A stretch of 63,909 nucleotides of DNA, counting the filler, from Octopus bimaculoides (lineage: Eukaryota): the NCBI RefSeq assembly GCF_001194135.2. It is 4 parts of 4 records of this genome, joined end to end, with 100 filler letters (N's around TTAATTAATTAA, not from the genome) between each part and the next. Parts side by side here need not be neighbours in the genome. Positions count along the whole stretch, not along the records: positions 1 to 30,877 come from NC_068989.1; positions 30,978 to 51,153 come from NC_068991.1; positions 51,254 to 54,350 come from NC_068996.1; positions 54,451 to 63,909 come from NC_069007.1. One strand, given 5' to 3'. Below are positions 1 through 63,909 of this stretch, piece by piece; position 1 is the first letter of the stretch, and every line of letters begins with the position of its first letter. The position numbers and the translations under genes are program-made. The notes below the pieces were generated by a model that did no database searches, was not told the DNA's origin, and saw only the letters and a program-made list of their open reading frames with translations.

Positions 1-45
<45 letters not shown>

Positions 46-225
46 ATATATGTACATACATATATATATATATACACATATATATATGTATGTATATATA
101 AGTATATACAAATATGATGTATGTATATATATGTATATAAGTATGTATACAGTAGATAAGTATAAATGTAAATACATACTTATCTACATACAGAGAAGTG
201 CGCACGTTCACACACACTAAAACAC

Positions 226-267
<42 letters not shown>

Positions 268-435
268 TTATAGATACGTGTGTGTGTATATATATGTATG
301 TATATATATATGTATATACAAATATGTATGTATATATATGTATATATACAGAAGATAAGTATAAAAGTAAATACATACATACTTATCTACATACAAAGAA
401 GCGAGCACCTTCACGCACACGAACACACGTATATA
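1..435. repeat. Compound (TA)n/(TATG)n microsatellite array; representative of dozens of TA, CA, TAA, TAG, GATA and TC arrays in the window
   Basis: Directly visible. It explains the YIYI/HTHT low-complexity ORFs. Confidence 0.95.
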
Positions 436-795
436 AATGAAGCGGTGATAAACATAATGAAAATTAATCTCAATGTGGAAAAAGGCAAACATTTTCAAAT
501 TGTTATTTGTTGACTTATATAAAACTATCGTATTTGCTCAAGGCATCTTTATCGCCAGCCACCCCCATCACCTTCTTGCTGTCGTTGACAAGTTTTTTCC
601 GCGTTTTCTTTAGCAGTTACAGCAAAACTGATGTGATTTTCCCATTTCTAAACTGTTAAATTCCAACCAAGTTTGCTCACATATCCACTGAACGTTTTTG
701 TTTATATCCTTATTAATATACTTCCTATGAGTGTCTGACGACAACTATTTCTGTTACCGTAACCAGCAATATGAATTTATTATCCCCCTCATTCT

Positions 796-1015
796 TATTT
801 CTTTATTTCCCACAAGGGACTAAACATAGAGGGGACAAACAAGGACAGGCAACGGGATTAAGTCGATTACATCGACTCCAGTGCGTAACTGGTACCTAAT
901 TTATCGACCCCGAAAGGTTGAAAGGCAAAGTCGAGCTCGGTGGAACGTAACGGCAGACGAAATAGCGTTAGGCATTTTGCCCGGCGTGCTAAAGTTTCTG
1001 CCAGCTCGCCGCCTT
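796..1015 (-). mobile_element. tRNA-derived SINE family A (CORE-like central block)
   Basis: Reverse strand reads aaggcggcgagctggcagaa...gactttgcctttcaacctttcggggtcgataaattaggtaccag. More than 20 related copies occur in the window. Confidence 0.85.
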
Positions 1016-1079
1016 TATCCTCCTCTTTCTGCACATCACAATTCATTCACTTCGAACAAATCAGAATACACACACAGAC

Positions 1080-1160
<81 letters not shown>

Positions 1161-2397
1161 AATATAAGCAAAAACAACGAAGTGAGTGTTTTAAATCAAC
1201 CGGTCTTAAATAGCAGTTAGCTCCCTTTCATCTTAATAAATGGCATCTTTAATACAGTTCCGGGTACATTAAACCTGGGGTTAAAAAATAAAACCAGGGC
1301 TGGCCGTACCTTCATTATATGTTAATCATATGTCTGTTTATCAAGGAAAAGCAATTAGTATTATATTTAGAAAATAAAAATTCATTGATGCGCTATATAA
1401 ATCATCAGCCTATGGATACATGATATTCATCTTGAGCAGCAAAATCTTTGCGTGTAGGCAGTTTTTCAGAGCTTGCTCGAAAATTTTAATACCGACCGCA
1501 TATATCGGAGATTGTAGAAATTGCGTTTAACCTCCCGCGGCCCTCACATGGTGCAGACAGATTTTAGAGAGAGAAAGGCGAGTTAATTTTAGATTTAGTT
1601 TTCATTTTATTCATTTGTCTTTCTATAACTTTCTTCCTTATAATCTAACCATTAATACAGAATTGTAATTTATAGTCAATGTGGCCTATTTCTTTATTTC
1701 GATTCCTTTATTTGGTTATTTTTATTTTGATTGCAATTTTATTTCATCTGTCACTATATTGAAGGGGTTAGTTTTGTCTGTAAAATTTTGAAAACGACAT
1801 CACTAAGGGTGCGCATTATCCCGCAGAGTGAAATGTTAGGATGTTCTTAATGTCAGGCTTATAACCAAAGGAGGCGCATTTTACACCTTGGACGTGTGAT
1901 AATCACTACATAACACCTCACCAATGTACGCAAGGTGTAAAAATCTGTCGAAAGAATTGAAGTGATTTTAAATAATGTCGTTCGTTCCATCTTCTACCAT
2001 TTCTTCACACACAAACACACACAATCAGACACATACACAAACACACAAACACGCACACAAACACGCACGCACGCACACGCACATACACGCGCATATATAT
2101 ATATTCATACATACACACATACACACACGTGTTTACATATATATTTTCCGAGAAACGATATTATGAGCTTTGGTATATATATATATATATATATATATAT
2201 NNNNNNNNNNNNNNNNNNNNNNNNNNNNNNNNNNNNNNNNNNNNNNNNNNNNNNNNNNNNNNNNNNNNNNNNNNNNNNNNNNNNNNNNNNNNNNNNNNNN
2301 NNNNNNNNNNNNNNNNNNNNNNNNNNNNNNNNNNNNNNNNNNNNNNNNNNNNNNNNNNNNNNNNNNNNNNAGAGAGAGAGAGAGAGAGAGAGAGACA

Positions 2398-2708
2398 GGT
2401 GCAATGGCTCAGTGGTTAGGGCAGAGGACTCGTGGTCGGAGGATCGCGGTATTCGATTCCCACACCGGTCGTTGTGTGTGCTTATTGAGCGAAAACACCT
2501 AAAGCCCCACGAGGTTCCGGCATGGGGTGGTGGCGACCCACCTTGTACTCTTTCACCCCAACTTTCTCTCACTCTTTCTTCCTGTTTCTTGAGTAACGCT
2601 GCGATGGACTGGCGTCCAGTCCAGCTTGGAGGGGGGGGGGCATACACATACGCCATTGAAACGGGGAAACCGGGCCCATGAGCCTAGCTAGGCTTTAAAA
2701 TGGCGCAT
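2398..2708 (+). mobile_element. tRNA-derived SINE family B
   Basis: A box tggctcagtggt and B-box-like attcgattccc. The body is shared with the copy at 18583. Confidence 0.85.
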
Positions 2709-3728
2709 AAATTAAAAATATATATTATATGCATGTATATATGTATATACATATTCTTACATATTATAGATGTATGTGTGTGTTTCTGTGTATATATATA
2801 TCACTGAATGTACACACTAATGCAGGCATAGAGTAAAAGCACGTATATCTCAGGGGTCTGTACAGACCACACGCTCAAGCAAACTTGTATCATTAACACA
2901 TGTAGATATTGAAGACACCCTGGCTCGATAAAACAAACACAATAAATACCTCTAATAAGCACGCAGCGCACGCATAAACACAACGTAACTGGTACCTGGC
3001 CATGCATATTCGCATTAACCAACACTCTCGTTGAAGTTATACAAATACGCACACAGTAGTGCGTTTATAAAAAAAAAACAGTTATATTCAGCACTGATAA
3101 GGACAAAGGAAGTTGTTGTTGTTGTTGTTGTTGCTGTTTGTTTTTTTTTTTTCTCTTCTTCTTTCGTTCCTCATTTATCTTCGGATTCTGATATCTGCCT
3201 GGTTTGGCTAAAGCTGCACTATTTATTCGTATACTAACAGCTGCATGCAGGTAAATATCATCCGAACATCTGTTTCATTCTAACTATTATTCTTTGAATT
3301 CCTATATTGCAAAGACATTTCTATACATTTTTTATACATATCGATGAATATTCGATTGGATACACATTCCAGAAATGAGGAATAAAAAAAAATAATAATA
3401 ATAAAAAGAACAAAGTCAAACATACACCAGTTGTGTAACTATTAAACCAATCTTTTACAAAATATAAACGATTTAGAAGACTCGAGTTCAAACCCAACAC
3501 GTCTTAGCAGTGAAGAGGTAACGAATCCATGTCTCCTTGCTAGCATGCTTGCTTATCGATTGCTTATGGAAAAAAGGACAAAGAAAACTCCTAATCAAAC
3601 CAACTCAAATTCAAGAATGCTGCATTACACAGACATATTTCGGTTGATTCCATAACTACACTGGAATTATATTATTTTGTAGTGACGAAATTTTATTATC
3701 CAAGAAAGGATCTGGTCATGATCATCCT

Positions 3729-3778
<50 letters not shown>

Positions 3779-4142
3779 GTTGTTGTTGTTATTGCTGTTG
3801 TTATTATTATTGTTATCCAGAAGTGAGTTTTGTCATTGGAGATGATGAACAACAAGTACAAAAGCGACAATATGAACAATCACAATCAGAACCAGACTTG
3901 AAAAACTACAATAACAAAACACAATAACAATGTAAGACTTCTTATCGTCCACAGTTGGTCAAGTATGATAACATCTTTTCACATGCGCGGACAGAAATTT
4001 TTGAGACAGAATATCTGTTGACAATGCGCGGAAATCTCCTGTATCTACATCACTGAGCTTTCTTCAACGGAAAGGTCACCAAATTCCGCCGATACATTGA
4101 CACAGAAATCTTGCCCTGTTCTTTGACAATTCCATAGATCTA

Positions 4143-4328
4143 CAAATTTTGGCACGAGGCCAGCAATTGCGGGGTAGTGGTTAAGTTGATTACATCAAAC
4201 CCCAGTGCTTGACTGGCACTTTTTCTTTATAGCAAAATGCAAAGTTGGTCTCAGCAGTATTGAACGCGGAGTGCAGACAACAGGAACGAATATGACAACA
4301 TATTCTTAGCAATGCTCTAATGAATCTC
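4143..4328 (-). mobile_element. Diverged SINE family A copy
   Basis: Carries the family 3' signature caaattttggcacgaggccagcaatt...ccccagtgcttgactgg. Confidence 0.65.
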
Positions 4329-5629
4329 TATTTCCCTTCCTTCACACTAACTAAAGTTATAATTTTAAATGACGTGTGTAACTGACACCGAAAGCAACAT
4401 CAACAATAAAAAAACATCAATTAAAAACACTATAAAATAAGAAAAGAATACTGTATAATAACTACAGTATAAGCAGTAGCCGACTGGTGCTCGCTCTATA
4501 CAAATGTCTAAATATCTGTTGACAGTTTAGCACCTACGAAAAGACAGCAATTGCATCGACTTTCGGGTTGGTATGTCTCACTAAACCAACCGAGATACTA
4601 TAGCAGTTCAATTTAACTAGGTATTTTAATAAATGCAGTTCATTCACTCTTCTATGATGAATTGAAAATCGTCGACAGGAAGGTTACATCGTCAGTGTAT
4701 GTATTAACTGCAGGCGAAATTCTGTCAGTGTAAATTGGAGACAAAATGTGTATATAAGTTTTCTGCGTAGGACAGCTTATAATAGCAATGATATCCAAAT
4801 ATCTCCTTACAGCAGCTAATATGTTGAAATTATAAATGGTGACATATGTTTACGAGGAAAAGTCAAAAACGATTTATTCATTGCAAAGAAGTTGCATTAT
4901 TTTCCCTTCCCTAGCATCTATCAATATTGGATCAGCAGCACACTTCAGACCTCCAGTCTCATATCACAAAACTTAAAACTAGAAAAAAGAAAAAAAAAAG
5001 GACTAAATAAAATATAAATCTCAATAAAAAAAGAGCCCTCCACACAGATAAAGATTAATGATTGTTATCTGAATAGCAGCATTTATAATTCTGATATGGA
5101 ATCAAAGAACAATCATATTAGAAGTCTCTATTCTCCTCCATCCATTGAAAGTTATATCGATTTTCTTTCTATGTTACTTCGCATTAAGTTAGCGATTGAA
5201 CAAACTACGTGAACATAAATCAATACTAGACTGTTCGATAGTCTTGAATTGCAAAACTTCTACCTTTTGTGCCATTTCAAAAAGCATGTCATGTTGGTAC
5301 CGATAGCAATTTTTGGGATAGTAAGGATCCTTGCTTTCATTGGTTTTTCGCAAAGACGAATATTTAGAATGTATCAGATAATCGCAGCTTGATGCTTATA
5401 AAGCTACCACAAAACGTTATTGAATATACGACATTGTCAGCCCATGTCAATACAATAATAGCTTAAGTACAAAGTGCCAGCTTTCAAATGTCGGCAAATG
5501 ACATTTCATTCACTGTTCTCTCTCTCTCTCTCTGTCTCTCTCTCTCTCTGTTTCTCTGTCTCTCTCTGTCTCTCTCTCTCTCTCTTTCTCTGTCTCTTTC
5601 TCTCTTATTTCAGTATATAGACGGCAGTC

Positions 5630-5800
5630 AAGCTGGGTCACCGCTTGAACGAATCAACCCCATGATTAAATTTTATTTTATTTTATTTTATTACGCCGAG
5701 TACTTATTCTATCGGTAACTCTTACCGAAGTCTAAAAATGACGGGTACATAAACAAACCAACACTGCTTGTCGAGTGGTGGTGGGAGACCCACACAATAT
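5630..5800 (-). mobile_element. 3' part of SINE family D
   Basis: gagtacttattctatcggt...ttaccgaa...aaacaaaccaacac is the reverse complement of the 3' half of the 36520 copy. Confidence 0.6.
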
Positions 5801-5807
5801 ATACATG

Positions 5808-5851
<44 letters not shown>

Positions 5852-5856
5852 AATGT

Positions 5857-5926
<70 letters not shown>

Positions 5927-7334
5927 AAACACACACACACATATGTTTGTGTGCGTGCGTATGTGTATGTATGTGTGATAACCACGATATATTTCACCAA
6001 CAGCAGTAAAATACAAATAAACAAATAGTAATCTTTTCCAAGATATGAACTGAACTCGGAACGTCAGAAGGACAAAGAAACGCACTCAAAATATTCTGTA
6101 CTTCTGCTGCTTTCTATTGTTACACTTATTTATAGTTCAGTTGTACAGTATGCTTACAACTAAGTTTCAATTACAGCAATTACCAAGGGACAGAGTGAAC
6201 TGTATAGCTCTAGGCTGTCTGGTAACATAGTAACTTAGACTTTGAGAACATTTTATATTTCAGAAGTTAAATTGATATATCATTTATCGTATATCCGTCC
6301 AGATAAAATAAGGATGCTCTCAAACGTTAGATAATGACTTTTGACTATATATATGAAGTATACTCGGTATTTACAAGGAAGACATGATTGCGTTCATGCT
6401 ATCTTCTACCAGATATCGTTCAACACGGCTGCTACTTAATTGTTAATAGATTGAGGCAGTCCTGAATTATATATCATATGTGATATTAGAGATTATTCTG
6501 TCTTTAAATGCACGCATACGCGCATACACTCTCACACTTATATCAATGCAAATATGTGCACACGATTTCAGCAAGTTTATTTTAGCATAGTACTTATGCA
6601 TAATTGTATATGTCACGCATACACACACACACACACTCAATTACACATACTTTCATGTAAACGACGGACGTGCATACATTTAAGAAACTATATAGACATA
6701 CATATTTATCTATCTATTTATTTATCTATGCATCAATCAATCTATCTATTTATCTACGATAAAAAGATGATTAAATACTTTACAGAGACACACATATAGT
6801 GAAACATGATGAGTTACTTTTATACATAGATACATAATTAGGTCTACAAACACACGCAGAAATATATACTGAAGCATATAGCAAATGTATTTGATATATT
6901 TTTGCCGGTATTAAGAAGTAATCGATAGATCATTCTATTTACCGATCTCTTCTTCCGACTTCACTCTTCTTCTGCGCTATTTACGTTCCAAAGCTGCTCA
7001 TTAGTAACAATTCTACCCATAAGCTTTTTACATTAGTGTTGCATCCACCCTGTTCGGTCAATTTGCGTGTTTAAAATCTATCTCTACCTTCCAGCAGCAG
7101 CAAAAATCATACAGCTTAGTTTATTTTGTTTTATTTCTTTCTCCACTACACAAGGAAGAAGAACTAAAACTATTGATTCATTGAGTCGTTTTGGAGAATA
7201 TTATTTTTATCTCAATTCTATCAGAATGTCACTTTTTTGTTGTAAAATTGCTAGAGGAAACGTTTTTTATTTCCTGCGAAATACTTCATTTTAAAGATTG
7301 AAAAAATTTAATAATAATAATGATTTATAATTTA

Positions 7335-7526
7335 GTCACGAAACTAGGAGCCTTGAGAAGAGGGAATAGTGGACGCCATCGACTCCATTGCTTAACTAGT
7401 TTTTAGTTGACTGACACCCCAGAGGGATGAAGAATGCAAAGTTTACCTCCCTGGGAATCAAACGAGGACGTTAAGAGTTGGAGCGTAATACTGACTGTTT
7501 ATTGATTCTGCTAGTTCTCTGCCTTC
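7335..7526 (-). mobile_element. Diverged SINE family A copy
   Basis: Contains catcgactccattgcttaactag, gacaccccagagggatgaag and tgattctgctagttctctgcctt. Confidence 0.6.
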
Positions 7527-7867
7527 GTTAGTGATTGTAATTTATGGCCAGTTTCCAGGGAATGTTGTGTGTCGCTACCATCGACCCCACTTGTCGACCA
7601 CCACTTTATTTCTTAGACAAGAAAAGGACGAAAAACTAAGTTGATCTAGGCGAGAACTGGGCTTATAACATAAAGATGCAGAACATTACTGCAATCATTT
7701 TGTCGGCTGCTCTAACCTTTCTTCTCGTCCATGAATTAATTGTTAAGATATAGAAGAATTCTGTACTATATTTGTATCAACTCTTTACGTTCTGAGTTCG
7801 AAATCTTCTGCTTTTCATGCTTTGGGATTGATGAAATAAGTGCCAGTGAAACCAAAAAGGCATCAAA

Positions 7868-8088
7868 GGTCCTTCCCGAGCCGTAGGCTCATAAGGCAGG
7901 TTTCCCAGATTCTCTTCTATATATGTTTCCCATAAGAAACCGTTTACTCATTTTTGCCAGCTGAGTGGGCGGAGCAACGTGAAGTGAAGTGCTTTGTTTA
8001 AGAACACAGTTATCGCTTGGGCCAGGATTTGAAACCACAGTTTTATGATCATAATTGTAAGGCCCTAACTGCTAAGCCACGCACCTCC
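7868..8088 (-). mobile_element. tRNA-derived SINE family C (related head to family B)
   Basis: Reverse strand starts ggaggtgcgtggcttagcagttaggg...tggtttcaaatcctgg. Related degenerate copies are at 37545-37800 and 47605-47870. Confidence 0.7.
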
Positions 8089-8359
8089 TTAACATTTAAA
8101 TAAGAGGTACGATTTAATGGAGTAATTCCCATCCCTCTAAGATACTCGTTTAAAAGAAGAGTACATTGTAAAAATAATTAGTGAAATGGGAAAATGTGTT
8201 GTTATTTGCTCCAGTTCAAATCCCACTAATAACAGATTTGTCTTTTACTTATCTGTTAGCGATAAAATATTTAACCAGTTAAGTACAGAACTTGATATGG
8301 TTGATATTTTCCCTCCTTTAATCTGAGAACTTGTGCCTATCTGACAGATTATAACGTGC

Positions 8360-8550
8360 GGGAGATTGTTAGAGTACCAGGCAGTGTTTGCTCTGTTGTT
8401 TTTTGGTGATTTGAGATAAAATCCCGCTGAAGTTTACATTTGCTGATATTTATTTGGGTCGATAAAATAAAGTGGCAACCCTGAAGAGGGATCGATGGAA
8501 TTTACTAAAATCCCTCCTGCAAAATTTAATATTTTCTGCCTAGAATCAAA
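8360..8550 (+). mobile_element. Diverged SINE family A copy
   Basis: Contains gattgttagagtaccaggc, gggtcgataaaataaagt and gatcgatggaatttact. Confidence 0.55.
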
Positions 8551-8741
8551 AGAATTTCCGTTAGGCCTTCGGAAAAAGTATTTTTCTATATCTCTTTGCT
8601 AATTCTTTACATTTTGGGTTCAACCCCCGCTCAGGACAAGGTTGCTTTTTATCCATTCAGGGTCGATACTATCTGTTAGCCCTTCAAATCCGTTGACCTA
8701 CTTAAATCTGAAATATGTAATACTGTTAACAGCAACAGGAA

Positions 8742-8810
<69 letters not shown>

Positions 8811-9220
8811 CAGCAGCAGCAGCATTAATTATATTTGCTGTTCTTGTTGTGATATACATTTAATGGTTTCTTACCAAGTTTTACGCTTTCCTACCTGATG
8901 AGCTTCCGTGCATCTGAATTTTGTTTCTTGCTAATTTAATGGCAGGTAAACATTTTGATTGACAATTTAATGTTTTATCCCGTCTCTGTCTACACTCAAC
9001 ACACGCACACATATACATACACATACGCACACAGCCACAGATAAACACACACATACACAGCCAAACATACACACACATACAACCACAGGCACACATACAC
9101 ACATGCACAGACGTGCACGCGTGTGTATGTGTGTGTTCGTATCTGTCTTCACTTGCTTATTTTGTTATAGATATTTAAAGTATGTGAACAAAAAACATAC
9201 TGCATAAATTGTAAGATGCG

Positions 9221-9265
<45 letters not shown>

Positions 9266-9937
9266 AGTTGTTGTTACTGCTGCTGCTATGAGATTTTTTA
9301 AATATTACATTAAAAGGACTGTGTACCCGGATGTGTGTCAATAAGAACACGTAACCATTCTGAAAAGAAACTAGCGTAAAGTATGCGTTATAATTATAAG
9401 AGTTAATTTCGTTGTTACTCTTGATAGTCCTTTGACAGTTTAGCCCCAGGTCAAATCAATTCAATCAATCCTATGAATCAAATCATTCCAGCTAAAACCA
9501 TCCTGTCTTTATGTCAGATATAGTGTATCTATAGATATATTTTCTAATGTGTTCTGTCCTATTTTCAAAATATGGCAGTGTAAGATTTGAGCAATAGTTA
9601 GTGACTATTTCTGTTTCGCTGAGGTTGACCGACCATGAAAAAGACTCCTTCGTATGTCTAGTTTATTTGTTTTTGCTGTTCTTTTTTTTTTGCGTTCTTT
9701 TACGTTTACAGTTTATTGATTTTTTTTTCAGATTCTTTTGTACTAAACTCATAAATCTCATCAGTAGCAGCAGCAGCAACGGTAGCAGCAGTAGCAACCT
9801 TCTTCAATTATTGTTCGCCCGGTTGCTATTAATAATAATAGTGCTAAGACAAGTCTATTAATGTACTATACGTCTGTCTGTACATATATATTTATTCCAA
9901 CATTTCGCAGTATTTCTCGTTATTATATTTCATGTAA

Positions 9938-9983
<46 letters not shown>

Positions 9984-10418
9984 TAGTTGTTGTTGTTGCT
10001 GCTGCTATTACTGCAGCGCGTATGCAAGTTATAAGCCGTTAGGCCCACCAAGGTTGCTTGGAAAGTAGGGAGAATTCCGGATAGTTGGTTTAAAAAAACA
10101 AGACAGTCAAAGGGTCAATGAACACAACATACATGATATATCCATTTATTCTTTTACCTTTATTCATTCATTAGACTGAGGCCATGCTGGAGCCTATTAA
10201 GCCTATTAAGTCTAGTTGCACTCTAAACTGTGACGAAAGCAGCTCAGTAGGGGTTGGCAAATTTTAATAGAAAAGCTTAATGAATGAGTTCCTTGAATTC
10301 GTGACAATCTTTCGCATCAACTTCTGCTATCAAGGTTTCTAGCAAGTATATCTAGCTGTTGGATCCCGTAAGTTGAAGCCGACGGGAGAATACAGCACCA
10401 TGCATGCATACATACATA

Positions 10419-10457
<39 letters not shown>

Positions 10458-10689
10458 GATAAATGCGAAATCTAATTTCTGTGTGACAGTGTATCACACT
10501 TGCACCCTCACTCTCTCACTATTCAATGACATGACTGCTATTCCTCGTGCTGGGGTGAGAGTACTAGTAGGCATAGAGACGGTGAGGGTGGTGGTGAACA
10601 TAGAATGAGCGAGAGAGAGAGAGAGAAAAGGAGAGGGAGAGAAAGAGTGACAAAGAAATTTAGGGAGCGTTGATGAAGTTTTATTTAAA

Positions 10690-10801
10690 GTCGTAAGTCT
10701 TAACCACTACGCCGTATGTTCACGGGCATATGGCCTAGTGGTTAAGAGCGCGGGCTACTAACCCCAACATTCCGAATATGATTTCAGGCAGTGAACTGAA
10801 T

Positions 10802-10875
<74 letters not shown>

Positions 10876-11015
10876 CATCGGAAATATACCTTAGGAATGA
10901 GAAACCAAGTTCGAAATTCCCCTAGAACACCTGATGAAGGCTGGAGGGTATATGAGCCGAAACGTTGTGTTAACAATTAACAAGATGAGGGAAAATATCC
11001 GTCAAATGTAAATAA
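10690..11015 (+). mobile_element. tRNA-headed element (family E) with inverted 5' duplication, (TAA)n spacer and hammerhead-containing 3' part
   Basis: A box tggcctagtgg at 10731, tRNA-like arm to about 10790, (TAA)n at 10805-10870, hammerhead at 10926-10971. The tail is shared with 28073-28142. Confidence 0.75.
10926..10971 (+). ncRNA. Minimal type-I hammerhead ribozyme motif (canonical core)
   Basis: aacac-CTGATGA-a-ggct[ggagggtatatg]agcc-GAAA-cg-T-T-gtgtt: stem I 5 bp, stem II 4 bp, palindromic ACGT stem III. Activity is untested. Confidence 0.75.
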
Positions 11016-11020
11016 TAAAT

Positions 11021-11218
11021 CTTTTCTATTCACAAGGCCCGAACGTTTCGGGGAGGGCGCTTGTCGAGTAGATCGATCCCAGTACGCAACTGGTACTTAA
11101 TTTATCGACCCCGAAAGGATGAAAAGCAAAATCGACGTCGGCGGAATTTGAACTCAGAACGTAAAGACGTGTGAACGTTTCTGCCGGCGTGCAAAAGTTT
11201 CTGCCAGCTCGCCGCCTT
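11021..11218 (-). mobile_element. SINE family A copy (CpG-intact)
   Basis: tcgaccccgaaaggatgaaa...ctgccagctcgccgcctt. Confidence 0.85.
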
Positions 11219-11576
11219 AATATAATATACTAAATGTGAATGTCAATGTGTCAGTGTTTCACCCTTTTTCAACTTTACTCCTGGAGGCCGTAGCCCAACA
11301 TATCATATCATTTTAGAATCAGCATGACTCCGTGAATCCGGAAATTTTTGTATTCCTAACTTTTCATTTCCGTGATTGTTTTCGGCAATATTGTATGTGA
11401 CTTTTTCGACAAATTTTTTTGTAGGATAGCAATTTTTATAATCTAAAGGCCAAATCTATGAGTAAATTAAAAACATACCGGACCGAATCTGGAACTGCAA
11501 TCCTGAAAGTTTGGATTCTTATGGTTTTCCATTGCTGCTATTGTTTTCGGCGATTTTTTCTTACATGATTTTTTAC

Positions 11577-11660
11577 GACGAATATGATCTTCATTGGGAT
11601 ATGACTCTGGAGGAACCAATTGTAACAAATTCTCCAAAACAAGTCAGAGATCTGTTTGCA
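11577..11660 (+). mobile_element. Helitron Rep/helicase coding fragment
   Basis: Translation DEYDLHWDMTLEEPIVTNSPKQVRDLFA resembles the HWDxTLEEAxxxxSPxQLRxLFA segment of Helitron RepHel proteins (recognised by eye). Confidence 0.5.
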
Positions 11661-11780
11661 GATCTTCCCATTCGGGGTCAGTTGCTTAAAAGCTATATAC
11701 TAGCCTAAAAACCGCCCTATCGGGAGTCTTTAAGCTATTATGTATGTATGTATGCATGCATGTATGTATCTCTCTCTCTC

Positions 11781-11840
<60 letters not shown>

Positions 11841-11843
<3 letters not shown>

Positions 11844-12046
11844 CGGAGATGTACTTGCATAGCAAGTGACCTGATCTGAAATCGTGTGCTGGAACGAAAA
11901 CAATTGCAGCGTGGAAGGTGTTTATAAGCCATTTAAGAAACACACAAAAAACCGTTAGATTCACTTCAACATTGAAATTTAGTTTGCCAAAATATTTTCG
12001 TCGCTTTCAGACCACGACCTGCTCACTGACAAAATTCCGTGCTGCA
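11841..12046 (-). mobile_element. Short repeat family F (Penelope pLTR-like) with variant hammerhead at its 5' end
   Basis: High identity to 46968-47237. Abuts (TA)n. Confidence 0.75.
11983..12033 (-). ncRNA. Minimal type-I hammerhead motif with G3-C8 swapped core
   Basis: Reverse strand: tttgtca-GTGAGCA-g-gtcgt[ggtctgaaa]gcgac-GAAA-atat-T-T-tggcaaa. Stem I 7 bp, stem II 5 bp, AATATT palindrome. Confidence 0.65.
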
Positions 12047-12365
12047 TCTCGATCCACGTGGTTACACAGCGAGTTTCTTAATCATGCAACATTCCCTGTA
12101 CCATATAAGAAACGATTCCCAATGTAATTTTATCTCTTGCTATTTTCCTTTCTTCATTTATCATGCTGTACGTTGACGTTTTCCACAAATTCATTACATA
12201 GTGCTCGTTTACTATCTTCTTGGATTTTTTTCTATTTTCGTGTCAAGCATATTTATTCCTATTGTTTACGCCCGTCCATATCACAGAGGACTCGGTTTCT
12301 CTTACATATTTTCTCTTTTAGCTAAGCATATGAATCTTCTTTCTTTTTTGTTTCCACATTCATAC

Positions 12366-12411
<46 letters not shown>

Positions 12412-13039
12412 TAGCTATTGATGTTTCCAGCTATACATATATGTGTTTATAGCTATTTTTGATAATTGACCTTAGCCCTATAATTGCACACTTTGAAATA
12501 TATCCATGCTTCTAAACTTCAATTATGTTACTTAAAAGCATTACATTCGATGTAACCTATTAAGCAGAGATAAAATCGGTGGTGGAGCGGTGAGCTATTT
12601 TCCTGAGTTTCTTTTTCATCCATTAAGTAGCCCTTAACAAATTTCTAGTTAACTTTATTGTCCAGACGTTAATCCTTTGAGTAGCATTCGTTTGATGTAG
12701 CCGCCGCTTCTGATACTATTCTATAATCGTATAATATAGCCTCCAAAATTACCGTTCATTTTATTAGCCAATCTCGTGCTCCCAAGACTTACGCTTCTAT
12801 TTATTTTTGAAACAAGAAAATGAAAATTTCACATATCGGAAAAGGGCAGAAACGTAGAACAAATCAAAAGCTGTTCTTACTGGTCATCTTTTTATCGATA
12901 TTATTTAGGCAACTTATTTTTTCTCATCCTAAAGTTTTCATTTGTCAATATGTATACACACACACACACACACGCGCGCACACACACACGTATATATACA
13001 TATATACACATATATATGTATACATATGTGTGTGTCAGT

Positions 13040-13083
<44 letters not shown>

Positions 13084-13089
13084 TGATAA

Positions 13090-13787
13090 CACTTACATGG
13101 TGCTTCGTTACCATTAACCAAAGTGAATTAAGCTTTGGCCAAGTGGAGATCAGGTTATCAAACGCTATCCGACGATCATCGGCAGTTTCGAGCCTGAACG
13201 TAACATCCTCCCGTTGGTTGATCAACAGATTTGGCAAAATCATTGCTCCTCATCTCCTCCTTCCTGGCTTCCATCTTAACTCGTTTCTCTCTTGCTCCAT
13301 AACCAGCTGAGGTTTTTTTCTGCTGCTGCTTTCCTCCGATTCCAATTGTTGTAAGCATCTTCCCCCCCTACTGGGGAATCCCCTACAACCAACCTCGACT
13401 GGAAAAAAGCCATAACTGCTATCACTCTCCGTGCAATCATGCAGAAGGCTCTCGAGCTTGGCATGCTACAATTTGTAGGCCTGATCACGTCAAGGATATT
13501 TTCTTAGACTTTTCAGACTACAGAACCACATCTGGCCTCAGGGTTGTATGTACGACCTGAGGAAACTGCAGTCTCTCCCCGGATTCACTTCTATATCTCA
13601 TGATTGGGACCCATATAATAACCTAAGTGTCTTTTTTGCTGTCCTCACTGGCTTTTCTCTTTCTTTCATGAACTAAATTGCTGCTGTTGTCCTACCCTGA
13701 TGATGATGTTCCTTGATCTTTTCCTGTTCCAGCGTATCAGCGAATGCTGCAAGCAAATGTTATGACGCCACTTGTATCTCCCTTAAG
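13090..13787 (-). mobile_element. Decayed 3' end of an RLE-type non-LTR retrotransposon (HERO-like)
   Basis: Reverse-strand motifs in order, with stops and frameshifts: GRYKWRH (13782-13762), LQFPQVVHTTLRPDVVL (to 13521), FPVEVGCRGF (13405-13376) and AAAEKNLSWLWSKR. The stop at 13276 is followed by a 3' UTR. Confidence 0.85.
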
Positions 13788-15321
13788 TATATATATATAT
13801 ATATATCACACAGGCTTTTGTTTCTTACAATTACTTCCAGTTTTTCAGAGAATTGAAGTTCTAAATTCAAGCAGAAATAACTTGCCTTCCAACCGTAAAC
13901 TTTGCCGATAATATTCAGACAATGGTTAACATGTGAGAGGTCTCTAATGCATCATTTTACTCCATTTTGTCTTGTACAGATGTATACGAACAATTATCTA
14001 ACTTGTTATATTAGTACGATTTCAGCTAGATATTGAGCATTGTGTCTTTGCAATGATGAGAGCACATTAGTGAAGTCTCTATGCCACAAAACCTGATGGC
14101 CAACAGGGATTAAGAATTTCCTTATTGTTATTTTCTTTATCTGCACATTATTATTATGCTTTTTACTTCGTGTTTGTTTCTTTTAATGAATATACATGGT
14201 CGAGTTTGATGTGTCTTTGAGAAATTTTTTTGATATTGCTCAATACGTCTGTTTGCTTTTCATTTACGTTCAAGTTTGTAATTCTAAATACTTAATCAAT
14301 ATTGTTTTGATTTAAAAACTATTTGACAATTAAGAGTCTGCTTGTTCTACAGCACAGTTCAATGGCTGAAGTTTTGTTTTCTTTCTCTTTTTTGTTATTC
14401 AAAATCAAACTGTTCTGTATTTATTGCTTTATCTGCCCTAGACATCTATTGAATTTTCAATCTTTTTCCCGTTTCCTACTTTTCATTTCTTTTATTAGAA
14501 ACTGCTCAAAGTCTGAATTAATTCATATTTTCATTGTAATAATCCATAAGCGTTGTGTTTGACATATTTCTTTTCTCTAACTGGGGAAAACTGATTCGCT
14601 TTTAGGTATTTTATTTAATTTCTTACCTCACAGTTATATTTATGAAACCTCATTGTGATTGGTTTGTCATATGAAGCTAAATATTTCTAGGTAAAAAGCA
14701 GATCAATGGCACAAAACAAGAATAACATATTTCTGAAGATTATAAATTATTGCTAAGGTTCATAGCAGTTGCTTTTGTATTTGGTTTAATGCTATCCTAA
14801 ATATGTATCATGTCTCTGGTCAGCTGCCGTAATATATTGTTTACAGCTAGCGTGCAATTAGTTCGACAACTGCTGGTTAAAGTGCATTTGCGTTATGAAT
14901 CAGACACGAGTAAATGTTTCCATCTTGAAATGACACATATTTCACTCTCTGATGGCTATATTGCTGGTCATTGATGAATATACAGAAGAGAATTTATGTT
15001 CGGCGTTAACATTTAATACTGCTATGTCCTACTCACCAAGTTTCATTGAAATAGATGAACCCACAATCATATTTTTCCAAGATACTTTTACTAACAAAAA
15101 GCAAACGTATTTTAAAATATGATGTCAATATTGTATGCATCTGTACTTTACCTTTCTATGTGCCCTGATCCAATAGTGGTGCCATAATAATATACGGACC
15201 ATCATGGGTACCTTTTGACTAGCAGGATATAGATAGGAAAAATCTAGCCACTCAACATCACCACCACCACCATCAACAAGAAAAACAGCAACAGCAGCAT
15301 CATGATATTGTATATTATATT

Positions 15322-15495
15322 AAGATAGCGAGCTGACAGATTCATTAGCACGCAGGTCAAAATGTTTAGCGACATTTCTTTTGTTTTCCCTTCTCAGTTC
15401 AAACTCCGCCGAGGTCGACTTTAACTTTCATCCTTTCGGCATCGATAAAATAAGTACCAGACTTACCCCCTTCTCGAAAATTACTGGTCTCGTGC
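15322..15495 (+). mobile_element. SINE family A copy with internal deletion
   Basis: aagatagcgagctgacag...gaggtcgactttaactttcatcctttcggcatcgataaaataagtaccag. Confidence 0.8.
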
Positions 15496-16636
15496 CATCA
15501 TCATATTACATCATCGATATTACATAATATATTCTTCTTAAGACAGAAACAAAACGAGTAAGTCGCAACCAGAATGATTGTACATTCTAAATTGTCCACA
15601 GGTTTAAACAACAACAATAGCGCACACACGTTTCTTGCACATAGACAGTAACACACGTGAATACACATAAACATATACAGGGGTCCGCTCACACACACAC
15701 ATACGCGCACACGCGTGCGCACGCAACGTATTCTTAACAGGAGGAAAAGAACAGAATAGAACGAAGACTGCGAGGTAAAAGTACTGGTCTACAATACATT
15801 TTCTTTAAAAGTATATTCTTCATTCCTATACAGAAAAACGCAAAGCAAATTACGATCCTGCACAGGAAGATACGCAATCTCACTTCCAAAACATACAAGG
15901 TCAACTAACTCCTACATGTATGTACGTATATATATATATATCTGTGTGTGTGTGTGTACGTTTTGGTATTTAAATATATGTACGTGTATCCATACACATT
16001 AGCACGTACAGACATATGCGCACACACGTATTCACAACGATTTTCCATCTGTCAGAAAGCAATAGATGTGCTTGTGAATGAATTATTCATATTTGTGAGT
16101 AAAAGTAATGATATTACTTTTCTGAGGTTGAGAGAAACGCATCCAAGCCTAGCTTTGTACAGGGTTATTTATACACCTGTCTATGCTTAATTATATTTTT
16201 TGTAGGTATATACACACACACACATTCACATAATTAGAGGTATATATTTACATATGTAGAGAGATAAACAAATTGAAACCTATAATTACATTTCTGTACG
16301 CTTACAAGCGTATGATGCGTGTGTGTGTGTGTGTGTGTGTGCATGGTTGTGTGTGAGTGAATAGGTGCGTGTGTGTGTGTACATTTATGTATCTGTATAT
16401 ATTCATACACGTATATATACATGCATACAAATATATATATATACACACACACACACACACNNNNNNNNNNNNNNNNNNNNNNNNNNNNNNNNNNNNNNNN
16501 NNNNNNNNNNNNNNNNNNNNNNNNNNNNNNNNNNNNNNNNNNNNNNNNNNNNNNNNNNNNNNNNNNNNNNNNNNNNNNNNNNNNNNNNNATATATATATA
16601 TATATACGTATGTGTGTATGTATCATTATGTATTAC

Positions 16637-16820
16637 GTCGATTTGAAAGGACGAAAGGCTAAGCGGACCTTGGCGGAATTCTGAGTTCAAATTCCACCGA
16701 GGTCGATGTTACCTTCCATTATTTTGATGTCGATAAAATCAGTACCAGTTGACCACTGGAGTCAATGTAATCGTTTGCCACCCTTCTCCGAAATTGCTTT
16801 CCTCTCCTGCCAAGATTTGA
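16637..16820. mobile_element. Fold-back pair of SINE family A fragments
   Basis: Minus-strand fragment followed by a plus-strand fragment. gaccttggcggaatt and aattccaccgaggtc are inverted. Confidence 0.65.
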
Positions 16821-17538
16821 ATCAGTTGTGTATTTAGACTAATAGATTAGAAGTGTTTGTTTTTTGGCTTTGTTTTTTTTTTTGTTTTTGTGTTTTTTTG
16901 GTAAAAATATAGGTCTACGTGATTCCACTTTTTGAATATGCGCATGCGCCACTCCGCTAGCGAAGTCGTCAGTAAATTAGAATCGAAGTGAAAGGCACGT
17001 TGCTTTCAACATAGTTGTATCATTATATGAAGAAACCGACGATGGAGGAGAGATGATTGAATGATAGGAATTTGGCTATAAATGTCATTTTTATATTTAT
17101 CGATGCATAGAGCAAAATTGTCGGAGGTTCTTTGAAATGATTGACAATTCAGAGAATAAAATTAAGAAGAGAACAACAAAAAATATTGGAGAAATATTAT
17201 GAAAGAATAATGTACGTCAATGTTGACAAGACAACATGGATGTCTAGCGTACCCCATAAATCATAAACTCAAACAGGCACACTCACAGTTAAAGAAACAT
17301 TTACGCACACGGACACGTATACGAACAAAAACTCACACGCAGATACACACAAAGACACGATAGGAAAACCGTACAAAAATGTATATACATGAAGCAGCAA
17401 TATACATACATACTTAGAGAAATAGTTTGCCTTATAATACTACAGGCATACGCACACACATGTCACTGGCTTGGTGAAATATTATTACAAAAGTCACAAT
17501 TCATTTACACGATATCACAGAAGGTGCACACGCACACG

Positions 17539-17569
<31 letters not shown>

Positions 17570-17721
17570 GTACACGTACTGACGCATACACATACAGAGC
17601 CGCACACATATGTATATAAACATAAATTCACACAGGGATTTATAGCCATATAAAATTACAAAGATTATTTTGTGTGCGTGAGTGCGAGCGTCTGTGTGCG
17701 TGCTTGTGCGTCTGTGTATAT

Positions 17722-17760
<39 letters not shown>

Positions 17761-17980
17761 ATTTGCGATTAAAATGCAACGTGTGTATGTATATGGAATG
17801 TATATTTATGGCTTCCTTTACAGACAGAAGCTGAATATATAGGTATATATATGCGGTTGTATATATATGTAATATATACATATATAATATATATATATAT
17901 GTATATATATATTTATACATATATACATATATATATGTATATATGTATATAGATACGTATATAGTATATATCTATATCTG

Positions 17981-18030
<50 letters not shown>

Positions 18031-18170
18031 GTGTATGTGTCTGTATATACACACATGTATGTACATACATATGCATTTGTATTTATACACTACACGCATA
18101 CATACAAAAGCACACACACGCACATACACATACATGCACACACACATACACAGGCATATATATATGTGTG

Positions 18171-18203
<33 letters not shown>

Positions 18204-18582
18204 TAATATGTACGTATGTTAAAATGAGAGCAGTTAATCATCTAAATATCTGGAAGTAACAACATAGAAGTACCGTTTCAAGATTCATTTTGATATTAAT
18301 GTATATAATACATGCATATGTGTGTGTGAGTGTGTGTGTAAGTGTGTTTTTGTGTGTGCATAGTGTGTATAGTGTGTGTATAGTGTATATTAGTGTTTAC
18401 ATGTGAGAGCGTATATTGGCACAATTCCTTGTATTACCACACTGTCTTTTCAGAGACATGAAAAACAAAGGTGTAATTGAGGGTTACAATGATTGAACAA
18501 AGTCCGAGATCCGAATGAAATACACTACAAGCATCGAGAATGTCATTCGTATATATATACTCGAGTACTTACTAGAAACGGT

Positions 18583-18961
18583 GGAGGTGCAATCGCCCAG
18601 TGGTTAGGGTAGCGGACTCGCGGTCATAGGATCACGGTTTCAATTCCCAGACCGGGCGTTGTGAGTGTTTATTGAGCGAAAACACCTAAAGCTCCACGAG
18701 GCTCCGGCAGGGGATGGTGGCGAACCCTGCTGTACTCTTTCACCACAACTTTCTCTAACTCTTGCTTCCTGTTTCTGTTGTGTCTGTAATTCAAAGGGTA
18801 TGCCTTGTCATACTGTGTCACGCTGAATCTCCCCGAGAACTACGTTAAGGGTACACGTGTCTGTGGAGTGCTCAGCCACTTGCACGTTAATTTCACGAGC
18901 AGGCTGTTCCGTTGATCGGATCAACTGGAACCCTCGACCTCGTAAGCGACGGAGTGTCAAC
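18583..18961 (+). mobile_element. tRNA-derived SINE family B variant, running into a gap
   Basis: ggaggtgcaatcgcccagtggttaggg...ggtttcaattcccagaccggg. The 3' part is also seen at 19980-20110. Confidence 0.85.
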
Positions 18962-20355
18962 NNNNNNNNNNNNNNNNNNNNNNNNNNNNNNNNNNNNNNN
19001 NNNNNNNNNNNNNNNNNNNNNNNNNNNNNNNNNNNNNNNNNNNNNNNNNNNNNNNNNNNNNNNNNNNNNNNNNNNNNNNNNNNNNNNNNNNNNNNNNNNN
19101 NNNNNNNNNNNNNNNNNNNNNNNNNNNNNNNNNNNNNNNNNNNNNNNNNNNNNNNNNNNNNNNNNNNNNNNNNNNNNNNNNNNNNNNNNNNNNNNNNNNN
19201 NNNNNNNNNNNNNNNNNNNNNNNNNNNNNNNNNNNNNNNNNNNNNNNNNNNNNNNNNNNNNNNNNNNNNNNNNNNNNNNNNNNNNNNNNNNNNNNNNNNN
19301 NNNNNNNNNNNNNNNNNNNNNNNNNNNNNNNNNNNNNNNNNNNNNNNNNNNNNNNNNNNNNNNNNNNNNNNNNNNNNNNNNNNNNNNNNNNNNNNNNNNN
19401 NNNNNNNNNNNNNNNNNNNNNNNNNNNNNNNNNNNNNNNNNNNNNNNNNNNNNNNNNNNNNNNNNNNNNNNNNNNNNNNNNNNNNNNNNNNNNNNNNNNN
19501 NNNNNNNNNNNNNNNNNNNNNNNNNNNNNNNNNNNNNNNNNNNNNNNNNNNNNNNNNNNNNNNNNNNNNNNNNNNNNNNNNNNNNNNNNNNNNNNNNNNN
19601 NNNNNNNNNNNNNNNNNNNNNNNNATATATATATATATATATATATACATACATGTGTGTGCGTGTGCGTGTTTTCGTGCCTGGTTTTGTCACCCTCATC
19701 ACTGCTTGACAACCAGCGCTATACCATTCACTTTACAGTCATCCCTCGACTATCGCGGGTGTTACGTTCCAAAACTGTCCAGAGAAATAATTAAAATCTA
19801 AAAGAAATACAAATACCTATCGGTCGTAGAAGCCCGCGATATACTGAGAAGTCCGCGATATAAATTTACATATATTAACCAGAAAAGTCCGCAATATACT
19901 GAGTGCGCGATAGATGAAACATCATATGGCAAGGGATTACTGATATTTCATATTGTTCCAGTTCACTCAACTGTGCCTGTACTTCAAAGGACCAGCTGTG
20001 TCACGTTGAATCACCCTGAGAACAACGTTAATGTTACACCTGCCTGTGGACGCTCAGCCTGCTGCACGTTAATTTCACGAGTACGCTTTGACCTTGATCG
20101 GACCATCTAGATATAAATATATACCGGTATTTATATATATTCGGTAGAACACAGAAGATAAAAGGTAGAAAGGAAGACATGAATATAAATTGATTTATTT
20201 TGTTCCCCATGTCTGCGGATGATGAAAAGTGATTCAAAGACTTGAAAGTAGGGTTCTTGGCATATGCACATATACTCTAAGACACACACGGAACTGATAG
20301 CCTGCACTCACACGCTCACAAATAGACACACGCACTCATGCACATACACACGCAT

Positions 20356-20399
<44 letters not shown>

Positions 20400-20622
20400 T
20401 ATATAGATGTATGTTTCAAGCAAAAATGCGCTAACCTTCTGATCTGCAGGAAACATAATTTACTCACTACCATGACGTTAAAGAACATGTGTAAGTCAGA
20501 TTCTATACATAAATAATTCTACAAGCAAATCACACGTTCTTCCTAGTAAACTTGCTTTATCGGTAGGCTAAATCGACGGACGAATATCTCTCACAAAAAA
20601 TGCTTACGTATATGTGTATACA

Positions 20623-20696
<74 letters not shown>

Positions 20697-21669
20697 NNNN
20701 NNNNNNNNNNNNNNNNNNNNNNNNNNNNNNNNNNNNNNNNNNNNNNNNNNNNNNNNNNNNNNNNNNNNNNNNNNNNNNNNNNNNNNNNNNNNNNNNNNNN
20801 NNNNNNNNNNNNNNNNNNNNNNNNNNNNNNNNNNNNNNNNNNNNNNNNNNNNNNNNNNNNNNNNNNNNNNNNNNNNNNNNNNNNNNNNNNNNNNNNNNNN
20901 NNNNNNNNNNNNNNNNNNNNNNNNNNNNNNNNNNNNNNNNNNNNNNNNNNNNNNNNNNNNNNNNNNNNNNNNNNNNNNNNNNNNNNNNNNNNNNNNNNNN
21001 NNNNNNNNNNNNNNNNNNTATATATATATATATATATATGTATATATAGAAGTAAAGATACGGTGTATACTTCCATAAATTTGAGCATATTTGACGACCG
21101 AAAAGATTTGTTATATATGGAACAAAACACATTTTACTTACAATATACATTTTCATATTCCATTAAGTATAACTCAACATTCTCTGATTCATATGAAACG
21201 AAGCGGCTAATGGGAAAATATTGGATGGCTATTTGCAAGTTAGTGAACCATACCACAAAAATGTTAACTCTTTTGAAAACTGTATTTTGGTTTAGATTAA
21301 GGAACTTATTAACCACATAATTAAGGTTCTTAATCAGTTTTTTTTTTCTGACTGCATAAATATCAGCTGACATTATCAGTTCAAGAATAAAGGAATATAG
21401 AAATATCATCCATCAGCGGCAAGAATACAATGCAAACATACAGAAAAATTTGACAGTGTAATACATACATGTAATACATACATACATTCATTCATACATA
21501 CATACATACATAAAAACTACTGCCCTGTGTTTCACATTCCCGTTCGTCGGACTGTTGATATATATATATATATATATATATACATGTGTGTATGTGTATG
21601 TGTGTGTGTGTATGTGTGCGTGTGTGTGTTTGTGTGTGTGTATGTGTGTGTGTATGTGTGTGTGTAAAG

Positions 21670-23080
21670 CCAATAAAATGTTATGCGACATAGTTGTAAA
21701 ATAAAACAAGATTATAGAATAATATACCTAAATAAGAGCAGGATGTCATCCTGAATATCTTTAACAAAAACAAAATTCTTTAAAACTTAAAAGCAGTTTG
21801 ATAATTCTACTGAAAATGAACTCTGCTTCGCAAGCAAATTCAAAATCCCATCGAAAGAAAAAAGTAAAAGGTAGAAACTTTGTTTTAAACCATGTCGATT
21901 GAATAACAGCGAAGTTCCTGTAAATTGACACAATATTATTAAACTTGATTCATTCAATCCGACATTGTGAAACTTTATCCGTTGATTTTAAGATCTTCTC
22001 TGAACAAGGTGCGAGTCCGTTGAAGAAAATACATTTACTTCAGTAGTAATTATTGGAGACAATCTCACACATAGGGAAATTTCCAATATTCAATGATAGC
22101 TTCCGAAGATTGAAAAGTGGCTAGCGTTTTTGATGTCAGATCAATATATATTACAAGGGATTTACCGTATATGATCCGTTACAAATTTGCATCATCGTTG
22201 CTTTATGAACTAAATTGAAAGGCCTTACACTTGGAATTGTTCTGACATTAAGTAATTTGCTAGTCTTGCATCCGGCAACTGGATCCACGCTACATAGTTG
22301 CAGGAAATAACTATTTAGCAGGTCTTATGTATCTGACCTAAGATTACAAACATTCTTAATATCAGTAGAGTTATCTTCCAACATATAACATTAAACCAAG
22401 ACATTGGCAAATGCAATCAATCTCCCAATATCGGAAACTAATTCATTTTGCAATGAAACCATAGGAATATCTAATATTTCCTGTGACGTTTAATAAACCT
22501 GCCAACTGCAATCATGACGTACTAAAATGAAAGAGGGTTTAAGGAAATGATTGACAGCTCAGCTACTATCGAGCAATACCGTAGAAAACTCATAGAGAAT
22601 ATTATCTGAATTAACTCGCCTCTCAGTAAAACTGCAGTTTATAATCTAGCTAGAATTTTTTTAGTGACAATCAGCAGATACTTTGCAGCTAATAGCAATT
22701 TCCACAAGATATTTAATAAGAACATCTTGATGAATTATAGGTGTTGGTAGTTCCATAACAATGCTACAAGATGGCAGAATTAAGGAATACTGACCACAGG
22801 ACATGCCGCACCACAAGAATAAGGATCTATTTCGAGTTTTTAACATTTTAATAATATTGTATATCAGATGCAAAATCTCAACCAATAGCTTTCAACCTAG
22901 CTTTAAGCAACAACGTTTTTTATATGTAAATGTTAGCCCCGAGTGACCAAATCTATATTCCAAGACATCAAAGTATGCTTAATAAAACCAACTTTTCCAG
23001 AACTATTCAGTCCTTTCATCAGTAAAATTTCTGGTGTTGCCTTTAGTTTATAGTTTGATAATCCTAACGCCAGTAGTGAT
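21670..23080 (-). pseudogene. Decayed Cys-rich glycoprotein-like reading frame, possibly env/F-like
   Basis: Long reverse-strand stretches with sparse stops. It has a hydrophobic N-terminal segment (SLLALGLS), NxS/T sequons (NSS, NCS, NST, NGS), many Cys and a hydrophobic C-terminal segment. The family assignment is inference only. Confidence 0.35.
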
Positions 23081-24596
23081 TACATGTGTATCTATATATG
23101 TATGAGACTGCGTGCTTATGTGTGTGTCTGTACGCAACTGATATGGGTATACACTTTTTAATGTAAATAAAAATAATGTGAATAATAAATAAAAGCAAGT
23201 TCTTCAACAAAAGGGAGCATCCCGCTTTTTTAAGCCTTTTCGTGGTGTTCTGTTTCTACAGATTAAAAGCAAAACCTGATAATTTGCGTGTTTATGCTGA
23301 TGAATATGAAATGGATTCAACCTATATGTACAATGGGGTCGTGTAACTCAGCTTACCTTGGCAGCAGCCTAACTGTAATTCAGTTCAGCGCATTTATCTT
23401 TGATAAAACGAAATAATAAATGCCAAGAATTACTTTGTTTTATTGTTTGTTGGTTATAATGAATTGCTAGATAAACGGATGCCGGTAATTGAAGATGAGT
23501 TGGTAGGAAAGATAACAGTTCTTGCAGTGATATGATGAGATGAGATGTTTCGTTACAAAAGAATACAAAAGTTGGAAGAAGAAATAGTAACAGAGATATT
23601 TGTTGTTAAGGAATATAAACTAAGGGGAATATTTTAGCATTCTATTTAAAACAAACCCTCTAAAGTTTCCAATACGGTTTCAGGGTCAACCGTCGGGCGA
23701 TCTTCCTATATTTTTAATTGTTATGCGAACTTTCTTCCATTTCGATTATATATTATGGTTTTCGCCATTGTAGATAATACAGTTAACTCACCCACGCATG
23801 CAGCCTTTTTTTTTATTCGAAGCCAACGAAAGCGTTTCTACGTGTTACGTTGACCTGTAAAAATAACAGCTAAAATTTGCATAAATTACATATCAAAATA
23901 TTAAGTACACAAAGACATAAAAAGTGGATACTTTGGATAATATACGCAGACTATTTAGTTGAAAAGGTGGAATGCTCACAGTTTGAAAGCTGCTGTCATA
24001 GGTCACTTTCTTCTGAACTGACCAAGGATTAAGCAACAACAACAGCTGCAGCTGCAGCAGCAGCAACAATAATAACATTTTGGTCACTCCTTACCTCCCC
24101 ACATTATATCTTCTCGCTTTCCTGAATGATGTTACATCTGTCATTTCAGGAACGGGTTTAATACCTGCGTACATACATGTATAGCTGCACTCACACATAG
24201 AGGCACTCACACACACATACACACACATACATATATATGCCTAATTTCCAATTGAAGACTTTGGAAGTTTTTCTTCTATCTCATTAATTGTACCATAAAC
24301 ATTTTTGCTTCTTTGAGATTAATATTTCGTTTTCCGGTTTTTTAACCTTCCACATTTTCTATATACTTCTTTCTCATTTCTTCTATCATTCAGTTTTGAA
24401 TTCGTTGTGCCATGTAGGCTGTGTCTGATGAATGTGCCGAGATATCAAACGTATTATAAAACATTGCTTTGCAAAGTAACAACCTATAAAAACATGTATT
24501 GTGTCTATTAGATGATATTTATCTCTCACCAGATAGAGTAATTATTTTGGTGATCATATTATCACAGAACAATACCATATATATATATATACCGGA

Positions 24597-24790
24597 GTAA
24601 GCACATAAAATGTGAAAGAAGGTGGAAAAAAGAGTACTCAAATACCAGAGGTAGAGTAATATGCTTTATTTAAAAGCAGCAGAAATATAACAAAAGACTG
24701 TTACTCGGAGTTTCACGTTCCCGTTCATCGGACATGTCGGATGAACGGGAACGTGAAACTCCGAGTAACAGTCTTTTCTTATATTTTTCT
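24597..24790. mobile_element. Short repeat family G ending in a head-to-head inverted duplication of a hammerhead-like motif
   Basis: About 54-bp inverted arms centred at 24734/24735. A related diverged copy is at 21514-21557. Confidence 0.65.
24699..24734 (-). ncRNA. Minimal type-I hammerhead-like motif with CCGAUGA core
   Basis: Reverse strand: tgt-CCGATGA-acg[ggaa]cgt-GAAA-ct[ccg]ag-T-A-aca. Only 3 bp of stem I remain. Confidence 0.5.
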
Positions 24791-26083
24791 TNNNNNNNNN
24801 NNNNNNNNNNNNNNNNNNNNNNNNNNNNNNNNNNNNNNNNNNNNNNNNNNNNNNNNNNNNNNNNNNNNNNNNNNNNNNNNNNNNNNNNNNNNNNNNNNNN
24901 NNNNNNNNNNNNNNNNNNNNNNNNNTGTGTGTGTGTGTATGTGTGTGTGTGTATGTGTGTGTGTGTGTGTGTCTATATAATTGATGATGTGTAGACATCA
25001 CAACATATATCTACAATATTCAAGCGCTCAATTATGAGTACGTCGCTAAAATCCAATCCCTTATCACATTTCGATACATATTTACGGAGTTACATGTACG
25101 TAACCGACGGGAGAAAACGATAGTTGAAAGTAACATATTTCGAAAAATAACAGATGCAGTAAAACACAAACTTTATAGACGATTCATAATTCAATTGCTT
25201 ATGTGTTTTTGCGCGCATGCGTATGAATGTGGGTGAGAGGAAATGTGCTTACATGAGGTTGCATTTACAGTTATGCGACTCACAAATTCTTTCGGTGCAA
25301 TTGAATGAGACCTGAATAGTGAGTGAAACGTTAATGAGCACGGAATGGAAGCTCGTATTAATAAAAATATTATGTTCATTTCCAGATAATTTTGTCATCA
25401 TTCAACTTCTCAATTTCTGCCTGGCTATTCTTAGGATTTGCGCAATGACTTAAGCTTTAGTTTGAAAAGACTATGATCAAAGTTTTGTGCGAAGTAGTTA
25501 TATTTCTAGCACATCAGACGAGCACTTTGACACTTCATCGTTGATTCGACTACGCCAAGTATTTCGATATAGCGTGTACTAAATGGCACCATGCAAAGCC
25601 CCACCTTCGAGAGACAAAATTATAAATAGTGTTAATAGATAACTTCACGCTGGGAATAGTGGTAATGATAGCAATATTAGTTGTAATAGTAACAGGAGAG
25701 ACGATGTTATGGGAAGCGCTTTGAATGAACTTGACGAGCATCATGATGCATAAAGCCATTCTAAATATAAATCTATATCACAGTAATATTTAATCCGTTT
25801 TTATGTATTTTTCACACACATAGCCCAGCAGGATACATATACAGAAATACAAACCATGCGCGCACGCACACATAAAGACATATATACAAATGCACCCGTA
25901 TGTATGTGAATAATAATTTTCTATTAGGCTCGGTTAATAATCTTCCTACGTTGCATATCGTTATTATTTGTTATATTTGTTATTGATGCATATCTCTGTA
26001 TACGTGTGTGTATATATGCAAGTGGGTGAGTATGCTTGTGTGATGTGTGTGTACGTGTGCTTGACTGAGGGTGTGTGTGTGAA

Positions 26084-26123
<40 letters not shown>

Positions 26124-26646
26124 TTTGTGTCTTTGCGCTTACCTCTGTCTATACGCGTGCAATTTTCAAACCGTATATAAATTATTTGCGCTTCCTGTCA
26201 GATAGAATGATAAATAATTCTTCATGTTTTATCATAGATATCTAAGAGTACTGACCGAATTAGACATTCCATCAAGAAACTGCTCTTATTCTAAATATTT
26301 CTTCATATAGGTTTTGTACCTCTAGTTTTATTTTCAAGATTCTTTCGACTTCGTCCATCTATCAAAATATATGACAGGTTCAGAGCTTAAAAATAATTCG
26401 CTTATTTTTTCTGATACAGGTGCTGACACTTTTTGTAATAATTTTGTCACATTTTATTTTGTGTTAAATCACTTCATGTACTTGAAAAAAATATTCTCTC
26501 AGTGTAAGATTAACCACATATTTTCCTTTTATTTGTTTTTCTATTCATTATTTAATGATATTATTTATTTATCCTATGCTACTTCAATGCTCAAGATAAA
26601 TTACTTTTGCACGAAACATTTTTGAAATTGACTTGTATAAATGTAT

Positions 26647-26708
<62 letters not shown>

Positions 26709-26789
26709 ATGTACACAATAGGTATGCATACTAGTATGTGTATATAAGCGTGTATACATATATATTAATATTTAGACGCTTGTGTTTAA

Positions 26790-26995
26790 GGTGATCTGGT
26801 AGAATCGTTAGCACACCGGGAGAAATGTTTAGTAATATCTTGTCCAGCGTTACATTCTGTCGAAATTACACTAATTGTTTTGTTATTAAATGTCTTTTGT
26901 CCATCCCGTGTCGATAAAATGATTACCAGCTGACGCCGGGGTTGATGTAATCGATTTAACTCATCGCCCTAAATTGCTAGCCTGTACCAAAAAAA
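26790..26995 (+). mobile_element. Diverged SINE family A copy
   Basis: ctggtagaatcgttagcacaccggg...gtcgataaaatgattaccag...gttgatgtaatcga. Confidence 0.7.
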
Positions 26996-27557
26996 TCAAT
27001 ATTTATGTGTATGTTTTAAAAATATTCTTACTGGGTATTGTTCAAAATGGATTTATATTATCTTGCTATTTGTTTGTTCTGCATAATATTTTGATGGAGC
27101 TAATCTATTTTGACGATACTGCCGTGAATATAGTAAAATTGCTGATAGGTTTGAACCAGTTTGTACATCGACAAGTTTAATAAAAAAAAAACGCCTCGTT
27201 TTAATCCAACACGTATCAATGAAACTGAATAGAAAGACCTATGAGAAAGTCCATAAGTATATTCTTGTACTGACATAACACATAGAGTTATGTCATAAAA
27301 TTGTTAACAAGAAAGCAGTCGAATTTATTTTGATATTGAGAGACTGGACAAATCAGGACTGTAATATTTCATTTTATGAACTACTCTGCTTAAATGATGG
27401 AACTTGTGTAATAAATTGCCAACTGCTCATATGATAATAGAAAACTAGAATGAAGACATTAGTCAACGAAAATACTTCTGGCCACTTTGACATTAAACAA
27501 AACGACAAGAATGAAAACAATAATAATAATTATAATTATTATCATTATCCTATAATG

Positions 27558-27607
<50 letters not shown>

Positions 27608-27609
<2 letters not shown>

Positions 27610-27870
27610 GATAGTGCTCACGGGAACTGCCCATATCCTACATAAAATACTGTCTATGTGATCTCAACTTTTAAAGCAAACACATAATTTTCTTATGGTT
27701 TCTTAAACATTCACTTGAACAAAACTGTGCAAATCCAAATATATGGTACCCTAGGCATAACACCTACATGAACTTCTAACTTGTTGTCTCTTGAGGTCTC
27801 TGGGTGAGACGTGCATCCAACTTGTACAAATGCAAAACAAAAGTCAAACATAAAATAATAATAATAATTA
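27608..27870 (+). mobile_element. 3' end of an R4/Dong-like RLE non-LTR element in a (TAA)n array
   Basis: KIVLTGTAHILHKILSM* (27608-27661) matches the GTAxILxKxL C-terminus of RLE LINEs. (TAA)n lies on both sides. Confidence 0.7.
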
Positions 27871-30800
27871 TAGTAATCCCTTTTTGCTATCATATCTCTT
27901 GACTTTTCAAATGAACAATCTAGTATGTTTATTTTAATGGCCTACCAAAGTATTAAGTGACTTCCTTTGCCCTAGGTAACAAAATCGTTTCACCCAATGT
28001 GGGAATTGAAGTTGAGGTATCGACCCGTGAAGAAAGGATCCAAGACATCCGTTTACCGCAAACCAAAAAGTTACGTTAACAACAAAGAAGATGAGGACAA
28101 ATATTCGTCAAATGTAAATAATGTACATAATTCCTCATCTCTGAACTGTAGGACTGTAAGAATTGTTTGGTTTGTCGATTTCTTCAGACACGCTTTATTA
28201 TGTCTAGAGATTATAAAAAAAAAGGAGCTTAACAGAGTGATACAGGAAGAGTTATCAGCGGGTTGAATGCAAATATTAGGCTTGATAACAGGGAATGTGT
28301 TAATGTTGGTTTTATATTTGTGTAACAGTGTTCGTTTTTTCCCGTCCTTGTTTTTGTATACATTCGCTGCTTTCTTCCAAGGAATCTAATGCTCTTAGCT
28401 GAGTTTTTCCTTGGGGCTGACCTGATTGGAGCAATATCGAGAATAACCAGCCGAAATTGCAAGGATAATCTGAATCTCGACTGAAGAGAGAAATCTCCGA
28501 ATGACCTGTCCTTGTTTTCTTTGTATCGTCTATCTGGATGTTTTGCGTTCTTGTCCCATTCTGTATTATTTATATATACATATATATANNNNNNNNNNNN
28601 NNNNNNNNNNNNNNNNNNNNNNNNNNNNNNNNNNNNNNNNNNNNNNNNNNNNNNNNNNNNNNNNNNNNNNNNNNNNNNNNNNNNNNNNNNNNNNNNNNNN
28701 NNNNNNNNNNNNNNNNNNNNNNNNNNNNNNATACACACACAAACTGACAAAGAAAGAATCATGGAGACAGAGGTTGAAGGTGGGAAAGAAGAGATGTAGA
28801 AAATGACAAAGTTATACTAGAAGTGTTACTATCGAGAAGTTTGTTTCCTTGAATTATATTTTAAGGTAATAAATATTTCTCTTTTGAAAAGTAATATCCA
28901 TTTCATCATTTTGTGTAACCACAATGGAATTTGATAAAAGTTAAATTATAATTATTGTATGCATGCTAAAGTTTCTGATATTACTCATGTTCTTAGAAGT
29001 ATTCTCTCAATGCTAACGGTCGAATGACTGATAAAAACTGGAGTGGTTGTAATAATACACAAAAGAAGATACAATATAAAATACTCTTGGCGAAAAATAT
29101 ACAACTTCACACATATATACGCAGGATTACATAGATAATGTACTCACTGAAACAAAGATAGGTGCACTCTATCTCTCTCTCTCTCACGCACACACATACA
29201 GACATACACACACAAACACATTTCTATTCGCTAAAATCAATAAACGACTAATCGCAAATGAAACAATTTTCACTAAGCGATAATCCAAGGAGAAATAGAT
29301 AGATAGATAAATAGATAGTTAGATAGATAAATAGATAGATAGAAAGATAGATAGTTAGATGGATAGATAGATAGTTAGATAGGTAAATAGGTGAGGAATA
29401 AGAGTGAGAGAAATTGAGAGGGAGGGAGAGAAAGAGAGAAATTAAATAAATAGTTTGGAGGCATTTCCTGCGTGAAGATTGAACGGTAAAATAAAATGTG
29501 AGATAGATTAGTTCTTCGTGATGTAAGACAGTACACTGGTGGGTGTATTTGTCGACATGATCTTAAAATGAGCATATTGAATAAACATTAAAAATAATTA
29601 CTTTGTGCTTTCCGTTCAATATTTTTAAATTCATATTTTACTACTGCTGACAAATTTTGCACATATTATTAGTTAACTGGTATCTTTGTCTTTTTCTTCT
29701 TTTTTTTTCAGTATGTGTGCAAGCACATGTTTAAAGAAATATGTTTGTTTCATATCTATGTATAAGAGGATGCATAGAATTATCTAACGCAGCGATAGAA
29801 TTATATATTACTGCAGGGACAGTGGAGATAATCTGAACGCACAATATCATTTTAGTATGTATTGACAAGATTTAGAATTTAATTCAAACACGTTAATGTG
29901 TCATAGAATCGTTCAGCATCCTCGTTCAGCAAGTAGCAAACTGTAACATCTGATAAAGAGCTCCTTGGAAAAGCAAGTTTCACGAGCATCAATCCCCTCC
30001 TCACACTCACCCAGATCCGTAGGTCAAGCTATGTAGTTTGTATGGAATATAATAGAAATCCAAGAAGCTCTTTCTGCGGTGAGCTTAGCACTGGAAAACA
30101 TCTGTACACAGACCATGAAACAGAAAGACTGCATAAAAGCCTGCCTGAAGAAAGTTAGAATCGATGGTAAATGATTGGAAAAAAAAAAAGAAAAAAAATC
30201 TTGGTTGCGAATACATATAAAAAAGGATTGTGGAACATTTGCAGATCATCACCTTGAGCACGAAAGGTTAAATTGTTAGCGTCGGGTGGGCTGTCATCAG
30301 AACATCGATGAGAAGAATGTGCTGCAAGTGTGTAACATGTGGTTACCGTGCTTCTTTTAAAGGCTGGGTATATTATTCGTTTGACGTCCTATAAAAGACT
30401 AAATTTATGCAACGTCCTCACATTTTGCTCAGGTTATTCAACTTGAAGTATAACGTGAATAAGTCGATTTCATGTCTGGAAAGATATATCTCAGTACACA
30501 AGTATCAAATCTTACAAAGTAACATGATTAAATCCACGGCAAGTTATAACAGCTTCACAAACATGCAAATCTGCCAAGAGATTGTGTAACGGGAAATCAG
30601 AAATGTCATTGACAACACAGGGACACAAGGCAATCATCTGCAATCACCATAAATCTATAATTTCGACCGTCACTGGGTTCTTCAAAAATATCGGTCGCGA
30701 ACAAACCATCCCTTGAAACTCAGTTTCAAATTATTTCACTTACAAAACTTGGATTGACGCGGCTCTATAATGAAAACAATTAAACTACATGATGCATGCT

Positions 30801-30877
30801 GGGATTGATCTCGTGATTTCCTGTATTACGACTATCCTTAGCCAACTGGTTCACCTGCATCAATATATATATATATA

Positions 30878-30977
30878 NNNNNNNNNNNNNNNNNNNNNNN
30901 NNNNNNNNNNNNNNNNNNNNNTTAATTAATTAANNNNNNNNNNNNNNNNNNNNNNNNNNNNNNNNNNNNNNNNNNNN
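30878..30977. other. Artificial scaffold join (44 N + TTAATTAATTAA + 44 N)
   Basis: Exactly 100 bp. The 12-mer gives stops in all six frames, and the same layout recurs twice more. Confidence 0.9.
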
Positions 30978-31071
30978 TTTTTTTTTTTTTTGTCAAGAGT
31001 TTGTGTATTATTGGTGTTGTTGCTGTTATTTGGCTTTGGCGGGAATTTTAATTTCAAATCCTGTCACGGTG

Positions 31072-31102
<31 letters not shown>

Positions 31103-31252
31103 TTCTCATCATTCCGAGGTTTGATTAAAAAAAACATATAATTACCATCAACCAATCAAGAATCGAGAGGGTGGGTGTTGGAATTCAATCAACTAACTTC
31201 TTCCTTCCTTCCTTGCCAAAATTTGTTTCCTTGTGCCTATGTTAGAAAATAA

Positions 31253-31495
31253 TCACTATTATTATTATATCATGAAAACTCTCAGCTTCATTTTGCTGGG
31301 TGTGATGGAAAGTGTCAGCTGTCCACAGCCAGCAGACTAAGGATGACACTTGTTTTAGTGGCCATGCTTCAAGAACCCTGCACAAAATTCTTGCAGTTCC
31401 AAGCAATGATGATTTTTCTATATGTTCTATTTTTGACATTTGTTCTAATTTTTTTCGAGCCACGTTCGTAGTTGGATAATGATACTTCCAAGCAC
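31253..31495 (-). mobile_element. 3' end of a second R4/Dong-like RLE non-LTR element
   Basis: Reverse translation KIEHIEKSSLLGTARILCRVLEA. Flanked by TAA/GAT repeats. Confidence 0.75.
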
Positions 31496-31533
31496 AATTA
31501 TAATTATCATAGTCATCATCATCATCATCATCA

Positions 31534-31582
<49 letters not shown>

Positions 31583-32433
31583 GGTGGCGAGCTGGCACAA
31601 TCGTTAGCATACTNNNNNNNNNNNNNNNNNNNNNNNNNNNNNNNNNNNNNNNNNNNNNNNNNNNNNNNNNNNNNNNNNNNNNNNNNNNNNNNNNNNNNNN
31701 NNNNNNNNNNNNNNNNNNNNNNNNNNNNNNNNNNNNNNNNNNNNNNNNNNNNNNNNNNNNNNNNNNNNNNNNNNNNNNNNNNNNNNNNNNNNNNNNNNNN
31801 NNNNNNNNNNNNNNNNNNNNNNNNNNNNNNNNNNNNNNNNNNNNNNNNNNNNNNNNNNNNNNNNNNNNNNNNNNNNNNNNNNNNNNNNNNNNNNNNNNNN
31901 NNNNNNNNNNNNNNNNNNNNNNNNNNNNNNNNNNNNNNNNNNNNNNNNNNNNNNNNNNNNNNNNNNNNNNNNNNNNNNNNNNNNNNNNNNNNNNNNNNNN
32001 NNNNNNNNNNNNNNNNNNNNNNNNNNNNNNNNNNNNNNNNNNNNNNNNNNNNNNNNNNNNNNNNNNNNNNNNNNNNNNNNNNNNNNNNNNNNNNNNNNNN
32101 NNNNNNNNNNNNNNNNNNNNNNNNNNNNNNNNNNNNNNNNNNNNNNNNNNNNNNNNNNNNNNNNNNNNNNNNNNNNNNNNNNNNNNNNNNNNNNNNNNNN
32201 NNNNNNNNNNNNNNNNNNNNNNNNNNNNNNNNNNNNNNNNNNNNNNNNNNNNNNNNNNNNNNNNNNNNNNNNNNNNNNNNNNNNNNNNNNNNNNNNNNNN
32301 NNNNNNNNNNNNNNNNNNNNNNNNNNNNNNNNNNNNNNNNNNNNNNNNNNNNNNTTTTTCTCCTTTTTATTTTTCTCCTGATTTTTATTTTTGTATAATG
32401 GTGTACTTAACTTTCCCTTACAGTATTGTCATC

Positions 32434-32478
<45 letters not shown>

Positions 32479-33194
32479 AAGGGTTTGATTCCCTCGTGTA
32501 CTAATGTCTTATGTCTTTAGGGGTTTGTGGTAGCCTGACATTAGACTATTTTGTATAATCAATATACAGTAAAAGCTTATAATTCTAGTTACATACATAC
32601 ACACACATCTATGTATATATGCACATATATACATACACACACACATATATATTTGTTTATATAAGCATTTGTGTGTATGTGGATATATATATGTGTGTAG
32701 GTGTATGTATGTATATATGTATATATATCTATATATATATATATAATTTTATCACTGACACACCTTATCTCATATCAATGAAAATAGTTTTTTGTTGCAA
32801 TATTTTCCAACCAAAATAACACGGTAGTGTGGCAGAAAAACAATAAGAAACACCTTGACTAATTAAAATATTAAAATACCTTTGCACTATTTTTTATCAT
32901 TATTTTTTGTAACACTTACCTCTCCCATGAACTGAATTCCATCAAGGTCTTTACTTTGCCTCTCATTCTCTCAAGAGGCAACGATGGCGCTGTTGAAGAT
33001 GGTTGGTAAAATTATTGTCACATCTATCGCATGGAATGGTGACGATTTCATCAGCTGTACATCATGCAAAAGTGCTGATTCCATCATCTATGATTCCATC
33101 CAGCTAAGCACCTTGCATTGACATTAATTCCACCAGCTCTGCATTTTGTATTGCTTGCAATTCTATCAGCCATTCACCGTGTATTGGTACTGGT

Positions 33195-33400
33195 TCCGTC
33201 AGCTGCGCACCATCTGCAGGTGTTGATTCTATCATCTGTGCACCATCTGCAGATGTTGATTCCATCAGCTGTGCACCATCTGCAGGTGTTGATTCCATCA
33301 TCTGCACACCATCTGCAGATGTTGATTCCATCAGCTGTGCACCATCTGCAGGTGTCAATTCCATCAGCTGCCCTTCATTTGCAGGTGTTGATTCCTTCAA
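33195..33400. repeat. 33-bp minisatellite (unit approx. catcagctgtgcaccatctgcaggtgttgattc), with more diverged units back to about 33045
   Basis: About 6 visible units. It yields an 11-aa periodic ORF (MESTPADGAQL) on the minus strand. Confidence 0.9.
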
Positions 33401-34018
33401 CTGTTGCAACCACTAACCCTCTCACTGTATCTTTACAAATTCTTATCACCTTGCACTGGCGTAAGGGATCTTCATGTTACCATATCCCATCGCACTGGCT
33501 AAGACGGGGAAAATGTCCAGCACCTACCAATATACCTCAAAGTATTCCATCTCATCTCTAGGTGTATTTTTGTTGTTGTATTTGTGTGTTTATTTTTTTA
33601 GTCTCGAATCCCAGCTGCTGTTAACTTCACTTTTCGTCTTCTGGGTGGAGGGGGAGTAAGTAAGTTGGAAAAGAAGGAAGGGGATGAGTAGATCAACAGC
33701 ATACATACCAGTAATATACTGGGGTAGAGGGTTTAATCTAGTCAACTGTATCACCTTATCCCTCCTCTTTCTCACTCCCTCACTTTCTTGCTCTCCTTCT
33801 CTCTGCCTATCTTCTCTTCCTTCCTTCCTTCCTTCCTCTCTCTCTCTCTCTTCCTTTTTCTCCTTCCTTTTTCCACTGTCTCTTCCTTATTTTGTTGGTG
33901 TCAATTGACGTAGAAGCTCACCGACATTGTATATCACCCAATTTTTCAGCTGTTGAGTTAACACATCTCTAGTGTTAGTTGGCAAAGAAGCACTTTAATG
34001 CATGTGTCTATGTACACA

Positions 34019-34058
<40 letters not shown>

Positions 34059-34857
34059 TATATGTTTATACTCACAGATCTACATACACACACACACATA
34101 TATATACACGTACATACTTATATAGTTGTCAGAAACTCTCAGGAGAGCTGAATGCAATTGGAGCTTGGTGCAGCCCTGTGACATGGCAAATCCTGTCAAA
34201 CTATCCAACCCATGCCAGCATATGTTATGATTTTGATGATGAAAATGATTTCTTATTTGTACCATGGAAATGGTATTCTATGAATTGTGTCAAGGGTCTG
34301 AAAGAGCTGAAACTGTAATATTTGCAATCTACAATCCAATATTTCTTCACTTTACTGTCAAGGTTCAAAAATATACCCTCTGCAATTACAACCCTCTGAC
34401 TCTTTCATGTAAATGTATTTCAGTGACAAACTGAATTTTTAATAATGTCAGAAGCAGCACTAATTTCTGAAAGTATCGTCAAGTTACCAACGTATAATTA
34501 AGCTTAGAACCCATGGCACATTTGCTCTGCAGTTGTAAACTGTATGTCTCCTCTCAGCATCACAAGGCCTAAGTAGATTAATTTTCTTAAGGGTTTCAAA
34601 GGATTATGGAACCACATTGTTTGATAACCATATTATTGTGTTATCAAAAACTTAGGTGTGTGTGTGTGAATTTCCCAACAAGCCATTGATTCTCTTAATT
34701 CGAGAAGTTGTCTGATGAACATGGGAGTTACATAATGTATTATGTAATCTAAATAATTGTATTAGGATTACATCAAAATAAAATCTCCTAATGAAACAAT
34801 TGTAGCAACACTCGGAAACCATTCATCTATTTTTATTATATATATTTATATTTCAAA

Positions 34858-35017
34858 CGCATGGCATTAGGAAGGGCATCCAGCTGTAGAAACTCTGCCA
34901 GATCAGATTGGAGCCTGGTGCAGCCTTCTGGCTTGCCAGTCCTCAGTCAAATCGTCCAACCCATGCTAGCATGGAAAGCAGACATTAAACGATGATGATG
35001 ATGATGATGATGATGAT
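34858..35017 (+). mobile_element. 3' end of a SINE/LINE-tail family with (GAT)n tail
   Basis: ggaagggcatccagctgtagaaac...ccaacccatgctagcatggaaagcagacattaaacgatgatgat. A degenerate copy is at 34150-34250. Confidence 0.75.
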
Positions 35018-36519
35018 ATTTATATATCAAAGCAGTGGAGATCTCTCTGATCCAGGCTTGCAAATCTGTAGCACTTCATGTCAAGTTTTGGCTAACAAAG
35101 TGCCCAAAAGGAGTATCAACAATACTATTCATTAATCAACAAATTACCGAATTATTAATCAATTAGTAATAATTAATCACTCAGCAAATTCAAGCATTGT
35201 ATAACAACTAATTGTAGTACATCTACCACTGACCAAATAATTCCTTATTCACTTATTGTGTGTGTGTGTTTGATTCATTTTACTTATGAATTTGTTTTAG
35301 TGTTTTGTCTTTGTAATAGAATAGCGTATAAGCATTCTTTGCCTTGCCAAGCGATACATCTTAGTGACAGTAAAGAAATAGCAAGTTTAAAATTAAACTA
35401 AAATGCCAACAGCTTCTTTACATAATCCCCCTGCTTTTTTTTTTTTAAATTTACCTTTTTGCTCGCTTTATTGTCACCAGGATTTGAAATGGTGGCCCGT
35501 GTAAAGGCCTCACTGTTATAGCTAAAAATAACAGTAAACTCATCCCTCGAATCATAAAAAGAAAGGATGCATTGGATTGTTATTTATAGGGGCTTCTTAT
35601 CTTCTTACCTACTGGTTTGCTTGTTTGCCAGCATCCTAGAGCCTCTATTTTCTCTCTGCCCTCCCATTCACTCTCCTCCTTAGATCAGTGATTAAAATAT
35701 TATGACTGCTTATTGGCCCCTTGCTCATGGAGACCATATCCATTATCAACAGAAAGATTAAATAGCTTACCAAGTTTACCCGAAGGAGTTAACTGTGGTA
35801 AATTAATTTCTTGTATCTAGATGAGATCTCTCACCTGCTCAACACAGCCAGAGGCCATAATTTTCTTCAGCCTAGTCATCTGTCCATATATTTAAATTTT
35901 CTTCAAAATAGCAATACCCTGACTAGTGCTTGGGGAAACCTGCCTTGTGTGTATGTGAATGTGTGTGACATGACTCACTCTGTTCAAACATATATAAATG
36001 TATATATATATATATATGTCAATTGTATGTTAATCATTCATGTGTTATTTATTTATGATTCATCAAACAAAGTTATAAAATATTTAAATAATGTCCAAAC
36101 GTCTCCTGATCAGAATCCCACACACATCTCATACCATTTTTGTGATTGTTACATGACATTCTGATTGCATGTACAATATCTCACATTTTGGATCTTAATT
36201 TTTTCCCCCCAACCTTGTTGTAATAAATTGGCCAATGGAGCATACGAAGCTTTTTAAACAAACTTCTTTAAGAAAATTATCCAAAAAGTAGTCAGACAGA
36301 TGAGGAGCAGCTCATTGTAGGGGCAGCACAGACATGTGACAGACCATATATATTTATCTAGTGATCTGGGAATTGTTCGTTAAGGAGAGCCCTTACATTC
36401 AGCCCCTAGTAGTATGGGGTATCGCTGTGTCAGAGAAATCTTGATTTTTGCGGAATTTGTTTCTTTTGCTTTGCATAGCAACTTTAGAAAATGTAAGAAT
36501 ATAAATGTTTTTAATATCA

Positions 36520-36678
36520 GGAGTGGTTGTGTGGTAAGTAGCTTGCTTACCAACCACATGGTTCCGGGTTCAGTCCCACTGCGTGGTACCTTGGGCAAGT
36601 GTCTTCTACTATAGCCTCGGGCCGACCAAAGCCTTGTGAGTGGATTTGGTAGATGGAAACTGAAAGAAGCCCATCGTA

Positions 36679-36739
<61 letters not shown>

Positions 36740-36955
36740 GTGTGTATATGTTATGTATCTGTGTTTGTCCCACCAACATTGCTTGACAACCGATGCTGGT
36801 GTGTTTAGGTTCCCGTAACTTAGCGGTTCGGCAAAAGAGACTGATAGAATAAGTACTAGCCTTACAAAGAATAAGTTCCTGGGGTCGATTTGATTTGACT
36901 TAAAGGCGGTGCTCCAGCATGGCCGCAGTCAAAATGACTGAAACAAGTAAAAGAG
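36520..36955 (+). mobile_element. Full-length tRNA-derived SINE family D with internal (TA)n
   Basis: ggagtggttgtgtggtaag (A box) and ggttcagtccc (B box). Partial copies are at 47910-48062, 53870-54040 and 60874-61035. Confidence 0.9.
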
Positions 36956-39134
36956 AGTAACAGAGAGATAGGATTTTGGTTGGTTGTTTCTATTGTTTTT
37001 TCTTTTGTTTTTTTTTGTACTTGCTGGGTCTGAAGGAAAGAAGGGGCAGTGCCCATAATCTTTACATTGCCCATGATCTTTGCATGCCATCTGAGACCGG
37101 TGAGCGCCAATATGATGTTGTTAGTTTTAACTAACAAAAATTGACACCAGCAGAAAAGAGTTTCCAGAAGGTCAATGTTCTGCAGAGGGTGGACTAAGCC
37201 CCTGGCAGGAGCAGTTGGAAACAAGAGTGATGAGATGGGTGGAGAAAAAATATATTGGTAGTGCTTGCGTGGGAAAAGCACAAGACCAGTGAGTCAGTTA
37301 TCAATTTGTATTTAATTGAGCAGAGCTCATGACACATGGGAAACTCATACTGAATGGCAATCTCCATGCAGTTCTTGCATTTTCCATTCTTTGGCTAGTA
37401 GCAGCAGACAGGCTTTTGGGCCAATAAGGCTGCTTCTAATGGGTTGGTTATTCAAATTGCTAGAAATAGCATCCAGTTCATCCTCAGATTACAGCTCACT
37501 GCCTTAAAAAGAAAAAAAGGAAAATGAGTCTGGAAAAGTAAGGGTTTATGGCATAATGGTTAGAGTGTTGCACTTACAATTTTAAGGTCTTGGTTTCAAT
37601 TCCCAAACTGAGCAGTGTGTTGTGTTCTTGAGCGAAACACTTCATTTCATGTTTTTTTCCAGCCTGCTCAGCTGCAAATGAATTCCAGCATTATCTGGGA
37701 AGTTAAACCTGCTGCAAACTAGTGTTCCATCCTGGGGAGAGTCGCTTATATGCTATGCAAACTGGGTTTCGCTCTTGCTTTATGAGTCTTAGGATTCATG
37801 AAAGAAAGAGAATGGAGATTATGACAAAAAGAAAAAAAGAAAAAATACATACATGGTCATGACTGAAACATTTGAACATGGGTCTACATGTTTGGGGCCC
37901 GATGAAGTAGGGAAACTATAACAACAACAACAGACATACGGACTGACAGATGGGTAGACAACAAGCTTCTTTTTCGCTTCTGTTTGAAACTTGCTAGATT
38001 AAAACAAATGTCACTGTGTCATGTGCTTGACGCTAGCATTTGAGGTCACATATCTTAAATGATGTTATTGATGATGATGATGGGATGAAGATCATGGCAG
38101 TAATGATGATGATGATGATGATGATGACGATGTTTGATGATTTAAAAGTTCCAACAACTTCACAATATTTCCATTTATTGGATGATAATCTCAGGTTTAG
38201 ATTCTTTAACAACATCTGTTATAGAGACCATACCCCCATATACTAATTGATGTGTAGCCATACATACATACATACATATTATGCCTGGTGTTGATTTATT
38301 ATTTTAGAATCAGCAAAATCTGTATTTCTTCCATTTCTGTTGCCCTGATGTACCAAACTAATTGATGTACCAAACTAATTTAAGATAAACCATGCACACC
38401 CCACCAGCAACATCACCACCACCAGCACCACCATTAAATTCTTCAGCATGTAATNNNNNNNNNNNNNNNNNNNNNNNNNNNNNNNNNNNNNNNNNNNNNN
38501 NNNNNNNNNNATGTAATATAGGGCTCTACAAGCAACCCCACCACCACCACCACCACCGCCACCACCAACCACAGCACCAGCATTACCACTGAATTCATCA
38601 GGTAATTAAGAGCTTTGCTTACGAACGTTTCAAATGGCTTGGGGGAACTATATCCGCATCATACAATGGTTTGATGCTTAATGATTGAATGAATGAATTT
38701 GTTAGTGGAACAGTTATCCTCCAATCATTTTCACCAGAGCATAGCAGCTATCCAGACCAAAATACAAAAGAATAGTGTAGAGCGGGACAAAACACTATCC
38801 GGACATGAGGGGGTGGCCATCGTGAAGAGGTTTGAGGATTCAGGTCCAAACCCCAACACCAGAACAGGAGTGTTGGTTTTTTGCATAGATGAAAGCAATA
38901 TTGATGCTTAGTGGTGGCTTTTGTTGTTGTTGGTAGTGGAGATATTGTTATTGTGTTGCCCCTATGTCGCAGCTGACTGAAAGGATGCTTATGTAACATG
39001 GTTAAGAAAGTATGATGGAATCTGAGAGATGAGGGCTTTAAATACTACCTTGGTCAACTTGTAAGCTTGTTTAGATTGTCCAATAGTTATTTTCAAGTGG
39101 TGGTCATTATCGTGTATGTGTGTATATACATATG

Positions 39135-39179
<45 letters not shown>

Positions 39180-40815
39180 ATATATGTGTGTGTGTATGAG
39201 GTGGGGCGATCCAACAAAATTACTACTCTTATGAAACCAAATTTAAAAAAAACAATGTTTTTCTCAAAGTTTACACACAAAATTTAATCTAATGAAATCA
39301 TTGACACAAATTAATTAGCTGATTAACTAAACGAGTTGTTTGTTTTCTTTTTCTTTATTTTCATTTTTGGTAAGGATTTTNNNNNNNNNNNNNNNNNNNN
39401 NNNNNNNNNNNNNNNNNNNNNNNNNNNNNNNNNNNNNNNNNNNNNNNNNNNNNNNNNNNNNNNNNNNNNNNNNNNNNNNNNNNNNNNNNNNNNNNNNNNN
39501 NNNNNNNNNNNNNNNNNNNNNNNNNNNNNNNNNNNNNNNNNNNNNNNNNNNNNNNNNNNNNNNNNNNNNNNNNNNNNNNNNNNNNNNNNNNNNNNNNNNN
39601 NNNNNNNNNNNNNNNNNNNNNNNNNNNNNNNNNNNNNNNNNNNNNNNNNNNNNNNNNNNNNNNNNNNNNNNNNNNNNNNNNNNNNNNNNNNNNNNNNNNN
39701 NNNNNNNNNNNNNNNNNNNNNNNNNNNNNNNNNNNNNNNNNNNNNNNNNNNNNNNNNNNNNNNNNNNNNNNNNNNNNNNNNNNNNNNNNNNNNNNNNNNN
39801 NNNNNNNNNNNNNNNNNNNNNNNNNNNNNNNNNNNNNNNNNNNNNNNNNNNNNNNNNNNNNNNNNNNNNNNNNNNNNNNNNNNNNNNNNNNNNNNNNNNN
39901 NNNNNNNNNNNNNNNNNNNNNNNNNNNNNNNNNNNNNNNNNNNNNNNNNNNNNNNNNNNNNNNNNNNNNNNNNNNNNNNNNNNNNNNNNNNNNNNNNNNN
40001 NNNNNNNNNNNNNNNNNNNNNNNNNNNNNNNNNNNNNNNNNNNNNNNNNNNNNNNNNNNNNNNNNNNNNNNNNNNNNNNNNNNNNNNNNNNNNNNNNNNN
40101 NNNNNNNNNNNNNNNNNNNNNNNNNNNNNNNNNNNNNNNNNNNNNNATAGGCATACATATACAAAATATATTTGTAATTTATTTTCCATCACCAACTACC
40201 CAAACCTTCGTACCTCCTGGGAGAGGGAGGTGACACACTCACTGTTATTATTATTATTTTTTTTTTAAATTATATAATTTCACCTACATTCTTTTACTCT
40301 GGGTAGATGAACGCACTTTATGTAAATACACTCGAAAAGAAGAAAAAAAAAATACATTGGGAAAAAAAAAAACTGAAACAAACCAAAAAAACAAGCTGTG
40401 TTCTAATTTTATACTGTATTCTGTCAAGTGGACAATCATATCACTTTCTAGTGAAATTTTTATTGGGGTGTTTTTGCCATCAGCAAATTACATCTTGATT
40501 CACTTTTTAAAAAAATTTTATTTTAAAGTATGGCTGTAGTAAGCACTTTTGCACACAATGTATATACAGACAGATACACACAAGCATATATATGTATATA
40601 TACACATATGCATACACACACACACACATCCGTGTTTATATAATTGTGTTAGTATGATTTTTACCAGTTGCATTCCCATTGGACACAACATGGCTTCTAC
40701 ATTTCCTTTGTGTGTATGTATATATGTATGTATATGTTTGCTTGCTTACATGAACTTGCTGTGTATATAATATAAGTTACTATATATACACGCCTAAAAT
40801 TTTGTTAATGTTTCC

Positions 40816-40849
<34 letters not shown>

Positions 40850-41381
40850 ATACATGCATACGTACATACATATATGCAAGTGGAATGAAAACGAGCTAAG
40901 AGAAATGATACAATGTGGCCAGTAGCTTATATTATTTGAATGACAAAAATGAACATGGATATATTATATAATGTGCCAGATAAATTCTTGAATTAATGAA
41001 ATCACCTCCCTTGTCAAAGGGATAGGACAAATCATATGTTAGCAATTGGTACCGACTTCAGACAATTAAAGGAATTAACGTCAATATATAAATGTATGTT
41101 TGTGAAAGCAAACATATACACATGCTAACAGTTCTATGTATATATGCTTATTTATGTATATATATATATTTATTAACACAAACATGCATACATATGTATG
41201 TATGTATAATATATATATATATATGTATGTATGTATGTGTGAATAAATGGTCATAAGCACATGCTTAATCGTATATGTAGGTGTGTGTATGTTGTCTGTA
41301 TATATATGTTTCAGTTGTTGGGCTCATAATGTCTGGTTATAAATTTGATATCTTATGTTTTTTACCTGTGACTGCATCCTG

Positions 41382-41425
<44 letters not shown>

Positions 41426-41675
41426 AATAATCACTACTGTTATGATAGCCATCAACACCATCACCAGCATTTACTAAATATAAGTCAATATTTTTTTTTA
41501 CTTACGCTTAAAATGAAAAAATAAATTAACAAACTGAAAACAAAAAATAATTAAATGAAATAAAATTGAACAAAATGTATAGAAATTAATATCACGATTT
41601 TTGGAAGATACCAAATGTCTTGCTATGTTTTCACTGATATATATATATATATAAATGTGTATGTGTGTGTGTGTG

Positions 41676-41744
<69 letters not shown>

Positions 41745-42064
41745 CTATAGTGTGTGTATGAATGAATATATTTGTTTGTATATGATACACATATGTATAT
41801 ATATGTATGTATATGTATGTATATATAATATGTATGTATATGTATGTATATATAATATGCATATATTATGAATATGTATGTATATATTTATACTTATATA
41901 TATATATGATGTATATCTGTATATGTATGTATTTATAGATGTTTGGCTGTATATATGCACATACAAACACACACAAACACATTCTTGTTGGGTTTACCGA
42001 ATATTATTGCTAACGTGGTGGTGTTTACTGTTTCCTTTCTTTCTTCCTTCCTTCCTTTTCTTTC

Positions 42065-42095
<31 letters not shown>

Positions 42096-42551
42096 GTCGG
42101 ATCCATGAAAAAAAAAAATTAGAAAAAAACCTAACTAACCCACGGACATTTTATAAATTGGCTTTAAAAAATAATGACTTTGTGATGAAATTTTGAAATT
42201 GTCTTTGAAAGTATTGAGATATATATAGGAGAAATTTTTTCTATTAAAAAAAAACAACAAAAAATATATAAACAAGCAAAATATATAATATAAAGCAATC
42301 TTCCCCTGTCCCCCTCTCCCCTTCCTTTGCTGTGTATGAGTGAATTGAAAGTAGTGTTTGTGTGTGCATAGATATATATATGTATGTATTTGTGTATTTA
42401 AGTTGGCATTTGTATATGCCACTTGATATGTATACATATGTTCATATATGTATGTATAAGTTTAGTAATAATGAATATAGTTGCATATGTAAACACGTAT
42501 ATATATNNNNNNNNNNNNNATGTATATATAAGTATGTATGTATATATATGC

Positions 42552-42583
<32 letters not shown>

Positions 42584-43114
42584 GTGTGTGTATATGTATA
42601 TATATTTATGTATGTGTGTGTATATGTATATATATTTATGTATATGTATGTATATGTATATATATATGTGTACATACATGTATATATACATATACGCGCA
42701 CACACACACATATATACGAACACACACACATATGCACATATATGCATCATGTGTATGTATATGCACACATGCACACAGTAAACAATAGCAGTTAAGGAGG
42801 ACTCAATACTCGGTGTTGAGCAAGATAAATATTTTAAATAAAGTTAGAAAACTTGCTACAAGATTAACTCCCTGCAGTTTCATGTGGTAAATTATGAAAT
42901 TCAAAATAACGACTACTTACCAAGCTATTTCTTACATAATTTCAGATGTTCTGGAATAACGAGTGAGGTTAACAAGTAATAAGGTGGGACAAATAGTGAA
43001 GAACGTGAGAATTTGCCTAGTTTACTGTATCATGAGATGCAAGGTCCCAGAATATGAATTTATTATAACATTAAGATATAAGATATATAAATATAATAAA
43101 ATACTAAAAATAAG

Positions 43115-43151
<37 letters not shown>

Positions 43152-43480
43152 CACATGCATATGTGGATGCTTGTGCATGTACATATCTGTGTGTGTGTGT
43201 GTTTATCTGTCTTAATTTGTATAAATTGAAACCACCAATATATTGGGGTGTTCAATTCTGCTGCTAGTACCACATAGTACTAAACATATTAAATAGGGTT
43301 TAAATATATTATTCTGCTGCATATTGTGGTATCTTTCTACTACTGCTGGGTTATGGCCAACCAACCAATTAATGATGCAAAGTTTCATCTTTGCTTACAG
43401 AGATTTTTTTTTTTTTCTGAAAAGATCTCTATGGAATCCCTCCTGGGTTGAACAGTTCCTGTCAACATGTCACTATTCAC

Positions 43481-43514
<34 letters not shown>

Positions 43515-43547
43515 AATTATTATTATTACTAATATTAGTATCATTGT

Positions 43548-44012
43548 AGGCGGCGAGCTGGCAGAATCGTTAGCATGCCAGGCAATAATGCTTAGCAGCA
43601 TTTTGTCTGTCTTTATGTTCTGAGTTCAAATTCCGCTGAGGCCGACTTTGCCTTTCACTCTTTTCAGGGTTGACAAAATAAGTACCAGCTGAGCGCTGGG
43701 GATCGATGTAATCGACTTGGCCCCTCCTTTGAAGCTGTTGGCCTTGTGCCAAAATTTGAAGCCAATATTATTATTATTATTATTATTATCATTATTCAAG
43801 GCAGCGAGCCAACAGAACCATTTGCATGCCAATCAAAATGCTTTGCAGCATTTCATCCAATTTTGCATCCTGAGTTCAAATTCTGCCAAGGTCAACTTAG
43901 CCTTTCATCCCTTCAGGGTCGATAAAATAAGTACCAGTCGAGCACTGGGGGTTGATGTAATCAACTTATCCCCTTCCCTGAAATTGCTGGCCTTGCGCCA
44001 AACTTTGAAACC

Positions 44013-44013
<1 letters not shown>
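43548..44013 (+). mobile_element. Two head-to-tail SINE family A copies separated by (ATT)n
   Basis: Copies start at 43548 and 43798. Each ends ...tttgaa(g/a)cca(a/g)tattattatt. Confidence 0.85.
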
Positions 44014-44057
<44 letters not shown>

Positions 44058-44846
44058 GAAATTTTTGTTGTTTTTTTTGTTTTCTTTTTGTTTTTTGCTA
44101 TGTCTGTGTGTCACAGAAATAAGGGGGGGTTAGAGGAATGGTTATGTCACTCTATCCCCCCTGCCTAATATCTTCTGTTATTCAACTTTATAAAATTGGA
44201 ATTACTTTGTTGACAATAACCACTGTATCTTACATGCTGACTGAGTTACTTTGTTTCACTGAGTAGGAATATATATATGTGTGTGTGTATATATATATAT
44301 GTATGTATATAAATACATATATATATATAAATACATATAAATATATATGTATGTATGTATATAAATACATATATATATATATAAATACATATAAATATAT
44401 ATGTATGTATGTATATAAATACATATATNNNNNNNNNNNNNNNNNNNNNNNNNNNNNNNNNNNNNNNNNNNNNNNNNNNNNNNNNNNNNNNNNNNNNNNN
44501 NNNNNNNNNNNNNNNNNNNNNNNNNNNNNNNNNNNNNNNNNNNNNNNNNNNNNNNNNNNNNNNNNNNNNNNNNNNNNNNNNNNNNNNNNNNNNNNNNNNN
44601 NNNNNNNNNNNNNNNNNNNNNNNNNNNNNNNNNNNNNNNNNNNNNNNNNNNNNNNNNNNNNNNNNNNNNNNNNNNNNNNNNNNNNNNNNNNNNNNNNNNN
44701 NNNNNNNNNNNNNNNNNNNNNNNNNNNNNNNNNNNNNNNNNNNNNNNNNNNNNNNNNNATACATGCTCATAAAACATGTGTAACAATAAGAAAAAAAACA
44801 GACCTCCGTGTCATTGAATTAGAGGACTATTTGTTCCATGCTTTAT

Positions 44847-44877
<31 letters not shown>

Positions 44878-46967
44878 GTATGTAAATATATATAGATATA
44901 TATATATATATATATATCTATGTATAAAACACATTCATACACATTTGTTCCTGCTCATGTATATTATATATAAATAATTTGTATAATTGTTCATACATAC
45001 AATCACTGTTTCTAACATGCTGTTCCATGTACAATGATGATGTTGATTTCAAAGTTGTTTTTGGTTTCATGTGTTTCTGATAAAGTTTTTCAAGTTGTTT
45101 TTTTTTTCTTTTTTTTTTTTTTTTTTTTTTNNNNNNNNNNNNNNNNNNNNNNNNNNNNNNNNNNNNNNNNNNNNNNNNNNNNNNNNNNNNNNNNNNNNNN
45201 NNNNNNNNNNNNNNNNNNNNNNNNNNNNNNNNNNNNNNNNNNNNNNNNNNNNNNNNNNNNNNNNNNNNNNNNNNNNNNNNNNNNNNNNNNNNNNNNNNNN
45301 NNNNNNNNNNNNNNNNNNNNNNNNNNNNNNNNNNNNNNNNNNNNNNNNNNNNNNNNNNNNNNNNNNNNNNNNNNNNNNNNNNNNNNNNNNNNNNNNNNNN
45401 NNNNNNNNNNNNNNNNNNNNNNNNNNNNNNNNNNNNNNNNNNNNNNNNNNNNNNNNNNNNNNNNNNNNNNNNNNNNNNNNNNNNNNNNNNNNNNNNNNNN
45501 NNNNNNNNNNNNNNNNNNNNNNNNNNNNNNNNNNNNNNNNNNNNNNNNNNNNNNNNNNNNNNNNNNNNNNNNNNNNNNNNNNNNNNNNNNNNNAAAATAC
45601 ACCTAATTATTATGTCTCCTCCTTGCTGCTGATGTTTTTGTATTGTCTCACCTTCCAAGACACACCTGACCTTTATTTTATTTTTATTTTATTTCCTTAT
45701 TTTTTTTATGTTTATAAATTTTGTTTATCTACTTTCAAAATGTTTTTTTTTCTTTTTATTTCTGTGATCTGGTTTTGATTGACCTTATTTCTTCAGTTCA
45801 GTTGGTGTACAAACCAGTCTTTGGATTTGTTTGGTAAATACAATATTGAATAAAGGTGCTCTGAAGTACAACATCTCACCAAAGATCGGGCTCAATAGAG
45901 GGTTCCACACTCCACTCCAATATCCAGTCTAGTACAGTGCGGGATATCAGCCTCAGGATAGGCTAGTGTGCGGAATACAAGTCAAGTACATATATATATA
46001 GATATATATATATATATATATATATGCCTTGGAATAGCAGAGTGCTCCTTTAATAATTGACTGAAATATAATTAATTATTCTTTGGTCAATTAAAAGGTG
46101 TAACTATCACACTGCTATTTGAACACTTTGCTAGCCAGGTTCCTGCATGAAGTGCTACTGGTGTGATCACTTGGATTTTACCTATTCTCTCAATTTTTAC
46201 ACACATACATACATACATACATATTAATGTACTTCTTTAAAATATATCATGTTCACTTTGAGCACATTACCAGTAAGTATGTGTGAGTGTGAATGTGTTT
46301 GAATCCAAGTTATTTTAATCCTTTCAACATTTTATATTTTTAACGAGTAAACTGCTGTCTCCATGTTTGAATTTAATATTTCAATATAATCAAGATTTTT
46401 TATGGGTTTAGTAAAATACGATACATATTATCTGGTATATGCAACTAAGGCAGTGTTTAATTAAAATATCCATCTATGTATCATAATAAATGCATAGCCA
46501 CTGTCAGTAGACCAGTTCATGCAAATGCCTCAGTAACTGGCCTATCAATGGTGTATATACATTATCTATGATATATATATATCTATGGTTATATAATATT
46601 ATCTTAGTGTCAACCAGCTGCAGTCTAATGTCATCTTCCATTTTATAACATGATTTTGATATAAAAATTTCCATCTAAATACAAACACATTGATACTGGC
46701 TACATCAGGTAGGCTAGCATTAGCAGGGTTTATTATTCTTTGAAGTTGTATTAATTGCTATTGTTACGTTTGTATGAAGGATGACAATATATAAACTGGT
46801 TTGATAAAACTATATTTGGCTGAATAGCAGACATAATGCAAAGTAGACATGAAGTATAACTGTATTCCAAATATAACTTTTACCATTTTGTTGATAACAA
46901 GTATATCATATTGCTGATGAGTCAAATTATTTCCTAAATTTTTTTAAGCAAATGTTAATTTTTATTA

Positions 46968-47237
46968 TTACGGAGATGTACTTACATAGCAAGTGACCTG
47001 ATCTGAGATTGTGTGCTGGAACGAAAAGAATTGCAGCGTGGAAGGTGTTTATAAACCATTTAAAATAACCACACAAAGGCCGTTAGATTCACTTCAGCAC
47101 GGAATTTTGTCAGTGAACAGGTCGCGGTCTCAAAGCACCGAAATTATTTTGGCAAATTAAATTTAAATGTTGAAGTGAATCTAACGGTTTTTGTGTGTTA
47201 TTTTAAATGGCTTATAAACACCTTACACACTGCAATT
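46968..47237. mobile_element. Family F fold-back copy: antisense 3' part (46968-47096) joined to a sense 5' part carrying a degenerate G3-C8 hammerhead (47106-47156)
   Basis: Both arms align to 11841-12046 in opposite orientations. Confidence 0.8.
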
Positions 47238-48179
47238 ATTTAATTTTCATTGTTCAAAACTTAAGATCGAGTGTGTGTGCGTGCATGTGTGCAATTCTTA
47301 TATAAATCAAACATTATTTCCTTATTCCATTTTAAATTCTAATGAAACGTTTCTTGCAAAATTGGGAATATTGCAAATTGGGAATTTTTTTTTTTTTTTT
47401 TTTCTAAGGAGGAAGGGCAATGTGTTGTGACTATGACCCTTTCCAGGGTCTCCATGACTAGTGAAAAGTAAAGTAAAAAGAGGAAGTTATCATCAGACCA
47501 CAGTTCTGGCTTGAATACTTTCTACAATGTGTATTCCACAGACGACACCCCAGGACCAGGTGATAGTATTGAATTGGGTAACAGCTTAAGTACAGCGAAG
47601 GAACATAGTGTCCTGATGGTTAGGGTGTTGCATTCGTGGCCATAAGATCAGAGTTTTGATCCCTAGACCATGTGGTGCATTGGGTTTTTGAAAAAAAAAA
47701 AAAAAAAGCACTTCATTCTAGTTTTCTTCCATATAAATGAGTTCCAACAATATATGGGCAATTAACTCTGCAATGGCCTTGCAGGGGGTGAAGTGGGGTG
47801 GGAGTTGCTTGTGATCTTAGTCACTTACATGCCATGGGAACTGGATTCTCCCATTTTACGAGTTACATGGCTAGTGTATGATTAACTGTAGCATATAACA
47901 GGGTACTGTCCTTGATTCTCAAGGCTTTGGGCTGACCCAAGACTATGATAAAAAAAACAAAAAAAAACAAAAAAAAAACACCCAGGTTATTGCACTGTAG
48001 GATTGAACCCAAAACAACGTATCTGAAAAAATGCAAACTTGTTAACCATACAGCATTGCCTGTGGTCAAGGATTAGTCTATTCAGTGAGCTGTTATGTGT
48101 AATCATTAGCTATGACATTCTGATGTATTGATGCCACCCCTCCCCTCTCTTGCTCACTGTCACTTCAACAGTATATGTA

Positions 48180-48214
<35 letters not shown>

Positions 48215-48224
48215 NNNNNNNNNN

Positions 48225-48265
<41 letters not shown>

Positions 48266-48634
48266 CGAAGCTGGGTTACTTCTTATCTGGTCGGATGGTG
48301 ATTGTAAATGTCACGGCATTCTGTTTCTCTTGTGCTTTGTTTACCACAAGAGTTTCTATCGATGGATGAGATATTGAGTTTGGTATTTGAAATCATCGAA
48401 TCAGGGGATGCTGCTGTAGAACGTCTGTTATTGTCATCTGCCTAAGACATTCAGTTTCAGTTCCATTTGTAAACTGAAGAGAGAGAGGCAGACAGTTTAT
48501 TGATCTAGAAGGACAAAAGCAATAATGATAAAGGGTCGATTAAGTCCAATACAATTTTTGTTCCCCCGCTCCAAATAATACAAATTTGTACTAATTCTAG
48601 ACGCCATCATCATCATTATTAGTTGTAGTAATTA

Positions 48635-50235
48635 GCCATCGAGCTGGCAGAATCATTGAAATCAATTTATCATTGAAATCAATTTATCCTCTCCTCTAAA
48701 ATTTCAGACCTTGTGTCAAAATTAGAAAGTATTATATAATTCCGCTTGTCACTTCCATTGTAATTTATTATCAAGGTAATTAAGACGACTGATTGGCATA
48801 ATCATTAGCACGAGAGACACGGTGCTCAACCGAATTTCCTCTTGCTTTTTTTTCGTTAAGGTTGCCTTTGCCTTTCATCTTTACAGGGTCAATAAAATGG
48901 GGGTTGATGTAATTGACTAATCCTCTCCCACAAAATTTCAGGCCTTGTGACCCTAATAGCATAAAAAGGTGGCAGAATTGTTAGCATATCAGATAAAATG
49001 CTTAGTGACATTTCTTCAGCTTTATGTTTTGAGTTCAAATTCTACCAAGGTTGACTTTACCTCTTTTCCTTTTGGGATCAATAAAATAAGTACCAGTTGA
49101 GCACCTGGAGTGAGTGTCATTAACTTGCCCCTTCCCCAAATATTTCAGACCTTATGCCTATAACAGACAGTATTATTATTATTATTATTAATATTATTTA
49201 GCAGCGATTCCACTAATTATAATTACTATACTAAAGAGGAGTGATAAGTCACCTGGTCTATTGCTGCTGGCCCTTTTTTTTTTTTTTGAAGGATTCGGTT
49301 AGTTGTAAAGACATTTGGATATTTGTCTTACTGTCCATGAGTGTGTTTGAGCCCTCTCTACCCCCATTCCCCACTATTTACTGCATTTTTTATTTTTTAT
49401 GATAACACACCCATTACTTCAGTCACCTTCTAACCAATTGAACTGGCTTATTTTTCATTTTATTTTATTCATTTTTTGGTTTTTGTTTTCCTCTACCTCC
49501 ACCCCGTTATTTCTTTATTCTTCTACTCCTCTGTTCTTCGTATTCTATCTTTGACTTCATGTGTCTCTTTGTTTTGTTCTTCTGTTGTCTTGTCTTCTTC
49601 TTCACCGCTTCAAGACACCAACACATCTTTTTACAATCAGTGTTCGATTGCTGAATGCTGTTCCCAAGGGTTTATTAATCTGCAACCAAATCACACAACA
49701 CACCACTCTCACCACCCCACCTCCCAACTTTGTTGTTGTTGTTGTTGTTAATATTAAGTTCTAATATTGTTAATCTTCAATTTATAGACTTTATCATCTT
49801 TATTATTATTATTATCATTCTTATTAATCTTTACATTCTGAGTTCAAATTCCGCCAAGGTCAACTTTGCTTGTCATCCTTTTGTGGGTTGATAAAATAAA
49901 GTACCAGTTGAGCACTGGGGTTGATGTAATTAACTAGCTCCCCCCCTCAAAATTTCAGGCCTTGTGCCTATAGTAGAAAGGATTATTATTATTATTATTA
50001 TTATTAAGGCAGTCAGCTGGCAGAATTGTTAGCATGCTAGGCAAAATGCTTAGCAGCTTCACNNNNNNNNNNAAATGCTTAGCAGCTTCACGTTCTGAGT
50101 TCAAATTCTGCCAGGGTCAACTTTGCCTTTCATCCTTTCAGGGTCGATGAAATAAGTACCAGTTAAATACTGGGGTCGATGTAATCAACTCATCTCCACC
50201 TCCAAAATGCTGCCCTTGTGGCAAAATTTGAAGCT
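48635..50235 (+). mobile_element. Cluster of about five same-orientation, CpG-decayed SINE family A copies (about 48635, 48785, 48963, 49825, 50006)
   Basis: Repeated ctggcagaat...tgagttcaaatt...gataaaataagtaccag blocks. Confidence 0.8.
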
Positions 50236-50695
50236 ATTATTATTAGTACCATTATTAATTTAACAATAATTTTTGTCTATATTTTTTTTCGTGTTGAATA
50301 TTTATTAATTGTTAGAATTTCATTTTTTTGTCCCTTTTGACTATATTTATCCCCTCCTCCTCCTCATATATACACACACATACACTACACTCTCCTCCTG
50401 CCACCACCACACAATACACCACCCTTATATATATATATTTTTTTTTTTACTTTGTCTTATTTCTCTCCCTCCTGGAAACCTTAATAATTGTTGTCTAACA
50501 GTTGTATTTTTTTATGAGACACGTTTTTAAAATTACAAAATAAAAAAATAAAAAACAGAAAAAAACCAAAAGCGACATGTTTACCACGGCTTATTCTTGC
50601 TATTGGTGTGCTGGGAAAATGAAGGACGGAGTACGTGTTCATTCTTTTGTGACGTATGCGCACTCACTCGCACAAACACACTGAGCAAACACCCA

Positions 50696-50763
<68 letters not shown>

Positions 50764-51110
50764 CATCATGGGATGTGTGGCATATTTTATTATGGTTGAA
50801 AATTTTGATATAGTGTTGTTTATGAAATCCTGGAAAGGTTCACATTAAGAAATGATATATTAAAGGTAGGTGGAGACTACATGAGAGATGTTTGGTAACC
50901 CTGTATTAATGCAAAGCTTAAAGCAATGTAATTGATGTTGAATATTTGCAGCTCAATAGCAAAGTTGTAAAAGTAAAAAAAAAAAAATTTTTTTGTAATA
51001 AAGATAATCAATCCAGCTTCCTATGCTACAATATATATGTACACACACACACACATATATATATATTGTCTATATATATATATATATATATATTGTCTAT
51101 ATATATATAT

Positions 51111-51153
<43 letters not shown>

Positions 51154-51253
51154 NNNNNNNNNNNNNNNNNNNNNNNNNNNNNNNNNNNNNNNNNNNNTTA
51201 ATTAATTAANNNNNNNNNNNNNNNNNNNNNNNNNNNNNNNNNNNNNNNNNNNN
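51154..51253. other. Artificial scaffold join (44 N + TTAATTAATTAA + 44 N)
   Basis: Same 100-bp layout. Linker at 51198-51209. Confidence 0.9.
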
Positions 51254-51478
51254 ATATATATATATATATACTGATGTTGTTACACAGTGAGACATAATTA
51301 TAGTTAAAGGAAGTTCCTGAAAGGGAATTAACAGATATTAATGTCAGATATTAATTAACAGATATTAATTGTACAAATGTTTCCAAATACACAGTCTTCA
51401 ATGATATGAAAGTATTATACTAATAGAAATGTTAGATCTAATTGTAATGAAGGAAAGTTCCGTTGAGAGATAGTGCTA

Positions 51479-51509
<31 letters not shown>

Positions 51510-51534
51510 CAATAATGATGATGAGGATGATAAT

Positions 51535-51925
51535 TGTTTCAAATTTTGCCACAAGGGCAGCAATTTGACAAGAGAGGATTAGTCGATTCATCGACCCCAG
51601 TGTTCAACTGGTACATAATTTATCAACCCCAAAAGGATGAAAGGCAAAGTCAACCTTGGTGAATTTGAACTCAGAACATAAAGACAAACAAAATACCACT
51701 AAGCATTTTGCTTGGCATGCTAATGATTCTGCCAGCTCACTGCCTTTTGAAGGAAAGGAATTAGTCAATAACATTGACCCCAGTATTTGACTGGTACTTT
51801 ATTTTATTGTTCTTGAAAAATGAAAAGCAAAGATTTAAACTCAGCAGGATTTGAACTCAGGACATAAAGCCAGCAGGGAATGCCACTAAGCATTTTGTCC
51901 ACTGTGCCAACAATTATACTAGCCT

Positions 51926-51975
<50 letters not shown>

Positions 51976-52420
51976 TAATAATAAAGCCTGAAATTTTGGT
52001 GGAGAGGACTAGTTGATTGCATTGACCTCAGTGTTTGACTGGTACTTAATTTATTGACCCTGAAAGGATGAAAGATAAAGTCAACCTTGGTGGAATTTGA
52101 ACTCAAAACATGAAGGCAGACGAAATGCTGTTAACCATTTCGTCTGACATGCTAAGTTCTGCCAGCTTGCCACCTTAACAATAACAATAATAATAATAAT
52201 AATAATCATAATAAAATAACAATAATAATAATAATAATAATATTAATAATTCTTTCTAACAAATTTTGGCACAAGGCCAGCAACTTTGGAGTAAGAGTTA
52301 GTTGATCTCATCAGCCCTAGTACTTGATTGGTACTTTATTTTATTGACCACCCAACAAAAGGATAAAAATGTAAAGTTGTGCTTGATGAGAATTGAACTC
52401 AGCACATAAAGAAGATTTTT
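51535..52420 (-). mobile_element. Train of four minus-strand SINE family A copies, partly separated by (TAA)n
   Basis: Copies at about 51535-51748, 51760-51930, 51985-52178 and 52260-52420. Confidence 0.85.
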
Positions 52421-52803
52421 TAATTTCCTTGAACCATTTTACTTGTCTTCTGTATATTTCAAAACCTTAATCCACTTATTAGCAATAAAGTACTTAAATT
52501 GTATAATCAACTACATTTCTCCCAGACTAAGATTATCACAGTAGATCTGAAGATTGTCTTGGATTCTTCAGCAACAAAATGTGATGAACAACAAACAACA
52601 AACAATTAGTGTTTTCTCACTCTCACTCTTTCTCTACTCAGTATATATGCATATGTGTATGTGTGTGTGCATGTGTGTCTGTACGTATCTGTATGTCTTT
52701 CTCTCTCTCTCTATGTCTCTCTCTCCTTTCTCTCCCCTTTCTCTCCCCTCTCTCTCTCCCCTCTCTCTCTCATTCTCCCTCACTGTCTACTCAGTATATA
52801 TGC

Positions 52804-52835
<32 letters not shown>

Positions 52836-53097
52836 CTGTACGTATCTGTATGTCTTTCTCTTTCTCTCTCTCTATGTTTCTATGTATCTATCTCTCTATC
52901 TTTCTGTCTATCTCTCTCTATCTACCTATCTATCGCCTTCCCCATCAACCCCCTTTGCCCTTCCCCACCCTACTCATTCACCCCCCTCTCTGTCCCTCAT
53001 CTACCTCCCACCTCCTTCCATCCATCTATCCATCCATCTATCTATCAATCAATCAATCAATCAATCACTGACTTCTCTTTTTCCTCTCTCTGTACAG

Positions 53098-53218
53098 GTC
53101 TATGAACAGCGACGTGAAAGAGTGCTTGAACTTTTAAACAAACAAGAAGAACTCAAACAGGAGTTGACCTCAGCTAAGGACCGTCTCATGATTGAACAAG
53201 CATCTTGGAACTTTGACT
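53098..53218 (+). CDS. Internal coding exon (121 nt, phase 0 to 1) of an unidentified gene; coiled-coil VYEQRRERVLELLNKQEELKQELTSAKDRLMIEQASWNFD
   Basis: Long polypyrimidine tract plus tacAG acceptor, GTAAGT donor at 53219, an open frame and heptad-like non-repetitive peptide. Confidence 0.8.
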
Positions 53219-53985
53219 GTAAGTCTCTCCTGTGTTTTACATGCCGAAGGGCCAGAAAGACAGAGCTTTGAAAAATCCTCCACCATCTTTTCCTGCAGGA
53301 GGAGAAGCTTAACAAAGGCATGCATTTTATTTCTCTATTAATAAATTTAACTGTTAAAAGCCTAACCATCGTTCTAACCTTAAAACCTTAATATATAAAC
53401 TTGAATTGTAATTTTAAAACCATAACTTATAAATATTTCTTCTAACTCTCACTGTTAAGCTTAAACTCTAACCCTAACCCTAACACTAATCTTAACAGTA
53501 AACATCATCCCTGACCCTTTATTTTATTTTACATTAACAATCCTAAACATTGTTTTAATGTAGGGATGCATTAGGCAGTTGAAAGGGATGGAGGGGCCAC
53601 AGGCCTAAGGGCTTAATGCTAATCTCTATGTGCTGTGGTTTACCATCAAATAAATAAATGAATACTTCATATGGTTCCAGTGCATTGCATGCCCCAGGGA
53701 CCCTACAAGGTTGTTACGCTGACCTCTGCCTGTTGTCAAATTAAGTATTCATTCCATCTCTTTACATTTTGAATTTGAGTTCTGCCAAGTTCAACTTTGA
53801 TTTTCTTCCTTCCATGGTCAATAAAATTATGTTACCGGCAGTTGGTACCATCTTAAGGCATGGACACACTGGGTTTTGAGTTCAATCCTGCTTTGCAGCA
53901 CTTTGAACAAGTATCTTATGCACCCAAGATCAGCCAAAGCCTTGTAAGAGAGTTTGGCCACTGGAATCTGAAAAGAAGCTTCTTG

Positions 53986-54027
<42 letters not shown>

Positions 54028-54295
54028 ACATACCAGCTGCTGATATTAAATAAAGTGTTAAATACTTAATGATATGCAAATAAGTAGCCCCAATCCTTGA
54101 AGCTGCTAGACTTGTTGGATATGGCTGCTTGTTTCTCTGAAATTGCTCAAATTGATGTAGATGCCTCTCACAACAACCCAATAAGATTTGAAAATCAATT
54201 AAGGATGTCCGTCATTTTCTCAGTCTACAGAGAAATAGCTAAATTAGCCTTGTTTATAATTCTACAATATAGGTTACACATATATACATACATAA

Positions 54296-54350
<55 letters not shown>

Positions 54351-54450
54351 NNNNNNNNNNNNNNNNNNNNNNNNNNNNNNNNNNNNNNNNNNNNTTAATT
54401 AATTAANNNNNNNNNNNNNNNNNNNNNNNNNNNNNNNNNNNNNNNNNNNN
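54351..54450. other. Artificial scaffold join (44 N + TTAATTAATTAA + 44 N)
   Basis: Same 100-bp layout. Linker at 54395-54406. Confidence 0.9.
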
Positions 54451-54589
54451 CATAAAACGCTTAGCTTTACGGCGTTTCTTCAGACCTCTAAAGGCTGGTG
54501 GCCTCTGATCTCTCTTCCCTATGACACGCGTAAGAGAAGTCATTGACCAACGGCCATTAGGGTCCGAAGACCAGCCATAGGTATCTTTA

Positions 54590-54632
<43 letters not shown>

Positions 54633-54649
54633 TGCGGCACCTGTGTGTA

Positions 54650-55355
54650 TGTGTGTGTTCAATAAGTATCCGGACTGTTGCCATAGTAACGAAGCTAAAA
54701 CACCGAAAATGAAGCTGCTTGGCAGAGATTGATCTTGATCTCTACTGCTCATGCGCACTAAGTTTTAACGTTCTGGCTCACTTCCGCTCTTTACAGCAGT
54801 GCTTGGAAATAACGTGTGTAACGTGTGATCGTCGCATTGACCATGACAGACAAAGTTGAGCAGAGAATCTGCATCAAATTTTGCCAAAAGATTGGCGATA
54901 CCTGTGCAGAGGCCTATGCGAAGATTTCAAAAAGTTTTCATCATTCTCGACACATTCAAAGAGGTCTTGTGCAACTAAAACCTGAGTGTTTTTTTGGTCA
55001 GCTGAAAGCAGTTTTGGCGCAAACTTGGCAGACATGTGTCTCATACCCAAATCTTCAATGATAATGGATTGAACTGAACTGTAAATAATGTACACATCCT
55101 NNNNNNNNNNNNNNNNNNNNNNNNNNNNNNNNNNNNNNNNNNNNNNNNNNNNNNNNNNNNNNNNNNNNNNNNNNNNNNNNNNNNNNNNNNNNNNNNNNNN
55201 NNNNNNNNNNNNNNNNNNNNNNNNNNNNNNNNNNNNNNNNNNNNNNNNNNNNNNNNNNNNNNNNNNNNNNNNNNNNNNNNNNNNNNNCATGGTCAATGCG
55301 ACGATCACACGCTACACCCCTTCCTTCTAAGCACTGCTGTAAACAGCGGAAGTGA
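54650..55355. mobile_element. Mariner-family fold-back deletion derivative (two inverted 5' halves)
   Basis: Plus strand: TIR-like gtgttcaataagtatccggac and MTDKVEQRICIKFCQKIGDT. Minus strand: SVQSIIIEDLGMRHMSAKFAPKLLSADQK...ENFLKS. 54779-54845 is inverted relative to 55288-55355. Confidence 0.85.
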
Positions 55356-56078
55356 AAAAGAAATAAAAAGGAGAGAAAAAAGGATACGGTGAAGAGGGAA
55401 GAGAGAGGAGGGAAGAGAGAGGAGGGAGAGAGAAATGATGGTGGTGGTGGTGGTGGTGGGAGTTGTGGTGGTTGTAGGTGGTGGTCGTGGTGATGGTGGG
55501 AGTTGGTGGTGGTGAAAGTGGTAGTGGTGGTGGTGGTGGTAGTGGTGATTGAGTAGGGAAAAGTGTGTTCTTTTAAATTGAACTAAGTTTTTATATATAT
55601 ATATATATATCACCTATCACTTAACGCTTGCGCATAATTGCAATTCCGTGAAATATTCACGCTTATATACGTGGCAGATATATGCAATATAACTAAAGGT
55701 TGTATCATGTACGGAATATTTTTTGTTTGTTTGTGGAGAAGAATTGAAAAATAAGAGTGTTTATTTATCTTATGAGTGCTGTGTCTATAAAATTGTGCAT
55801 AAAGTATATAAAGTATGTATATAAAGTGCATTAAGTAATCATCGTATTCCAATTTTTCAATGAGAAGCAGATGAGCCACTATCTTTCTATACAGACATAA
55901 CGCAGGATACACTTTCAGGTATTTTAGCTAAAGTTTTCAGAAATAACCCAATAGGTTTACCGTTAATTCCGTCAAATATTCGCGGGTTCGTCTAGAAATT
56001 ATACAATACTGTTATATTCATTTCATTTTAGAATTTATATAAATATATATATATATTTTTTCTCTTCTTCTTTTGCAG

Positions 56079-56181
56079 TACACCACTACCAAGATCAACG
56101 TATGAAAGGGATTTTGCCATGAAAAATAGCGACTCGGGGGACTACGGGCGTCTGGAGAGAACGCCATATTTGATTATGTGA
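56079..56181 (+). CDS. Candidate terminal exon (frame uncertain)
   Basis: Strong acceptor ttttctcttcttcttttgcAG followed by non-repetitive sequence. Phase 2 gives TPLPRSTYERDFAMKNSDSGDYGRLERTPYLIM*. Phase 1 gives HHYQDQRMKGILP* (stop at 56122). No homology recognised. Confidence 0.3.
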
Positions 56182-56750
56182 TTATGAACAACGTACCACC
56201 ATTGGCGAGCAGACGACACAGAATGCCGTTGACTGTTAGGATTATACACGTGCGCGCGCACATACACATCCACACACTCACACGCACATCCACACACACA
56301 CATACAGACACACACACACACACATATTCATACACACATACACACACGACATATACGCACGCATATACATATACTTGCAATCATATACGCACACTGACAA
56401 ATACACACGTGCAAAAAATATATACATATATACATGTATATATTGTGCATGCATAAATATATATATATATATNNNNNNNNNNNNNNNNNNNNNNNNNNNN
56501 NNNNNNNNNNNNNNNNNNNNNNNNNNNNNNNNNNNNNNNNNNNNNNNNNNNNNNNNNNNNNNNNNNNNNNNNNNNNNNNNNNNNNNNNNNNNNNNNNNNN
56601 NNNNNNNNNNNNNNNNNNNNNNNNNNNNNNNNNNNNNNNNNNNNNNNNNNNNNNNNNNNNNNNNNNNNNNNNNNNNNNNNNNNNNNNNNNNNNNNNNNNN
56701 NNNNNNNNNNNNNNNNNNNNNNNNNNNNNNNNNNNNNNNNNNNNNNNNNN

Positions 56751-56795
<45 letters not shown>

Positions 56796-57014
56796 ATATA
56801 TATACTTATGAATGTATATATACGTATGAATGTATATATATATATATATACATATATATGAATATGGACATATATATGTATATTAATATATATGCATATA
56901 TATGTGTGTGTATGTATGTATATATATATATATATATACATTCATATATATATATACATATATGAATACATATATACATACACATGCATGCATATATATA
57001 TATATACATATATA

Positions 57015-57088
<74 letters not shown>

Positions 57089-57255
57089 TGTATGTATATA
57101 TATATATATACATTTCGTATCTGGCACTGTCCTGTGAACATTGATACATTATAAGCACACAGACTCTCCCATACGCACACATTTATATACAAATATGTCC
57201 TCTCATTTCTTTCTCTGCTGTCTATTTCTACTTTTTTCTTGTACCTCTACCTTTT

Positions 57256-57312
<57 letters not shown>

Positions 57313-58198
57313 AACGTCTTTATCTGTCTATCTATCTACCTTTCTATTTGTCTGTCTGTCTATCTGTTTGTCCGTCTGTTTGTCTTGTCTGTCAATCTAC
57401 ATTTGCTCTTCGCCTCATTCTTCTCGTTTTTACATCAGTTTCATACTTCTTCTTTCTCTTCTTTTTCTTCTTCTTTCTCTTCTTTTTCTTCTTCCTTCTC
57501 TTCTTTTCTTCTTCTTTCTCTTCTTTTTCTTCTTTCTCTTCTTTCTCTTCTTCTCCTCTTCCTTCCTCATCCTCCACACCTTCTCCTCTTCTTCTTTCTC
57601 TTCTACTTCTCTGATCTATTTTTCTTCTTTTCCTTTTTGTGTCTCCTCCTCTCTTCTTCTCCTTCCAGTCTTATACTATTACTACTACTACTACTATTAC
57701 TACTACTACCTGTTCATGTTTTCTAGCCTCTCACCCGCACCTCATGCGCACCTGCGCCCCGTTCTCGCCTTCAGTTCCCTCTTTTGGCCCCAACTTCCCT
57801 CCTTCGTCTTCTCTTCCTCTAGCTCTCTCCTTCTCTCTTCTCTCTCTCTCTGTCTTTCTCTCAGTTGCTATCTCTGTCAGTTGCGCTCTTTCCCACAGTC
57901 TCTCTCTCTCTCNNNNNNNNNNNNNNNNNNNNNNNNNNNNNNNNNNNNNNNNNNNNNNNNNNNNNNNNNNNNNNNNNNNNNNNNNNNNNNNNNNNNNNNN
58001 NNNNNNNNNNNNNNNNNNNNNNNNNNNNNNNNNNNNNNNNNNNNNNNNNNNNNNNNNNNNNNNNNNNNNNNNNNNNNNNNNNNNNNNNNNNNNNNNNNNN
58101 NNNNNNNNNNNNNNNNNNNNNNNNNNNNNNNNNNNNNNNNNNNNNNNNNNNNNNCGCCCCCGCACCCCACCCATTCCTACAATTTATTCATTCATTTG

Positions 58199-58254
<56 letters not shown>

Positions 58255-58569
58255 TTTATTATCATTGCTGTACCTACTTACTTTATATTTATCTATTTAA
58301 TATATATTTTCACTGGAATATCTTTCAGAATCATGTTTCTTACCTGTTTGTTGCAAAGTCGAAATGTTTCCTCTCGTACAACTGGAGACAGCAATAAATT
58401 TACAACAACATATCTCGAACTGGATTACGTGTATTATATATATATCTGCCTTATGTACGCACTTGTGTGTGTGTGCGTGTGTGTGCGCATGATAATGAGT
58501 AAATGTGTGAATGAGTGTGTGTGCATATAATACCGGTTTTTGAGAAGGATTCTTGATACAGTCACACCA

Positions 58570-58880
58570 TTTGAAGAAAGATTTTCTTTTAAATTAGAAA
58601 TTATAAGTTATATGAAAATATCTTACGAAAATAGACTGAGGTGAGCCTTATGGATGGACTGGACGTTTTTGTATTATGCAAGCGCCTTCAATGTTTACAG
58701 CTTTTCAAATACACGTGTTATGGGGATAACTCCATCGCACGTGTGTCTAAAAAGCTTTAAACATCAAAAACGCTTAACTCAATAAAAAAAAACTTACTTC
58801 GAAAATGTTCGGGTCATTTTGTTATTTTGAAAATATTTACATAATTAACAATTTTTTATTTAAAAGAATCTTTCTTCAAA
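58570..58880. mobile_element. MITE-like element with about 23-bp terminal inverted repeats
   Basis: tttgaagaaagattttcttttaaat (58570-58594) versus atttaaaagaatctttcttcaaa (58858-58880), with one 2-nt indel. TA follows the right end. Confidence 0.6.
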
Positions 58881-59339
58881 TATATAGATATAAGTATAAA
58901 TAAATATCTATATATATGCATTTGAATATATACACATCAATCCATATGTGTGTGTGTGAGTGAATGTGTGTGTGCGTGCGTGTGTGTGTACGTATGTATG
59001 TATATGCGTTGTAAGTATTTAAACAAAGAACAAACATAAGTAGAAGGCCAAGCAAATGGTCGAGTAGATATATATTATTTCCACAGCATATATTATATGT
59101 AGCCGTTGGTTATGGCCTGGCCGGTCAGAATGTTGACATTGGTGCCACATCTATTATTGCTTATAGAAATATGGGCGAAACACCAGACAAGCTGACCAGA
59201 GACATATAACCTCTTTACTAATGGCGGTAAGAATACAGACATGGGTCAGCAAGATCATGAAAGGAAGGCTCTGAAATGAAAATCTCAGAATTGAAAAACC
59301 CCTTCTGTGCGAGATTCCAGTTGTGTCGGAAAATGGTTC

Positions 59340-59620
59340 GTTTATATATTATTTCCGTTCACTTGTCAGCAAGCGAGCAAGTCCATGTCTTCAACATGAA
59401 TTTTCTCTCCTGGAGGTACAACCAAACAGTTCGCTTTTGGAATTTAAGAAAGACACCGGGTCAAGCGAATTTTTTAGGATACTTGCCGTCTCGACCAAAC
59501 AAAATTCGCACCGTCTGCATGCAAACACATTGGAGCAACGGAGGTCTCCTTTAAGTTGTGATTACAGGTTCACTTTTAGGATTCCAGAGAGGCGCAACAT
59601 CACATCTTTGCCCAACTACA
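59340..59620 (-). mobile_element. Penelope-like element ORF C-terminus (GIY-YIG region), decayed
   Basis: CRRCEFCLVETASILKNSLDPVSFLNSKSELFGC (59519-59418) fits the PLE CxLCLxEKxxI...LNxxSELxxxC pattern. Confidence 0.7.
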
Positions 59621-59659
59621 TGTGACGTTTAAAAAAAGAGAAAAAGTCATACAGGATAA

Positions 59660-59815
59660 AGGATGTTCTTGAAACAGCTTGGATCATACCTCAATGGGAG
59701 CAGACAATGCAAACTTTGCTTGGACGAGAGAGCTAGAATCCTAAACTATTCGCTTGATCAGGGACCCTTTTAAATTTGAAAAGTAAATTGTTTATTTGAT
59801 GCCTTCTAGACATAT
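59660..59815 (+). mobile_element. Second Penelope-like ORF C-terminus, opposite strand
   Basis: GSYLNGSRQCKLCLDERARILNYSLDQGP, then after a frameshift LNLKSKLF. Confidence 0.7.
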
Positions 59816-60135
59816 TGTATTGGATACACGATTGTGCTCCAGTTTTATCTTTATCAAGTTTTTGCCATATTTTAATGTGAACTCCTTGAGGTTTGTTTGG
59901 AACCGTAAAGTTCCTAAAGCCATCATGTGACTAGATGCAAATAAATGTATACAGTTACATTAAGGCAAGAACGTCTTCTGTAAACGCCCCTGCCTTCTGC
60001 AGTATAATTCCTACTTAGAACGGACTTTAAATACTCCCCTACAAACGGGGCACATGATGAAGAAATCAACGGAAAGACAACGAGTTTTTTTAACAAGGTA
60101 ATAAACCAATTAATAGAACAGTAGAGTTACAGATA

Positions 60136-60335
60136 CGACGGAGTGCTGGAAAGTTCCTGGCTTTGGGTAAAGGAAAATACAGGTGGATCAGTTAATTATG
60201 ATTTTATTCAACGTATTCCCCTTTCAGATTCATGCATTTATTGCAGCGGTCAATTCGGGTTTTCTAAGCCCTGTAAAAGAACTCGGAACGTTGGGTCTCC
60301 GACCAGACCTTTCGTGATACCCTTAAAGACATCAG
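60136..60335 (-). mobile_element. Mariner 3' end (TIR plus transposase C-terminus)
   Basis: TA then cgacggagtgctggaaagttcctggc (TIR-like). Reverse translation DRCNKCMNLKGEYVE* matches the mariner C-terminal pattern. Confidence 0.8.
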
Positions 60336-60873
60336 GCACAACACCTATTAAAATATAATAACTACACATATGCCGTTTAATACGAATCAAAATATATGTC
60401 GGTGTATGTATACTACTCATATATGTATGTATATATATATATATATATNNNNNNNNNNNNNNNNNNNNNNNNNNNNNNNNNNNNNNNNNNNNNNNNNNNN
60501 NNNNNNNNNNNNNNNNNNNNNNNNNNNNNNNNNNNNNNNNNNNNNNNNNNNNNNNNNNNNNNNNNNNNNNNNNNNNNNNNNNNNNNNNNNNNNNNNNNNN
60601 NNNNNNNNNNNNNNNNNNNNNNNNNNNNNNNNNNNNNNNNNNNNNNNNNNNNNNNNNNNNNNNNNNNNNNNNNNNNNNNNNNNNNNNNNNNNNNNNNNNN
60701 NNNNNNNNNNNNNNNNNNNNNNNNNNNNNNNNNNNNNNNNNNNNNNNNNNNNNNNNNNNNNNNNNNNNNNNNNNNNNNNNNNNNNNNNNNNNNNNNNNNN
60801 NNNNNNNNNNNNNNNNNNNNNNNNNNNNNNNNNNNNNNNNNNNNNNNNNATATATATATATATATATATATAT

Positions 60874-61035
60874 ACGACGAGCTTCTTTCGGTTTCTTTCT
60901 CCCAAATCCACTTACAGAGCTTTGGTCAGCCCGAGTCTATAGTGAATGACACTTGCCCAAGGTGCCACAAAGTAGGACAGAACCCGGGACCACGTGATTG
61001 AAAAGCGAACATCTTACCACGTCTGCGCTTGTGCC
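60874..61035 (-). mobile_element. 5' half of SINE family D
   Basis: Reverse complement of the 36520-36680 region. Confidence 0.8.
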
Positions 61036-61091
61036 TATAAATAGATAGATGGGTGGGTAAGTAAAGTTAAGAGTTAGACAGACAGACAGAC

Positions 61092-61149
<58 letters not shown>

Positions 61150-62244
61150 AATATCTCTATAATAAAACTTATTGACACCCATGCCAGCTACGTTATTGTG
61201 TCTGACTATGTATTTGAGTATGTGCCTATGTTCTCGTGTACGTGAGTACGTGCATGCGCATGTGTATGTGTGTATGGGCGTGTTTGTGTATGCGTGTAAA
61301 AGCAGAACACATTTTCTTTCAGGCACTTTCTACATTTAAAGCACAGCTCGGGACTTTTCACAACAACATCTGATATTTATCTTTATAACAAACTCTGGTG
61401 TTTAACTTTAAACGAATTCTCAGCCATTTGGAGTGAGAAGTTAACAAAAAGCTTTCGCGACGTTTCGTAATATTGTCTTCGTCATTAAGCATTTTCTTTT
61501 TCTATTTACAACCATCAAAAGTGAAATGTTCTTGAGACGTATGTTCTGGTTACATCCATGACACAGAAGTTATAAACCACCATGCGCAGAACTGTACCAA
61601 TCATACAGATTCAACTTTAATATCTAAAAATGGGAAGGTCACAGAGTACATTTACAACTCAAGACGATGCAGGAGAGTTTGATAATGAAGTATTTAGTTA
61701 CCTAATCTTGTATGTATGTATGTATGTATGTNNNNNNNNNNNNNNNNNNNNNNNNNNNNNNNNNNNNNNNNNNNNNNNNNNNNNNNNNNNNNNNNNNNNN
61801 NNNNNNNNNNNNNNNNNNNNNNNNNNNNNNNNNNNNNNNNNNNNNNNNNNNNNNNNNNNNNNNNNNNNNNNNNNNNNNNNNNNNNNNNNNNNNNNNNNNN
61901 NNNNNNNNNNNNNNNNNNNNNNNNNNNNNNNNNNNNNNNNNNNNNNNNNNNNNNNNNNNNNNNNNNNNNNNNNNNNNNNNNNNNNNNNNNNNNNNNNNNN
62001 NNNNNNNNNNNNNNNNNNNNNNNNNNNNNNNNNNNNNNNNNNNNNNNNNNNNNNNNNNNNNNNNNNNNNNNNNNNNNNNNNNNNNNNNNNNNNNNNNNNN
62101 NNNNNNNNNNNNNNNNNNNNNNNNNNNNNNNNNNNNNNNNNNNNNNNNNNNNNNNNNNNNNNNNNNNNNNNNNNNNNNNNNNNNNNNNNNNNNNNNNNNN
62201 NNNNNNNNNNNNNNNNNNNNNNNNNNNNNNNNNNNNNNNNNNNN

Positions 62245-62558
62245 TGGTTTCCAAATTTTGGCACAAGGCCAGCAAATTCTGTGAAGGGATAAGTCGACTG
62301 CATCGATCTCAGTGATCAACTGGAACTAATTTGATTGACCCCGAAATGATAAACAGCAAAGTTGACCTCAGCGAAATTTGATCTCAGAACGTAAAGACGG
62401 ACGAAATGCCTCGAAGCGTTTTCCTCGGCGTGCTAACGATTTTGCCATCTCTCCGCCTTTACAGGATTAAAGATTGGTTTCATATTTTGGTACAAGGCCA
62501 GCAATTTCGGAGTAAGTCGATTGTATCGATCCTAGTGCTCAACTGGAGTTTTATTTAA
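62245..62558 (-). mobile_element. One full and one 5'-truncated SINE family A copy
   Basis: Copies at 62245-62459 and 62470-62558. Confidence 0.8.
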
Positions 62559-62573
62559 TGGGCCTGGAACCAA

Positions 62574-62633
62574 CCCCGTGAACGAGGAATTCCCGGTAGG
62601 CGCGGGTCATCAGCCCGCGTCGATCACGTTCCT
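62574..62633 (+). pseudogene. Short 18S rRNA fragment (3' major domain, just upstream of the TTGTACACACCGCCC motif)
   Basis: ccccgtgaacgaggaattcccggtaggcgcgggtcatcagcccgcgtcgatcacgt matches the conserved eukaryotic GAACGAGGAATTCCCAGTAAGCGCGAGTCATCAGCTCGCGTTGATTACGT. Confidence 0.85.
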
Positions 62634-63639
62634 TTCTTCCACAGTAGATTTTTTACACAAAACTAACGTCTTCACAGCGAACGAGAACTGAAAACCTTGA
62701 TTGACGGAAGAGGTCACAAAAGTTTTAAAATATAGAAACAATAGTAACTGAGAGGTTAGAGGAGGGAGTGAGGTGGGGATCGTCATCTCATGATGACTTC
62801 GAATTTCATGGATTTAAAATAAAATATTGCAAAACAGAATGATGTTATTCTTTTCTATGGTGTCTCTGTCTATCGCTCTCTCACTCTCTCTCTTTCTCAG
62901 TAAGAATATATGTGTGTGTGTGTGTGTATGTATATATATATGTAGTGGCTTCATGCAGGTATGGCGTGGATTCGATCCTCGATCGCCAAATTTCACTTAC
63001 CAGCGCTTTTCTCACAGTGAGACAATAGTTTTTCTGTAAGTGACATCAGTTACATTAACCAGATCCCTTCACTAAGCAGAATAATGTCTTTGCCACTTGA
63101 CCCTTCTAACCTCTTCTATTTCACCAAAAGCTAGAATAGCGATAACAGGTACCATCAACGAAATCTATTGTTCTCAACAATATGTCTATCTTTCTAACTA
63201 GTTTTGGATAGTTATAAATACTAGAATTTGGCAAAGTAAAGTTAGTTAGTGAACGGAGACGACTAGAGTCATGGCCACAAGCAAACAGCTACTAAAGACA
63301 AACGGCCAGAAGGAGAAAGAAGGTTACAACCAGCCAACTATTAGACACAACTACCCTCGACTCTATAACTTTCACTAGCTTACTTTCTTTTCTCTTACAT
63401 CATGCTATCACTATCTATGGTTTACTACTAAAAAAGAACGTGTACACACATACCGGCCGAAATTAACTTTTTTTTACTTCGCATGCTTTTCCATTTACTA
63501 ATTATACATATGAACCTGTCGTAAATATTTCTTTACGACTTCGATCACTGTTCTTCGTTCACCTTGCACATCAGCAACAACAACACCCGGTACAATCGCT
63601 AACTGCCGACTCGAACATATATCGTAATACAAACCGTCA

Positions 63640-63909
63640 CACTGGCAACCAACACTTTAACAAACCAATTCCATTACCGTTACAATTGGTGACCCTCGAC
63701 TTCAACGAAGAACTAACATATTCGCCATGATAGATCGCTAGCCACTACACATTCTTTATTTTCTCTCCTCGTTTCTTTCTGTGTTCCTTTCTGTGGAAGA
63801 ACGTAGGTTCGAAACGTTAAAGATTTTTTCACTTCCCGAGCGTAAAACTAATACATTTGATTGTTGTCTGCACCACCTGTCTTCGTCTTCTTTTTTCGTA
63901 TCAATGTAT
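63640..63909 (+). mobile_element. Probable Penelope-like 3' end / pLTR-like repeat (family H)
   Basis: Degenerate QHFN (63650-63661) and IG-TL..NE.L (63685-63714) motifs precede a hammerhead-like fold. Confidence 0.45.
63787..63822 (+). ncRNA. Minimal type-I hammerhead-like motif with CUGUGGA core
   Basis: cttt-CTGTGGA-a-gaac[gtag]gttc-GAAA-cg-T-T-aaag: stem I 4 bp, stem II 4 bp, ACGT palindrome. Confidence 0.6.

Follow-up and report, generated by a model that had tools for sequence, protein, structure and literature searches.

Four short repeats in the genome of Octopus bimaculoides each contain a motif resembling a minimal hammerhead ribozyme, and raise the question of whether they form a new ribozyme system dependent on Penelope-like elements (PLEs), as the initial annotation proposed, or belong to elements of a kind already described. 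We examined them within a window of 63,909 nucleotides, the whole stretch of DNA analysed. Pattern scans recovered all four motifs, with the cores that had been reported and with the elements in the order stem I, core, stem II, GAAA, palindromic stem III, UH and stem I′ in every case. F1 (10926–10971, plus strand), a minimal type I hammerhead that agrees with the published consensus, has a 5-bp stem I, the canonical core CUGAUGA, an extra A, a 4-bp stem II and GAA-ACGU-U, where ACGU is stem III. F2 (11983–12033, minus strand) has a 7-bp stem I, core GUGAGCA, an extra G, a stem II of four Watson–Crick pairs and one wobble, and GAA-AAUAUU-U. F3 (24699–24734, minus strand) combines a 3-bp stem I, core CCGAUGA and a 3-bp stem II with a GGAA loop with GAA-ACUCCGAGU-A, and F4 (63787–63822, plus strand; one copy within the window) a 4-bp stem I, core CUGUGGA, an extra A and a 4-bp stem II with GAA-ACGU-U. 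The canonical core CUGANGA is found in F1 only; F2 has G3–C8, F3 has C4 (U4C) and F4 has U6 (A6U). Positions 3 and 8 form a Watson–Crick pair in all four, C–G in F1, F3 and F4 and G–C in F2.

These motifs exceed chance. A loose descriptor separates them weakly, with 8 loci in the window and 1–7 in 12 block-wise dinucleotide shuffles. A strict descriptor, which adds a self-complementary stem III and a Watson–Crick 3–8 pair and was designed post hoc once the motifs were known, matched all four and gave five sites at four loci compared with a mean of 0.02 in 400 shuffles (one site in 8/400, more in 0/400). Applied to the 208-bp F2 unit, it found no match in 235,552 shuffles. Four scans of 101 bases each against the Rfam hammerhead models gave no match to any of F1–F4 at E≤10, and the 150 of 276 rows listed from an Rfam scan of the whole window contained microsatellite-driven noise. 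Predicted folding ensembles with 25-nt flanks are weak support, the pair probabilities of the second F2 copy being left out: stem I was retained by F2 only (0.4–0.9), F2 stem II had a value of 0.07 in its exact register and no stem of F1, F3 or F4 exceeded 0.01.

Genome-wide profiling was carried out for F2; F1, F3 and F4 are described from their window copies. The family depth profile in three DNA runs (6,212, 8,489 and 7,697 contigs), with arithmetic, defines an F2 unit of ~208 bp (11842–12049, minus strand) present in the order of 10^4 copies, a figure that is summed contig depth and not a true copy number. There are two alternative 3′ ends, long (11840–41) and short (11897–98), which adjoin (TA)n, appear as loose ends in the DNA runs and leave a tail of ~57 nt between them; flanks in these runs are AT-rich or (TA)n. 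The common 5′ boundary lies at 12038–12049, depth drops ~500-fold immediately beyond 12051, and 9 of the 11 opposite-strand joints among those listed end at 12038–12048. Self-alignment and arm comparison place a second copy at 46966–47241 (plus strand), a fold-back whose inverted arm (46969–47108) has the long 3′ end and whose sense arm (47095–47241) has the short one. Its hammerhead (47106–47156) has the core GUGAACA (47113–47119) and private changes in stems II and III. The PLE-type pattern of inverted, 5′-truncated copies with a one-ended 3′ tail is seen in F2 both genome-wide and at 46966–47241.

The swap of the 3–8 pair in F2 (G3, 12026; C8, 12021) extends across the whole family. Among the variants listed for the three DNA runs, none of at least 4% affects this pair, nor any of the 12 positions counted for the core and cleavage site, N7 being left aside. 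At position 7, A accounts for 98% of the family depth, which makes the majority core GUGAACA; the GUGAGCA that had been counted as one of four different cores is correctly read in the window copy and is private to it, as are 3 changes in all among the 51 hammerhead positions of this copy. At 12014 the majority letter (91–94%) restores stem II to five Watson–Crick pairs, and stem I has a single balanced polymorphism (11987, 41–55%), either letter of which pairs with U. We predict that the swap retains the ribozyme fold and RNA cleavage. The idea that these families embody different solutions of the core stands family-wide for F2, on depth, and is likely for F3, in which U4C occurs at 2/2 loci in the window; F4 contributes one copy. 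Neither covariation nor a core conserved beyond the rest of the unit emerged in F2, the family assessed: two-sided changes are absent from this young family, which has one pair-keeping one-sided polymorphism, and polymorphic positions number 0/12 in the core versus 16/196 in the rest of the unit (Fisher P=0.6). Lower CpG decay within stem II (2–7%) than outside it (5–21%) was considered as a sign of selection and rejected, because post-insertion decay is neutral and depth varies along the unit.

F2 ends do not coincide with the predicted cleavage site, which lies between 11990 and 11989. Depth has no step there, the common 5′ boundary is 48–60 nt upstream, and the depth profile indicates that inserted copies retain the whole, uncleaved motif. 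Hence the proposal that these elements are hammerhead-processed is unsupported.

Judging from its letters, F3 probably represents the end of a PLE of the Hydra clade. The strict descriptor, arm comparison and a by-eye match to Hydra-clade hammerheads define a fold-back at 24592–24791 (minus strand) with arms (24683–24734/24735–24786) 96% alike. The left arm (minus) comprises the hammerhead and a tail of ~105 nt that runs up to (TA)n; the right arm (plus, 24735–24791) has core CGGAUGA and is interrupted by an N gap. A second, diverged copy (21515–21553, minus strand), found with the loose descriptor and by comparison, has core CCGACGA and a non-palindromic stem III and is located between microsatellites. 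In the available portion of Craig et al. 2021 (PMC8557442), stem I, stem III and A17 of F3 match Hydra-2_aMil and Hydra-2_aJap letter for letter by eye, whereas the core is canonical, in place of U4C, in each of the 34 rows of File S2. The same portion describes features of Hydra-clade PLEs that are shared here, namely (TA)n targeting, a hammerhead near the 3′ end and inverted 5′-truncated copies. The 3′ ends of F2 and F3 adjoin (TA)n or AT-rich flanks, in keeping with PLE-type insertion, that of F4 lying beyond the window; the inverted-copy pattern is also present in the F3 fold-back and was not seen in F4.

Translation reveals a decayed reading-frame end upstream of F4 (63575–63730, plus strand), which we take to resemble the C terminus of a PLE endonuclease; protein searches with it gave no match. 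It is the one candidate for an open reading frame with reverse transcriptase and GIY-YIG domains linked to a hammerhead end, and none was seen at F1–F3. F4 is likely a 5′-truncated copy of an ORF-bearing PLE. Its A6U change rests on one copy and could be decay, since one F2 copy has private changes at the rate noted above. A further remnant at 59340–59815 (strand not assigned) is itself an old fold-back with arms 72–75% alike, found by self-alignment, and no hammerhead was found adjoining it. It resembles by eye the endonuclease end of Hydra-1_Obim, as given in the accessible part of PMC8557442; protein searches were blank or uninformative and did not confirm this likeness. Of the two PLE remnants originally proposed, this one is a by-eye match and that at about 63650–63714 a putative one, and protein searches confirmed neither.

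The surroundings of F1 are less clear-cut. Window repeat comparison places the element body at approximately 10873–11018 (plus strand), with (TAA)n before it (10804–10872) and a SINE-like repeat after it. Self-alignment identifies a tRNA-like head in a head-to-head hairpin (10698–10800), containing what is presumably an A-box-like word (10731–10741); neither ARAGORN nor Rfam matched a tRNA there, and its connection to F1 is unproven. The fold-back attributed to F1 (10698–10747, 80%) covers this head only, ~180 nt upstream of F1 and beyond (TAA)n. A second, 5′-truncated copy of F1 (28063–28135, plus strand) has no hammerhead and extends further 3′ than the first. These two copies hint at the inverted 5′-truncated, one-ended-tail pattern. 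F1 may be a SINE with a tRNA head that a PLE mobilises, an arrangement of which we found no report in the literature consulted. Neither for F1 nor for F2 did we find an autonomous partner.

Taken with published PLEs, the four motifs are most likely the 3′ ends of several octopus PLE families. F1 and F4 fit the metazoan PLE minimal hammerhead consensus, F4 apart from A6U, F3 shares Hydra letters, and F2 has two 3′ ends, fold-backs and AT-rich flanks; inverted-pair fold-backs with two 3′ ends have been described for PLE insertions. Shared with the published PLE minimal hammerheads are stem I, CUGANGA, the extra base, a stem II with G10.1–C11.1, GAAA, palindromic stem III and UH, as well as U-rich upstream sequence and natural covariation at positions 3 and 8 (U3–A8 in Schistosoma). 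Unlike in octopus, G3–C8, C4 or U6 occurs in 0/56 aligned published motifs, which include no cephalopod and were found with descriptors in which the core was fixed. This is not a new system: published metazoan genomes contain many unrelated families with such hammerheads, mostly as single truncated copies with some opposite-strand pairs, which makes several variable families per genome the PLE norm, and a hammerhead at the 3′ end has already been reported, including in the octopus element Hydra-1_Obim. The hammerhead of the latter differs from all of F1–F4 in the part of PMC8557442 available, beyond which the literature consulted gives no hammerheads in octopus PLEs. The link to PLEs in the initial annotation is accordingly upheld, and its new, hammerhead-processed system is not; non-autonomy is supported for F2 only, likely a passenger, as F3 looks like a Hydra-clade end and F4 follows a decayed ORF end. 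Pattern scans found no further copies in metagenome contigs or prokaryote genomes and none of F1, F3 or F4 in viral contigs; a short pattern from F2 matched viral contigs seven times, but similarity did not extend outside it and these matches were attributed to chance.

A route for F2 is suggested by the Poseidon element PAc of Anolis. The accessible text of Frangieh et al. 2024 (PMC11167929) describes in PAc, as proposed for F2, two reverse transcription start sites, which yield a 3′ tail, and cutting of AT-rich DNA on both strands. Uncleaved RNA was the main insertion substrate in vitro, and F2 insertions likewise retain the motif. In this route, a PLE protein would nick AT-rich or (TA)n DNA on both strands, reverse transcription would begin at two neighbouring RNA sites to give the long and short 3′ ends, and extension of both nicks would create the fold-back. 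Because inserted copies retain the whole hammerhead, the template would be mostly uncleaved RNA. Cleavage by the hammerhead would require dimerisation through palindromic stem III, or assistance from a protein, and would not set the insertion ends. The master element of F2 would have fixed the G3–C8 swap as a compensatory change. In PAc, C3G/G8C partly rescued cleavage according to the same text; PAc is autonomous and acquired G3–C8 by engineering, as a rescue, whereas in F2, a short repeat with a ~57-nt tail, the pair is natural and in the majority. We found no natural G3–C8 hammerhead in the literature consulted, in which some key papers were not covered, only this engineered mutant. The available part of Perreault et al. 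2011 (PMC3088659) reports U3–A8 covariation, an active U4C in a viroid and a weakly active A6C in a phage; the G3–C8 of F2 and the A6U of F4 are not named there.

We consider it probable that several independent PLE families are represented here by their 3′ ends, F2 among them as a ~208-base repeat of some ten thousand copies with a family-wide, predictedly fold-keeping G3–C8 pair. More tentatively, octopus PLE-derived repeats may have fixed working hammerheads outside CUGANGA: a natural G3–C8 in a ~10^4-copy element, a family-wide U4C and perhaps A6U. It is somewhat doubtful, yet a serious prospect, that the variant cores of F2, F3 and F4 are instead dead, PLE-derived families retaining them since the PLE protein recognises neighbouring RNA or the fold. 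PLE hammerheads cleave poorly in vitro and, in the single reconstituted system, are dispensable, their mutants leaving insertion in vitro unaffected (PMC11167929, accessible text); Naiads multiply without hammerheads. The uncleaved motif of F2 insertions, the private changes that make decay plausible for A6U and, in the portions of the literature available, reduced activity on changing position 6 and failure of 8/9 Xenopus retrozyme dimers to cleave all fit such a reading. A dead motif, however, gives no reason for a new Watson–Crick 3–8 pair while stems I, II and III stay intact, and U4C is known from nature in active form (PMC3088659, in the part available).

Much less probable is that all four are non-autonomous and retrozyme-like, the hammerhead cutting and circularising their RNA before PLE enzymes copy it. 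Animal non-LTR retrozymes, in the available portions of Cervera and de la Pena 2020 (PMC7229834) and Li et al. 2026 (10.64898/2026.07.22.740005), are likewise short units with a hammerhead and no coding sequence, for which either mobilisation by PLEs or descent from them has been proposed, and F2 is a short, high-copy unit. Retrozymes are arranged in tandem, their hammerheads are mostly canonical and they have circular RNAs, whereas F2 is dispersed and fold-back prone with a minimal variant hammerhead. No tandem arrays of F1–F4 units occur within the window, and 1 of the 15 F2 joints listed (32 in total) is head-to-tail (12043 back to 11841, one contig in each of two runs). Another 344 F2 contigs come from a run whose type is only guessed as RNA, and are not counted as transcription. 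The flat depth at the cleavage site, the 5′ boundary upstream of the hammerhead, the ORF end before F4 and the Hydra-like end of F3 also argue against this reading. Chance look-alikes within ordinary SINEs, LINE tails or MITEs are very improbable, and largely refuted for F2 and F3: the loose-descriptor counts, the Rfam result and poor predicted in-context folding of 3/4 motifs point that way, but the strict-descriptor excess, the Hydra letters of F3 and the PLE-type ends of F2 do not.

Given that many hammerhead-bearing PLE families per animal genome are already published, the main interest lies in the family-wide swap in F2. As a natural G3–C8 exchange it would be a clean compensatory change, and F2 offers a short, abundant substrate for single- and double-mutant tests. 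Searches fixed on CUGANGA, and Rfam, overlook motifs of the F2–F4 type; if the variant cores do work, a layer of such ribozymes would have escaped genome surveys. In that case the double change, at positions 3 and 8, would testify directly to selection for the active fold in PLE hammerheads, acting even though insertion ends are not set by cleavage, and cleavage by F2 would mean selection on active-site geometry in a mobile element.

The initial annotation had read four short repeat families as non-autonomous elements processed by hammerhead ribozymes and mobilized by enzymes of Penelope-like elements (PLEs); its observation was confirmed and its interpretation supported in part. A direct sequence check places hammerhead motifs at all four reported positions: F1 at 10926–10971 (+), F2 at 11983–12033 (−), F3 at 24699–24734 (−) and F4 at 63787–63822 (+). 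A loose hammerhead descriptor returned 8 loci in the window against 1–7 in 12 shuffles, an unconvincing excess. A strict descriptor, composed post hoc with the motifs already known, adds a self-complementary stem III and a Watson–Crick 3–8 pair (published PLE features) and allows one core change; it returned five sites, one each in F1, F2 and F4 and one in each arm of F3, against a mean of 0.02 across 400 shuffles, and gave 0 matches when the F2 unit was shuffled 235,552 times. Rfam hammerhead models matched none of the four motifs, and in predicted folds with 25-nt flanks stem I was retained in F2 only, which is lukewarm support.

A family-wide profile was obtained for F2 only, by mapping contigs from sequencing runs onto its ~208-bp repeat unit (11842–12049, −); F2 was chosen because its core deviates most. 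In three DNA runs, 6212, 8489 and 7697 contigs stacked on 11842–12049, and summed contig depth in two runs was 12,000–38,000 times that of single-copy flank, suggesting a family of order 10^4 copies, depth being distinct from true copy number. The window's F2 copy carries six private letters, at which 91–99% of the depth has another letter. Three of these fall in the hammerhead, at position 7, one stem II base and one loop base. The core originally reported for F2, GUGAGCA, is therefore private to this copy at position 7, where the majority has A and the family core is GUGAACA; the majority letter at the stem II base gives five Watson–Crick pairs. Among the variant rows listed, none reached at least 4% at G3, U4, G5, A6, C8, A9, G12–A15.1, U16.1 or U17. 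Since, in addition, a second F2 copy in the window has the core GUGAACA, the swapped G3–C8 pair is the state of the family and no copy error.

Covariation and excess core conservation across copies, both proposed as tests in the initial annotation, did not emerge in F2. Two-sided changes numbered zero, and the sole balanced polymorphism of stem I (41–55%) places G or A opposite U, both of which pair. Polymorphism was found at 0 of 12 core positions and 16 of 196 others (P=0.6), a comparison of low power. It used 23 of the 40 variant rows listed; rows above 4% only in a run guessed to be RNA were excluded, with one exception. The low power reflects a young family, in which most variants are C>T or G>A changes, often at CpG sites.

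Loose ends of F2 form two clusters, at 11840–41 and 11897–98, marking two 3′ ends ~57 nt apart with AT-rich flanks. Among the opposite-strand joints listed, 9 of 11 terminate at 12038–12048, and depth falls ~500-fold immediately beyond 12051, where loose ends agree poorly (0.53), as expected for unrelated flanks. Depth worth ~15 copies persists past the 5′ boundary (12050–12105) to ~12087, so a rarer, longer form of F2 exists. In the fold-back copy of F2 at 46966–47241, one arm carries the long end and the other the short one. The available text of Craig 2021 (PMC8557442) describes this structure for PLE insertions, and that of Frangieh 2024 (PMC11167929) reports that a PLE protein cuts both strands and begins to reverse-transcribe the RNA at two adjacent sites, which would account for a fold-back with long and short ends. 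F2 copies probably arise by PLE-driven, two-strand target-primed insertion.

The description of the elements as hammerhead-processed is unsupported for F2. The predicted cleavage site (11990/11989) has no step in depth, and the common 5′ boundary lies 48–60 nt upstream. Hence, inserted copies probably derive mainly from uncleaved RNA, which would be the template for insertion; uncleaved RNA is likewise inserted in vitro, as reported in the available part of Frangieh 2024 (PMC11167929). The hammerhead, for its part, would need dimerization or the aid of a protein to act. Head-to-tail joints account for 1 of the 15 joints listed, and a tandem or circular route is possible as a minor one. A run merely guessed to be RNA gave 344 contigs on F2, which is no demonstration of independent transcription.

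F3 is a fold-back (24592–24791) whose arms are 96% complementary and whose long arm terminates at (TA)n. Hydra-clade elements insert at (TA)n, and by-eye comparison with Hydra-2_aMil and Hydra-2_aJap finds stem I, an ACUC-N-GAGU stem III and A17 in common with F3 (Craig 2021, PMC8557442, File S2, available portions). Position 4 of the F3 core (CCGAUGA) reads C in two sequences, the left arm and a diverged copy at 21515–21553, which makes U4C the likely family state; the right arm has G there. U4C is a natural variant known to be active (Perreault et al. 2011, PMC3088659, available text). An old fold-back at 59340–59815, with no adjoining hammerhead, resembles the endonuclease end of Hydra-1_Obim when read across frameshifts, a likeness unconfirmed by any search.

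F1 and F4 both contain GAAA-CG-UU, the commonest form among published hammerheads. The F1 core is canonical (CUGAUGA), and a second, shortened copy at 28063 extends further 3′, a weak hint that F1 has two ends. The fold-back attributed to F1 lies instead in a tRNA-like head, parted from F1 by (TAA)n, and its link to F1, seen at a single locus, is unproven. The head (10698–10800) is a head-to-head hairpin of two sequences that diverge after ~20 bases and that we take, from the A-box consensus, to be tRNA-like A boxes; ARAGORN and Rfam found no tRNA match in it. A bidirectional Pol III head and a short SINE with a 5′ inversion are both possible readings. F4 lies downstream of a decayed reading frame (63575–63730) that looks like a PLE endonuclease end, though protein searches with it gave no match, so a truncated autonomous element is likelier here than the non-autonomous one first proposed. 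Its A6U change (core CUGUGGA) is seen in one copy and, given 3 private changes in 51 positions of the F2 copy, could easily mislead.

The window is AT-rich animal DNA with abundant microsatellites and 5,834 N. An exon of the kinesin KIF26B lies at 53098–53214 (+), 98% identical to Octopus vulgaris over 41 residues, which places the window in an Octopus species; it is the sole host exon identified, so a large share of the window may be KIF26B intron or flank. An older SINE-like family, presumably the octopus OK SINE, has >12 copies in the window that are 70–85% alike, often clustered and in either orientation (among them 846–1018, 11031–11230, 15310–15460, 16678–16827, 43548–44013, 48858–50243, 51527–52412 and 62245–62546). 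Three two-copy repeat pairs, 81–87% alike, are likely other SINE families (2397–2589 with 18585–18776, 18813–18929 with 19996–20111, and 36531–36676 with 60875–61020). An imperfect long palindrome at 58569–58881 (68% over ~320 bases) is MITE-like, a degenerate ~33-base tandem repeat at 33104–33416, with frames open on both strands, is probably a minisatellite, and a frame at 54874–55100 (−) resembles a fragment of a mariner-type transposase.

A 2014 paper describes numerous variable families of minimal hammerheads within one genome, mostly as truncated single copies, as well as a U3–A8 variant. A hammerhead-bearing Octopus PLE followed in 2021 (Craig 2021, PMC8557442), and PLE-derived non-autonomous hammerhead repeats have been proposed (Cervera and de la Pena 2020, PMC7229834; Li et al. 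2026, bioRxiv 10.64898/2026.07.22.740005). The available text of a 2026 O. vulgaris repeat annotation leaves ribozymes unmentioned. G3–C8 occurs in 0 of the 56 motifs of the 2014 alignment and 0 of the 34 rows of the Craig 2021 table (PMC8557442), as accessible, both from searches that largely fixed the core. The literature covered, itself incomplete, yielded G3–C8 in engineered variants only, and an earlier natural report is possible. The general acid of the hammerhead is the 2′-OH of position 8, and C3G/G8C partially rescues a PLE hammerhead (Frangieh 2024, PMC11167929, available text); together these suggest that G3–C8 is compatible with activity, and we lean, narrowly, towards predicting that the F2 hammerhead cleaves. 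The type of element is already known, and one natural variant of the hammerhead core is likely new.
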